Below are positions 1 to 64,000 of a stretch of 64,000 bases of DNA, in pieces. Origin of the DNA: Oculina patagonica (taxonomy: Eukaryota); the NCBI RefSeq assembly GCF_052425735.1, contig NC_135767.1, positions 6,138,001 to 6,202,000 on the forward strand, read 5' to 3'. Under the pieces are notes generated by a model, which saw nothing but the letters and a program-made list of their open reading frames with translations, did not search any database and was not told where the DNA came from. The translations under genes and the position numbers were made by a program. The number at the start of each line of letters is the position of its first letter. Within the stretch, counting starts at the first letter, position 1.

Positions 1-620
1 TGCTGAACAATGTTTACACAGTCATTGCAGCTTCAGGTTATATTTTATGTGGAGTATCTGTCTTAACATCGACCGCAATAAGTGTGGACAGACTTCTCGC
101 ACTGTTGCTGGGACTGAGATACAAGCAAGTGGTAACATTGAGGCGAGTTCGTGTAGTCATAACTTGTTTTTGTTTAATTGCTGCTATACTTGGAGGGCTC
201 CGAGGGTGGAGAAGAGATATTGCAATTAAGGCAGCCTCTGTTTTCAATTCACTTTGCGTGGCAACTTCCATTTTCTGTTACACGAAGATCCACCTCAAGC
301 TACGACATCAACAAGCCCAAGTACAAAACAATGTCCCCCACGGACAACAGAATGGAGAAGGAACGCCACTAAACATAGCAGGATACAAAAAGACAGTTTC
401 CAGCATTATGTGGGTGCAGTTGGCATTAGTTGCCTGCTATGTTCCGTGGGTGATTGTGGCTGTGCTGGATGCGAATGGTATTGAACATTACGTTGCTTGG
501 CTAGCTACACCAACTCTGCTTTTGTTAAACTCATCTCTAAACCCGATCTTGTACTGTTGGAAAATCAGGGAAGTGAAACAAGCAGTTAAAGGCACAATCA
601 GGCAGCTTTACTTTTTTTAA
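1..620 (+). CDS. Class A GPCR array copy 1 (5' end outside the window; TM3-TM7)
   Basis: Open frame with [16 protein letters not shown] (TM3/ICL2), CYVPW (TM6), [11 protein letters not shown] (TM7); paralogous to the other copies. Confidence 0.9.
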   Translation, partial: LNNVYTVIAASGYILCGVSVLTSTAISVDRLLALLLGLRYKQVVTLRRVRVVITCFCLIAAILGGLRGWRRDIAIKAASVFNSLCVATSIFCYTKIHLKLRHQQAQVQNNVPHGQQNGEGTPLNIAGYKKTVSSIMWVQLALVACYVPWVIVAVLDANGIEHYVAWLATPTLLLLNSSLNPILYCWKIREVKQAVKGTIRQLYFF

Positions 621-1174
621 AAGCCTAGCTGTGTAAACCAACATTAAGTTGAAAAGTGAAATCGACAGTGTCTAAATGGTGCGAAAGAGTAGCTTAATTT
701 ATTTCTTGCAATGTTCACAATTGCTTTCGAATCAAATTGGAAAAGATATGGATTGAGACAAGCTAGATTACGAATGATAAACTGCATAATTTATAAGACT
801 TTGGACGAAGATTCGCCTTCCATTACGCATCCATTTTGGAGCAAACGTAAAGCAGTTCCTTTGTTTGCTTTTGTTTTAACTTTAATTTAGCTATCATTCT
901 TAAGCACTGATAAGAAAACTTAAATTAATTTAGGCGCGAGGTTAGGTTTCACAACATACATTAACAGTTTATGTCGGTTCCTCTTTGGATGAGGGCAAAT
1001 CTATAATATTATTACCTATACCAGAGTTGAAACTTGCTGTTGCGAACAGTTAAGTCTACATAGGGGTCTATAATCAAGTAAATTTAATCACTTGTATGAA
1101 AAGATAACACAGAACGTTCGAGAAAAGAAATGTCATTAAAAATTGAACTGCAACCAGGATGAGACATGAAAAAA

Positions 1175-1276
1175 AAAAAATATGAGCTTTCGGCTATTTT
1201 ACTTTCTCTCCTTTTTTTTTTTTTTTTTTGCATTCGTCAAAGGCTATAGTAAAATAGCCGAAAGCTCATATTTTTT
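1175..1276. repeat. Inverted repeat, 29-bp arms around a T-rich spacer (MITE-like remnant)
   Basis: aaaaaatatgagctttcggctattttact (1175-1203) is the reverse complement of 1248-1276. Confidence 0.7.
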
Positions 1277-1417
1277 CTTAACTTTTTAAACCAGAGAACG
1301 CTATTTTACACTTTTAAAAGAAATGTCAGTTCATTCAGGTAAAATAAAATTGTGCAAAGTTCGTGTATTTGTCGAAGGCAGCGTCCACGAAGTAATCAGA
1401 CCCAAAACTCTATTTAA

Positions 1418-1784
1418 GGTGGCTGGTAACGGTTTCCAGCACTTTCCAGCTCTTATACTTTGACGGGTCAGTACTACAAATCCTTATCAGTTGATGCTAC
1501 AATAATGGTATGAAATTAATGCCCAGTGATTGGTGAATATGTTGTGATTATTTTCATGACGTCATTGGTTACTATAGCAACAGTATAACCTGTTAAAAAC
1601 ACCCTTAATTTTGGCTTTAAGTGCTTATAACTCAAAAACGAGCTCGGTCACCCCCATTTTTTATTATTGAACATTAATCAGCATGTTAAGATACAACTTT
1701 TTGCAAAGTTAAAAAAATTCTACGAAGCGGTTTCAGAGCCACCTTAAAAATTTGAAAATTTAAGGTGGCTCTGAAACCGCTTCG
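1418..1784. mobile_element. TTAA-bounded (Kolobok-like) non-autonomous element, probably truncated
   Basis: TTAA-ggtggct (1414-1424) ... agccacc-TTAA (1737-1747), plus a 26-bp-arm hairpin 1723-1748/1759-1784. At 1785 the sequence joins abruptly to a block paralogous to about 11948. Confidence 0.55.
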
Positions 1785-2438
1785 CCGAACAAATACAACT
1801 ATCAACTGCTCCTAAGACTTGAACACGAATCCATTCTTGTGTTAATTAACATTAACGAGTTTGACAATCATTCTGTATTGATACATTTAGTAAAAAACTA
1901 ACATAAGATCAGCTGCTGCATCCTGCTGTCCAAACAAAAAGAATATTTTACAACTGCGCATTTCCTGAGAGATAACACTTTGTTTAAAGTTGCATGCTAA
2001 GAGCGGAACTGAGTTCTCAAAAGTCAATACAACGATAGGAAATCTTATTTCAACATTAGTCGGAATAGCAAATATTTCACGGAAAACTACTTATACTTTG
2101 GCCAATTTTTTTTCTTCGTGTGACATTTAACTCAAAGGGTTTGCTCCTAAATACATGTAACTGTAGAACGTTTCATTCTTTTCATTTAAATCTTTAGTTA
2201 AAAAGATATGTGACTGATGCTGTTCTTTCGATCTTTAGTGTATCGTTATTGCTTGGAAAAATAATACAATCTCAGTTAGTTTTGTTTTTCAAATGATAAG
2301 CGGTGTAATGTCTAAGCAACTGACAGATCTATCAGTTTTAAACTCAAACGTTAAGCAAATGGTCAAATTGCCGGATTTAAAAGGACAATGCAATAAACAC
2401 AGGGCCTTTAATAGGAAAAAAACAAACAGACACAAAAC

Positions 2439-2537
2439 TAGCCTGCGAGAGCAGACGCATTTCCGGCCGTCGCTTCTCTCCGCTATTTTTCGGCGGAGAG
2501 AAGCGACGGCCGGAAATGCGTCTGCTCTCGCAGGCTA
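2439..2537. mobile_element. Palindromic 99-bp MITE with 9-bp TSD (Academ- or Mutator-like)
   Basis: Near-perfect hairpin tagcctgcgagagcagacgc...gcgtctgctctcgcaggcta, flanked by acacaaaac at 2430-2438 and 2538-2546. Confidence 0.85.
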
Positions 2538-2696
2538 ACACAAAACAAGAGAGGGCGTGTTAATTATCAGCCACATATAAAATCGTCATCCTAATAACAA
2601 AGCTGCAAGTTGATGCTTTTTCTTCTCAACGCTTCGTACCTTCCTCAACTTCAAGCACTCTTCAGGCAAGCTTAATTTTCTGACCACTCAGAAACA

Positions 2697-3035
2697 ATGA
2701 CGAACTTTACTGGAGAAGGAAACTACACAAGCAAACTAAATCAAGTACTAAACACACAGCCAGCAGGCATAGTTGAATTTTTGACAGCTTTGAACATTTT
2801 TCTTTCCATCACCGCTGCTGTGGGCAATGCTCTGATCCTTATGGCTCTCTGCTATGTTCCTTGGATGGGTGCGGCTGTACTAGATGCAGATGAAATTAAA
2901 CATTACGTGGCTTGGTTAGCTACGTCAACTCTAATCTTCTTAAACTCAACCCTTAACCCGATTTTGTACTGTTGGAAAATCAGGGAAGTGAAACAAGCAG
3001 TTAAAAGCACAATCAGGCAGCTTTACTGTTTTTAA
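2697..3035 (+). pseudogene. GPCR copy 2 with an in-frame internal deletion of about 191 codons (end of TM1 joined to TM6)
   Basis: ...GNALILMAL is fused directly to CYVPW...NPILYCW; 112 aa versus 303 aa in intact paralogs. Confidence 0.85.
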
Positions 3036-4003
3036 AAGACTAGCTGTGTAAATCGAAATAGAGTTGAAAAGTACTGAATTGACAGTGTCCAAATAATGTG
3101 AAAAAGTATCTAAATTCATTTCTTGCAATGTTCACAATTTTTCTTCAAATCAGATTGGAAAAGATTAAGATTAAGATTGCGCTAGATTTCGACCTTTCCT
3201 TTGTTTTCTTTTGTTTTAACTTCTTTAATTTAGCTATCGTACTAAGCCACTGATCAGAAAACTTGAATGTAGATTTTAGTTTAGATCTCAGTGTCACAAC
3301 AGACATAATGCTAGATTTCACAACAACAGTGACTTATTCGATTTCGTGACTTATTATTAATTAATGGCAGAAATAAATGATAATTTTCGAATTGGTGGAA
3401 AAAATGCGTTTCATAATCCAGCTGGCGTTAAAAATTAGTGATATTATTTCTGGGAGAAACACTTCTGTGAACTATTTGGCAGAAAAATGAGTTTTTTCCA
3501 CTACAGGTTTCTGAAATAATTATAATGAACTGTTAGCTGGTGAAGTTTGGCATAATTTATTTATAAATTGTCAAGTCTTGGAGTTGTATACAAATCTTGA
3601 TATACCACCAGTCGGTAGCATCTTAACGTCATCAGAACACCTGTACTTGTAAGCGAAAGTGTTTAGAGAAAATTTATTCTTGATTAATGTACACGCTATA
3701 TCAGACTGTGCAACAACAAAATTGTTTATTTTGTCAACGACAGCAAACTTTACCTTTAACTTTTCACAGAGATTTTGGAATATTCAGCAGAGCAAAACTG
3801 AACTATTTTTCCCTATTATTATAAAACATCGACCATGTTTAAATACACTTTGTCAGCACAAGTGGGCGTGTTATCAGCGACATATGAAATCATCATCTCA
3901 AATAACAAAGCAGCAAGCTAATGTTATTTTGTGAAAGCTTCGGAACTGTTTCAACTTCAAGCACTCTTCTACGCAAGCTTGATTCCCTGACCACCCAAGA
4001 ACA

Positions 4004-4915
4004 ATGGCGAACTTTACAGGAGAAGGAAACTACACAAGCAAACTGAACCAAGCACTCAGCGCACCACCAACAGGCATAGCTGAATTTTTTGTAGCTTTGA
4101 ACATTTTTCTTTCCATCACCGCTGCTGTGGGCAATGCTCTGATCCTTGTGGCTCTGAAGAATGTCTTCTCTATTCATCCTCCAACAAAACTTTTCTTTCG
4201 ATGTCTAGCGGTCACTGATCTTTGCGTTGGTCTTATTGTACAACCACTGTATGCTACCTACACTATGTCAAGTATAATAAAGATGAACGTGAATGTTTTG
4301 TTTTACGTTTTCAAAGTCTACGCAGTTTCAAGTTATATTTTATGTGGATTATCTGGCTTGGTGTCGACCGCAATTAGTGTGGACAGACTTCTCGCACTGT
4401 TGCTGGGACTGAGATACAGACATGTCGTAACACAAAGGCGAGTTCTTGTAGTCATAACTTGTTTTTGGCTAATTGCTGCTTCATGTGGATTGCTCTCGGT
4501 GTGGATAGAAGATATCGCCATTAACACAACCTCTGTTGTCGTAATACTTTGTCTGGTAACTTCCATTTTCTGTTACACGAGGATCCACCTCAAACTACGA
4601 CATCAACAAGCCCAAGTACAAAACAATGTCCCCCACGGACAACAGAACGGAGAAGCGATTCCACTAAACATAGCAAGATACAAAAAGACAGTTTCTAGCA
4701 TTATGTGGGTGCAATTGGCATTAGTTGCCTGCTATGTTCCGTGGGCCATTGTCGCTGTGCTAAATGCGAATGGAATTGAACATGATGTTTCTTGGTTAGC
4801 TGCAATAACTCTCGTTTTCTTAAACTCATCTCTAACCCCGATCTTGTACTGTTGGAAAATCAGGGAAGCGAAACAAGCAGTTAAAGACACAATAAGGCAG
4901 CTTTACTGTTTCTAG
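4004..4915 (+). CDS. Class A GPCR array copy 3 (303 aa, adenosine/melanocortin-receptor-like family)
   Basis: Seven hydrophobic segments; GN (TM1), LAVTD (TM2), DRL, CYVP; NPxxY changed to TPILY. Confidence 0.92.
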   Translation: MANFTGEGNYTSKLNQALSAPPTGIAEFFVALNIFLSITAAVGNALILVALKNVFSIHPPTKLFFRCLAVTDLCVGLIVQPLYATYTMSSIIKMNVNVLFYVFKVYAVSSYILCGLSGLVSTAISVDRLLALLLGLRYRHVVTQRRVLVVITCFWLIAASCGLLSVWIEDIAINTTSVVVILCLVTSIFCYTRIHLKLRHQQAQVQNNVPHGQQNGEAIPLNIARYKKTVSSIMWVQLALVACYVPWAIVAVLNANGIEHDVSWLAAITLVFLNSSLTPILYCWKIREAKQAVKDTIRQLYCF

Positions 4916-4981
4916 ACGACTAGCTGTGTAGATCGACATAAGGTTGCAAAGTACAATTGACAGTCTCGAAATAGAGTAATG

Positions 4982-5640
4982 TATAGATTTAGCCAAGCCT
5001 GAAGCGGAGCTCCACATATACTTTTTCGCCTGTTCTTAATAGTTTTTGAAAATACCATCGTTGAAAATACTGTCCATAGCTAAAATAATTCGTCAACTCC
5101 AATGCAATCGCAGAAATTCCGCTGCCAAAATCTTGTCATTAGCTTGTTGAAAACAGGAAAAAAAAACTTGAGCCAGCGATCCAATGGAAAATATAACCTG
5201 GTCAGCGGAAATCTTCATAAAACAGGTGACGTCGATGATCTCTTTACTGTTCAGCGGATACTTTGTTTTGACAGCTGTCAATTGACCATATTATATCACG
5301 GATGTCCAGTATCAAAGACTTATACTAGTTATACAACACTTTCGAGTGGTATACTATGGAATATCCCACGAGTCACTTGTATTTTCTCTCGGTATACACA
5401 CGAGCCCTTAGGCGAGTGTGTATACCAAGAAAATACAAGTGACAAGTGTGATATACCATAGTATACCACGAGAAAGTGTTGTATAACTATTTTATACCAT
5501 ACCATAGAAAATACGCTTACTAAATTTCGTCGAGAATACAATCGCAGCGCACGATGGGAAGGTTGGGTTGAATACCGTCGAATATACAACGGCTTTCCTG
5601 TATTCTGATTGGCTGTATTTTCTATGGCATGGTATAAAAA
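4982..5640. repeat. Composite interspersed repeat with two long hairpins
   Basis: Starts atagatttagccaagcct...ggagctcc, as does 34107. Contains imperfect long palindromes at about 5327-5489 and 5491-5639. Confidence 0.6.
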
Positions 5641-6096
5641 CCGATATGGCATTCTTCTTCCCCCGCCCGAGTTGCCTTGTGACTCCCCTCCTCCTCCTCG
5701 AGAGTCTGTAGGCGCGCGCTGGCGTATGCTCACTCGATAACCAAATTGTTTGGACTTGATGGGTTTACCAAATTTCCTTACCCATGGTGCTCCGCTGGCG
5801 ACTGCAAAACTGTAGACAAAGAAGCTCTTTCCATGGCGTATTATCCGTTTGGCACAAATAGTGAAACAGCACATTTATTCGACTTAATTAAGCTATCATG
5901 CTAAGCCATCGATTAGAACATTTTAATAAATGAAAACTGAAGGTTAGGTTTCACACCAGACATTTAACAGTTTGTGCGGATTCCTCTTCGGATAAATGCA
6001 AATTTAAAATATCATGACCTATACCATAGTTAAAACTTGTGCTAGCAGTTAGGTTTATAACTAAGCATGCTAAGTCCGTGCTATGTATTGTATATA

Positions 6097-6888
6097 CCTT
6101 ATTACATGAAATTTTCGCGACACGTTAATTTCGCGAATTTCGCGATTTTTTAAAAATCGCGAAATTAAAGTGACGCGAACAATAAGTGTCGCGAACATAA
6201 CATGACGCGAAAATTAAGTTATCTATCAACTTTATTGGTCTTAAAAAATTTTACAAATAAAAGAAAAAGAAAAGGACCAAAAAGGAATTGCGCGAACGGG
6301 AAAATAGTAACCCATGCGGGGCGCAACCTAAAAACTAAAAAGAATGGCGATAAAAATCTTAAATTAAAAAATATATATATATAATAAATATAATTAATTA
6401 CTATAGTTAAAAATTATACCGATACACTGAAGGAAAATTTCATGTAATAAGGTACCTGATTGAAAAAACGTTGACCCGATTGTCCGAAAGAATGAGTTAA
6501 GTACCACTGAAGGATACAATTTTCAATGTAAATGGATGTTGTGGTCAATTGACTCAAGAACTATAGTTTACGTACAAGCATGAACTGCTTGTGGACATTG
6601 TGAGAACTGCTCTGTTAACGACTGTTGACATTTAGTCCCGCCGTTGCGTTTTTGTTTATTTTGACGTTATCGTTCCTTTGATAACGATTAACGATAGTCG
6701 TTTTATCAATTCAACGACGTGTTTAATAATATCACAAAGGCAATTTAATTGTGTCTTCCTCAAAAAACGCGAAATTAAAGTGATTAAAAATGCAACAGTT
6801 TCGCAAAATCGCGAAATTTAAGTGTCGCGAAATATGCGCACCTCAAAATCGCGAAATTAACGTGTCGCGAAAATTTCATGTAATAAGG
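6097..6888. mobile_element. TA-flanked MITE (Tc1/mariner-type ends), 40-bp TIRs
   Basis: ccttattacatgaaattttcgcgacacgttaatttcgcga (6097-6136) is inverted at 6849-6888 with TA on both sides. Absent from the paralogous site at about 24200-24240. Confidence 0.85.
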
Positions 6889-7006
6889 TACCTGATTGAA
6901 AAAACGTTGACCCGTGAAAAATAAACCGAAGGGAATTCTGGGTAGACAGCATTGGTGAGCTTAGTAGTTATGTTCAATTTATTTATAATCAAGACATTTT
7001 TTCTTT

Positions 7007-7076
7007 CTTTCACCGAAAGGTCTCTGAAGAGTCTCTTGGCGGAGACGAAACATGCGTGTCAGACCAGCCACGAAAG
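7007..7076 (+). ncRNA. Type I hammerhead ribozyme (copy 1)
   Basis: Stem I GGTCT (7019-23)/AGACC (7061-65); core CTGAAGA (7024-30); stem II GTCTC/GAGAC with 6-nt loop; GAAA (7047-50); stem III ACA/TGT; GUC triplet ending at 7060; distal stem I CTTTC/GAAAG. Confidence 0.9.
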
Positions 7077-7187
7077 TATTTAACAATTTACACGTTACGC
7101 AATTGGGAATGCTTACGCGACGTAAGGCCAGATTGCACCATCATTTTGACGCTAGCGGGACTTCGAACGCGATGTTCGACGAGTTAG

Positions 7188-7256
7188 CTTTCACCGAAAG
7201 GTCTCTGAAGAGTCTCTTGGCGGAGACGAAACATGCGTGTCAGACCAGCCACGAAA
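7188..7256 (+). ncRNA. Type I hammerhead ribozyme (copy 2)
   Basis: Identical to copy 1, shifted by 181 nt; predicted cleavage after C7241. Confidence 0.9.
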
Positions 7257-9586
7257 ACATTTTTTCTTTGAGAGCTTTGAAAGCATGATTTATGCAATCT
7301 GTCTTATTATTATGTTCATTTTGTCACAGAAGACGATTACTTTTTCCGATTTCCCAGTAAACATTTGGGTCGCATCGTTTATCGTTTATGCCTTTCACGG
7401 GACAACGTTTCTTCAATCAGGTGTATGGTGGTACATAACATAATGTATGATAACAGAAAGTTGAGATAATTTAAGTGAAAGAAAAAAATGTACAATGTTT
7501 AATTGTCCATCTTTTGATGGCAATTAATTCATCAAACCCAAAACTTGTTTTTTAAAAAACAGTTTAAACTAGTTTTTTTTTAACCTTATGAAAAATCTTT
7601 TAGTAGTAGTAGAGAGGGGGTTGAATAATCGTATATAAAACGTTAACATAATGCTCGATTTTCATTAATTCTCCGTGCACCTATTTTTCTCATAATTGGC
7701 TCGCGGCGCGAGTGTCCAATCCACCTTACAGAAAAACATGGCGGCTGTAAATTTTACCACAGTACCTTGCGAACGCAACCCAGCCAAGTTAAGAATGACG
7801 TCATGTAACTAAAGACTAAGCCAAACTTAATGTAGTTAACGGTGTCGAATTTTATTCCCGCAGTTTCGCCTTTCTCTTGCCCCCATTAACTGCCCCTGGG
7901 TCTCCAAGGATGCACCAAGACTTGTTTTTATATAGTAAGAAAGAGAAGCAAAAGGTTACTCAGAAATAACGAGACAGCCTATCCACGAGTAATGAAAGTA
8001 TTAGACAAAAGGGAAAGTTAACAACCTAGTTAATGGGGATTTGCCAAAAAAGACAGTTCTTTTATTTTCACCAAGTTGTTTTTCTTCCTATACAGTTGTC
8101 CCCATCTGCAATGATTTCTCCGAACTGTCATTATGTAGGCTGGTGAAGTCTTCTACAGCTGCACTCCTTTTATATAAGAAAGTCTAATTTTTTGGCCTGG
8201 ACTAAACGTCCTTAACTTTTTCGAAGATTTGAGCCTGAAATGTTCTTAGAATGTTCTTATTTCTTAAAAATATTTCACAAAAGTAGTATTGCAGTAAATT
8301 CATTCCTAACAGATATGTACATGTTCACGTCACCAATGAGTGAAGACAATACTGGTTACAAGTCAAGATTTGAATATATATTTATTCATTAAGTTCATAC
8401 ATTTGTCTCTCGCAACAAAGAGGAAAAAATGAAATTCGTTCTTAACCAAATTTCAGCCTTCGAAACGTCTTTGGGATGTTTTTAAATTTTGGCCTTTCTT
8501 CAGCCTCGATGTTCTTGCAAAAAACGTTCTTATAAAAAAAATGCATTTTGTAAATTGTCGACTCTAAAACTGAGGATATGCAAATATTTGTTTGACTAAT
8601 GCAATATCAGGTGATCAATTATAATTGCCACTGGTAAATGGTTGAAATTGATAATGGCAGGAAACAATTTTCTCCGGATTTAAAATTTTAGTTAACGGAT
8701 CTATTTTTTTATAAACGCCGGGTTTCCAAGGTGAAGTTGTAAATAACCCCCTCAAGCATTTATTTGATGTATAAAAAGCTGTATTTGTAATGAAAATTAG
8801 TAAGTCTCTCAAAAATAATGTATAAAATCCGTTGTTTAATAAGCTCCGAGCTCGAACAAAGTACACGAGTCAAATAAACGCCAGGTAGACCAGGCCGAGT
8901 TTACGCGGGGGTAAAAAAAAGGTTTTATGTTAATTATTAGATTTAACTGCTACTCAAAGCGGTCAAAGTTTCTGCCCAAAAATAATTATAACGGCAGAAC
9001 TATTGGAAAAATAGCACAATCTCAAAATTTTTGTTTTATAAATAGTAAGCGATGTAATATCAAGCAACTGACAGGTATATTAGTTTTAAACTCAAATGTT
9101 CACGAAAATGGACGAATGACGTAGTTTAAAAGTCTAATGCAATTAAAACTGGGCCTTTTAGGATAAACAGGACGTCAAGTGAAAAAGACACTTACAAAGC
9201 ACAAGTGGGCGTGTAAACAGCGACATATAAACTCATCATCTCACTAACAAAGCTGCAAGCTGAAACTTTTGTCTCACTGGTTAATTTGCAACGTTTTATC
9301 AAGTAACTGACAGATCTATCAGTTCTAATATCAAACGTGCAAGAAAATAGTCAAATTGCTAGATTTACAAGTATAATGCAATAAACACCGGGCTTTTAAG
9401 GAGCATCAGGAAGTCCTGTCAAAAAAAATACACGCACAGCACAAGAGTTCGTGTTAACAGCGACATATAAAATCATCATTTCTAAAACAAAGCTGTAAGT
9501 TGATACTTTATTCCTCAAACGTTTGTACCTTCCTCTACTTTAAGCACTCTTCAAGGCGAGCTTAAATTTCTGACCACCCAAGAACA

Positions 9587-10495
9587 ATGGCGAACTTTAC
9601 TGGAGAAGGAAACTACACAAGCAAACTGAACCAAGCACTCAGCGCACCACCAGCAGGCATAACCGAATTTTTTTCAGCTTTGAACATTTTTCTTTCCATC
9701 ACCGCTGCTGTGGGCAATGCTCTGATCAATTTTGCTCTGAAGAATGTCTCTTCTATTCATCCTCCGACAAAACTTTTCTTTCGATGTCTGGCAGTCACTG
9801 ATCTTTGCGTTGGTCTTATTATACAACCACTCTATGCTGCCTATATTATGTCTCCTAAGATCAAGATGAACGTGAATGTGCTGTATTATGCTAGCCAAAT
9901 CTATGGAGCTTCAAGTTATATTTTGTGTGCAGTATCTGGCTTGACATCGACAGCAATTAGTGTGGACAGACTTCTCGCACTGTTGCTGAGACTGAGATAT
10001 AGGCATGTCGTAACATTGAGGCGAGTTCGTGTAGTCATAACTTGTGTTTGGCTAATTGCTGCTTCATGTGGTTTGTTCCGGGTGTGGAGAAGAGATATGG
10101 ACATTGCGGCAGCCTTTGTTGGCTTAATACTTTGTCTGGCAACTTCGATATTCTGTTACACGAAGATCCACCTCAAACTACGACATCAACAAGCCCAAGT
10201 ACAAAACAATGTCCCCCACGGACAACAGAACGGAGAAGGGAATCCACTAAACATAGCAAGATACAAAAAGACAGTTTCCAGCATTATGTGGGTGCAGTTG
10301 GCATTTGTTGCCTGCTATGTTCCGTGGGGCATTGTGACTGTGCTGCATGTGAATGGAATTGAACATGATGTTTATTGGTTGACAGAAACTTTGGTCTTGT
10401 TAAACTCATCTCTAAACCCAATCTTGTACTGTTGGAAAATCAGGGAGGTGAAACAAGCAATAAAAGGCACAATCAGGCAGCTTTACTGTTTTTAA
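9587..10495 (+). CDS. Class A GPCR array copy 4 (302 aa)
   Basis: Intact 7TM ORF with DRL, CYVPW, NPILY. Confidence 0.93.
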   Translation: MANFTGEGNYTSKLNQALSAPPAGITEFFSALNIFLSITAAVGNALINFALKNVSSIHPPTKLFFRCLAVTDLCVGLIIQPLYAAYIMSPKIKMNVNVLYYASQIYGASSYILCAVSGLTSTAISVDRLLALLLRLRYRHVVTLRRVRVVITCVWLIAASCGLFRVWRRDMDIAAAFVGLILCLATSIFCYTKIHLKLRHQQAQVQNNVPHGQQNGEGNPLNIARYKKTVSSIMWVQLAFVACYVPWGIVTVLHVNGIEHDVYWLTETLVLLNSSLNPILYCWKIREVKQAIKGTIRQLYCF

Positions 10496-10989
10496 AAGAA
10501 TAACTGTGTAGATCGACATAAGGTTGCAAAGTACATTTGACAGTGTCCAAATTTACCATCAAATTGTATTTGAAAAGATTGAGACAGCGCTAGTTTACGA
10601 ACGATAAACTACGAAACTGTAAACCAAGATGCGCCTTCCATTACGCATCCATTTGGGAGAAAGCGTAAAGCAGTCCCTTTGTTTGCTTTTGTTTTATTAT
10701 TTCGCTATCATGTTAAGCCACCGAAGAGGAAACTAACAAAAATGTAGACGCGAGTTAAGACATTAGGTTAGGTTTTACAACAGACATTTAACAGATTATG
10801 AAGGTTATGTTGATTCCTCTTTGGATGGCGGCAAATCTATAATATTATTACCTATACCAGAGTTGACACTTTTGCTAACAGATAAGTTAAGTCTACAATG
10901 AAGTAAGTGTGATTATTTATATAATAGGATAACACAGAATGTACGAGAACAGAAATTTCAGTTCATTCAGGAAAAACAAAATTCAATGA

Positions 10990-11207
10990 TACTTTCTTAC
11001 TTGCCCAGCATATTTAACGTAGTGACTTATATAATATTCATTATATTTTAAGTCCTGATGATTTTTACCGTGTTGAAATAAATATTATTATTTATTATAT
11101 CATGTCCTGAAGAGAACCCTGAAGAGGTTGAAAGTTCTAGACGATTTAAATGTAACTTTTTCACGCTCCAAACGGTTGAAAACAAATAAATCTAGAAGAA
11201 AAAAAAG
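10990..11207 (+). mobile_element. 218-bp retroposed insertion with 12-bp TSD and A-rich tail
   Basis: aaaattcaatga at 10978-10989 and 11208-11219; AATAAA and A-rich 3' end; absent from the paralogous block at about 17270. Confidence 0.75.
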
Positions 11208-12702
11208 AAAATTCAATGAAAAACTTTGTTTATCCGGACGGCGTAATTTTTTTTATTTGCTATTAAAATAGCATTTTTTTTAATGCTAAATAATATATAA
11301 AATAGAATGTGTTTCAACAAACATGGCAAGAGGATTAAGTTCGTTGACAAACAAAGTAGAATCAATATACTTCGTGGATAAATAATGGCTGCCCGCAAAC
11401 AAATATGTTTCGTGATTAAAATTGATAAACTAAAATGAAAGCAATAACTCGAGAAAAAAATTCTGAGGGATTAACCTTCACTGTACATCTTCTGTACAAA
11501 AACTGCCAGGAATTCTGCGACAGTGTATCGAAGGGTTTTAGACGGTACTATACGTCTAGCAGCTAAGATGGTTTTTTCAGCTTAAACGATTAAAACTGAC
11601 GGATCTTGGACAGATGAACGGTCGGTCGGCAAAGTTGATTAAAGGGGAAAGCTTGGCAGAGCACAGACTCGTTCCACGACACTGGTTACTCAATGCCAGA
11701 GGTACAGGGTCGTTGTCTCCTTTCACTCGGACAGTATAACAGCTAGGACTCACACAGATTAAACAATTTAATTGTCGTCCATCGACACTTACCTCTGAAG
11801 AGAAAATTGCTCAACATTTCGACATTTAATTTAATATAGGTTTCAGGATATTATACAAGATGTAGACAAACAATGATGTTACTTGGAAATGCATCTTGGA
11901 AATGCGCTGGCTTTGCAGTTTAAAGCAATCTGAATATGAATAAAATACCGAACAAATACAACTATCAACTGTTCCTAAGACTTGAACATGAATCCATTCT
12001 TATGTTAATTAACATTAACGAGTTTGACAATCATTCTGTATTGATACATTTAGTAAAAAACTAACATAAGATCAGCTGCTGCATCCTGCTGTCCGAACAA
12101 AAAGAGTATTTTACAACTGCGCATTTCCTGAGAGATAACGCTTTGCTTACAGTTACTTGCTAACGGTGGAACTGAGTTCTGAAAAGTCAATACAACGATA
12201 GGAAATCATAATTCAACATAGTCAGCATAGCAAATATTTCACTGCAGAAAACGACTTATGCTTTGGTGAGTTTTTTTGTGTGTGGCAATAAACTGAAAGG
12301 CTCTGCTCCTAAATAACAGAAGAACATGAAATGCGCCCAATCTTTTCATTTCAATCTTTTTTTAAAATGATAAAGCCGATGCTATTATTTCGGTCTTAAT
12401 TGTACCCTAACAACTTGGAAAAATAGCACAATCACAATTATTTTTGTTTTTTAACTGGTAAGCGATGTAAGTAACTGACATATCTATCAGATTTAAACTC
12501 AAACGTTCAAGAAAATAGTCAAATTGCGAGATTAAAAGCCTAATTCAATAAACACCAGGCCCTTCAAAATACAAGCGGACGTGTTATCGGGAACATATAA
12601 AATCTTCAGCCCACTTACAAAGCTGAAATCGTTTTTTCTGAAAACAGCTAACTTCTTTGACTTCAAGCAAACTTCAAAGCAACAGCTTATTACCAAAGAA
12701 CA

Positions 12703-13613
12703 ATGACGAACATAACTGGAGAAGAAAACTACACAAGCAAACTGAATCAAGCACTCAGCGCACCACCAGCAGGCATAGCTGAATTTTTTTCAGCTTTGAA
12801 CATTTTTCTTTCCATCACTTCAGCTGTGGGCAATGCTCTGATCCTTATGGCTCTGAAGAATGTCTCTTCTATTCATTCTCCGACAAAACTTTTCTTTCGA
12901 TGTCTGGCGGTCACTGATCTTTGCGTTGGTTTTATTGTACAACCACTCTATGCTACCTACATCATGTTTAGTATAATAAAGATAAACGTGAATGTGCTGA
13001 ACAATGTTTACACAGTCATTGCAGCTTCAGGTTATATTTTATGTGGAGTATCTGTCTTAACATCGACCGCAATAAGTGTGGACAGACTTCTCGCCCTGTT
13101 GCTGGGCTGAGATACAGACATGTCGTGACATTGAGGCGAGTTCGTGTAGTCATAACTTGTTTTTGGATAATTGCTGTTATATTTGGATGGCTCCGGGTGT
13201 GGAGAGAAGATATCGCCTACAAGGAAGCCTCTGTTATCTTACCTCTTTGCCTGGCAACCTCCATTTTTTGTTTTACGACGATCCATCTCAAACTACGGCA
13301 TCATCAAGTCCTAGTACAAAACAATGTCCCTCACGGACAACAGAACGGAGAAGGGATTCCACTAAACATACCAAGATACAAAAGGACAGTTTCCAGCATT
13401 ATGTGGGTGCAGTTGGCAGTAGTTGCCTGCTATGTTCCGTGGGGCATTGAGACTGTATTATATGCGAATGGAATTGAACATATTGTTGCTCGGTTAGCCA
13501 CAGATACACTCATCTACTTCAACTCAACTCTAAACCCAATCTTGTACCGTTGGAGAATCAGGGAAGTGAAACAAGCAGTTAAAGACACAATCAGGCAGCT
13601 TTACTGTTTTTAG
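12703..13613 (+). pseudogene. GPCR copy 5, 1-nt deletion frameshift in ICL2
   Basis: ctgggctgaga at about 13102-13112 versus ctgggactgaga in paralogs splits the 7TM into two ORFs (12703-13110, 13041-13613). Confidence 0.8.
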
Positions 13614-15871
13614 AACACTAGCAATGTAAATCGACGCAAAGTTGCAAAGAACAACCGACAGTCTCGAGATTGCGTAAATACGGCTAAGTTCATCTCTTAC
13701 AATGAGCAAAATTGCCTTCAAATCAGGTTGGAAAAGGTCGAAAAAGCGCTAGAATACCAACGACAAAATGTAAATATGTCGACAAAGATGAGGCATCCGT
13801 TAAGTGTCATTTGACTCAAACATTGAAGCAGCATCTTTGTTTTTACTTTAATTTAGCTATCATGCTAGGCCACCGATTAGTATGTATCAGCATAAACTCG
13901 AGGGTAGGTTTCACAACAGACATTTTCCATTTTATGATTCGTCTTCGGATCTACATTATCTATTATATATCTGCTAGAATTAAAATCTTAGCTAACAGTT
14001 AGGTTTATAGCTAAGTCCAAAACCAATGCGGGTTCTGCCCGGTTCTTTAATGATTCATAGTAACTGATCGAATCGCACGGCCTTGCGCTGGCGATGTTTC
14101 ATGATGCGAGATTTCATAATGAATAGTAACAGAAAATTCAGGTTATTCAAGATAAATAATAAAAAATGTACAATGTTTAATTGTGCATCTTTTGAAGGCA
14201 ATAAATTTATCCAACCCAAAACTTGTACTTTAAGATGAAGAACCGTTTAAAATATTTTTGTAGACCAGCATTTTCTAATCAAACGAACAATCTTTACTTC
14301 GACCGTATTGTGGAAAAAAGACAATTTGCACAAATGGTGTCTTCATTTGAATAACATGATTATATATCCTAAACCTCACATTCACGCAAAACATCTTTGT
14401 CTGTAAACATCCACATAAGCCTTCTCAACTTGCAAACTTTGTATCTTTGACTGACTCTAACGATACAGTAAAATGGCGATTATAGCCCTGAGCTTATACA
14501 ACTTCGTAAGGGGTTTTAGATGGGTTTATATCTGAGGGAGCTTAGATCCGGAGGGGTTTATAACCGGCATAAAAAACCCTTTGGAAATAAAATGGAACGC
14601 GTTTTTGAGACTATTGTGAGGGATATGTTGTAACAAAATAACTCTAATTAACTTGGCGGTTTGATCTGCAATTTTACGGTATAAAGGCTGGATGAAGCCC
14701 TCTGAAGGGGCGGGAAAGAGGCTTTCTTCAAATCATCAAACATTTTGTGCAAATAGAAAAACAGTGCGTTCTTAAATTAGAGAAAAAGTTAAACAAAACA
14801 CTACTTTTTGTTACTTAATCAATTCATACATGTATGAGACACATATTTGACTTTTCACAAATCGCAAGGATTTAATTAATAAGCGGGACGTGTTGCGTGA
14901 GGGATAAGAAAGACATAAGTTCATTTCAATTGTGTGAATGCTGACAAACTGTTTTCAGCTGTTATATCAAACGAAAGACTTTTTATAATAGACTTTGCCG
15001 CTAATAAGCCGGAACTTCAAACGCGCCCGTTCCTTTGCTAAACTCTTCTGTTAACACGATATGCGACTGTTTTTATTTTCAATTTATTTGTGCTAAAACA
15101 TGTAAAGAAACAACCTCAATTCCTTTTTAAACTCGTAAAGTAGGGTAATATTCCCAAGCAATAGACAACATATCTTTCACTTTCAACACAAACTTGACTT
15201 CATAAGTTCGAGAAAAACGACAAATGGCGAGATTTGGTGACATTGTGGCGCCTGATACAAAACTTTTCACATAAAAATGAGAGTTGGACTCGAATTTTCT
15301 TCGTCATGTAGTTAAAAATGTCAGGTGGCTTGTCTCGACTGTCTAAGTTTTATTAAAATCAAACTCATTTTCACATAAATGGTTCTGTTTTCACCGAAAT
15401 TCGTGTTTAATTAAAAAGAAAAGCGACCGATAACTCAGAAATACAGACTGAGTAACCTATTTGCTAGTATTTGATAAAAAAGCAAATTTAAGACCCTTAT
15501 GAATAAGCATAAAAACACTGTTCATCTTTCATTTTTATCCAGTTTTTTTTTACTTCCTGTGCAGGTGTCTCCATCTGGGGTAATTAATTTCTCTGCACGA
15601 TGAACTGATATTATATCAAGCAACTGACAGATCTATCAGTTTTCAACTCAAACGTTCACGAAAATGGTCAAATTGCGAGATTTAAAAGTATAATGCAATA
15701 AACACAGGGCCTTAAATAGGAAGTCCTGTAAAAGCACACAAAGCACAAGAGGGATTGTTATCAGCAACATATAAAATCGTCATCCCAATAACAAAGCTGC
15801 AAGTTGATGCTTTTTTCTCGAACTTCAAACACTCTTCAAGGCAAGCTCAATTTTCCCGCCACCCAAGAAAA

Positions 15872-16786
15872 ATGGCAAACTTTACTGGAGAAGGAAACTA
15901 CACAAGCAAACTGAACCAAGCACTCAGCGCACCACCAGCAGGCATAGCTGAATTTTTTTCAGCTTTGAACATTTTTCTTTCCATTACCGCTGCTGTGGGC
16001 AATGCTCTGATCCTTGTGGCTCTGAAGAATGTCTCTTCTATTTATCCTCCGACAAAACTTTTCTTTCGATGTCTGGCGGTCACTGATCTTTGCGTTGGTC
16101 TTATTGTGCAACCACTTTATGCGACCAGCATTTTGTCTGTTATAATAAAGATGAACGTGAATGTTCTGTACTACGTTCACAACGTTTGGGGAGCAACAAC
16201 TTTTATTTTATGTGGCGTATCTGGTTCGACGTCGTCAGCAATTAGTGTGGACAGACTGCTCGCACTGTTGCTGGGACTGAGATACAGACATGTCGTAACA
16301 TTGAGTCGAGTTCGTGTAGTCATTACTTGTTTCTGGCTAATTGCTGCTTCAGGTGGATTGCTCTGGGTGTGGAGAAAAAAGATCGCCAACATGGAAGCCT
16401 CTGTTTTATTAATACTTTGTCTGGTAACTTGCATTTTCTGTTACACGAGGATCCACCTCAAACTACGACATCAACAAGCCCAAGTACAAAACAATGTCCC
16501 CCACGGACAACAGAACGGAGAAGGGAATCCACTAAACGTAGCAAGATACAAAAAGACAGTTTCCAGCATTATGTGGGTGCAGTTGGCATTAGTTGCCTGC
16601 TATGTTCCGTGGGGTATTGTGGCTGTGCTAGATGCGAATGGAATTGAACATGAACTCGTGACTTTGTTTACTACAGAAACACTAGTCTTTCTAAACTCAT
16701 CTCTAAACCCAATCTTGTACTGTTGGAAAATCAGGGAAGTGAAACAAGCAATAAAAGGCACAATCAGGCAGCTTTACTGTTTTTAA
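15872..16786 (+). CDS. Class A GPCR array copy 6 (304 aa)
   Basis: ATG at 15872 ([10 protein letters not shown]) matches paralog starts; the track's upstream TTG start is not used by other copies. Intact 7TM. Confidence 0.93.
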   Translation: MANFTGEGNYTSKLNQALSAPPAGIAEFFSALNIFLSITAAVGNALILVALKNVSSIYPPTKLFFRCLAVTDLCVGLIVQPLYATSILSVIIKMNVNVLYYVHNVWGATTFILCGVSGSTSSAISVDRLLALLLGLRYRHVVTLSRVRVVITCFWLIAASGGLLWVWRKKIANMEASVLLILCLVTCIFCYTRIHLKLRHQQAQVQNNVPHGQQNGEGNPLNVARYKKTVSSIMWVQLALVACYVPWGIVAVLDANGIEHELVTLFTTETLVFLNSSLNPILYCWKIREVKQAIKGTIRQLYCF

Positions 16787-18655
16787 AAGAATAACTGTGT
16801 AGATCGACATAAGGTTGCAAAGTACATTTGACAGTGTCCAAATTTACCTTCAAATTGTATTTGAAAAGATTGAGACAGCGCTAGTTTACGAACGATAAAC
16901 TACGAAACTGTAAACCAAGATGCGCCTTCCATTACGCATCCATTTGGGAGAAAGCGTAAAGCAGTCCCTTTGTTTGCTTTTGTTTTATTATTTCGCTATC
17001 ATGTTAAACCACCGATGAGGAAACTAAAAAAAATGTAGACGCGAGTTAAGACATTAGGTTAGGTTTTACAACAGACATTTAACAGATTATGAAGGTTATG
17101 TTGATTCCTCTTTGGATGGCGGCAAATCTATAATATTATGACCTATACCAGAGTTGACACTTTTGCTAACAGATAAGTTAAGTCTACAATGAAGTAAGTG
17201 TGATCATTTGTATGATAGGATAACACAGAATGTATGAGAACAGAAATTTCAGTTCATTCAGGAAAAACAAAATTCAATGAAAAACTTTGTTTATCCGGAC
17301 GGCTTAATTTTTTTTTTATTTGCTATTAAAATAGCATTTTTTAATGCTAAATAATATAAATAGAATGTGTTTCAACAAACATGGCAAGAGGATTAAGTTC
17401 GTGGACAAACAAAGTAGAATCAATATACTTCGTGGATAAATAATGGCTGCCCGCAAACAAATATGTTTCGTGATTAAAATTGATAAAGTAAAAGGAAAGC
17501 AATAACTCGAGAAAAAAATTCTGAGGGATTAACCTTCACTGTACATCTTCTGTACAAAAACTGCCAGGAATTCTGCGACAGTGTATCGAAGGGTTTTAGA
17601 CGGTACTATACGTCTAGCAGCTAAGATGGTTTTTCAGCTTGAACGATTAAAACTGACGGATCTTGGACAGATGAACGGTCGGCAAAATTGATTAAAGGGG
17701 AAAGCTTGGCAGAGCACAGACTCGCTCCACGACAATGGTTACTTAACAGCAGAGGTACAGGGTCGTTGTCTCCTGTCAGTCAGACAGCATAACAGCTAGG
17801 ACTCGCACAGATTAAACAATTTAATTGACGTCCATTGACACTTATCTCTGAAGAGGAAATTGCTCAGCATTTCGACATTTAATTCAATATAGGTTTCAGG
17901 ATATTATACAAGATCTTGGCAAACAATGATGCTACTTGGAAATGCAGTTGGAAATGCGCTTGCTTCGCAGTTTAGATCAATCTGAATAGGAATAAATTAC
18001 CGAACAAATACAACTATCAACTGACTTGAACATGAATCCATTCTTATGTAAACATTAACGAGTTTGACAATCGTTCTGCATTGATAAAACCTGCTGTCAA
18101 CCTGAAGAAATATTCTGTAAATTGTCGACTTTAAGAAGGATATGCAAATATTTGTTTGACTACTGCAATATCGTGTGATCAATAATTGCCACTGGTTGAA
18201 ATTGATAAATAACGGATAAACAATTTTCTCCGGATTTAAAATTGTTGTGTTAATGGATCTATACAGCTTCAGCATCTTACAATGTCTAAATGCATCGCTG
18301 ATATTCTGTGTTCCTGAACCCCGACAGAAAAACGAGTGATGCCTTACACAGCTTACTCGATGCCTTCAAGCACAATTATAAAAGATTATTATGTAATAAT
18401 CAATCCCGATTTTCGACGTTGCGCGATAACAAGAAAAAAGGTTTTATGTTAATTACTAGATTTAACTGCTACTCAAAGGCTCTACCCAAAAATAATTATA
18501 ACGGCAGAACTTTTGGGAAATGAGCACAATCTCAAAATTTTTGTTTTATAAATAGTAAGCGATGTAATATCAAGCAACTGACAGATATATCAGTTTTAAA
18601 CTCAAATATTCACGAAAATGGACGAATGACTTAATTTAAAAGGCTAATGCAATTA

Positions 18656-18950
18656 AAACTGGGCCTTTTATGACAAATAGGTCAGACAAGTGAAAAAGAC
18701 ACTTACAAAGCACAAGTGGGCGTGTAAACAGCGACATATAAAGTTATCATCTCACTAAAAAACTGGGCCTTTTAGGATAAATAAGAAGTCAAGTGAAAAA
18801 GGCACTTACAAAGCACAAGTGGGCGTGTAAACAGCGACATATAAAGTCATCATCTCACTAAAAAAACTGGGCCTTTTAGGATAAATAAGAAGTCAAGTGA
18901 AAAAGGCACTTACAAAGCACAAGTAGGCGTGTAAACAGCGACATATAAAG
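18656..18950 (+). repeat. Tandem triplication of a roughly 105-bp promoter module upstream of GPCR copy 7
   Basis: Three consecutive aaaactgggcctttta...gcacaagt(g/a)ggcgtgtaaacagcgacatataaag units. Confidence 0.85.
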
Positions 18951-19173
18951 ATATCTCCTAATGGTTTAATATCATCATCTCACTAACAAAGCTGCACGCT
19001 GAAACTTTTGTCTTACTGGTTAATTTGCAACGTTTTATTAAGTAACTGACAGATCTATCCGTTATAATATCAAACGTACATGAAAATAGTCAAATTGCCG
19101 GATCTAAAAGCATAATGCAATGAACACCGGACTTTTAAGGATTAACAGGAAGTCCTGTAAAAAAATATACGCA

Positions 19174-19210
19174 CAGCACAAGAGGGCGTGTTATCAGCGA
19201 CATATAAAAT
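19174..19210 (+). promoter_or_regulatory. Putative core promoter (GC-box-like GGGCGTG plus TATA-like CATATAAA), representative of all array copies
   Basis: A similar motif pair lies about 110-150 nt upstream of the ATG of copies 2-10 (about 2550, 3856, 9439, 12571, 15742, 19174, 22670, 31738, 36693). Confidence 0.55.
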
Positions 19211-19323
19211 TATCATCCCAAAAACTAAGCTGCAATTTGATACCTTGTTCCTCAAAAGATTGTACCTTCCTGAACTTCAAGCACTTTCCAAGGCAAGCTT
19301 AACTTTCTGACCACCAAAGAACA

Positions 19324-20235
19324 ATGGCGAACTTTACTGGAGAAGGAAACTACACAAGCAAACTGAATCAAGCACTCAGCGCACCACCAGCAGGCATAGT
19401 TGAATTTTTTTCAGCTTTAAACATTTTTCTTTCCATCACCGCTGCTGTGGGCAATGCTTTGATTCTTTTTGCTCTGAAGAATGTCTCTTCTATTCATCCT
19501 CCGACAAAACTTTTCTTTCGATGTCTGGCGGTCACTGATCTTTGCGTTGGTCTTACTATGCAACCACTCTACGCCACCCGCATTATGTCTCGTATTATAA
19601 AAATGAACGTGAATGTGCTGTACTATGTTCAGAAAGTCAATACAGCTTCAAGTTTTATCTTATGTGGAGTATCTGGCTTGACATCGACAGCAATTAGTGT
19701 GGACAGACTTCTCGCACTGTTGCTGGGACTGAGATACAGACATGTCGTAACATTGAGGCGAGTTCGTGTAGTCATAAGTTGTTTCTGGCTAATTGCTATT
19801 CCAATTGTATTGCTCCGAGTGTGGAGAGAAGATATTACCTTTAAGGCAACCTCTGTTTCCATAATACTTTGTCTGCTTACTTCGATTTTCTGTTACACGA
19901 GGATCCACCTCAAACTACGACATCAACAAGCCCTAGTACAAAACAATGTCCCCCACGGACAAGAGAACGGAGAAGGGATTCCACTAAACATAGCACGATA
20001 CAAAAAGACAGTTTCCAGCATTATGTGGGTGCAGTTGGCATTAGTTGCCTGCTATGTGCCGAGGGTGATTGTGGGTGTGCTGTATACGAATGCAACAGAA
20101 CATTTTGTGGCTTGGTTCGCAGCAATGACGCTAGTCTACTTAAACTCATCTCTAAACCCGATCTTGTATTGTTGGAAAATTAGGGAAGTGAAACAAGCAG
20201 TTAAAGGCACAATCAGGCAACTTTACTGTTTTTAA
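19324..20235 (+). CDS. Class A GPCR array copy 7 (303 aa)
   Basis: Intact 7TM ORF; CYVPR variant and an NAT sequon in ECL3. Confidence 0.93.
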   Translation: MANFTGEGNYTSKLNQALSAPPAGIVEFFSALNIFLSITAAVGNALILFALKNVSSIHPPTKLFFRCLAVTDLCVGLTMQPLYATRIMSRIIKMNVNVLYYVQKVNTASSFILCGVSGLTSTAISVDRLLALLLGLRYRHVVTLRRVRVVISCFWLIAIPIVLLRVWREDITFKATSVSIILCLLTSIFCYTRIHLKLRHQQALVQNNVPHGQENGEGIPLNIARYKKTVSSIMWVQLALVACYVPRVIVGVLYTNATEHFVAWFAAMTLVYLNSSLNPILYCWKIREVKQAVKGTIRQLYCF

Positions 20236-22818
20236 AAGACTAGCTGAATAAATCGACAAAAAGTTGAGAAATACAATTGACAGTGTTCAAATAGCGCGAA
20301 AAAGTAGCTTAATTCATTTCTTGCAATGTTCACAGTTTCCTTTAAATCGAACTGGGAAAGAGTGAGAATGCGCTAGATTACGAACGATAAACTACAAAAC
20401 TGTAGACAAAGATGCGCCTTCCATTACGCATGCATTTGGCGCAAATAGTGAAGCAGCAACTTTGTTTTAACTTTAATTTAACTATCATGCTATAAGCCGC
20501 CCACGAGAAAACTTAAATAAATGTAAACGCGAGGTTTCACAGCGATTCCTCTTTGGATGGGTGCAAATCTATAATATATTACCTACAGCAGAGTAAAAAC
20601 TTTTGCTTAAGGTAAGGTTTATAACTAAGTCCGTGTGATGTATGATGGGAGATCACATAATGTATGATAACAGAAAATTCAGATAACTCAAGATAAATAA
20701 AATATTAAAAAGTGTACAACGTTCAGCTGTGCATCTTTTGATGACAATAACTTTATCCAACCCAAAATTTGTATTTTAACATGAATAACAAATTAAAAAT
20801 TTTTTCCAGAACAGCTTTCTTTACAAATGAACAATCTTTTATTCGACCGTGTTGTGACGACAGTGACTTTTGGTTCTATTTCACTGTATAATTTTTAAAA
20901 TTTCTTTATTTCTGTAAATGTTTTCGGAAGCAAATATTCTGTTTCCGAGAAGCAAAAATTAAAGAAAGGTTTTTGATTCTGATATTTTTTGTCCCTGGGT
21001 TCAAACTTATTTTTGTCGGGAGTTCCGACTTGTGCTACCGCTGCGTTTAAAATTACGTTGCTAATGGACCGTTTCGAATAATTTGAATCTGGGTTCAATT
21101 TTTTTGGTGGTTTTTGCTTGATGCGCTGTTCATGACATCGAACTTAAGCAGGCAATGAAATGTGGAACAAGATTGGTGCAATCGCGAACACAAAAAAAAT
21201 TTGCGCCATCTGCTCAACCAATCAGATACAAAAACAAAACCAATCACGACTTGGTCACGTGCGTTTTCCCGCGCTTGGCGCCGGTTGCGCGTGCTTGATT
21301 CGTGTTCTCATTTTGTTGTTTAAGATTGTTGTGACTGGTCACTTAGATCCCTTTGTTCTTACGCTGCTTTTGTGCTTTTTAACTTCCCGTTTGCCTTCTG
21401 ACTCAATAGTGCACACTTGGCGTTTACTTTGTTGCATTGCGCATCCTTACTGCCAATAATTTCACGCGTGATTTGCGCGCGGAAATTAAAAGATGGCGTT
21501 AAAACGAGTATAAACGAGTATAGTTACCTATCAATTTTTCCCTCTTGCTTTGAATTGAACAACGATTTTCTTTATAGAGTATAGACCATATCCCAATGTA
21601 GAATAAGAAACAATTGCCAGAAACGTGAATTAAGCAAGCAATCGCGAATTTAATCATAATGGCATTACAAGGCATTATTAGGTATAGTCTCCTAGAATTA
21701 TTCTGTAAATTTTCGACTCTAAGAAGGATATGCAAATATTTGTTTGACTAATGCAATATCCGGTGATCAATAATTGCCACTGGTTGAAATTGATAAATGA
21801 CGGGGAAACAAGATTCTCCGGATTTAAATTTTCTGTGCTAATGGGTCTATTTATACAGCTTCAGTATCTTAAAATGTCTAAATGCATCGTTGAAATTGTG
21901 TTCCTTAACCTCGACAGAAAAACAAATGATGCCTTACACAGCTTACTCGATGCCTTCAATCACAATTACCGCCGGGTTTCCAAGGTGGAGTTGTAAATAG
22001 TCCCCTTGAGCTTTTATTTGAGGTATAAAAGCTGTAGTTGTAATGTCAATTAGTAAGTCTGTCAAAAATAATGCATAAAATCCGTTGTTTAATAAACTCC
22101 GGACTCGAACAAACTGCATGAGTCAAATAAACGCCGGGTCCACCAGGCTGAGTTTGAAATAAATCAAGCCCGATGTTCGACGTTGCGCGATTAACTGCTA
22201 GCTCTGCCCAAAAATAATTATAACGGCAGAACTTTTGGAAAAATAGCACAAGCTCAAAATTTTTGTTTTATAAAAAGTAAGCGATGTAATATCAAGCAAC
22301 TGACAGATATATTAGTTTTAACCTCAAATGTTCACGAAAATGGCCGAATGACGTAATTTAAATGTCAGATGCAATTAAAACTGGGCCTTTTAGGATAAAT
22401 AGGAAGTCAAGTGAAAAAGACACTTACAAAGCACAAGTGGGCGTGTAAACAGCGATATACAAACTCATCATCTCACTAACAAAGCTGCAAGCTGAAACTT
22501 TTGTCTCACTGGTTAATTTACAACGTTTAATCAAACAACTGACAGATCTATCAGTTTTAATATCAAACGTACAAGAAAATAGTCAAATTGCTAGATTTAC
22601 AAGTATAATGCAATAAACACCGGGCTTTTAAGGAGCATCAGGAAGTCCTGTCAAAAAAAATACACGCACAGCACAAGAGTTCGTGTTAACAGCGACATAT
22701 AAAATCATCATTTCTAAAACAAAGCTGTAAGTTGATACTTTATTCCTCAAACGTTTGTACCTTCCTCTACTTTAAGCACTCTTCAAGGCGAGCTTAAATT
22801 TCTGACCACCCAAGAACA

Positions 22819-23731
22819 ATGGCGAACTTTACTGGAGAAGGAAACTACACAAGCAAACTGAACCAAGCACTCAGCGCACCACCAGCAGGCATAGTTGAAT
22901 TTTTTTCAGCTTTGAACATTTTTCTTTCCATCACCGCTGCTGTGGGCAATGCTCTGATCCTTTTTGCTCTGAAGAATGTCTCTTCTATTCATCCTCCGAC
23001 AAAACGTTTCTTTCGATGTCTGGCGGTCACTGATCTTTGCGTTGGTCTTATTACACAACCACTTCATGCTACCTACATTGTGTCTAGTATAGATAAAGAT
23101 GAACGTGAATGTTTTGTACTATGTCAACAAAGTTTATGGAGTTTTAGGTTATATTTTATGTGGAGTATCTGCCTTGACATCGACAGCAATTAGTGTGGAC
23201 AGACTTCTCGCACTGTTGCTGGGACTGAGATACAGACATGTCGTAACATTATGGCGAGTTCGTGTAGTCATAACTTGTCTGTGGTTAATTGCTGCTATAG
23301 TTGGATGGCTCCGGGTGTGGAGAAGAGATATCGCGAATAAGGAAGCCTCTGTTGTTTTAATACTTTGTCTGGTAACTTCCATTTTCTGTTACACGAGGAT
23401 CCACCTCAAACTACGACATCAACAAGCCCTAGTACAAAACAATGTGCCCCACAGACAACAGAATGGAAATGTGATTCCACTAAACATAGCAAGATACAAA
23501 AAGACAGTTTCCAGCATTATGTGGGTGCAGTTGGCATTAGTTGCCTGCTATGTTCCGAGGATCATTGCCTTTGTGCTATATGCGAATGGAATTGAACACG
23601 ACGTGGCTTGGCTAGCTACATCAACTCTGGTCTTGTTGAACTCATCTCTGAACCCGATCTTGTACTGTTGGAAAATAAGGGAAGTGAAACAAGCAGTTAA
23701 AGGCACAATCAGGCAGCTTTACTGTTTTTAA
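22819..23731 (+). pseudogene. GPCR copy 8, +1 frameshift in ECL1
   Basis: agtatagataaagatg (extra G at 23092) versus agtataataaagatg in paralogs; ORFs 22819-23193 and 23099-23731. Confidence 0.8.
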
Positions 23732-25272
23732 AAGACTAGCTGTCAGGCCCAAGCTGTGTAGATCGACATAGAGTTGCAAAGTGCAATTGACACCCTCAGA
23801 ATAGCGTGAAAAAGTAGCTAAATTCATTTCTTGCAATGTGCAAAGCTGCCTTCAGTTCTAATTGAACTGGTAGAGATTGAGACAGCGCTAAATTACGAAC
23901 GATAAACTACAAAACTGTAGACAAAGATGCGCCTTCCATTCCGCATCTATTTGGCGCAAATAGCGAAACAACAAATTTATTTGACTCAATTTAGCTATCA
24001 TGCAAAGCCACCGATTAGAAAATTTTAATAAATGTAGACGGGTTAACTGGCATTAGGTTAGGTTTCACAACAGTCATTTAACAGTTTGAGGTTATGCCGA
24101 TTCCTCTTTGGATGGGGGCAAATCTCTAATATTATGACCTATACCAGAGTGAAAACGTTTCCTAGCAGTTAGGTTTTATAACTAATTATAAGCATGCTAA
24201 GTCCGTGCTATGTATTGTGTTTTGTGGTACATATGTATGATAACAGAAAGTTCAGTTAATTCAAGTGAATTATAAAATGAAAAAAATGTACAACGTTGAA
24301 TTGTCCATCTTTTGATGGCAAGAAATTCATCAAACCCAAAACTTGTATTTCAAAAACAGTTTTAACGAGTTTTTTACCTCATGAACAATCTTTTAGTAGT
24401 AGTAGGCATCAGTAAGCTCAGTGAAGGTTCTGTTTCAGTGGAACGACATTAATGTTCCAGTTAGATTTAAACAACTCTCGCAGGAATAAGCGACCAGAGA
24501 AGACGAATGAAATTTCAGCCATCATTGTTTGAATAATGGTATTTAAAACGTTAACATAATGCTCGATTCTCATTAATTCTCCGTGCGCCTATTTTTCTCA
24601 TAATTGGCTCGCGGTGCGAGTGTCTCATCCACCTAACAGAAAAACATGGCGGCTGTACATTTTACGGCAATAAAACTCAACCCAAGTTAAGAATGACGTC
24701 ATGTAACTAAAGACTAAGCCAAACTTAATGAAGTTAACAGTGTCGAATTTTTTTTCCCGCAGTTTCGCTTTTCCCTGGGTCTCCGAGGATGCACCAAAAC
24801 TTGTTTTTGTATGGTTAGAAACAGAAAGGGTTACTCAGAAATAACGAGACAGCCTATCCACGAGTAATGAAAGTATTAGATAAAAGGGAAAGTTAACGTC
24901 CTAGTTAATGAGGATTTGCCATAAAAAGACAGGTGTCCTCATCTGCAATAATTTTTCCGAACTGTCATTATGTAGGCTAGTGAGTGTAGGCTACACTCTT
25001 TTTTTAATATAAGAAGGTCTAATTTTTTGGCCTGGACTGAACGTCCTTAACTTTTTCGGAGTTTTGAGCCTGAAATCTTCTTAGAATGTTCTTATTTTTT
25101 TTTTAAAAAAAAGTAGTATTGCAGTAAATTCATTCCTAACAGATATGTACATGTTCACGTCACCAATGAGTGATGCCAATATTGGTTACAAGTCAGGACT
25201 GGGCCGAGGTATGGCGCCGTGAAGAACGTGCTTATCTCCGCTCGCAAAAAATTCGCTATTTCTTGGAAGTCA

Positions 25273-26238
25273 ATGGCGGAATCTTTGCTAAAATACGTAT
25301 CAAAAAGAAGGAACCGATCCTCCGACAGCTCGACGGATGGAAAAGTGGATTCTCCAGCAATGAAAAAAGTAAAAAACACAAGCGCTCCCGAGTCTTCGCC
25401 GCCACGCGAGGAACATGGCGAACATAACGATGACAGCGACCTTGTGCTGACCGCGCTCGAACTAACGGACGATCTTAATGGAACTCTAAAATGCATCCTA
25501 GAAAAGCTCAAGAAGCTGGATACCATTGAAAACGCCGTTAAAAAAATTGAAGGCAGCTTGGACAAATTAGAAAGAAGAACAGGGATACTTGAAGAATTCG
25601 AGAAGACGGCGAGAGAAGATATCGAGAACCTAAAGTCAAACCACATGCTGATTGAAAAGAAACAAGATGGCGATAAAAAGGCCTTAGACAAAAAGATCAA
25701 AGGTATTGAAGGGAAAATAGCCGAACTAAAAGTCAAGGAGGGAGAAATTGACCAAACTTTAAAAGACCTCAACACGAAAGATTTATATTTAGAAGCTTAC
25801 TCGAGACGCGAGAATATAAAATTTAACAACATCCCTGAATTTCCTTCGCCGAGAAATGGTTTAGAAGACACAGAAGAAGTGCTTAGATCCTTCCTGGAAA
25901 AGCAGCTGGGCTATCATGATGCAAGTTCTGTGGAGATTCAAAGAGTTCATCGACTGGGGAGAAAGAAAGAAGATGGAGGAGCGCGGCCAATTCTTGCCAG
26001 ATTCCTTCGCTTCAAAGATTGCGAGAAAATTCTCGGTCTTGGCTCCCGTCTCAGAGGTACGAATTTCCAGATGTTTAAGGATCTCCCTCAAGAACTGGTG
26101 ACCAGAAGACGTGAACAAATGGATACCTTCAAGACGGCAAAACGAAATAATATTCCCGTATCCTTTAGCAAATCACAACCGGACAAACTATATGTAAGAG
26201 GTAAACTTTGGCCAGTTGGCCAGGTGCTGGACATCTAA
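25273..26238 (+). CDS. LINE ORF1p (coiled coil plus L1-type RRM/CTD)
   Basis: First in-frame ATG at 25273; heptad region followed by EAYSRRENIKFNNIPE, IQRVHRLG, RPILARF and FKDLP motifs typical of L1 ORF1p. Confidence 0.88.
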   Translation: MAESLLKYVSKRRNRSSDSSTDGKVDSPAMKKVKNTSAPESSPPREEHGEHNDDSDLVLTALELTDDLNGTLKCILEKLKKLDTIENAVKKIEGSLDKLERRTGILEEFEKTAREDIENLKSNHMLIEKKQDGDKKALDKKIKGIEGKIAELKVKEGEIDQTLKDLNTKDLYLEAYSRRENIKFNNIPEFPSPRNGLEDTEEVLRSFLEKQLGYHDASSVEIQRVHRLGRKKEDGGARPILARFLRFKDCEKILGLGSRLRGTNFQMFKDLPQELVTRRREQMDTFKTAKRNNIPVSFSKSQPDKLYVRGKLWPVGQVLDI

Positions 26239-26706
26239 TGGAGCAAACTCCTCGTAAACCCTTTCTTTGTTCTTTCTAGTTTTTGCTCTTTACCACCCTT
26301 GAGCTAAAACTTTTTTCGCCACTTTTTATAAGGACATTGTAGAATTTTGCGAGCGGAGAGAGCTGCTGAAGAACACCGAAAAACCAAAAGCTCACTCTTA
26401 AACTAATTGCGTGTTTAATCTTCCCTAACTGTTGCTTGTCGTCGCTCTGTATGTTGTCGCTTTTTTCCTTGCTTCCAACGTTTTTTTGCTCGTACGCTAT
26501 GTGTAGCTTAAGTTTTCACTTATATTCCATTTGTAATTTTTTTGTTATTTATTTATTTCTTTATTTCTGCAGCAAAGTTAATTTTGTCTTCCAATGGTTA
26601 TATGCTAATGTCGAACCAGTATTTTTAAAGCATGTGGTCATTTTGAGACCGTTATTTATAAAAATGCAAATCAGTCATCACAATCTCTTTTACTTCACAT
26701 AATATA

Positions 26707-29700
26707 ATGGATCTGAAATTAGCTTCCCTTAACGTCAGGGGATTAGGAAACAATACAAAAAGGAGAGAGGTGTTCAATTGGTTGAGAGAGAAAAAGCAAT
26801 CTATATATATGCTGCAAGAGGTTCATTGTTCTGAAGACACTTCGGAAATATGGGCTAATGAGTGGGGCTACAAAGCGCTTTTCAGCTGCTGCAGCAGCAA
26901 AAAAGCGGGTGTTGGCATTCTTTTTTATAACAACTTTAATCTTCAAATTCAAAGGGTTTTTTCAGATCCGAATGGTCGCTTTATCATATGTGATATCGTT
27001 GCTAATGGAAAGAATCTTACCGTGGCTAACATATACGCACCTAACGAAGACGATCCAAATTTTTTCCAGCTTTTTTTTGATCATTTATCTAGCTTTAAAT
27101 GTGAGGAAATTATAATCGGTGGGGACTTTAACTTAGTTCTTAATACTGAAATAGACAAAAAGGGCGGCCTTGCCAGAACACACAAAAATGCCTTAAAAGT
27201 GATTCGAGATTTCTCTGAAAATCTTGGTTTGACCGATGTCTGGAGAACGCTAAACCCGGAGGTTAAGAGATATACTTGGCGCCAAAACAAACCCGTCATA
27301 CATTGCCGACTCGATTTTTTCCTATTAAGCGAATCATCTTTATGTGATGTTACTCATGCAGACATTGTTCCTGGCTTTAAAACAGACCACTCAATGGTCA
27401 CCCTAAACTTATCTCTACACTCTAACCCCAGGGGAAAAGGTTTCTGGAAGTTGAACACTTCTCTTTTGTCTGAAATCAGATATATTGAAGAAATCAAAAC
27501 AACAATTAATATCACCGTGAACCAATACAAGGATGACACAACGGTGAATCCGGCTCTTCTTTGGGAAATGATCAAACTAAAAGTGCGAGAAAAAACAATA
27601 TCCTACGCCGCGTACAAAAGCGCAACTACAAAGAAACAAGAAGAAGCACTAGAAAGTGAAATCGCCTTGTTAGAAAATCAACTGGATAATGCAGAAAATA
27701 ACAACCCCTTATATCACATCGTCGCAGAAAGAATTACCACCTTAAAGAAAGATCTAGAAAAAATCATTGAGTATCGTACTAAAGGCGCTATCATTAGATC
27801 AAAGTCGCTATGGTACAACGAGGGCGAAAAGAATTCAAAATATTTCCTAAATCTCGAAAAGAGGCACTGTAAACATGGAACAATAAGTCAATTAAAAGTC
27901 AGTGACAGCGACTTTGTAACCACGGATAAAGCTATTTTATCTGAATGTACAGATTTTTATAGAAACCTCTACACGTCCAAAATCCCAGACTGCTTTCAAT
28001 CATCAGTGTTCGCCAAAGTAAACACCACTTCATTGACTCAAGAAGAACAAACCCTCTGCGAAGGAAAATTAACTCAAAAGGAATGTTTTGAAGCGCTGAA
28101 GAATATGAATCCCGACAAAACACCAGGCACTGATGGATTTCCCGCTGAATTTTACAAAGTCTTTTGGAAAGATATCGCCCCGTTTTTGATCTCGGCCCTC
28201 AATTATGCTTTTGACTCTGGTTGCCTCTCAGTTTCACAAAGGCGAGGGGTCATAAAGCTTATCCCAAAAAAGGATGCGGAACTTTACTTCATCAAAAATT
28301 GGCGGCCCATTACTCTTCTTAATACTGATTACAAAATTGCCGCAAAATCTATCGCAAATCGAATTAAACGCGTCCTCCCAAACCTTATTAACCACGATCA
28401 AACAGGATTTTTAAAAGGCAGATTTATAGGTGAAAATATTCGGCTTATCGATTGCATCATCCAATATGCCACAGAAAAGAACATTCCGGGCCTACTTCTT
28501 TTCATAGACTTCGAAAAGGCTTTTGATTCTCTTGAATGGTCCTTCATATATGACACTCTAAGAACCTTCGGCTTCGGTGCTTCGCTCACTAATTGGGTAA
28601 AAACTTTATATAACAATACCGAAAGCTGTGTTCTAAACAATGGCTGGGCTAGCGATTTTTTTGAAATTCAAAGAGGTGTTAGACAAGGCTGCCCACTGTC
28701 ACCATATCTATTCATTCTATCGGCAGAAATTTTGGCCATCGCGATAAGAAACAATACAAATATAAAGGGAATCTCTGTAAACGATGAGGAAATTAAGATA
28801 AGTCAGTACGCCGATGATACAACACTAATTCTTGACGGGTCTCATGAATCTCTCTTTTCATCTCTTGCAATGCTTGATGAATTCAGCAAAGTCTCTGGCC
28901 TCAGGCTCAATGACAAAAAAACTGAAGCCCTATGGATCGGTGCAAGTATTGGAAATGACAAAATCGTGCTACCAGGAAAAGAACTCAAATGGCCAAAAAA
29001 CAAGGTAAAAACCCTAGGGCTATGGATCTCTACAGACCCCGAACTATCTGTTTCTTTAAACTACAGCGAGAAACTTGAGAAAGTTAAGGAAATGTTAGGA
29101 TGTTGGAAATACCGCAGGCTCACCTTGTTAGGTAAAATCACTGTAATCAAGTCATTAGTAGTCTCTCAACTGGTTTATTTACTCTCTCCCCTTTGCTCAA
29201 ACCACAATGTCATTAATGAAATTAACAATCTGCTTTATAACTTTCTGTGGAACGGTAAAGGCGACAAGATTAAGCGAAAAGTTATGATAAACGATTTTGG
29301 TAATGGTGGCCTAAAAATGATTGACATTATCTCCTTCAATAAATCTCTTAAGACCACCTGGATTAAAAAATATTTAGATAACAGTAACAGCGGAAAATGG
29401 AAAATCTTCTTCGATATAGCTCTCGAAAAATATGGCTGCCAAAACTTTTTTTCTTGCAACCTCAGCGCTAGAGACACCTTAGCGACAATAACAACTTCTG
29501 ATGCCTTTTTAAAAGAAATATTAGTTATTTGGGCAGAAGTTAACTTTGAGCCTGAAATAACATCTAAAGATCGTTTTTTGGACCTGCCACTTTGGTATAA
29601 CTCCCTTATAAAAATAGCAAACAAGCCAGTCTTTTTTAAAAAATGGTTCACAAAAGGAATTACCATGGTAAAACATCTTCTCGGTCCAGACACAAACACC

Positions 29701-30471
29701 TTTCTATCGCAAAAAGATTTCTACTCAAAGTATGGATTGGATCCTCGCCCTCTAAGTTTCTACGGATTAATATCGGCGGTAAAGTCCCTTCGGGCTAAAT
29801 CTAACTTCCGAGATGTACAGAAAACCAACTGCGACCATGTGCCACTCACAACAAAAATTCTACAGGCCCAAAAGGCAACTTCAATAGTATACAATAAACT
29901 GATTAGCAACAAAAGTCTAACGCCAGAATTAAGTCAAAATAAATGGCTAGAAGACTGTAACCTACCAATAGAGGTTAATATAAATTGGACCGCTGCCTAC
30001 GTCTTGGCTAAGAAATGCACCAAGAGTACTAAACTTATTGAATTTCAATTCAAACTCCTACATAGACGCGTGTCAACCAATACCTTCTTAACTAAAATAG
30101 GTCTAAAAGATAAAGAAAACTGCAGCTTCTGTCACTCCTCCCCAGAGACATTAATTCATCTTTTTTGGTTATGCGACAAAACATCACACTTCTGGAAAGA
30201 AGTTATCAAATGGCTAGAAAACGTAAATTTACTGCCTAAAGACTACAACTTATCAAATGCCACTGCTTTGGGGCTGAGGCCAGACAATTCTCAATCTGCA
30301 CTTTTAATCAACTACTGTCTTCTCTTAGCACGATATCACATATGGCTAACTAAAACAAAGGAAATGTACCCAAACTTAACGTATTTCATATGTCTACTCA
30401 AATCTTATCGTGAAATAGAAACAGAAAGTGGAGAAATTAAAAAATGGAAACCTTTTGCGGGATACATATAG
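26707..30471 (+). CDS. LINE ORF2p: APE endonuclease, reverse transcriptase, C-terminal CCHC zinc finger
   Basis: SLNVRGL, LQEVH, NIYAPN, GGDFN, RLDFFL, TDH (endonuclease); WRPITLLN, IDFEKAFD, RQGCPLSP, QYADD (RT); CSFC...HLFWLC. Confidence 0.97.
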   Translation: MDLKLASLNVRGLGNNTKRREVFNWLREKKQSIYMLQEVHCSEDTSEIWANEWGYKALFSCCSSKKAGVGILFYNNFNLQIQRVFSDPNGRFIICDIVANGKNLTVANIYAPNEDDPNFFQLFFDHLSSFKCEEIIIGGDFNLVLNTEIDKKGGLARTHKNALKVIRDFSENLGLTDVWRTLNPEVKRYTWRQNKPVIHCRLDFFLLSESSLCDVTHADIVPGFKTDHSMVTLNLSLHSNPRGKGFWKLNTSLLSEIRYIEEIKTTINITVNQYKDDTTVNPALLWEMIKLKVREKTISYAAYKSATTKKQEEALESEIALLENQLDNAENNNPLYHIVAERITTLKKDLEKIIEYRTKGAIIRSKSLWYNEGEKNSKYFLNLEKRHCKHGTISQLKVSDSDFVTTDKAILSECTDFYRNLYTSKIPDCFQSSVFAKVNTTSLTQEEQTLCEGKLTQKECFEALKNMNPDKTPGTDGFPAEFYKVFWKDIAPFLISALNYAFDSGCLSVSQRRGVIKLIPKKDAELYFIKNWRPITLLNTDYKIAAKSIANRIKRVLPNLINHDQTGFLKGRFIGENIRLIDCIIQYATEKNIPGLLLFIDFEKAFDSLEWSFIYDTLRTFGFGASLTNWVKTLYNNTESCVLNNGWASDFFEIQRGVRQGCPLSPYLFILSAEILAIAIRNNTNIKGISVNDEEIKISQYADDTTLILDGSHESLFSSLAMLDEFSKVSGLRLNDKKTEALWIGASIGNDKIVLPGKELKWPKNKVKTLGLWISTDPELSVSLNYSEKLEKVKEMLGCWKYRRLTLLGKITVIKSLVVSQLVYLLSPLCSNHNVINEINNLLYNFLWNGKGDKIKRKVMINDFGNGGLKMIDIISFNKSLKTTWIKKYLDNSNSGKWKIFFDIALEKYGCQNFFSCNLSARDTLATITTSDAFLKEILVIWAEVNFEPEITSKDRFLDLPLWYNSLIKIANKPVFFKKWFTKGITMVKHLLGPDTNTFLSQKDFYSKYGLDPRPLSFYGLISAVKSLRAKSNFRDVQKTNCDHVPLTTKILQAQKATSIVYNKLISNKSLTPELSQNKWLEDCNLPIEVNINWTAAYVLAKKCTKSTKLIEFQFKLLHRRVSTNTFLTKIGLKDKENCSFCHSSPETLIHLFWLCDKTSHFWKEVIKWLENVNLLPKDYNLSNATALGLRPDNSQSALLINYCLLLARYHIWLTKTKEMYPNLTYFICLLKSYREIETESGEIKKWKPFAGYI

Positions 30472-30811
30472 GTATGTTTAATATTGTTATGTCCGTGCTG
30501 TTTTTTCTTTTTTTTCTTACTTAACTTTATACTCCTAATCTCATGACAGGAACATAGGTTACTGTTTTTTTAAATATCTCAAGTGCAATCACATGCTTTT
30601 GCCTTACTTTAACAATCAACGGTACATTGTGTCTTCCTGTAATTATGGTTATTTGCCTTCTTCTTTTCTTTGCCCTGTGGTGTTATTGTAATTGCTAGTA
30701 GTTTAAGTAGTGTTTTGTAAGCTGTATTTAGGTATTGTTAAAGACTGTTAGTAGTTTAAGTACTGTAAGCAGTGTTAACCGTGTACTTTTGTTATTGTAC
30801 TGTAATCGCTG

Positions 30812-30848
<37 letters not shown>

Positions 30849-31870
30849 AGGATTTGAATAAAAATTTATTTATTAAGTTCATAGATTTTTCTCTCGCAAC
30901 AAAGAGGAAAATATAAAATTCGTTCTTAACGAAATTTCAGCCTTGGGCACGTTTTTAAGATGTTCTTAATTTTTGGCCTTTTTTCATCCTCGATGTTCTT
31001 GTAAAAAAATGTTCTTATAAAAAAATGAATTCTGTAAATTGTCGACTCTAAGAAAATATGGAAATATTTAGTTGACTAATGCAATATCAGGTGACCAATA
31101 ATTGCCACTGGTTAAAATTGATAAATGACGGATGACAAATTTTCTCCGGACTTAAAATTTTTGTGTTAATGGATCTATAAAGCCTCAGCATCTTACAATG
31201 TCTAAATGCATCGCTGATATTCTGTGTTCCTGAACCCCGACAGAAAAACAAATGATTCCTTACACAGCTTACTCGATGCCTTCAATCACAATTATAAAAG
31301 ATTATTATGTAATAATCAATCCCGATTTTCGACGTTGCGCGATAACAAAAATAGGTTTAATGTAAATTACTGGATTAAACTTCTACTTAAATGCTCTGCC
31401 CAAAAATAATTATAACGGCAGAACTATTGGAAAAATAGCACAATCTCAAAATTTTTGTTTTATAAATAGTAAGCGCTGTAATATCAAGCATCTGACAGAT
31501 ATATCAGTTTTAACCTCAAATGTTCACGAAAATGGACGAATGAGGTAATTTGAAAGTATAATGCAATTAAAACTGGGCCTTTTAGGATAAATAGGAAGTC
31601 GAGTGAAAAAGGCACTTACAAAACACAAGTGGGCGTGTAAACAGCGACATATGAACTCATCCAAATTTAAAAGAATAATGCAATAAACACCGGGCTTTTA
31701 AGGATAAACAAGAAGTCCTGTAAAAAAATACACGCACAGCACAAGAGGGCGTGTTGTCAGCAACATATAAATCATCATTTCAAAAACAAAGCTGCAAGGT
31801 GATACTTTATTCCTCAATAGTCCTCAAGCACTCTTCAAGGCAATCTCAATTTTCTGACCACCAAAGAACA

Positions 31871-33721
31871 ATGGGGAAATTTTCTGGAGTAGGAAACTAC
31901 ACAAGCAAACTGAACCAAACACTCAACGCACCACCAGCAGGCATAGTTGAATTTTTTTCAGCTTTGAACATTTTTCTTTCCATCACCGCTACTGTGGGCA
32001 ATGCTCTGATCCTTGTGGCTCTGAAGAATGTCTCTTCTATTCATCCTCCGACAAAACTTTTCTTTCGATGTCTGGCGGTCACTGATCTTTGCGTTGGTCT
32101 TATTGCACAACCACTTTTTGCGACCCTCAGTTTGTCTTTTATAATAAAAATGAACGTCAATGTGCTGTACTACGTTAGCAACGTTTGGGTAGCTTCAGCG
32201 TTTATTTTAAGTGGCGTATCTGCCTTGACGTTGACAGCAATTAGTGTGGAGAGACTTTTCGCACTGTTGCTGGGACCCAGATACAGACATTTCGTAACGT
32301 TAAGGCGAGTTCGTGTAGTTGTAACTTGTCTCTGGATAATCGCAACTGTAAGTGGATTGCTCCGGGTGTGGAGAAGCGATATCGCAATTAAGGTCGCGGG
32401 GGACACCTTAGGCTCATCATTATGCATTTATTTAAAGCGTATGCACGAAGTGCAACGACTCACATCGACAACTTTACGAGATATTTATGACTGGAGAAAA
32501 ATATGGGCGCGTGCGCGTGATTTGTAAAAAATCCCTGTTTCTTTGATATTTTAACCAATTTAAAACAACACTTAGCGATATACGTTCATATAGATTGTAG
32601 GAAGTCTTTGAGCTTATTTTTATTTAAATTTGACTATTTCTGCAACTAGTGTACTCAGAGTAATCACAAAAATATTCGGCATAAACAATCGTGTCCTTTT
32701 TGAAAACGCATTGTTCTCACCATAAAAGCGTGGAATATAATTACCATAATTACATCTCTCCTTGGCAAAATGATCGTATTTAGGTCGGGACACCTTCGGA
32801 AATCTCAAAGTTTGGACTTTTCCGACAATTTTGTGGCAGAGAATACAGCGCGGATACAGAACTTCATGACTTGCCACTGCAGATAGGTAAACTATGAATA
32901 CTGTAGTGTGTCATAACAGAAGCGGAATTTTAAAAGAGCGCTTTTAGAAAGAGGTAGAAGACGTTAAATTCAAATTTGCGCACTTAAACCGCCATAACTT
33001 GCTGGCAAACTTTAAATTAAAAAATCTGCTTCTGTTATAACACTCTAGAGGTATTGACTGATTAGTTTTTGACAAAATCGCAGTGTGCTGTCTTCTACTC
33101 GTTCCGCAAACTCTGCCACAAAATCATTTTTTTCCCAATTTGGCACTAACGAGGCTATAACATCGCCGTAAAATGCAATCTACCAAATAAAAGATGACAT
33201 TCACAATCTTTCATCATTTCGTTATGTCTCTGTAAATTTGAGCTTAATCGCACCCATAACAGCCGAGAAATAAGCGTTTTAAAGGATGCAGGTCAAGCAA
33301 AATTTCCCTTCATGAATTTATTCATGCTGTTGGTATCCCCCGCGACCTTAAGGCAGCCACTGTTGTCTTAATACTTTGTCTGTTTACTTCCATTTTCTGT
33401 TACACGAGGATCCACCTCAAACTACGACATCAACAAGCCCAAGTACAACAAAACGGAGAAGGGATTCCACTAAACATAGCAAGATACAAAAAGACAGTTT
33501 CCAGCGTTATGTGGGTGCAGTTGGCATTAGTTGCCTGCTATGTTCCGTGGGGCATTGTGATTGTGCTAGATGTGAATGGAATTGAACATGATGTGGCTTG
33601 GTTCTCTTCGTCAACTCTAGTCTTCTTAAACTCATCTCTTAACCCGATTCTATACTGTTGGAAAATGCTAGAAGTTAAGCAATCAGTTAAAGGCACAATC
33701 AGGCAGTTTTTCTGTTTGTAA
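31871..33721 (+). pseudogene. GPCR copy 9, interrupted by a MITE at the ECL2/TM5 boundary
   Basis: The frame ...SDIAIK resumes as AATVVLILCLF after 33351. Also a 21-nt in-frame ICL3 deletion near 33447 and DRL changed to ERL. Confidence 0.88.
32392..33347. mobile_element. Kolobok-like non-autonomous DNA transposon (956 bp)
   Basis: TTAA TSD (32388-32391, 33348-33351); 16-bp TIR ggtcgcgggggacacc / ggtatcccccgcgacc. TTAA with purine-purine (GG) ends fits Kolobok rather than piggyBac. Confidence 0.88.
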
Positions 33722-34106
33722 AAGACAAGCTGTGTAAATCGACATAAAGTTGCAAAGTACAACTAATAGTCTTAATTTGCATCTTGCAATGTTGCTTTTA
33801 AATTGTATGAAAAATATTGAGAAAGCGCTAGATTACGAACGATAAATTGTAAAACTGTAAACAAAGATGCGCCTTTTGTTATTCATCTATCTGGCGGAAA
33901 TAGTGAAGAAGCAACTTTGTTTAACTTTCATTTAACTATCTTGCTAAGCCACCGATGGGAATATTCTAATAAATGTAACCGCGATGTTAGGTTTCACAAG
34001 TTTAATCCAGTTTTAACTCTGGTAGTCATTGGGTATCCGGTCATTTCGAAACAAGCTTACGTTACTTGAAGTCCTTTCGATGCAAAATACCATACTATAT
34101 ATTAAA

Positions 34107-34582
34107 TAGATTTAGCCAAGCCTAAAAGTGGAGCTCCCCTGTTATTTACTTTGCCCTTTTCGAAAATCCGAATTTACTTAACGATAACAGGAAAAAAATA
34201 AAGCAGTTGAGCCCGTGATCCAATTTAAACCATTACATGGCCAGCGGTAAATTTAAAAAAAAAACATTCGACCTCGATGATTTCTATATGTGAGCCCGCG
34301 ATGTGATACTGGTCAGCGGATACCTTGTTTTGACAGCTGTCAATTGACTATGACATGTATTTCCAATATCAAAGATGTAAGCTGACGTTAACCATAACCT
34401 TAAACCTATTTCTGGAGTATGGCCCCCATGTTGGGGTGACGTCGTCGCTTGGGCGCACGCGCCCGCGAACCATGCCCCTAGCAATAATGACCATGAATAA
34501 CCAAAAATATGGGTCTGTTAATTTTCTATGGGTATGGGGCTCTGCTCTGCGGCCCTTGCGGCCGCTGGGAGCTCCGCTATAA
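34107..34582. repeat. Interspersed repeat related to the element at 4982
   Basis: Shares the atagatttagccaagcct start and the tcagcggatac...gttttgacagctgtcaattgac core. Confidence 0.6.
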
Positions 34583-36836
34583 ATGGCCAAACATACCTTC
34601 GAAGACACTTGCTCAAACGAACATAAACCTCCGTTAAAAATGAAAACAAGCCATACCTCCTTGAGAAACAAACGTATGTACCCAAGCCTCCTCCGCAATG
34701 AGAACACACAAACGAGACCAAGGGTGCATTTCTTTGGGAGAACCAAAATTGGATCATTGATCTTAGTTCACGCGGATACTTTGCTCCTATTAAGTTCTCA
34801 AAGACTTTCTAATCATTCTAACCTCGAAAATTGCTCACAATTTTTAAATTTTTAAAATAACAAATTACCCATGCCAGTTACTTTTATTATTTCCAAAAAA
34901 TTATTTATAATTTATTACTTATAATAAAATATACTGATTACTTCAGTCAACTGAATTGCCTGAAAGTCAATGAAAAGTTTTATTTATTTGTTATTTATTT
35001 GTTGCCTTAATGGTTTATTTTTTGTACATGTTCGGGACTTATGATTATGATTCATAATCTCTCAGCGCCTGAGCAGTCGGTTGAAATATCTTGTCAAACG
35101 ATTGGACTTCTTTGAAGGAGGGATCTGCAAAAAAGGAGAAAACATAAAGATAGGAGCATATCAGTGTCTCATTAATCAATACATAATATAGCAAAAGTTA
35201 AAGTATAACTTACTAAAGCGCACGTTTTGGTTGGGTAAGTTAGCGTTTACTTTTGGCCTATTATTTTGGTATACGCATGCAAATGCCTTCCAGGTTCAAC
35301 TTTAGCGCGCGCGCTGATTTGACGCGACATGGCGCAAGCAATCAACGCGGTGCCTTCTGAAATATTGGAATTTAGTATACTTCTCACACCGTTTAATCAG
35401 CCTTGCGTTTTATCTTGTGAAATTGTTGCCCGCAGCCACGAACGTAAAATATATTTAAGCAGACTGGTCCGTATGCCTTTTCTTTTGTTTATTTGTGACC
35501 GTGCAAAGCCTGGGATTGTGACGTCACCGCTCTTATTAGAGCCCAGACTCCCTTTAGCTAAGCTTGGCTGAGTTGAAGTAAGAGTCCATGTTTCTTTCCT
35601 ATAGCACAACGCTTCGCACCTCAACAAATCACAAGGACATCTGCTGCACTCGAAATAACTACCAACTATATCAGCTCACCTCTACAACATAAGCACTCTT
35701 ATTATTCAACAGATGCGCGCGCTGCCCATATATGGTCAAAATGTTAACGATATCTGTCATCCGTACATAACAGATATCCTGCGATATTCGTAAGTTGCGA
35801 AAATTCGTCCGAAATCTTGTAAAGTGCTGCACAATTACAGTTTTTTAATGTGCAAAATGTGTTCCGTTGACAATTTGTTGAATAATAAAACAATTATCCT
35901 GCTCAATCTTGCGGAATATCGTCTGATTTTAGCTAAGTATCAGGCGATATTCCGCGCGATTTCGCAGGATAATTGTTAAATAGTGGCTAAGGTTCTATTT
36001 CATAATTAATGAAAGAAACTACGATTAAAGTCGAGAAGGTGGAAATAATCCGGTTTGCATTAGAACTCAGTGAAATTATTTCCGGGAGTCGTACTGCTGT
36101 GAAACATTCTGGAAAAAATGACTTTCATTTTACAAAGTTTTTATTTCCATTGCAGGTTTCTAAAATAATAAACTGCTAGCTGGTGAAGTCTCGCATAATT
36201 TATTTTTAAGTTGTCAAGTCTTGGAAGTATATACAAATATACCACCAGTCGATAGCATCTTAACGTCAACACGGGCTGCGAAAACACGCTCTAATTATCC
36301 ATCGAACGTTGCATGATGATTGATCGTTTGAATTAACGACAGAGAACGTTTCGAGCAAACGGTCCAGTCGAGGTAAAAAGTGAATATGCCGCAGGCCCCT
36401 AACATTTTAGCGAGCAGTCGCAACCTTAATAAACGTGTACAGACGAAACGTTTTTCTAGGAAAGGCATTTTCAAGTTTCGTGATTACGGGAAAATTAAAT
36501 TTCCATTTCAGATCACCTGCACTTATTGACTCATTTCACGCTACCAGAGTGCGCAACAACAAAATTGTTAATTTTGTCAAAGACAACAAACCTTACCCTT
36601 AATTTTTCACAGGGATTTAGAATTTCTAGCAGAGCTGACCTATTTTTTCCAGAATATTCTTAAACATCGACTAAGTTTAGATACACTTTGTCAGCACAAG
36701 TGGGCGTGTTATCAGCGACATATGAAATCATCATCTCAAATAACAAAGCAGGAACCTGATAATATTAAACCTTCGGAACTTTCTCAACTTCAAGCACCCT
36801 TTCAGATAAGCGTAATTTTTTGACTACCCAAGAGCA

Positions 36837-37748
36837 ATGACAAGCTTTACTGGAGAAGGAAACTACACAAGCAAACTGAACCAAGCACTCAGCGAACCAC
36901 CAGCAGGCATAGTTGAATTTTTTTCAGCTTTAAACATTTTTCTTTCCATCACCGCTGCTGTGGGCAATGCTCTGATCCTTGTGGCTCTGAAGAATGTCTC
37001 TTCTATTCATCCTCCGACAAAACTTTTCTTTCGATGTCTGGCGGTCACTGATCTTTGTGTTGGTCTTATTGTACAACCACTGTATGCTACCCGCATTATG
37101 TCTCGTGTAATTGAGATGAACGTGAATGTGCTGTACTACGTTCTGAACGTTTGGCGAGCTTCAGGTTTTACTTTATGTGGCGTATCTGCCTTGACCTCGA
37201 CAGCAATAAGTTTGGACAGACTTCTCGCCCTGTTGCTGGGATTGAGATACAGACATACCGTAACATTAAGGCGAGTTCGTGTAGTCATAACTTGTTTCTG
37301 GCTAATTGCTGCTTCATGTGGATTACTCCGGGTGTGGAGAAAAGATATCGCCATTGAGGCAACCTCTGTTGTCTTAATACTTTGCCTGCTAACTTCCATT
37401 TTCTGTTACACGAGGATCCACATTAAACTACGACATCAACAAGCCCAAGTACAAAACAATGTCTCTCACGGACAACAGAATGGACGAGGGATTCCGCTAA
37501 ACATAGCAAGATACAAAAAGACAGTTTCCAGCATTATGTGGGTGCAGTTGGCATTTGTTGCCTGCTATGTGCCGAGGATCATTGTGGCTGTGTTTTTTGC
37601 CAATGCAACAGAACATTTCGTTGCCTGGAAAGCTTCAACAACTCTAGTCTTATTCAACTCCTCTCTAAACCCGATCTTGTACTGTTGGAAAAACAGGGAA
37701 GTGAAACAAGCAGTTAAAGGCACAATTAGGCAGCTTTACTGTTCTTAA
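36837..37748 (+). CDS. Class A GPCR array copy 10 (303 aa)
   Basis: Intact 7TM ORF; DRL, CYVPR, NPILY. Confidence 0.93.
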   Translation: MTSFTGEGNYTSKLNQALSEPPAGIVEFFSALNIFLSITAAVGNALILVALKNVSSIHPPTKLFFRCLAVTDLCVGLIVQPLYATRIMSRVIEMNVNVLYYVLNVWRASGFTLCGVSALTSTAISLDRLLALLLGLRYRHTVTLRRVRVVITCFWLIAASCGLLRVWRKDIAIEATSVVLILCLLTSIFCYTRIHIKLRHQQAQVQNNVSHGQQNGRGIPLNIARYKKTVSSIMWVQLAFVACYVPRIIVAVFFANATEHFVAWKASTTLVLFNSSLNPILYCWKNREVKQAVKGTIRQLYCS

Positions 37749-38955
37749 AAGACCAGCAGTCTTCTAGGATCGAAATAAAGTTGCAAAGTGCAATCGACAG
37801 TGTCCAAATAGCGTGAAAAAGATAGCTAAATCGATCTCTTACATATGAAAAAGTGCCTTCAAATATACTGGAAAAGTTGAGACAGTGCTATATTACAAAC
37901 ACTACGCTGGAAGACTGTAGATGCACCTTCCATTTCGGGTCATTCGACTCAAACGTAGAAGCAGCAAATTGTTTTAACTTTAACTTAGCTATCATGCTAA
38001 GTCACTGAGTAGAATGTATTAGCATAAACGCGAGGTTAGGTTTCACAACAGACATTTTCCATTTTGTTATTCTTCCTCGGATGAGTAAAAATCTACAATA
38101 TTTACTAAATCTACCAGAATCAAAACCTTAGCTAACAGTAGTGTTTAAAGCAAATGTATTGAATACATTGTTTCTGGTGGGAAATACAGAATGCATGATA
38201 ATTAAAATTAAGATAGTTCAAGTTAATAAAAAATTAAAACGTTTTGAATGAAATGAGGTTATCAAAGACCTTCTAGCCTCGATATTTTTTATTGATGCCC
38301 ACGAATTTAAAATTAAACACCTGATTAATATAATAGTAATAGGACTGAGTGGGGTCCAATTCGGTCTGTAATCATACGAGTGTTTAACAAAATCCGAAGA
38401 CTCAAGAAGACCGCGAAGCGGGAGTCCGATTTGTTTAATCACGAGTATGATTACAGACACAAGTGGACGACACGAATCTGATTGGTTCTAAGCACGCGTG
38501 CGCAGCTAAAATTTCCAATAACAAAGTATCCAATTACAAGCCGAGGTGTCCAAAAACAAAGTTCGCGTGCTGTGTACGCGCGCGCTCTTTATTTAGTTCC
38601 TTATTGTGACTGAATACTTTACAATTATTCCACGAGCGCGCGTTGGATATGAGATTGTAGATAGTCAACGAGGCGCGTGTTGGCTATAACGATCTGATAT
38701 CCAACAAGCTCGAGTGGAATAATTGTTTCGTTAAAAACGCCTTGTTTCATTAAAAACGCCCAAAGAATTGGGCGTATTGCATAATTCTTCATATCATACT
38801 TAGCCTCATCCAATAATTGCTTAATATTCCTAAATTCTTCAGTTTTTTGACACAGTGAGAATAAAACCTCAACAGGAATTGAATTTTGTTATAGTTATGA
38901 TTAATTTCTGAATTGTACTCAACTCATCCTCTTCTAATTAAATATACTGATATAC

Positions 38956-41900
38956 CTCAGTCAACGGCTTAGTCTGAACGTCAGTGAGAACTTTCTGTAG
39001 ATCGTCCAGCTCACTGGAAGGGAAAAGACAAAAGGGAAAACCATGACCATGGGTAAAAAAATGACTTATCTTTTCTTGACGTGAAATGTTGATATTTCAC
39101 TCGAGAAATATTAGCATTTTACCAGTATTTAATACCAGTCAGTTAATTATGAAAATGTAGAAATTGCAAAAATGAGAGCTTTTACCATATGCTATGTAAT
39201 TTTTTAAAATAATTAAAATTATAAAACTGTTTAACTTTAGTTTTGCAATGAATGAGAATTCTCGTACGTTTGCTCATTGGTCGAGAGCTACGGATGATGA
39301 GAGTGAAGACCAAGAAGATGACGTCACCTGTGACGTAGCCACAGGCAAATGCCCGATTCCCTCTATGACGCGCTTGCAGGGAATCATGGTAGTTGTATTC
39401 ATCAAATCATGTGCGTGACTTAGCGACAATGAATACAACTACCGTGACGGCTTCTCCAAAAAACGAAAACCGGTTACTGGTGAGCTGTCAGTTGGAACAT
39501 TTCAGGAAAAATTCCTAAAAACTCGTCAGCTCAAAATAGTGATCTCAGGAGCCGTGAAGCACCTACTAATGCCCTACCGAGCCCAATGCCCAGCCAAATA
39601 CCCTACCAACCTTACTACGGGCAGGAGTGGGAAGGTCATTATTTGTCTTGCATCTACCCTTTGAACAATGCGACAGGTCAAATCTACCAGGAACTCGCCA
39701 GCTAGTATAGTTTAAAGGGTCATCGCGCCACACATGCAAGTCTCACCAACGCGACAAGATAATGACCTAGGTTGATACAAACACTTCCCGAGGTGGAACC
39801 AAGGGAAACATTGAAATTCGAAAGGAATAAAATTGACTGGTTTACAGATGGACATACAAGTCATTAAGTGTGTTGTTATTTATCACAACGAAGACGTTAG
39901 TAGATGCAGTTTGACGGTAGTCGTCGGTCGACATTCGCGGGTAACAATGCAATGTTACCCGCTGACGTCATAGATTTTGTAATGTTGCCCTCTCAAGAGA
40001 CTTTTGGCAAGAAACAGTTTCATTGTTAGATGTCATGTGAACTCGAAGTAGCCAATGAAAGCGCGCGCTGTTGGGGGAAAAATTCCAGCTATATAAATTA
40101 CAGTGAAACATTCTTTTATTCCCCCTCCGTAGTCACGTTCATAGTAAAATTCGTCAATATTTACGTACAATTAAACAAACTATATATTACTTACTTTTCC
40201 TTCTCGTTAACTTGCATCTTAGCCTGAAATAATTGGAAAAATGAGATAAAATAGACCAACTCTAATAAAATATCAACACAATACGAACGCCCATGTCGAC
40301 TGTTTGAGTGCTTTCAAGAGTATTTGAAAATGTCAATTAAACTGTACGAACGAAATGCTTGTGTTTTTTTTGTGTTTGTGAAAACACTGCATCAAAGGAA
40401 TTATTATCCAGTTTTCATGACGACAAATGGAACAAGATTTGTTAACAACTGCAAAAAGATCTGACATGGTAGCCTCAACAAACGTTTGCCAGTTGCCAAA
40501 AAATCATGTGTAATATCCCATTTTTGCAACCCGCTATGCAACGAAACGTTGCGTTGTAACATTCCTTAATTTTGTTGCATCGTCTGAACGCATTTTAACT
40601 AGAGCACTCGTGATAAAAACTAGTCTTTCACTTGTTCGTTTAAGATATTTTTTTGCGCAAATTTAAGACTAGCCAACACGGTAAACAGTAAAACCACAAG
40701 TTGAACGAAATATCCGTCAAAAAATTGTTGGATAGTGCTTACCTCAAGTCGCCAAACCGCAAATTGCCTTTCTTTCTTCTTAGCTTTTCTAGAATAGAAG
40801 AAATTAAATAAAGTCTCTTTCCTCTGTTGTAAAAATTTCGGTGTCACGAACCCTTTTGACTCTGGGGATCAAGAGGTCGTAGTACAAGTCCTGGCCAGGG
40901 TGGGGAAGGGCTATATTTGCTGAGTTTCTGGGCAAGACACTTTTTCTCTCATATTGACGAAGTACCGTGGCGTAATCTGACTGCAAGTTATGCAGGGGAG
41001 GAGGGGGTAGGGAGCTACTTGCGGTGGACTAGCATCCCGATCAGGAGAATAGAGATATATACCGTTCCTGGTTGTTTCATGCCGTGGAAACGAATACCGC
41101 CGGTAATGTGAAACTATTTCGTGTTTGCTTATTTTGGAGCAATTTGCAGTCGATTGAGAGTAGTGAAAACAAAAACCAAAGTAATCACTCTGGCCAATCA
41201 CAAAGGACACAGACAATCCAGTGAACCAATCAAAACTCGAAGTTTATAATACATGTAGCCGGCGCAAAGCGCGGGAAGCAAAACGTGTGCGAGCGAGTCA
41301 CTATTGGTTTTGGTTTTACAGTCAACTCTGTCTAAAACGGACACCGTCGGGACCGGCTCCAACTGTCCGTCTAAGAGAGATGTCAGTCCTATAGGGAGTT
41401 TAGTTACAGTAAAATGACTGAAGAACGGCATGGACCGGACCAACACCAGGTGTCCGTCTTGAAGAGGTGTCCGTATTATAGAGGTGTCCGTTAAGAGAGA
41501 GTTGACTGTACTGCCTGATTGGCTGAGAAAGAGGATCAAATTTTTTAAACCAATCACTAAGTGTAGTAATGCAGAACCAAAACAAATGTCAATTGCTTTC
41601 GATACTAAAGTGAAAACCGCTCAAGGATTTCTTTCCCAAAGTGTTCTCTTAGGTCAACGACTGATCAGGTGTCCAAACGCCATGCTATGCAGGCAAACAG
41701 AATTTAAATTCAGCAATTTCTTGATAGAAATGTAAAGGAAATTATATTAGTCATAGAGTTTTGTGATGTGAGTATCTTACCTTTCGCTGTTTTCGCACTC
41801 CGCTGACATGGTCTACGAAAACAAAGACAAAAAAAATCAATCAAATAAAAACGATATCCTCCTTCTTTATTACAATTACATTATATAGATATTCACCCAA

Positions 41901-44900
41901 AAGGGATTGGAATCTAACAAGCTGCGCGTGCAGCTATTTAAGTTACACGTGCCGCGTGTCTCCATGGTTACACCTTGGGATAGGTGCCAATGTAACGAGA
42001 GTGGTATGAACTGTTTGTTTTGAACTGTATTGAAAAACTTTTTTTATAATTAAAACTGACCTCCAACTTCTGATCTGCGTCAACTTTTGAACACTCCAGA
42101 GTGGTTCTCTAATAACAAGACAAGACAAGCGTATACAGTGAGAAACTGAATAGCATTTCGTTGTTGTTGTTCCGAGTATCTTTTCTGTGTTAGCCGTTAG
42201 TGTTAGAGAGCACTTTTCAACTGAGTGTCACAAAGCCAAAACAAAATCACTCTAGCCAATCGCAAAGGACACAGATAATCCAGGGAACCAATTAAAGCTG
42301 CCGGGAAGCAAATACCTTATTATAGAAATATATCGAGGCATTTCAACAACGCGAACAAGTTTACTCGTAATAAAATTAACGCGAATTTAAGAGAAGTTCT
42401 GGTTAAATGCTTATAGTTAACGTGTTTGCATCAATAAAATTAACGCGATTTTTGTAATTCGCGTTAATAACACGTATCGTTAATTTCCTATAATAAGGTA
42501 AGTGAAGCGGGCGTGAAGCGCGAAAAACGTGTGTGAGAAAATCACGATTGGTTTTGGTTTTACTTCCGATTGGTTGAGAAAGTGACACAAAATGTTTTAA
42601 ACCAATCACATAACGTAGTTAAGCAAAACCAGAACAACTGCGAATTGCCTCCAGATCGGAGTACGAGCACGAGCACGACTTTCGAATTTCAATCCAGTTA
42701 CTTTCTCAGAGCCCTCACTCCTCTCTGATGCTGACCAGTTGAAAAGAAGACTTACGGTACAAGATTGGTGTGAAATGTGATAATCGAAAGCATAAGCACT
42801 TGGTTTGAAAAGTCGTACACGTACTTAATCTTGTACTCATACTCCGATCTGAAGGTCCCTATCAACATAATTTACGCTCGATGTGAAGCATTATTCTAGT
42901 TTAACATTTATCGGCATACAGCTATTTTCTGACTTCGTTTATTCCAGTCTCTGTTTTCCTCTTTTTTCTTCCGGTTTTTTTCTCAAAAACCTCGTTTTTG
43001 TGTCTTTTCCGAGCTGATTGACAATGTGCTGATCAGATTTAACGTGGACTCTCTTGATTTCCATCATTTATTAATATTAAACTTCAGAATTAAACCATTT
43101 TACTTACTGTTTTGTCTAGTTCTTTCTCTTTCTTCAACAAGCCAGCCATTTCTCTGAGAGACGCAACAAAGTATCTTACATGGGTTTCGATTCCTTATAC
43201 GATTAATTTCGTAAAACAAAAGTTAAAATTAGACAAAAACTTGCTGTTTTCATTTAGCATGGTCCTAGAAAATACGTCTTTCTCGGCCTGGTTAACTAAG
43301 CACGTTTCACGAGTTCTTGAACTAATCTCAAAACAATTATTGCTTTTGAAATAGTACGTGAAAATCATTTTAAAAGCCTATTGCCTGACCTTTCAAAGTC
43401 GATTTCAATGATTTACCTGTCGTATTCAATTTTAGCCATCTGCAAGAATGAAAAAAAAAAAAAAAAAAAAAAAAAAACAGAAATTAAGCAACGTTTTGAA
43501 GAAAACAAATCATTCTTGCAACCAACACTCATGATATGGTATTTCGTAAATTCTTTCTGATTAATTCGTTATTTTTTAGTGCAACCTTTTAAGAATGCAT
43601 ATAACATCATATGTTACCTTGAATTGTTTCTCGGCCTTAGTAGTGTCTGGGACTGACGCCTGAAAATAAAAATAAAATGTAACAATTCATGAATTTATAT
43701 TCCGTGGACAGGCTCTCAGGTAGGGGCAGCTGTCGAGCGAGGCGGGGAGGGGGGACGGGGCGGGTAGCCACTGCCCCCTCCACCCTCCCACTAAAGAACC
43801 AATGTGAGACATTTGTTACCCTTGTATACCATAATTCTATTGAAAACAGTAATATTATAGTCACCTTTATCGTTTTAAGTTTCTGGTTTAAATCTGCAAT
43901 CTCACTGTGAATGTAAGCAAAAGTTAACATAGGTATTCAATTGAAAAAAACATAAAGTAAATATAAAATTTTAACACTGTCCAATGGGGATTGCCGAACT
44001 AATTTATCGACTTGTGATATTATATGTAACAACTTTATCCTGTGCGACGATCAATAATTTTACTCAAATTTGTTTTTACTATATTTGTGTGTTAGAAACA
44101 AGAAAGGGGCACATATTTTGCCAGAATCCAGGGCCGTAAACAGACCTTTGCCATAGATGAGGCAGGATCTCGATAGGATGTTTTAAGGACATGCCCTCCA
44201 GAAAATGTGAAAAACTAGTAGCTCGAAAACTCTTTATTTAACATTTTTTTATTATGTAAAAACAAATCAATCCGGATATTATTTTCCCAACTAAACAAAT
44301 TTTATTTTTAATTTTGGGTTAAAATCAAGACGAGGCACTTGTCTTGCCTCTTGCTAGTTACGGTTGGAATCTAGTTATTTTACGAACAGTTTCTCCGCTA
44401 TATTAACCGGGTCAAAACTGATATTCACAAACGATCTTCCTTCAGTGAAATGGGATTTTTGAATTTTTTGATTAAAATAGTAACGCACCTTTCATGTTCC
44501 TCTTTTAACTGGTTCTTAGTCTGAAAAAAGCAACAAATGAGATTATGAAGTAATATATATAACACTCAAGACAGCATTTATCGGGATATCCAAACACTGA
44601 GAAGAGAGTTGAAAATACGACGCGCAGCGGAGTATTCTTTACGAAATTCGAGGTGTTTCGAAGACCGATGAAACACTGTCTCGACTGTTTGAAATATCTT
44701 CTCAAACGAAACTCGTACGGAGTAAACGGAGAAATAAAATCGTAACAATCTATGCTAATTAAGACCGGGTATCCAAACCTCCTTCACGGTTATGATTTTC
44801 TTTGTTTTAATTTGATGAATCATTAATGAGTTTAAGAAGTCGGTTTAAAATTTTAAAATACGTAGATTTAAGCAAACAAAGATCACGGCTTATGCAGACT

Positions 44901-47900
44901 TGAAAGTTAAATTCTGTTTACTTAAATTGGCGTAATTCTTATAAAACCTATCAACAACTGATACAACAAAATACAAACCTTGAAAATTAAAAGAGCCTTT
45001 TCCTTGTTCGTCACTAACTCGTTTATCTATTGCGTAAAGAATAATATGCAAGTTAGCAAGTGTACTTACAGTCAAACCGGATGTTCTTTTGATGGGAACT
45101 TTGCAATGTTGTGGTGCAATGTTCCAATGTTGATTGACAGTTTGCACGTCGCAACTTGCAACTTTTAATTCAAATTTGATCCGCAAGTTACGGCTTACGT
45201 TTGTAATTTTGAAGCGTAATTCCTAACTTAGCAATGTTAACTATTTACATGTCGCTTATTTCTTGCATTCTGTTGATCATGAACAGTCAAATAGGGGGCA
45301 ATTATTTTCTGTTTCTTTGAAACAATGGTGGTACAGCCTCGTTTATACGGCAAAATGAAAACCGGAACTTAACAACTTGCTCGAGAAAATTTGAATTGAA
45401 AGTTGCACTTTGCGACGAGCAAACTGTCAATCAATATTGGAACATTGTGCCGCACCATTGCAAAGTTCCCATCAAAAGAACATCCGGTTTGACTGTAACT
45501 TTGTTTTAAATGACCGAAATTTCTAGATCAACTATGTCTAAATTGAAGAAAACCTTGTAAAAATAAAACACCGTAAAAGCTCTATATTACAAACAAATAT
45601 ATGTCAACTAACTTTGAAAACTGTTCAGCCTAACATTCGAAAAATCCATTTCTTAATTGATTTTAATCTTAATTTTATCCATTCGTACCTTCTTTTGCAC
45701 TTGCCGTGTTACTGAAATATTCCTTCACTGCGTTTAGTGGTTATGTTTTTTTATTTCACTCAATTTAATGCAATTTTTAGTCTAAGTTTTGCTAAAATCC
45801 GTGACACGCTTCCGTTAAGTAAAAATAAAATATAAGTACTACAAAAGAGATGAGATTTATATGTAACTCACCTCATTTTTCATGTCTGTTACTTTGTTGC
45901 TGAGTTGATCAATAGTTCTAAGGATAAACAAATTGTTTTAATTCATGACTCACAGGCCTAATCGCAGTCTTAATAACAAATAATATGAGATATCGAGGTT
46001 ACTATCGGCTAAGCCAACTATCAAAAGCCGAGAGCAGTCTAATAGTTTAAGCATAACTCAGTTAGGGCTTTCCACAAGTTGCGCGAGATTTCCCAAAAAG
46101 TTGCCCGTAATTTCTCAAAAAGTTGCTCAAAAGCTGCTCCAAAAATCCAAAAAACTTGCTTTGATTAATAAAAGTTGCTCGAAAGTTGCCCCAAAAAAAA
46201 TCCAAAACGCTTTTATTAATTAAGAAAATGTCTCTAAATATATGCTAATGTCCCTTTGAGGGTAAGATTACTAAGCAGTTTTATGTAATTTTACAACAAA
46301 AGAAGTATCTAAATAACATTTTAAGGGGAAAATTCGGATTTCTTTAACTGAGAAAAATCGTGAAGATATCGATGACGTCATGTTTGCTGACGAGTTTTGT
46401 GATATTTTAATGCAGAATGAGCCGAAAGTTGAAACGTCTTCAGATGTTTCTCGAAAATCTTCGGCAAACTTCGTAAATCTTCGGAAACGTTCGCATGGCC
46501 TTTGAACAACACTCGGATAATCTTCGGAGATCTTCGGTCTAGAAATTGCTTAAAATGCAACAAGTTGCTCGAAAGGAAAAAAGTTGCTCGAAGGGGGAAA
46601 AAATGCTCGAAATATGAAAAGTTGCCTAGCAACTTGTAGAAAGCCCTAAACTCAGTGGCTGATTTTTTAAAGCAAAATATCGAAACAAAAAAAATCAACA
46701 TGCGTGTGCTGTTTCGCACTGATTTACTATCTAATTTGCCGGTAAATTATCCATGTTAACTACTGTATAAAAGAAATCGAACAAATTTTTTCATGATCTG
46801 CACTCTTATAGACCATAGAAATGACGCCATACAATGTCTTTAACTTCGCAGTAAAACCACTTGAGTTTGACGTGCTCGTTTTGTTGAATATTCCTAAAGG
46901 AAGAAGTTTGAGAGGAATTTGAGCTGCGTCCATGTTAATGAAGCAGTGTATCATTGTAGTAGTCATTTTGCTCGAGGTACAAACATTCACATTGATCGAA
47001 AGTTTACTCAAAATCATATAATGCAAAGAAACAAGGTTGGTTACAAATCTTCCTTTTCATATCCTTTTCTTAATCCTTCTTAATACACGGATTACGAAAG
47101 ACATACTTGAAAAATTAAGGCTAAATTTTGCAAGACACGCCATTGTCATTGTGACGTAATTAGTCCGTAAATAGATTAGCAAAAATACTTACTTTTGCAA
47201 ACCTTCCTTTTTCTCTGCATTTAGCTACAATGAACAATCAAGCATGATCAGTGATAAGACAGTAGTTCGTTAATTATAGAAAATGTTTACAAAAACATTG
47301 TGCAAAATGGTGTACTTCAGTGTTAAAGTGTCTTGTCTTGTCCACTTACTGCATTCTTGCGGTGTTGAGCTTCTTGAATATTGTACTCATCAATTTGTCT
47401 GTAAAAAATGGAATAATTTTACTGTATTTCTTCAATTATGGTCAGTATGAGCGATGCCCAGTGACGTGGAAAAGGTTTGACTTATCAAGCTGGCGCTAAC
47501 TCCACGTTCTTTATTTTGCAGGATTTTGAATTACAAAGCGATCAGAAGTGTTGCTTCCTTCCCTGAATTCGATGCTAGTCCATCACAATAAGTTACCCTC
47601 CAGTATTTTTGTCAAGTTGCTTTGACAATTCATCGGTACCCATTTTTACATCAGGGTGGGGAGAGGCACTGTGAGAGTAAAGTGTCTTGTCCAAGAACAC
47701 AATACTGTGACCCTGGCCGGTGTTTAGGCTAAGACTTCTGACCCTCGCGTAACATCGTGGTCATCATCATCATCATCTGCTTCCTTATGTCTCCTCTGGG
47801 AGAATAGGGCCTATGGTACTTCATAGAAATTTTAAGCGTTGGGAGAGGGGGGATTGCGGCGAATTGCTTTGCATAACATTAGCGAAAATTTAGTATTTCC

Positions 47901-50900
47901 AATATCTACCATCCATGACCTATCGTTGATACCTACCGTCGTAGACTTTCGTTTTCTTCTTGTATTTTTGCTGCCTCGGCCTGTAAAGAAACGAAATATA
48001 ACTCCATGTCATACATACAATGCAATTATGGTCAATTATACTCGAGTATGCTATAACACCCAGTAAAACGGACAACATTTTGTTCAACTTGTCTCGGGAC
48101 ATTGTTGCATTGCAAGTTGAACGAGATGCTGCGTGTATAGAGCGATTTTTACTTGAGTGTCGAAAGTAATTCACGTTTGCTTTGGTTTTGCATTACTACG
48201 CTTAGTGTTTGGTTTTAAAAACTCGCGCCACTTTCTCGACCAATCAAAAGTAAAACCAAAACCAATCGTGACTCACTCACACACGTTTTTCCGCGCTTCA
48301 AGCCATCTACATGTATTTACTTCGAGTTTTGATTGGTTCAATGGACTGTCTGTGCCTTTTGTGATTGGCCAGAGTGATAACTTTGGTTTTGGTTTTACCA
48401 TACTCAAATGAAAACCGCTCTTACCACCTGCGTGTACGTAAGCAACTTGTCACGCAACAAAATGCAGAGTTGCAGGAAGAAAACCTGAGGGAAATTTAGG
48501 ACGCGATTAGGAAGTGCTATAATGTTTTCGCTCTTTGTGGCTAAACCAGACAGATATACTTCATTACATGTCGTTACAAACGTGTTAACATGTTTTGAGG
48601 TTTTTTCTCTTTGATACCTTCATCGTCCCTATTTCGGTGTCAAGTCTTTTCCGAGCTTCCCTCGTTGCCAAATGAGCCTCTCTACAAGAAAATTGAAATG
48701 AAATGATAAAATCATATTATACGTAAAACTTTAGACAATGCATGCTGACTCTGAAAGAATACGCGCAACAATTTCAACGTGTGTCTATTATTTGTAACAT
48801 TGCGCGAAACAATTTCAACAATTCGTACAACGTTCCGCCCGTGCACTGACGTGCCAAATTTATTTGAACCGTTTTCTGCCATTTTTCCCAATCTCTAACC
48901 TAAACACGACGATTTGTTTCTTTGTCTATACTTCTTTTCTCTGAGAGCAAAAGTACTAGCAGTTTTGTCTATCTTGCCTATCTTGCTTTTCCAGAAATGT
49001 TGTTCAAATTGCAGCATATGTCGAAGATTAATTGGTCAAACAAAAAGTTTCGAGCTCTCAGTTATTTTTATATCCTACTTCCTTTCATACATGTACAAAA
49101 TCTGCAACATTTTAACATAACAGAGCACGATCCAGCCTCGTCCCCAGTCGTCCCCGGCGAATTTGGATGTGACGTCACCCGCCAAGCTTGTCGGAGTCCT
49201 CCTCCGCTCACTCGCATAGCGCGGTATGGCCTGGGGACGAGGCTGAGCACGATCATCAAGAGGTTATTTTTTTTACTTTTACTTACTCAACTTTAGCTGT
49301 TAATTTTTGTAACTTTTCTGTTTTAGTTTCATTATCAGCCTTGAGATCCTAAATCGAAACACAAACACGTTTAAAAAAACACATTTAAACAGAAAAGAAT
49401 TACTGTATACTAAATAGCACTGAAGAGAAAATAATTCGACAAAAAGAAAAACAAGAATGGGCAAGACTGAGGAACATTGAGACAGACTGTGAAAGAGAAC
49501 AAAATATTTTTGGCTAAACTTTTCAAAACGTGTGTACCATTTCATCTCCAATTTTCTCGAAAGTGAATGCAAGTGCGTTATCAAAGGCCCAGCAATACAT
49601 AACCCGAGATCATGCTCTATCTCCCTACTTATCACTCCGGGGAAGGAAGCGTTCTTTTTTTCCTCTCCCTTTCAAAAAATTTTATTTCAACTTGCCTCGC
49701 AACACTGTTGCATTGCAAGTTGTGAAAAGTTGTAAAGTGTGTTGCGCGTATTACCTCCCGTATTGCAAGTTGCGGCAACATGTTGCACTAAGTTAAACTC
49801 GTGTCTGCTTTGCGCAATATGTTGCCATGCATAACAACACTTCACAACTTGCAATGCAATATTGTTGCGAGATAAGTTGAAGGAAATGTTACCCTATTAC
49901 GAGGCCTTTATGAGCAGAAGGATATTCTCACTGTGTGCCCAATTTTCTAGTTTTCTCGTGATTGAGTAATCGCCAATGATGTACAAAAAGCTAAAATGGG
50001 CGATTTCGCACAGAGCCGACAGAACGACACCAGCAGATATACAGACTTAAAATTATAAACTTATAAAATTATAAAAGCCATGTAGAGTTAAGCGCGCAAC
50101 GTTTTGTAATTTTTACATTGAAAATTGAAGTTGCAGCAAAGTGTTGCGCAAAGTTGACACTAACTTCAACTTTGCAGTGAACATGTTGCGGCTATTCGCA
50201 ACTTATAACGCGCAACAACACTTTTCAATTTGCAGTGCAACACCTTATTTAATTTGCGCAAACTAGTATTTTCAATGTGAATATAATACTAACCTTGTTT
50301 TTCTTGTCAAGATTGTTGTACCTTTTCGAGAACTCGCTGTTAGCTGCGGGCAATTTTAAACTTCGGCGAACTGTTAAAACAATACACGTGTGATTCTAAG
50401 ATTAGTTTTAAGAGTGAGAAAAACAGTTTTCAATTTTTCTACCAAATTATAACTCTTAAGTGGAAAAAACCTGAATGACATTTAAAAAAGGGAAAAGAAT
50501 GAAGCGGGAGTAAAAAATTTTTGAAAATAACTGAGTGATGACGTGTGGTTGCTATGGCGTCTTATCACGCGTTGCCAAGGTTTTGCGCGTGCCGCAACAA
50601 GATAGATTTTCAACAACGATTTGTTTTTACCCACAACTAGCTAGAAGACAAATTTTGAAAAAAAGCTTTGTTTCGAGTCGCTTTTTACACTACAGCACTA
50701 ACGTCCGCGAGGTTTTGTTTGGAGTTGTAAGGGTTTTTTAACGTCTCTTTCTCGATCTTCTCAATCGTTTAAGGCAGTTTCTCTAGTCTCCAGGTTTGCA
50801 TTGCGGCAAATTCTCAACTGCAATTCAAAACTTAAAAGTGTAAAAATTTCCCGACTTGATCATTTTTCTATAATAACAATTGTTATTTAACCTCACCTGC

Positions 50901-50924
50901 GGAGTATCTGTGTCCAGATGCCAT
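38956..50924 (-). CDS. Multi-exon coiled-coil protein gene (about 22 short exons, about 330 aa; 3' end uncertain; one apparent frameshift)
   Basis: AG/GT-bounded exons with matching phases: 50924-50897, 50370-50294, 49348-49287, 48681-48618, 47980-47937, 47398-47350, 47224-47193, 45917-45872, 45722-45689 (weak acceptor), 45537-45515, 45026-44979, 44520-44489, 43904-43865, 43659-43618, 43439-43417, 43264-43241 (weak donor), 43153-43108, 43013-42920 (one base off frame), 41812-41781, 40788-40743, 40223-40195, 39013-38956. Spliced product is E/K/L-rich (MASGHRYSAVRRSLKL...DLKADNETKTEKLQKLTAKVEEAHLATREARKRLDTEIGTMKAEAAKIQEENESLRRQIDEY...). Confidence 0.75.
41137..41622. repeat. Roughly 280-bp interspersed repeat with a nested MITE
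   Basis: aaaccaaagtaatcactctggccaatcacaaagg...gaaaaccgctc family; other copies at about 42207-42650 and inverted at 48139-48421. Confidence 0.7.
41319..41508. mobile_element. TA-flanked MITE (Tc1/mariner/pogo-type ends)
   Basis: TA-cagtcaactct...agagttgactg-TA with internal cggacacc/ggtgtccg inverted motifs. Confidence 0.8.
45069..45495. mobile_element. TA-flanked MITE with long TIRs
   Basis: cagtcaaaccggatgttcttttgatgggaactttgcaatg... is inverted at 45456-45495 and continues imperfectly to about 100 bp. Confidence 0.85.
46063..46648. mobile_element. hAT-like MITE with 8-bp TSD
   Basis: TIR tagggctttccacaagttgc / gcaacttgtagaaagcccta; aactcagt at 46055-46062 and 46649-46656; subterminal aagttgc repeats. 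Confidence 0.88.
49133..49245. mobile_element. 113-bp MITE with 15-bp TIR and 9-bp TSD (Academ- or Mutator-like)
   Basis: cagcctcgtccccag / ctggggacgaggctg; agcacgatc at 49124-49132 and 49246-49254. Confidence 0.85.
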
Positions 50925-51174
50925 TGTATTCTTTCGATGTTTTATTGGTTTGCAGATCTTAACTAACTTCGCCCAGCGCTACTGGTCAACTGTAAACGCT
51001 CTCTGTATAAGTTCTGACGTGTGAAATGTTACTTTGTTACGTGAAGCTTGCGCCACTCGCAAACATTTGCGCGCGCCAGTATCTTTGTCTAGATAAAAAT
51101 TGAAATGCGGCATTATTGACTTCGTCAGGGTTAAAAAATACCTCAGTTTAGCTTCGTCTTTTTGCCGGTTTTAG

Positions 51175-51465
51175 GGAGGCAAGCGTGGCCGAGTGGTTAG
51201 GGCGCTTGTGTTGTAATCTGGAGGTCCCCGGTTCAAGACCTGCCCCTGCCATTAGCTGGATTTGTTTCTCGGTTGTCCCGAGTTCAAATCCTCGATCACG
51301 CTTTGTACACAGCCAACTGGTCTGCCTCCTGCCAGTTGGGATTTTTAACCTTGTTATGTTCATTTAAATATTTGTTTCCTCTGTTTCAGTGGCATGCCTG
51401 TAAACTAGCTATCTCGAAGAGATATGAAGCTAAGTGCATGACCACTATAAACAACATTTACATTT
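51175..51465 (+). mobile_element. tRNA-derived SINE
   Basis: A box TGGCCGAGTGG and B box GGTTCAAGACC, then a non-tRNA body and a short (acattt) repeat tail. Confidence 0.75.
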
Positions 51466-54016
51466 TTTTACGCAACAAACAAACTTTTTGTAAGTAGATC
51501 AGGTTTCATATTTATCTTCAGATCTTGGATTCATTCCACTTTTGGGATAAACATTGCTTTGTGTTTAACATGAACAGGACAGCTGTCTATTCGAGTTATC
51601 CAAAACGAAATGAAGTATTTTCTACGCAAATATTGTGAATAAAGTCCTGGACAAGCGGTGTGACAGTGCATGCAATGTTGAACGTAAATTAACCGTTTGA
51701 AATTGTGATGAGCAACTTTGCGCACGACATTTTTTACGCGTATCAGCTATCTGCACATTGCGCGCAATGGCGTCGCAGTGAAACTATCAGCCATTTCCTT
51801 CTTCCTACCTTGTGTCCATTCGATCTATTACCCTAACGCAACAATCCGTTTTTTTGGCTTTGCTACTCTGAGAGCAAAAGCGCCAACTATCCTCCGGTGC
51901 ATGGTTTCTTCTACATTTATGAATCCGTATATCGCTTTACGGGCAAATTGTTTCAGGGAAAAATTGTGGCCCATCATGGATAGGAAATAAGAACCTAACC
52001 AGGCATGTTTATTTGTCGGTACTAGATTGCCTTCTTCCGCCCTTATTGCGCGCAATGCTGAGCGCTATTCTTAAGTTGCACTTTTTGTCCACCATACACA
52101 GAAATTGTTGCGCGCAACACGATAAAGTAGAGACAGGGGCGGAAACGTTGCAATTTTGTAATGCGCAATGTTGCACCGTGCGTTCGGGCCTTCATGCCCT
52201 CTCCCCTCTAATTTTTTTTGTAATTTTGCTCCGTCTCGAGCCCCCGCTTTCACTTGCCTCTTGCGCTCTCGAAAAGGAAAATAACGGATACACTGGCTAG
52301 TCTATCTGTGTTATGCTCAAAACAATTGGTTCCGTAATTGAACAGATTTTTTTGGCAATTAACATACCCTTCTATTTTATTTGCTCTATCTACTAGGCGC
52401 GAAGGTATGGAGTGAGGTTAGATAGCGCATGCTTCTCACCCCTTCTCCCACAATGGTGGATATTATAATTCCTTCATATTTATACAATTGCACCCCCCCC
52501 CCCCCCCTCCTCCCCATCTATTGTTTCCTCCATTTGCCCCTTGGAATACAGTACTTATACAACTACCCGTTACCTTTGCAGTTTTTAGGGAAATAAAAAG
52601 TGGCTAAAGACAAATGGAAACTTTTTAATATATACTGTCATAAACACCTCAGAAATAAGAAACATTATAAGCTGCTAGTTTTACTGTAGGCATTTTTTTA
52701 CAAATATATCACAAAACAATGGTATGTTTTATATTACGATAAATTGATTTCTTTGTGAATACCTGTTGTAAATACACTGCATTACAACTTATTGCATACT
52801 ATTTGAATAAAGCACTATTCATTGGCAGAATCAAGGCTTGCAATGGGCTTGTAGCTCCATTTTGTCCAAACAAGGGCTTGGGTGAAGAGAAGCCAGGCAG
52901 CCCCCTTTACAAAGTGGTAATTTAGGACACCTTAATACCCGGGGGGGGGGGGGACTACTCAAAAAAGGTTTTAACGATATCCCTACCCTTTCATATACCT
53001 ATACTTGTGAAATCCCTACTCTTTTATGTACCTGAAGCATGAAAAAGGTACCCCTTTTGGGCAGAGCCTCCCTGTATAGGCCATTATAGAAAGTGACCCC
53101 TCCCCCCCCCCCTTCCCTCCGGCTTCAATATAGAATCTCCACCTCTATAATACAGACCCCTACATAATATAGACAATCAGTGTCTTTGGTGTCCATATCG
53201 AAGTGATTGAACTGCATAGGAACTCCATTATTTAACACAATCTTATGTTTTTAGACTAGCTGATCAAAAAGGCCTCAAAAGACCTTAAAATAATATACCT
53301 GCCAGTTATTATGGTTACATTTTGCACGTTAGTTTAAAAGAGAAATATAAAACTACTGTTATATGTTTACAAGACCCGTGCAAATACGTTGTCAGAACAT
53401 ATCCATACCTCCCCCATAGGAGGTTTATTGATTTGAACCCCCACCCCACCCCTCTGGAAATTTCATTTTTGCTTTACACTTTTCTTTCAAAATTTTGGGT
53501 TTTGAAACCCCCCACCTCCACAGAATTTCCAATGACCTTCTGTGAGGTAGGGTATGGACATTTTCTGGAATGACACAATGGGAGAACTTGGCAGTCTTAG
53601 AGTAAAACTAACCCTCATTTGAGGTTCACAGTGGCAGTTCCATAGGTGCTCAAAAGGGAGGAGGGGCTGAAATGAAGATAAGCCCAAATTTGGAAAAAGA
53701 GGACCCTGGAGTGAGGGAGTGAGGGGAGTGAGAGTGGGACCCTTCTTGGTCCAATAGGGGGAGGTAAGATAGAAATGTTTTTGCACCTCATCACAACTTT
53801 TCTTTTCAGGCATTGGAATGAAGCGGGGGGGGGGGGGGGTTGGAGGGTGATGAAGCATCCCCTAGATCTGCCACTGGCTCAGTTCCATTTACCGGTAAAC
53901 TTTCAACTTCATGTTCTCCTTAACTCAGTCTCATGATCACGTCAGGTTATCAGTAAACATGCACAACATACACATACATTATCTTATGGTAGCTTAAGTC
54001 ATACTGGCATTGTCAA

Positions 54017-55795
54017 TCATGATTGTGCCATTGATGATAACTGACGGGGAATCAAAGGCTCCCTTTCATCATCTCTTGTTTCTACTCTTGTTTCGGTACT
54101 ACCAGTACTGGTGTTTCCTGTCGAAGATGATTGACAGTGTTGAGAATTTCCTGACTGCTTGTGCCGCCAGTTGTATTGGAACTGCGTCAATCTTCTGTTC
54201 ATGATGAAAAAGTGAAGAAACATGTGCAAGCTGAAACCAAGATGGATGGGTGCCGCAGCCTGGAGAAATGTTGACATGGTGCTACTGATATGTGCCTGAG
54301 CTAGAAGCTTCTCGACTCGACCATTGTATTCATCCACAACAAATGAGATAACCAGTGAAAATAATGCCATCATGATTGTCGATACATAAAAATGTTTTGC
54401 TCTAAGTCTACTGCTCTCTCGGTCACAGCCAAAGTGTGGACCCATTTTGACAAAGAAGTAGAGCTGGAAAATGATTGTGATGGCGTAAACAAAGTCCTTT
54501 AGTGTTGTCCAAGTGAGGTATTGGAACAGTTCTGCATTGCTGGATGCCGAATATCTAGTGGCCCACAGAGCGCAGTATGAGGCTTTCACAAACCAGAAGA
54601 TGAATCCGATGGTGCCCATGAAGCAAACCATGACGTCAATAGCTTTAGACTCTGTTTCACGCCACTTGCTTCTGTTGAAGTTAAACTCGCCATCATTTTC
54701 AACAATGCTCACATTTCCGTAAAGCAACAGAAGGCCAAAAACTACAACAACGACACAGGCTATGATGGGGAATACATTTGACCATTTACCAACAAATCCA
54801 AGGTACTGAAGGCCTGCGACAAGCTGGGTGGCCATCAAAATGAGACCAATGACATAACCATAGCCCGAGGAATGGGAAATCTCCACATTCACGACCGCAT
54901 CATAAGAATCTTGCATTAGCGCCTCGTTAGCATCGGGATCAAATATCTCACGTACATGCCGATTTGTGCGTACTTCCATCAATTCTAGAGAATGCTCCAG
55001 AAACAGTAAGCAGCACAAAAGTCTGTAGTCAATAAGCAAGGCATTGTATGCAGATTTAACAATGGAAAATCCATCGCCGAACAGTTTGACTACAAATTCA
55101 TTATCAGAGCGCGATGTTACTACCGAGTCAACCCAGAAAGCAAAATTGAAGACCGAGATTATCTTAAAGAGCCATGAACATGCCATGCGCAGATCACCTC
55201 TGGCAACTTTGTGACGCAAGCTAAAGTAGTATAAGCTTGCCTGGACAATCTTCTGTACCAATGCCGTGTACAATACCGCTGCATATGTCGTATTTGGTGC
55301 CTGTTTAGCTGAGCCAATAGCGAACAATAGTTCTAGGATACTCAGCGGAACAGTCACAACCCAAATTATGAGTCCCATGCTGCCATGCATGTATCCAACC
55401 GGAAGTCGTTCATAACCGTAATCGTCTAGGGGTTGGTCGGGGGAAGCGTTCTCGAACAACACCGCACTTCCCAAAATTAGCACTCCAATTCCACAGAAGA
55501 TCAGTAAAGTTAACCGATACACTGCATAAACTGACTGCTCAGTGTAGGAACTTAGCGTTGTAATAACAGTAAGCAAAGCTCCGAGGAAGAAGATTACAAC
55601 TCCGATGCGAGTTTCCACGATGTGGCGACATAAACGCCATTGGTAATAGACAAACAGCGTTACACAAGCCAAGCCGTAGAGGAAAGATGCAAGAGTTACA
55701 AGAATCACGGCCGTTGTGAAGGAGACATCAAGCGTTACTTCATTGGTGCCGTTTTCTGAGCTTGAGATCGTGTCTTGAGCGATCGAGACTCGCAT
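54017..55795 (-). CDS. Intronless 592-aa, about 12-TM protein; divergent otopetrin (proton channel)-like
   Basis: Two 6-TM halves. HGS before TM3, VQKIVQ, FNFAFW, LFG..F.IV...ALLIDYRL, ID/G motif in TM9, IIFQLYFF and PIHLGFSLH resemble otopetrin consensus segments (recalled, not searched). Confidence 0.7.
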   Translation of the reverse strand: MRVSIAQDTISSSENGTNEVTLDVSFTTAVILVTLASFLYGLACVTLFVYYQWRLCRHIVETRIGVVIFFLGALLTVITTLSSYTEQSVYAVYRLTLLIFCGIGVLILGSAVLFENASPDQPLDDYGYERLPVGYMHGSMGLIIWVVTVPLSILELLFAIGSAKQAPNTTYAAVLYTALVQKIVQASLYYFSLRHKVARGDLRMACSWLFKIISVFNFAFWVDSVVTSRSDNEFVVKLFGDGFSIVKSAYNALLIDYRLLCCLLFLEHSLELMEVRTNRHVREIFDPDANEALMQDSYDAVVNVEISHSSGYGYVIGLILMATQLVAGLQYLGFVGKWSNVFPIIACVVVVVFGLLLLYGNVSIVENDGEFNFNRSKWRETESKAIDVMVCFMGTIGFIFWFVKASYCALWATRYSASSNAELFQYLTWTTLKDFVYAITIIFQLYFFVKMGPHFGCDRESSRLRAKHFYVSTIMMALFSLVISFVVDEYNGRVEKLLAQAHISSTMSTFLQAAAPIHLGFSLHMFLHFFIMNRRLTQFQYNWRHKQSGNSQHCQSSSTGNTSTGSTETRVETRDDEREPLIPRQLSSMAQS

Positions 55796-56463
55796 CTTGA
55801 CGAACCAGAAATGTGCTAAACTTTGAATTCCAAGTTCTCACTTTACAACAATCGCTGCAAAATTTGATCAGCAAACGGGTCAGTTGGGCAAATCTGGGAA
55901 AATCAGAACAAAATGACAACGAAAAGTAAGCTTACCTTTCAGATATAAAGTTTTGCGAAGTTGTATTCTAAAGTTGCAGAGGTCATGAAACTTTAAAGGC
56001 CCCCTCCTCGTGATCTGAGTTTTTGCAAGGTTTGAGTTCCGGGGTTCCCCGAAAAAACACCGGAAGTCAAGGCGAAACACGCAATGGCCTTTATTAGCAC
56101 ACGGAACAAATTCCATCGGGTAGGGTAGGGTGGGTCACGCAATCTCAAAGATGAAAAAAAGAAATAATAAGAAGTCTAAGAAAATGCAAGATGTTGAAAA
56201 CTAAAACTGTTTATTTCCCGTTACTCTTTGGCTTTTTTTTTAATTTGATAATTCAAAACTTTTGGAAAAGCAGTAAAAGCCAAACATTTAGGTCGAATTC
56301 CCAGTTCCCAGGGGTCCCTTGTTTCAATTTCGTCGTTCCCAGGATCTTCCGGGGATAGGGAGCGGAAACTAGGAACGAAGTTGGTAGAGGACATTATAGT
56401 GCTTATTACATAACGTACTAGTTTAGAGCAGCGTTTACAGTCGTGTTTGCAGTGCAGTTGTCA
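55796..56463. promoter_or_regulatory. Candidate bidirectional promoter
   Basis: 668 bp between divergent ATGs (55795 minus, 56464 plus); ETS-type CCGGAAGT at 56060-56067. Confidence 0.55.
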
Positions 56464-59376
56464 ATGGACTTTCTTCTCGCTGAAATCGAAAGAAAAAAGA
56501 AACAGATCAATCAAAATGAAGTTACTTCGGTAAGTTTATAGTCGTAAGTCTTAAAAAAATGTAGCTGTCGGAATTTTGCATTGAAAATATGAGTGAAAGA
56601 CGCAATGACGTTTTCATGTTTAAAACTATGGTTTAGCACGACATCATCTGACAAAAATACATCGTAATTTCCTCAGCATAAAGCTTACCCAATTATAGGA
56701 TCTGTTTTGTTCGTTTCTAGTCGCAGGTCTTCGTAACACTGACGAAAAAACAATGTTTTAAAGGACCACATAATCAGACGCTCACATAATACACAGCATG
56801 CATGTATAATGGCGTAAACACTGTGTACTGAAGGCGCATAAAAGTGTAACGTGTTATTTTAAAATTCTTTCTTATACCAGTTCAAACTTCGATTTTCTCA
56901 TATAACAAATCAAAATTGGGTAGGCCCAATGGAGCAACTTCAGAATACCCAGCCACTCACACCCTCCATAAATCTGCTGCTCCCGTGGTCCTTGGTCCGT
57001 AGTCAGCTAGCAAGTCTATTATTTAATTAGTGTTGAACTGATGTGCTACCGCAGTCCGCAGTCCCGCAGTCAATGTATAAGGAATGGACTAAGTATTAAA
57101 CTTAAGTGCTACCGTGGTCCGCAGTCCCGCAGTCAATGAATAAGCAATGAACTAAGTACTGAATTGAAGTGCTACCGCGGTCTGCAGTCCCGAAGTCGAT
57201 GAATAAGGAATGAACTTCCTATTTAACTGATGCGCTACCGCGGTCCACAGTGCTGAAGTCGATGAATAAGAATTAAGCATAAAACTGTTTATTCACGTTT
57301 AGCGCGCTTGTTTCGTGTGGGCTGATGGATTAAAGGACACGAACGAGCAAGGTATATTTGCTTGTGTCTAGTTCCGTATGCAAATTTTTTGGCAACACCG
57401 GGCCTAATACACACTTATTGAAGTCGTCTTTTGCGCAATGCACCTATAGAACGTGTAATACACACTTTTGTTGAAGTTTTCTTTCGCACTACACGCATTA
57501 AAAATGAGAAAGAATGAGTACTTTACAAAGCCCAAATATTTCTGCGCGTTTTTCGTTTCTTATGTTAATTAGATACACTGTGGACTGCGGACTGCAGTAG
57601 CAAGGTCAACGTAAAGCGCTAGCTAGCAATGCATTTATTTCTTTAGTTAACTATATATGAATTAATTTAGTATGTTATTGTTGTTGTTGTATAGAAGTTG
57701 TAGTTGTTGTGGTTACCTGGGGGTTTTATTTTATTACTGTCATCATATTTTGCTGCAGAACAAAAAATACTTCAGACGAGGTGACCTAGCAGCCAAACAA
57801 GCAGAGGAATATAAAAAGAAACAAGAGGTAAATAAATTCTTGGATATTCCCATTCTCAAATATAAATTTCTCTTTCTTTTTTTCTTAGAAATTTTGATGC
57901 CAGGTATTTTTGGGTCTAAAATTTCAGGCTTGTGTATTTTTTTGGGTTTGCAATATGAAGCTCCGTCGGACCCCCCATCATGTATACTTCGAGTACCCCC
58001 CCCCCCCCCCTGGGTCTCATTACTTAGCTTACACAGCTTAACAATGCTGGGTTTGCACGTGAAGAAAAAATAAAACACGCCATCATACTGTGTTGGTTGT
58101 GTAGACTAAACAGCCACAAAAATGGTATCTTTTAGTGGTGTAAAAAGCTTGAGCCATACCCAGATTGGTATCCTTTAGGGGTTTAATTAAAATTTTCTGA
58201 CAAGCATCCCATCCCTTTCATTTGGGAGTCCTCCCCCTGCCCCTTTCCCATCCCCCCTTCCCCCCCCCCTCATGTTCTGGCTTACTGTAAAGACGGAGGA
58301 AAATCTGAAGTGTCAGCATAAAGTTCTGTAGTTTCACTCAGTAATTTAATTTTTTTTTATTGTAGGAAAAGCTCAAGGATAAAGAGGTATGCTGTTCCAC
58401 TTATCAAATAAGAAATCAATTTTTTCCTTAATTATAGAGTAGTCTTAATTGACATCAAAATTCTTTTATCTCACTTTAACATAACTTTAACAAAAATTTA
58501 ACTAGTCTCACTCGGAAACATATACTTTAGATATAATGGATTGATGAAGACCAGCTGTGCCATTTCGAAAACTGTGAGAAATGAGAACATATATTTGGGA
58601 AGGGTCATTTTACAGCTTCTGATATGGTTTGAAACAGAGAAATTTCCTGAACATCATTGTAGATTTCCATACAAGAGTTCTATTCAGTGGGGGATATCTT
58701 CAAATGATTTGCGGCATTCAGTTGAATACTCTTAATCTGAAGGAAATAATCAAATCTGCATGGATTTCTCTTGTGTAATCTGCATGTTAATCAAGGTTAA
58801 CACTCATAAAATAAGATACGCCCAAGTTTTTTGTTTAATTTGTTAATGCCATTTCTCTATTGGAAAATCAAGGACAAGTGTACATCCCAAGAAACAAATT
58901 ATTAGTTATTAACTTAAGATTTTTGTTATATCACTCACTTTGAACAAAGAAAAACATTTCAACCAAAGCTTAGGGGAAGTGAGCCTGTAAGTCATTTTTT
59001 TTTTTAATTTGACAGTAAAATATTATGTAACATGACCCATCCTTACAGCCAATTTCGTAATGATTGTTGTATAAGAATTAAGAAAAAAAGATCTTGATTG
59101 TCCTTGAGAAGAAACAAAATAATGTAACTGTTTGTTTTGTTCTTCAGGTAAAGACTGGAAAAAGACCTGGAGATGATGACATATTTTTTGCATTCAAAAG
59201 AAAGAAAGAGGAAGGTGAATCTAAGTCAGCAATGATCCCAAGAGAAGAGGTTATTATTTTATCATATCTATTAAACTATTGTTGGGTTTCAGTGGCCTAA
59301 TCGTAACTATGCTGGACGCCAGATCGAGCGGTCCGGGTTGAAGCCTTGGCTGGGGCTCTGCATTGTGTTCTTGGGC

Positions 59377-59413
<37 letters not shown>

Positions 59414-62400
59414 TATTTATATAGCGCCAATATCCTTAAAGTTCAAAAGCGCTTTACAGAAGTAACGTTAAAAATATTAAAACACTATTAAAAAATAAAA
59501 AATAAATATAAAAACAGTTAAAAGGTTACAAAAAATGCTTAAAATCTTAGACTAATAAAAAATGTTGCTAAAAAGTTATAAAAATGCTTTTTTAAAAAGG
59601 AGAGTTTTAAGTTAATGTTTAAAAAGGGACACTGAGGAGCTGTTCTTAATGTCAGAAGGTAGAGTATTCCAGAGTGTAGGAGCTGCCACAGAGAAAGATC
59701 TTGCGCCATATGTTTTCAAATTGAAATGCGGAATAGAAAGAAGGTCTTTTGAAGATGAGCGTAGCTGACGAGGTGGAGTGTAAGGAGTAAGGAGGTCGCG
59801 AACGTATGAAGGTGCCATATCATTTAGAGCCTTGTACGTGATGAGTAGACATTTTACTCTCACAGTGCCTCTCTCCACCCAAGTGTATAAATGGGTACTG
59901 GTAGCAAAATAATTCTGGGGGTAACCCTGTGCTGTATATCCAGGGGGAGTAGAAATACTCCTAGCCATTTAATGCTACAGAAACTGGGATAAGGTATAGG
60001 TATTAACAGATCATTTTTTTAAAAACTGCAAATAATAGACTGTCTCCATGTTTTTCATTTAATAGGTAATCCGAAGGCTGAGAGAAAGAGGAGAACCAAT
60101 CAGATTGTTTGGTGAAAGTGATGAGGAGGCTTGTCAAAGGCTAAGGTTAATGACAGATAATTATAGTTTATTTAGTACTGTTAACTTTCAAAAAATTAAT
60201 ACTTTCACCCTTCCACTTAAAAAATAAACTTTTACCACCTTCCCCCTCTCTGTCCCCCTGCCAAAAAAACTATTACTTTAAGAGAAATTTGATTTTCATT
60301 TGACAACTGTGGAGCTGTTAGACTTATCCCCACTGTAATATGTTTCTCCCTCTATTACGTTTAATTTTCAGTTGAAATGTTCATTAATACCCCCCATCCC
60401 CAGTCCCCCTCTGTTATCCCCCTCCTCCCAATATTGTTAACCGAGATAAATTTCTGACCAGAAAGAATTAGTTTGTGGTAGTTAACCCTATGATATGACC
60501 ATGTCCCCTCCCCCTCCTCCCACTGTAAGAACACATAAGTCTTGCCCTCCCAGGATCTTAATAACAGTCCCAGTGGGCTGGGGGCACACAGGATTTCAAG
60601 TGACAGAGATGATCGAATGATTTTTGGGGGTTTGAAATTTTCGATTCTGGGATTTTTTGGGGTAGGAAAATTTGGCAAGTATTATTTGATTTTATTAGTA
60701 TGGATTTTTTAGGGGTTTTTAAAACAATCTAAAGATTTATGGTAGTGCCTTGGCTGCCTAGTTCTGTGATTGAAGTACAAACGAAAGTGTTTTCCTGTTG
60801 ATTTTTTGAGTTAATTTTGGTCTAGGGATTTTTTTGGCAGTGCTAGGGATTCTTTTGGGTCTTAATTTTTGCCCCCATTCGATCTTCCCTGTCACTTGAA
60901 ACCCAGAGTACCCCCCCCCCCCCTGGTATAACAGTACATTATTTAAGCCCTGAAAATATAAAATGTCATTCTAATTTACAGGAGAATTGAGATGCTTGTT
61001 CCAGAGATTAACAAGGTATATAATTCAAATTCAAGTTCTGTACATGTATTACACACACACACATACACAAAACATGTACCGGTATGTCCTATGTTATATG
61101 TATGTTGTGTGGTTGCGTATGTTTGAATTTGGTTTTTTGTTTGTTTGTTTTTTAATTCGGTTAGTTCTACTTCAACTGGTAAGTTGGAAGAACTCTTGTG
61201 ATGCGACTATAAAAGCAAACTTGATTGTCCTACTGAATGCCGAATTCTGTCAATGATTAGAGAAGAAATTTAGCGTTTCCAAGAGAGAGTGTTTTCTTGA
61301 TGTCAACATGATAAAGTTAAGTTACACAGGCAAGGAGGCCATTGGCAGAAATCACAGAATGTTTCTGTTGATGTTGTCAGAGCAAATTTTCACTTCACTA
61401 CTTAAAATGCTTCTGTGAGAAAAATGCTATCCTGTGTATTTTCTCGCAGAGAAAGCTCCCACACCTGACCCACCATCCTGTGCATAGCCTTCCTTCTCTT
61501 CTTACCATACCGTTAATAAAAGACCCCATCCCAATTTACCATTCCCTTGCAAACTCTGCCTGTGTACTGCTATCCCCTTTTAAATTAAACATCTCTAACT
61601 CTTAGCATGAAAAACTATGTGATGTAACATTTTGTGTACCAGGGTCTAAGGAATGACTTCAAAGCAGCCATGGAAAAGATTGATCAGGAATATTTAGCAG
61701 AGTTAATCAAGCAACAGGTATGTCCTCAGTAAACGCACAGTCTTAATTAAAGACAAGAAGAAATTTTTTTAGTACTGGATGACTCAATAATCTCAGTCTT
61801 TAATAATATATGAAAATATCAAAACACAGTAGAACTGCCGACATCCTCCTGTCCTACAGTCACCCATGTTGCCTTGACCTTTTTTGCTGACAAAAAAACA
61901 ACAACATACATGTATCAAGGTGTCATAGCTCAGTTGGTATGGCAACACACTGGTAGTGCGGAGGTCATTGGTTCAAACCCGTTGTAGCCACACACTGCAA
62001 GGATCACATCATTCATTTCAAAAAAGCTCAGCCAGCCATTTTTTTATAAACTTAAGCACTGGGCACTGTTAATTATATTTATATATAGTCTGATACTTTA
62101 TAGACCTTATACTTTCTGAAGACACACTGTACAATCATGTAATCCAGGATTCAATGAATAGCTTGCATAATTCTCACGATCAGTGTGTAATTACAGTGGA
62201 GTGCTGATTTTTCTGTATCTCCTGATAACTCAAATGAAGAGTCCCTCGCCTTTCCTCAGTTGAACACTGCAATTTTTACGGTCCCCAATTTTTTTAATTT
62301 CCTGACATCTCAAACCAATTTTTGTTTCCCTTGAAGGTTGTAGAAATCATGATTCCAATGTACCGTATCTATTGGGCTATAAGCCAGGACTCTAGCAAAA

Positions 62401-62810
62401 AATAAACCCAAAACACTCAGCTATAAGCCGAGACCCAATTTTTCATTCAAACTATAAAACAATCCATGTGCAGCAAATTTAACATATTTGTTAAATCACA
62501 ACTATGTAATTGAAAAACCAACATTCAAATTCAATTCTTTTCTAGTACCATCCAATTTTTTTCAATGGAAATACTCAGCTTTAGGCTGACCCCCAATTTT
62601 GTTGAGTTTTGACCAGTTCTCAGTAAGACTTGGTGAAGAGATTACTCGGCTTATAGTTGAACAAATACAGTATTAATTTTACCAACAATTGGTAGAAAAT
62701 CAATAAATGACAACGATACATCTTTTATCTAGGGTGGTGAACAACAACGTTCAGAAAGTGAAGAGTCGTCACAAATTGAAGAGGACGGAACAACACTGGA
62801 AGATATCAAG
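56464..62810 (+). CDS. PRPF18: Pre-mRNA splicing factor 18, coding exons 1-8 (continues beyond the window)
   Basis: Exons 56464-56529, 57759-57827, 58366-58386, 59148-59249, 60066-60145, 60982-61015, 61643-61717, 62733-62810, all GT-AG and in phase. They give [14 protein letters not shown]...[10 protein letters not shown]...[21 protein letters not shown]...[32 protein letters not shown], matching the PRPF18 N-terminus and PRP4-like motif. Confidence 0.95.
56975..57605. repeat. About 60-bp tandem repeat (4 units) within an inverted-repeat-bounded element in PRPF18 intron 1
   Basis: tgctaccgc(a/g)gtcc(g/a)cagt... units at about 57044, 57107, 57171 and 57231; inverted copy ggactgcggactgcagtagca at about 57582-57602. 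Confidence 0.7.
59290..59995 (+). mobile_element. SINE split by a LINE fragment
   Basis: ...tgtgttcttgggcaa resumes as gacattttactctcacagtgcctctctccacccaagtgtataaatgggtac at 59848. Related copies at about 40880-41110 (+) and 47530-47740 (-). Confidence 0.7.
59377..59847 (-). mobile_element. 5'-truncated L2/CR1-group LINE 3' end with (TTA)n tail
   Basis: [15 protein letters not shown]...[15 protein letters not shown]...SLFK is typical of the L2/CR1 ORF2 C-terminus; (AAT)n at 59377-59410. Confidence 0.85.
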
Positions 62811-63173
62811 GTAAATATCAACTGTTGGGTTGATAACAGGGAACTTCAGGTCATTCAAGATTTGCACCTATCATTGTTAAGCTCATTGCCCTGTTTTGCA
62901 TTGCGCATCCTTACTGCGCAGAATTTTACGTGTAATTAGCACGCGCACACGCGCACATCAACTAAATGGCGCCTTTTTTCTATGCGGCTTAGTCCGCGAG
63001 AGAAGTAAATTGTCACTTTCTCCTAAACAAGCCTGGTGACCTATCAATTTTTTCTCATATTTTGGGTGTAGCGATCAAATTCTTTCTGTAAAATGAAAAC
63101 AGATCAATTCATGTGTTTGAAAAATAAATTATCGCTAAAAAAGTATACTTTGCCAGTACTCGCAGAGGAATTA

Positions 63174-63590
63174 CCGTCGCTTGCATCTAAGCGTGAACAC
63201 GAGCCGCTGAAACATGATCTAATTGGGTATCAAACATGGCATGTTTCGTCATGAAACATTGAAGTTTAGCAGACCGTAACGACAACTTTCACGCTCAAAA
63301 TGCTCACCATAAACACTGAGAACAGGCGAAACTTTGCACCAGAAGTGATTCAAGTGAACCTGCAAATGCATATCGACACAGATCAGGATCAATTTGTCGA
63401 AGGAAGTCTTGATATCCAATCTTTCCGCCATTTCGACTGTTTCGAAACCAGAATGTGTTGAAGTTTCGGCGCGAAAGTTGCCGTTACGGTCTGCTAAACT
63501 TCAAACGTTTGATGACCAATCATGCCACGTTTGATACCCAATTAGATCATGTTTCGGCGGCACGTGTTCACGCTTAGATGCAAGCGACGG
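63174..63590. mobile_element. TA-flanked MITE with roughly 120-bp TIRs
   Basis: ccgtcgcttgcatctaagcgtgaacacg... is inverted as ...cgtgttcacgcttagatgcaagcgacgg, with TA on both sides. Confidence 0.85.
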
Positions 63591-63757
63591 TATAAATGAA
63601 TTATATGGAATATACATGGTCGTCCTGCTCCTAAACAAATCTGGTGACCCCCCTTTTTTATTTCAAAATTTAAGTTCCCTTGAAGTAATAAACCAGTAGG
63701 CGAAGTTTGGTTAAAAATATTTTTGTTCAGTTTTATTTCGGGGAAATGACCTTAAGC

Positions 63758-63826
63758 TCATTCATTCATTCATTCATTTATTCATTTCAATCATTCATTC
63801 ATCCATTCATTTATTTGTTCATTCAT
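63758..63826. repeat. Imperfect (CATT)n microsatellite
   Basis: Direct inspection. Confidence 0.85.
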
Positions 63827-64000
63827 ATTGGACATCAGTGTAGTTGGATTTGTTAACACTTACATGTGTATAGGGGTGACAAGAGCCCGGGGGAGGGGGG
63901 ACTCCCATATTAAAGGGATGGGGATGCTCGTCGGAAATTTTGAAAAGAACCCCTAAAAGAGACCAATCTGGGTGTGGCTCAAGCTTTTTTAGACCCCTAT

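Follow-up and report, generated by a model that had tools for sequence, protein, structure and literature searches.

The ten receptor genes at the start of the Oculina patagonica window (CM126644.1, 6.138-6.202 Mb; the window is the whole 64,000-nucleotide stretch that was analysed) probably mark the distal limit of a large tandem array of orphan G protein-coupled receptors (GPCRs), which has been shaped by birth and death, gene conversion and selection at a few positions of the ligand pocket. The copies are class A (rhodopsin-like) GPCRs and recombinant mosaics. Their amino-acid variation is concentrated in the extracellular half, and in two variable blocks out of three the silent sites vary along with it.

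A tandem receptor cluster

All ten copies were located at positions 1-37748, on the plus strand and each in a single exon, according to blastn and the ORF listing (Table 1). Blastn found the 38-64 kb part of the window to be without additional copies, which makes copy 10 (c10) the last gene of the cluster. The cluster itself spans at least ~5.998-6.176 Mb, i.e., at least 180 kb; upstream loci contain 4-6 further copies each, and dozens of paralogues with 75-85% identity were found on the same O. patagonica chromosome. Six copies were intact, including c1, whose gene begins 292 nt ahead of the window and encodes 303 aa (full ORF read at L003:5706-6617). The remaining four are broken, as had been noted. 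A 573-nt in-frame internal deletion in c2 fuses the N-terminus and TM1 to TM6-TM7-H8 and the C-tail, c5 and c8 are frameshifted, and c9 is divided in two by a 956-bp insertion and carries a deletion. The broken status of c5 and c8 depends on one single-base indel each, for which an assembly error is possible. The LINE-type element between c8 and c9 has two open frames, ORF1 (339 aa) and ORF2 (1254 aa), the latter with endonuclease, reverse transcriptase and zf-RVT domains.

An alignment of nine 5' flanks showed that roughly 150 bp upstream of the start codon were duplicated with every copy. This flank contains a TATA-like ATAT[A/G]AAAT motif 103-122 nt upstream of the ATG and is a putative core promoter.

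Table 1. Receptor copies and associated elements, in window coordinates
Feature	Position	Strand	Basis or remark
Copy 1 (c1), TM3 to stop, 3' two-thirds	1..620	+	blastn; truncated by window start
Copy 2 (c2), remnant, 112-aa ORF	2697..3035	+	blastn, ORF listing
Copy 3 (c3), intact, 303 aa	4004..4915	+	ORF; Pfam PF00001 (7tm_1) E=2.4e-19
Copy 4 (c4), intact, 302 aa, one-codon deletion at TM7 start	9587..10495	+	ORF
Copy 5 (c5), full length, frameshifted	12703..13613	+	1-nt deletion at codon 135, DRL/ICL2 block
Copy 6 (c6), intact, 304 aa, one-codon insertion in ECL3	15872..16786	+	ORF
Example 5' flank (copy 7), putative promoter	19174..19323	+	alignment of nine 5' flanks, motif positions
Copy 7 (c7), intact, 303 aa, R6.51, ECL3 NAT sequon	19324..20235	+	ORF
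Copy 8 (c8), full length, frameshifted	22819..23731	+	1-nt insertion near codon 92
LINE-type retrotransposon, c8-c9 spacer	25219..30471	+	Pfam PF03372, PF00078, PF13966
Copy 9 (c9), 5' part, N-terminus to ECL2	31871..32391	+	blastn
Non-autonomous DNA transposon inside c9	32392..33347		16-nt terminal inverted repeats, TTAA target-site duplication
Copy 9 (c9), 3' part, TM5 to stop	33348..33722	+	blastn; 21-nt deletion in ICL3
Copy 10 (c10), intact, 303 aa, R6.51, ECL3 NAT sequon	36837..37748	+	Pfam PF00001 E=7e-23

Receptor fold and loops

Class membership was supported by Pfam 7tm_1 (PF00001), with scores of 70.3 bits for c3 and 81.8 bits for c10 (cutoff 30.5), and by the class A core motifs GNALI, AVTDL, DRL, CFW, CYVP and NPILY, which aligned with those of beta1AR and MC4R. 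They cover N1.50, D2.50, the (D/E)R(Y) positions 3.49-3.51, W4.50, P6.50 and NPxxY. Variants of these motifs included L at 3.51, Y at 6.48 and the absence of P5.50. An AF2 model of moderate confidence (pLDDT 65) placed the helices at residues 25-53, 59-92, 96-133, 144-167, 169-208, 220-254 and 261-285, followed by H8 at 287-300. Foldseek matched this model to the aminergic and adenosine receptors beta1AR, A2A and alpha1A (E ~4e-9, TM ~0.6). Only 3, 1 and 6 residues were left for ECL1, ECL2 and ECL3, respectively, in agreement with the very short ECL2 that had been noted, and the model suggests an unusually open, nearly loop-less ligand pocket.

Ballesteros-Weinstein anchors were set using the motifs and HMMER alignment to beta1AR and MC4R. 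With this numbering, we recovered the residue series noted at 3.25 (Y, F, S, Y, H, Q, N, S, L), the W/R switch at 6.51, directly after P6.50, and the ECL3 NAT sequon confined to c7 and c10. The disulfide between Cys3.25 and ECL2 is typical of class A, though not universal. It was absent here: in 21 paralogues position 3.25 was occupied by eight residue types, never Cys, and ECL2 has about one residue.

Variation, conversion and selection

With outer and inner segments delimited by topology and not by variability, 72 of 101 columns in outer TM2-TM7 and the ECLs were variable vs 78 of 203 elsewhere (p=7e-8), and four or more residue types occurred in 22 of 101 vs 1 of 203 columns (p=9e-11). Likewise, dN was 0.23-0.245 in outer and 0.05-0.06 in inner regions. 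The same pattern recurred in 21 intact paralogues and 80 family proteins, and the concentration of variation in the ligand-facing half that had been noted was thus borne out. The backbone had also been described as almost invariant; this is true of its dN (only ~0.05), but 50 of 203 columns varied even among the six intact copies. Omega was 0.29-0.34 in inner regions and 0.23 in TM7i/H8, where intact copies are under strong constraint; the overall value (0.58) is high by GPCR standards. The low inner values, together with the broken copies, fit the predicted birth-and-death family with a constrained cytoplasmic face.

Silent sites gave a more complex picture. In TM2o-ECL1-TM3o and TM6o-ECL3-TM7o, dS was 2-3 times higher, matching flank divergence; dN was raised as well, and omega was 0.66, significantly below 1. 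The expectation that variability is driven by amino-acid replacement therefore failed in two of three variable blocks. The third, TM4o-ECL2-TM5o, combined high dN with low dS (omega 1.42), and as a block was not significantly above 1 (p=0.06). Four-fold divergence was 0.03-0.14 in backbone blocks vs 0.30-0.40 in non-coding flanks; in the comparison with blocks B and E (0.23-0.28) and TM7i (0.41), backbone blocks stood at 0.09-0.11.

Recombination was detected in several ways. The PHI test was significant (z about -5.6, p<0.001), and block trees were mutually incongruent, each rejecting the other (AU p<0.01). c1 and c5 were identical over 83 consecutive polymorphic sites (p<0.0005) and nearly identical over codons 1-130. 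Also, c6 shared 97% identity, confined to the CDS, with a copy 140 kb upstream. Taken with the low silent divergence of the backbone, these signals point to gene conversion, and the difference between a homogenised backbone and old, unconverted cassettes accounts for much (about half) of the block contrast.

The low backbone silent divergence ended close to the CDS boundaries. Conversion alone offers no obvious reason for this, and nucleotide-level selection is possible. Dual coding over ICL3 is unlikely, since alternative-frame ORFs were open in four copies only.

Selection at individual sites was analysed with purpose-written FUBAR-like code, not PAML or HyPhy. Site mixtures required a class with omega>1: when dS was set per block, 2dlnL was 119.8 vs a null maximum of 12.8, and when it was set per site, 22.8 vs 7.7, with 60 parametric bootstraps in each case; these tests treat blocks as free of internal recombination, which can inflate them. 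About 7% of sites fell at omega ~3-6 (2.8-5.6). In a FEL-like per-site test, no site passed Bonferroni correction (best p 0.001-0.009). Candidate selected sites were 2.64, 3.25, 3.28, 4.56, 4.60, 5.36, 5.46 and 7.39, and selected sites were found in 10 of 138 positions on the extracellular side vs 1 of 165 on the intracellular side (p=0.003). At pocket positions defined a priori, which we assigned by generic numbering based on class A structures in general and not from coordinates, omega was 1.42 vs 0.79 at other outer-helix positions (p=0.0017). Selected sites 1.32, 4.55, 5.36 and 5.52 lay outside canonical pocket positions. The original prediction of diversifying selection thus holds in part: the omega>1 class and the pocket enrichment speak for it, whereas block omega (at most 1 in two of three, p=0.06 in the third) and the non-pocket sites do not. 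On this codon evidence, a diversifying signal that appears real remains at a few positions in the pocket and on its rim.

Origin of the block pattern

We suggest that the array arose through duplication of units that would each bring their own short promoter-like flank, with copies lost through single-base frameshifts, internal deletion and transposon insertion. Frequent conversion among paralogues, together with purifying selection, has probably homogenised the N-terminus, TM1, cytoplasmic halves, ICLs and helix 8, silent sites included. The cassettes TM2o-ECL1-TM3o and TM6o-ECL3-TM7 would retain old divergence of neutral level and sometimes transfer between copies as blocks; TM4o-ECL2-TM5o would change chiefly by amino-acid replacement, and selection would have diversified a few pocket-rim and pocket positions. 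The copies may bind different, probably exogenous ligands, such as chemical, microbial or symbiont cues. A single signalling output had been read from backbone conservation; because the sameness includes silent sites, conservation alone is insufficient for this. A shared G-protein pathway as coupling partner of all copies is likely. A further reading, which we regard as tentative and somewhat unlikely, is that conserved blocks serve as recombination handles, with conversion re-assorting TM2o-TM3o, TM4o-TM5o and TM6o-TM7 among dozens of paralogues. If true, new ligand pockets would be built combinatorially in the germline on one signalling chassis and, in a nearly loop-less receptor, be set by helix-end modules only.

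Relaxed constraint could produce a similar pattern if outer halves drifted near neutrality in a redundant, decaying family, with the backbone maintained by conversion and purifying selection and no adaptive diversification of ligand binding. The omega of 0.66 with flank-level dS in two variable blocks, the four broken copies of ten, the high overall omega and the lack of sites past Bonferroni are all consistent with this. However, mixtures limited to omega<=1 were rejected far beyond the 60 bootstrap nulls, the high-omega sites were in excess at canonical pocket positions, TM4o-TM5o combined high dN with low dS, and intact copies are still constrained elsewhere (e.g., TM7i/H8), so that we consider relaxed constraint alone unlikely. 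Still less probable is a mainly mutational or nucleotide-level origin of the block contrast, through RNA/DNA-sequence selection on conserved blocks (for structure, regulation or a recombination signal) or mutation hot spots in the variable ones, and with a minor role for conversion. It would explain why low four-fold divergence stops near the CDS boundaries, and also the 54-nt segment of highest conservation (residues 228-246), with a third-position diversity of 0.07, but it is at odds with the direct recombination signals (PHI, block trees, the c1/c5 tract and the c6 CDS).

The dense tandem arrays, ~40% pseudogenes, transposon insertions and rapid turnover seen here are features that chemosensory or immune-type families typically show. 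They argue against endogenous peptide or hormone receptors, i.e., an expanded clade of cnidarian neuropeptide receptors co-evolving with their ligands and not reading the environment. Dozens of near-identical backbones carrying hypervariable pocket residues, and best sequence and fold matches to aminergic and adenosine receptors (alpha group) and not to peptide-receptor clusters, also weigh against such a clade. The open, loop-poor pocket without the 3.25 disulfide does resemble peptide-binding MC4R, and lineage-specific expansion of cnidarian peptide GPCRs has been documented (PMC11087051); even so, we find this origin quite improbable. The preferred reading of birth and death, conversion and limited selection carries a caution for such arrays: conserved and variable blocks are not readable as selection without checks of silent sites and recombination. 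It also yields testable candidate specificity positions (the eight listed above), on near-isogenic natural variants of one backbone that are suited to deorphanisation and swap experiments.

Comparison with known receptor families

In the databases, homologues from O. patagonica carry the names "adenosine A3-like" or "melanocortin-like", which are similarity labels and not orthology. Melanocortin receptors carry DPxxY in TM7 and an acidic Ca2+/ligand triad (E2.60, D3.25 and D3.29 in MC4R structures); the copies have NPILY, L/I at 2.60 and hypervariable 3.25 and 3.29. Adenosine receptors conserve N6.55 and link ECL2 to 3.25 by a disulfide. Here, 6.55 showed four residue types in 21 paralogues, and A, T, G, F and I once the broken copies of the window were counted; ECL2 is nearly absent and there is no C3.25. 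A vertebrate-type olfactory receptor (OR) was also rejected: Pfam PF13853 (7tm_4) gave c10 29.2 bits (cutoff 27) over profile positions 4-119 of 280 only and did not match c3, and the long Cys-bearing ECL2 is missing, with about one residue in its place. In pairwise HMMER comparisons, MC4R aligned over the full length with E about 1e-12, on a par with beta1AR and 5-HT1B. MC4R (PDB 7piu/7aue) is alike in its very short ECL2, lack of the Cys3.25-ECL2 disulfide and lack of P5.50, but at ~20-25% identity it is no better a match than beta1AR, and it ranked 44 in Foldseek.

The genes are orphan, coral-lineage-specific class A receptors, a typical fast-turnover family and not a new kind of system. 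They show the operational traits of chemoreceptor-type expansions: single-exon genes clustered in tandem, pseudogenes among them, and variability in the half that forms the ligand pocket. ORs, too, are known to undergo gene conversion within their clusters, and corals have hundreds of tandem-amplified orphan GPCRs. Vertebrate ORs and TAARs and the echinoderm and lophotrochozoan expansions (PMC11886862) likewise form single-exon tandem clusters with many pseudogenes, keep the DRY/NPxxY core and have an extracellular pocket half that combines high entropy with signs of positive selection. Their loops are much longer, with 25-30 aa in ECL2 and 15-20 aa in ECL1 and ECL3 (PMC11886862), vs ~1, 3 and 6 residues in ECL2, ECL1 and ECL3 of the Oculina copies, which lack OR signature motifs. 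Tandem GPCR amplification in corals has been published: of the domains found in coral orthogroups amplified in tandem, the rhodopsin-like GPCR, of unknown function there, occurs most often (Noel et al. 2023, Genome Biol, PMC10236652). The 34 orthogroups reported there resemble the array in being coral rhodopsin-like GPCRs, tandemly duplicated and genus- or species-specific. That study gives counts and tandem status only, whereas block structure, mosaicism, minimal loops and site selection are findings from Oculina.

Organization of the receptor cluster

The window corresponded to 6,138,001-6,202,000 of Oculina patagonica chromosome CM126644.1 (GC 0.33-0.44, eukaryotic). A blastn search of the whole window with one copy as query revealed ten homologous units (c1-c10) on the + strand within 1-37748, and no further units past 37748 in the window. 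Upstream loci contained 4-6 more copies per 20 kb, reaching at least 5.998 Mb; thus, the ten copies make up the end of a cluster that extends over at least 180 kb, with c10 as the final gene. The single-base frameshifts in c5 and c8 could be assembly errors. The public annotation probably errs in deriving one spliced gene model from parts of c1 and c2, each of which would be a single-exon unit of its own. Dual coding by the alternative-frame ORFs of c4-c7 was considered and rejected, as c3, c8 and c10 had no such ORF of ≥100 aa; low divergence probably accounts for those in c4-c7.

Features of the window
Feature	Position	Strand	Description
c1	1-620	+	Truncated by window start; intact ORF once read in L003, a sequence overlapping the window start
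c2	2697-3035	+	112 codons left; in-frame 573-nt deletion
c3	4004-4915	+	Intact single-exon ORF, 302-304 aa
c4	9587-10495	+	As c3
c5	12703-13613	+	Frameshift, 1-nt deletion, codon 135
c6	15872-16786	+	As c3
c7	19324-20235	+	As c3
c8	22819-23731	+	Frameshift, 1-nt insertion near codon 92
c9	31871-32391, 33348-33722	+	Interrupted by 956-bp element; 21 nt also missing
c10	36837-37748	+	As c3
Annotated spliced gene	about -291 to 3035 (L003:5706-9032)		299 aa; 5' part of c1 with 3' part of c2
Alternative-frame ORFs	10042-10362, 13076-13450, 16327-16647, 19869-20183	+	104-124 aa; overlap TM4-ECL3 part of c4, c5, c6, c7
3' flanks of c4 and c6	10496-10989, 16787-17280		98% identity, 494 bp
Tandem repeats	18655-18950		~104-bp units, 90-95% identical, upstream of c7
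LINE-type retrotransposon	25219-30471	+	Between c8 and c9; ORF1 and ORF2 both open
Non-autonomous DNA transposon	32392-33347		956 bp; splits c9 at ECL2/TM5
ORF	54017-55795	-	592 aa, multi-pass membrane; no Pfam match at E≤0.01

Each copy had an alignable 5' flank of ~150 bp, with a TATA-like motif 103-122 nt ahead of the ATG. The 150-bp 5' flanks of c4 and c8 were identical, and the CDSs of c4 and c6, whose 3' flanks are nearly so, were only ~89% identical; these flank identities imply that the flanks have a mosaic history of their own. Relatives of the ~104-bp repeat units were also found upstream of c4, c8 and c9. The LINE was apparently intact, with a 1254-aa ORF2 containing Exo_endo_phos, RVT_1 and zf-RVT domains and a 339-aa ORF1 with no Pfam match. 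It may be a recently active element within the receptor cluster. Terminal inverted repeats of 16 nt (GGTCGCGGGGGACACC...) bounded the transposon in c9, next to a duplicated TTAA target site, which is piggyBac-like; no second copy was found among the loci fetched.

The receptors matched Pfam 7tm_1 far over threshold. In HMMER alignments against PDB sequences, their DRL, CYVP and NPILY motifs lined up with those of beta1AR and MC4R, which fixed the generic (Ballesteros-Weinstein) residue numbering. The AF2 model (pLDDT 65, moderate) had seven helices, helix 8 and strikingly short loops (3, 1 and 6 residues in ECL1, ECL2 and ECL3).

Variation, silent sites and recombination

When the protein was split by helix anchors, and not by variability, dN was 0.23-0.245 in the outer TM2-TM7 halves and ECLs vs. 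0.05-0.06 in all other segments, which confirmed the block pattern of the original prediction; every residue it had quoted was also correct. Columns with at least four residue types numbered 22 of 101 in the outer regions and 1 of 203 elsewhere. The N-terminus and outer TM1 were outside the variation, and the least diverse 54-nt window in these data encoded residues 228-246 in TM6. The outer-versus-rest pattern was repeated in 21 intact paralogues and in 80 family proteins.

However, this pattern is not the result of positive selection alone, because silent divergence was heterogeneous too. Four-fold divergence, taken from codon pairs for the same amino acid, was 0.086, 0.093 and 0.111 in blocks A (residues 1-74), C (126-200) and D (201-242), vs. 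0.232 and 0.277 in blocks B (75-125) and E (243-303), and reached 0.41 in the NPxxY segment, which is invariant at the protein level. Non-coding flanks diverged by 0.30 (5') and 0.40 (3'), so blocks B and E match neutral divergence, with the backbone below it. The paralogues are recombinant mosaics. PHI was 0.450 vs. 0.490 ± 0.007, and the data of every block rejected the trees of other blocks (46-292 lnL units) as well as the whole-gene tree (37-39 lnL units), with AU p<0.01 in all cases. For example, c1 and c5 were identical at 83 consecutive polymorphic sites (codons 69-130) spanning the hypervariable TM2o-TM3o cassette (o, outer helix half), and past this tract diverged like unrelated copies. 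In the case of c6, 97% identity to a copy located 140 kb away was confined to the CDS, the flanks being unrelated past ~160 bp. The near-identical outer blocks and differing backbones of c6 and its upstream partner g6013497 were considered as proof of backbone-only conversion, and this was dropped: 15 of 27 differences were singletons and 7 were beside an indel, so the pair was taken only as evidence for a CDS-limited long-range copy event.

We infer that the backbone would be homogenised by conversion and purifying selection, and that two outer cassettes would hold old divergence and now and then move as blocks. Selection at the nucleotide level could also act on the backbone, since low silent divergence stops near the CDS boundaries. 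A second assembly (ERZ25067872) was consistent with either conversion or slow silent-site evolution: for the five copies compared, between-source distance was similar to within-source distance in every block (net 1-3%). This net divergence suggests that its source is a close relative and that paralogues are largely trans-specific. In that assembly (ctg20851, 74.9-95.8 kb), an array of the same kind packed five intact copies into 20 kb, and the closest Oculina copy was 11% diverged.

Tests for diversifying selection

Segment omega values, estimated by maximum likelihood with nucleotide trees per block and a custom GY94-type likelihood, were 0.66 in both TM2o-ECL1-TM3o (p=0.005, below 1) and TM6o-ECL3-TM7o (p=0.014, below 1), 1.42 in TM4o-ECL2-TM5o (p=0.06 vs. 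omega=1), and 0.23-0.46, below 1, in backbone segments. The original prediction of diversified ligand recognition had named synonymous and non-synonymous changes raised alike in the variable blocks, with omega at or below 1, as evidence against it; raised dS and dN with omega below 1 were observed in two of the three blocks. On the other hand, a custom FUBAR-like alpha/beta grid, with one tree per block and recombination inside blocks left out, required a beta>alpha class: 2dlnL was 22.8 when alpha was site-specific and 119.8 when it was set per block, vs. null maxima of 7.7 and 12.8 in 60 parametric bootstraps each, with trees re-inferred every time. This class had omega 2.8-5.6 at ~7% of sites. 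The best-supported sites were ECL1-90, 2.64, 3.25, 3.28, 4.55, 4.56, 4.60, 5.36, 5.46, 5.52, 7.39 and 1.32, and no site survived Bonferroni correction in a FEL-like test. Selected sites were concentrated on the extracellular side (10/138 vs. 1/165 on the intracellular side, p=0.003). In addition, mean omega in the outer helix halves was 1.42 at a priori canonical class A pocket positions, set by generic numbering and not by structure coordinates, vs. 0.79 in the remainder (p=0.0017). The prediction was partly supported: by the site class and pocket enrichment, and not by the omega of two variable blocks.

Comparison with known receptor families

Foldseek top matches were aminergic and adenosine receptors, with MC4R at rank 44, and the family did not show the defining features of melanocortin, adenosine or olfactory receptors. 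The array genes are an orphan, coral-expanded class A family, and their database names are similarity labels; any function assigned to them (ligand, cell type and coupling) is putative. In literature searches, neither this family nor the nuclear genome of O. patagonica was the subject of any paper found. Rhodopsin-like GPCRs have been reported as the commonest domain in tandemly amplified coral orthogroups, with function unknown (Noel et al. 2023, PMC10236652). Tandem, single-exon, pseudogene-rich class A expansions with variable pockets are the established chemoreceptor-type signature in vertebrates, echinoderms and lophotrochozoans (PMC11886862). Those families have a long ECL2, whereas loops were nearly absent in the AF2 model of the Oculina receptors, which is the sole unusual structural trait of this family. 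The array is a well-resolved further case of an established type of system, and not a novel type.

Follow-up and report, generated by a model that had tools for sequence, protein, structure and literature searches.

Animals produce small circular RNAs in abundance from retrozymes, a source that has been recognised only recently. Comparable repeats are known from Schistosoma (Sm-alpha): they are tandem or SINE-like, carry type I hammerheads and give transcripts that are cleaved to unit length, but phylum and sequence differ from those of the coral family described here. As published, metazoan non-LTR retrozymes are dispersed, multi-copy, non-coding tandem hammerheads with TSDs (PMC7229834). Their hallmarks are a type I core of the form CUGANGA / GAAA / NUH with three helices, head-to-tail repeats of ~150-450 bp, a non-coding sequence with a G+C content below 50%, the absence of LTR, PBS and PPT, and TSDs that, where present, exceed the 4 bp seen in plant retrozymes (PMC7229834). 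The retrozyme of Acropora millepora (Amil224; Cervera & de la Peña 2020, PMC7229834) likewise comes from a stony coral and shares with our family the non-coding, head-to-tail type I layout, a G+C content below 50%, the range from dimers to long arrays together with dispersed copies, and TSDs of more than 4 bp, but its unit measures 225-245 nt, compared with 181-184 nt here (PMC7229834 and its supplement). Efficient self-cleavage and circular RNA have been shown for the A. millepora family (PMC7229834); in the 181-nt family both are predicted.

The satellite 2 retrozymes of newt and axolotl are also tandem or SINE-like type I hammerheads with unit-length cleavage (PMC7229834), but they belong to another phylum, have other sequences and carry a weaker stem III, being active as dimers, versus the 3-bp stem III found here. 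Plant LTR retrozymes (PMC4918200) resemble the coral family in being non-autonomous, non-coding and hammerhead-flanked, and the plant unit is expressed as circular RNA; they differ in their type III hammerheads within ~350-bp LTRs, their PBS and PPT, their 4-bp TSDs and their Gypsy-type mobilisation, none of which is seen here. Penelope-like elements (PLEs; Cervera & de la Peña 2014, PMC4209133; Craig et al. 2021, PMC8557442) carry hammerheads in their pseudo-LTRs and at their 3′ ends. Our family shares with them a type I hammerhead at the 3′ side of the mobile unit, copies that are heavily truncated on the 5′ side or joined head to tail in partial tandems, and A/T-rich or (TA)n targets. In contrast to them, the coral unit lacks an RT/GIY-YIG ORF and is only 181 nt long; its stem III is a real one and its stem I includes an internal loop, as in a canonical hammerhead, whereas PLEs typically have a minimal variant. 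The retrozyme class, its circular RNAs, their ligation by RtcB and the proposed link to PLEs are published (PMC7229834, PMC7761336, preprint 10.64898/2026.07.22.740005): the authors of the class proposed PLEs as mobilisers (PMC7229834, PMC7761336), vertebrate retrozymes were found to be close to pseudo-LTRs (preprint 10.64898/2026.07.22.740005), and metazoan retrozyme repeats carry no motif that identifies the mobilising machinery, according to a 2020 review (PMC7761336).

Here, we analysed a stretch of 64,000 nucleotides from the stony coral Oculina patagonica (hereafter the window) and searched the 529-Mb genome for related copies. Positions 7007-7256 of the window very probably represent a recent insertion of a non-LTR retrozyme; the family, non-autonomous and non-coding, has a unit of 181 nt and would spread by the cycle proposed below.

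A 250-bp insertion within a MITE-like repeat

The features of the locus are collected in Table 1. Repeat analysis revealed a direct repeat (7007-7081 and 7188-7262) with a spacing of 181 nt, the first 69 nt of which are identical, and the insert begins and ends with these same 69 nt (7007-7075 and 7188-7256). Its 3′ end lies 15 nt past the predicted cleavage site at C7241. LTR, PBS and PPT are absent from the insert, the 181-nt unit being too short for LTRs, and the unit contains no ORF longer than 78 aa, circular reading included.

The insertion splits a MITE-like repeat for which a first look gave 353 candidate copies in the genome. Compared with the window, seven paralogous copies of this MITE are missing exactly the 250-bp insert and one copy of the 13-bp target, and their alignment reads ...AAGGCATTTTTTTCTTTGAGAG... 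a single time. These seven paralogous empty sites prove the insertion and, together with the repeat analysis, they confirm the 250-bp insert with a perfect 13-bp TSD and identical 69-bp ends that an initial annotation of the window had described. The locus is intergenic, and its neighbours are tandem rhodopsin-type GPCR genes. A search of three DNA runs for an orthologous empty site or an insertion polymorphism gave joints that skip 6997-7260, which are indistinguishable from paralogous MITE copies, as the contigs are unitigs of ~100 nt and the flanks consist of a high-copy MITE. The DNA run X1 matches the unique flanks without mismatch and probably comes from the same species or sample.

Table 1. 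Features of the retrozyme locus, in positions of the window
Feature	Positions	Strand	Remarks
Host MITE-like repeat, ~290 bp, split by the retrozyme	6889-7425		~30-bp TIRs at 6890-6919 and 7393-7422
Left TSD copy, 13 bp, acattttttcttt	6994-7006	+	Present only once in paralogous MITE copies
Retrozyme insertion, 250 bp, 1.38 units	7007-7256	+	Unit positions 128-181, then 1-181, then 1-15
5′ hammerhead, complete type I; predicted cleavage C7060/A7061	7007-7076	+	Core, helices, Rfam (7020-7064), pattern
181-nt unit, from predicted cleavage site to cleavage site	7061-7241	+	48.6% G+C
Hairpin cttacg/cgtaag, 6 bp, 3-nt loop	7112-7126	+	Linear and circular minimum-energy folds
Hairpin tcgaac/gttcga, 6 bp, 5-nt loop	7163-7179	+	Linear and circular minimum-energy folds
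3′ hammerhead, identical to the 5′ one; predicted cleavage C7241/A7242	7188-7256	+	Repeat, Rfam, pattern
Right TSD copy, 13 bp	7257-7269	+	Perfect match to the left copy acattttttcttt

Two complete type I hammerheads

Base-by-base reading of the 5′ hammerhead shows helix I formed by GGUCU (7019-7023) and AGACC (7061-7065) and, across an internal loop, its distal part formed by CUUUC (7007-7011) and GAAAG (7072-7076). The core consists of CUGAAGA (7024-7030) and GAAA (7047-7050), and all conserved core positions are present in both repeats. Stem II pairs GUCUC with GAGAC (7031-7035/7042-7046) around the loop UUGGCG, while stem III has 3 bp and a UNCG-type cap, UGCG. The last base of the GUC triplet, at 7060, is C17. 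In the second hammerhead C17 is located at 7241, 181 nt downstream. A pattern made of the core and the 3′ strand of helix I matched twice in 64 kb, at the two hammerheads of the insert, and not at all in 100 shuffles; a permissive ribozyme scan of the whole 64 kb returned nothing beyond these two. The initial annotation had thus correctly placed a complete type I hammerhead at each end, with predicted cleavage sites 181 nt apart, and both hairpins that it had proposed for the intervening sequence recur in the linear and circular folds. Cuts after C7060 and C7241 are predicted to release an RNA of 181 nt (7061-7241).

The same annotation had named a search with Hammerhead_1 (Rfam RF00163) as a check: both hammerheads were aligned over their full length, at 20.7 bits each, below the gathering score of 34, and at gathering thresholds the whole window yielded no Rfam matches. 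When the Rfam hammerhead models are run on copies of the experimentally validated coral retrozyme type in the same genome, scores are 20-25 bits and likewise remain below threshold. The 34-bit threshold is therefore non-discriminating here, and the low score is no evidence against a ribozyme. Energy minimisation of the hammerhead region gave a competing pairing of -18.8 kcal/mol, versus -12.1 kcal/mol for the active fold. The 181-nt circle is as stable as shuffled sequence (z = +0.28), so that the circular fold lends no thermodynamic support to a viroid-like rod.

The 181-nt family across the genome

A genome search with the unit, which the initial annotation had suggested as well, returned at least 119 matches, and the hammerhead pattern with up to two mismatches found at least 114, against none for the reversed-pattern control. 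These matches fall into ~60 family loci with a period of 181-184 bp, mostly short dispersed copies of 0.25-6 units, the head-to-tail ones among them holding 1.1-6 units, together with three long arrays of ~14-20 units (C5, 16.17 Mb; C3, 27.08 Mb; C2, 14.28 Mb). TSDs of 9-13 bp flank at least eight further copies, within A/T-rich targets, and these duplications often share a few bases with the A/T-rich stretch GUAUUUAA that trails the hammerhead. In core, repeat layout, non-coding character, G+C content and TSD length the family corresponds to the published class, and we therefore agree with its placement among the metazoan non-LTR retrozymes, as dispersed, multi-copy, non-coding tandem hammerheads with TSDs.

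The majority type of the family combines the core CUGAUGA with a unit of 184 nt, whereas the window copy is part of a minor subfamily in which the core reads CUGAAGA, a change at the sole free core position, and the unit measures 181 nt; in contigs under three coral labels this variant accounts for ~6-17% of the summed family depth. The CUGAAGA subfamily is younger than the main type, and at six other loci its members show 98-99% identity to the window copy. This identity, the identical terminal repeats and the intact TSD support a recent insertion in the window, as had been proposed from the repeats and the TSD. In the long arrays, the hammerhead cores have been inactivated by substitutions mainly of the CpG type, for example GACAAAAC and CUAAUGA, as expected from neutral decay of inserted copies.

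A retrozyme of the A. millepora type is also present in the Oculina patagonica genome, with 56 hammerhead matches and a period of ~244. Since this published type, with a different hammerhead and period, coexists in the same genome, the 181-nt family can be regarded as separate and, judged by its hammerhead and unit, is a second coral retrozyme family distinct from the published one. All three helices of its hammerhead, as well as both loops, differ from those of A. millepora; judged by eye, so does the remainder of the unit, and the copy number is lower than for the A. millepora family. We did not find its hammerhead sequence in the searchable literature. While the retrozyme class has already been described, coral included, the 181-nt family thus appears to be undescribed.

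Where copies begin and end

We mapped both ends of 36 independent fetched copies and then carried out a genome-wide census with flank-printing patterns. The 3′ ends fall at unit positions 14-29 in 34 of the 36 copies (binomial P ~8e-34 for a 16-position window). The census gave ~32 3′ termini, all of them at +15 to +26 past the cleavage site and most commonly at +18 to +20, a break zone located immediately outside the distal helix I of the complete hammerhead. The 5′ ends are scattered, as in 5′-truncating retroelements, with an excess at unit positions 1-3 (9/36 fetched copies; P ~6e-9). Likewise, the census revealed 11 independent junctions at which flank DNA abuts A1 of AGACC, plus one copy with a point mutation. 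At least 12 independent copies begin precisely at the predicted scissile bond. The simplest reading of these junctions is run-off of the RT from ribozyme-made RNA 5′ ends, which would constitute indirect evidence that the hammerhead cuts in vivo. The 5′ end of one copy consists of a micro-array of the 32 nt at unit positions 1-32, a structure that suggests re-initiation after run-off or template switching to the usual start site. Three copies with 5′ ends at unit positions 171-174, and five (the window copy included) with 5′ ends at 128-139, form apparent clusters that we estimate to be non-significant.

In the published-type coral family of the same genome, ~30 termini lie at +8/+9, directly after UGCAGUUA, with TA-rich or (TA)n DNA beyond them, and in two copies the 5′ end coincides with the family's own cleavage site. 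The junction rule is tighter in this family than in the 181-nt family. Taken together, the junction features fit target-primed reverse transcription that would start beside the hammerhead, with Penelope-like habits.

Proposed cycle and mobilising enzyme

In the cycle that we propose, a locus with at least two units would be transcribed, and each hammerhead would cut after GUC to give a 181-nt RNA, as the complete motif and the copies that start at the bond suggest. As inferred from the published families, a host RtcB-type ligase may circularise this RNA. An RT and endonuclease, most likely those of a PLE, would nick an A/T-rich target, and cDNA synthesis would begin a few nt 3′ of helix I (+15 to +26) and continue towards the 5′ end of the RNA. 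An early stop of the RT would result in 5′ truncation, run-off would occur at a cleaved site, and passage through uncut or religated sites would produce multi-unit copies, with staggered target cuts giving rise to the 9-13-bp duplications. The window copy would have arisen by crossing two cleavage sites and stopping at unit position 128, most simply if the RT made more than one round of a 181-nt circle; a partly processed linear trimer would be a possible, less simple template.

The case for a Penelope-like RT as the mobiliser of the 181-nt family is circumstantial. GIY-YIG domains give at least 150 matches above the Pfam cut-off in the genome, often as inverted pairs, and at ten or more loci these matches lie in open frames, the longest of 1371 aa. 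Of the 860 GIY-YIG candidates 150 were scored, and the 5 kb around each scored site is free of family copies. The genome pattern search for a PLE with a near-identical hammerhead returned retrozyme fragments only, and ORFs at the fetched family loci encode Ty3-type RT/integrase, BTB-Kelch or host proteins, or have no Pfam match. We rejected the window insert as an autonomous PLE, as it contains no RT/GIY-YIG ORF and the neighbouring ORFs are those of GPCRs. A tRNA-derived SINE was rejected too, ARAGORN finding no tRNA-like gene in 6500-7800. By eye, Pol III boxes in the unit are limited to a partial, B-box-like GTTCGA, with no A box at a fitting distance, and no internal promoter was found in the unit by ARAGORN and this inspection.

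At the RNA level, one small-RNA run from a related coral holds two partial reads of the unit, in a library type unsuited to 5′-OH or circular RNA, and no run recorded as RNA in the run index contains the unit, again among unsuited library types. Hammerhead products bear 5′-OH and cyclic-phosphate ends and are missed by standard small-RNA libraries. For this reason, we treat this outcome as weak negative evidence at most, and not as a sign that the RNA is absent.

Alternative explanations

If the repeat were an ordinary 181-bp satellite, spreading as DNA by unequal exchange or by excision and reintegration of extrachromosomal circles, its hammerhead would be incidental or a relict. Such a satellite would agree with the three arrays of 14-20 units, with the inactivating, mostly CpG-type core substitutions in them and with the RNA searches, which gave no more than the two partial small-RNA reads from a related coral in unsuited libraries. 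However, it predicts neither a fixed 3′ boundary beside the ribozyme combined with scattered 5′ truncations, nor the sharp peak of copies that begin at the scissile bond, nor TSDs of 9-13 bp at dispersed sites, and a second, unrelated hammerhead repeat follows the identical junction rule; we consider this explanation extremely improbable. It is also improbable, in our estimation, that the insert is what severe 5′ truncation has left of an autonomous PLE with a 3′ hammerhead, for instance its tail or a solo pseudo-LTR. PLEs do truncate at their 5′ side, form partial tandems and carry 3′ hammerheads (PMC8557442), GIY-YIG ORFs abound in the genome, and vertebrate retrozymes are near kin of pseudo-LTRs (preprint 10.64898/2026.07.22.740005). 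Yet in the 36 fetched loci homology never runs 5′ into non-repeat sequence, as longer copies consist of extra 181-nt units (up to six when dispersed, 14-20 in the three arrays). Moreover, ORFs near the copies are Ty3-type or host genes instead of an RT with GIY-YIG, and the scored GIY-YIG sites are all more than 5 kb away from copies, although at 150 of 860 scored a rare master could be missed.

A finer distinction concerns the template, which might be a linear, partly self-cleaved oligomeric transcript, with circles, if any, as by-products. The copies that start at the cleavage site, of which there are at least 12, would be explained by a free, hammerhead-made 5′ end with an uncut site further on, and the 32-nt micro-array suggests a template switch from such an end. 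Since copies start exactly at the scissile bond, at least some templates must have been open there, and circles are not required. On the other hand, the copies of 2-6 units and the window copy would need several hammerheads left uncut on a linear RNA, whereas uncut sites follow naturally on a circle that has turned into an RNA-DNA hybrid after the first round. The published families accumulate mainly as circles (PMC7229834), and the opening of a circle during copying would yield the same 5′ ends. We therefore regard the linear template as possible but doubtful. The initial annotation had derived the 1.4-mer layout from reverse transcription around a circle, and this holds as an economical reading; the layout alone fits a linear oligomer or PLE-style partial tandems equally. 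Across the family, copies that span several cleavage sites are most economically read as the product of rolling reverse transcription on a circle.

Implications

The analysis adds a second, compact coral retrozyme of 181 nt with very young copies, and so small a unit would suit engineered circular-RNA expression. It also provides a junction rule, namely a fixed 3′ end past the ribozyme, 5′ ends that often coincide with the scissile bond, TSDs of 9-13 bp and A/T-rich targets. This rule points to target-primed RT of the Penelope kind and offers a readout of ribozyme activity from sequence only, which is a modest addition to what is known of the class. It is tempting to speculate, as a tentative idea that we would not yet bet on, that the hammerhead serves as a working end-module, its 3′ edge marking the start of the RT and its cleavage setting the 5′ run-off of many insertions. 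Such a reading spans two unrelated coral families, at +15 to +26 in one and at +8/+9 in the other. If it is true, genomic junctions alone would report ribozyme activity in vivo, and the role of hammerheads in PLEs and retrozymes, long debated, would become testable.

Genomic setting of the retrozyme

The retrozyme copy in the window is hosted by a MITE-like repeat (see table), for which a first look at the genome returned 353 candidate copies; the paralogues show 78-96% identity. On either side it is flanked by one member of a tandem cluster of GPCR genes and fragments. The window also contains short repeats of ~40 bp (CAAAATCGCGAAATT...GTGTCGCGAAA, at 6762-6872 and 6073-6254). In three coral DNA runs, the summed contig depth for these repeats and a neighbouring stretch was extreme (1.6e5 to 4e5), and they are therefore very high-copy. 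The hairpin near the start of the window is probably a palindromic repeat.

Features of the window and long arrays elsewhere in the coral genome
Feature	Location	Strand	Description
MITE-like host repeat	window 6889-7425		~290 bp; ~30-bp terminal inverted repeats TACCTGATTGAAGAAACGTTGACCCGTGAAAAG, TA-like flanks
Tandem GPCR cluster	window 84-16786	+	at least 5 intronless rhodopsin-family (7tm_1) ORFs/fragments
tRNA match	window 61919-61990	+	slightly sub-threshold (28 vs 29 bits)
Hairpin	window 1717-1794	both	sub-threshold match to plant miRNA-precursor model
Long arrays, 184-nt subfamily	C5:16172304-16176018; C3:27081626-27085154; C2:14284702-14287277

Retrozyme families and GIY-YIG elements in the genome

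The long arrays of the 184-nt subfamily share 82-94% identity with the window unit, and many of the hammerhead cores within them are inactivated by CpG-type transitions. Another copy of the 181-184-nt family, C9:22094244-22094334 (-), whose locus has a duplicate 35 kb away (C9:22129794), carries unit positions 1-32, counted from the predicted cleavage site, three times over at its 5' end with a 32-nt period. This block directly adjoins the flanking DNA and may have arisen because synthesis ran off the template several times and each time began anew at the usual start site.

The ~244-nt coral retrozyme of the published Acropora millepora type (PMC7229834) occurs in the genome too, as seen at three loci (L031-L033) and in a genome-wide census, in which ~30 3' ends of this family all break 8-9 nt past the cleavage site and are joined to (TA)n or TA-rich DNA. 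At L031:1045-2489, a two-unit copy is followed by a short TA repeat, beyond which lies an open frame whose residues 220-277 form a GIY-YIG domain, the endonuclease domain of the Penelope-like elements proposed to mobilise retrozymes; this frame is probably a 5'-truncated Penelope-like copy within the same microsatellite target. Just upstream of the ~244-nt array at L033 stand two tRNA genes of identical score (61.6 bits), 684 bp apart (559-630 and 1243-1314).

At 10 or more loci (e.g., C3:1323294, C5:25727195, and C8:9959455), the GIY-YIG domain is found with an identical score within an uninterrupted 1371-aa frame, which suggests that these loci represent a very young GIY-YIG-bearing element family. 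Many other GIY-YIG matches in the genome form inverted pairs 1-3 kb apart.
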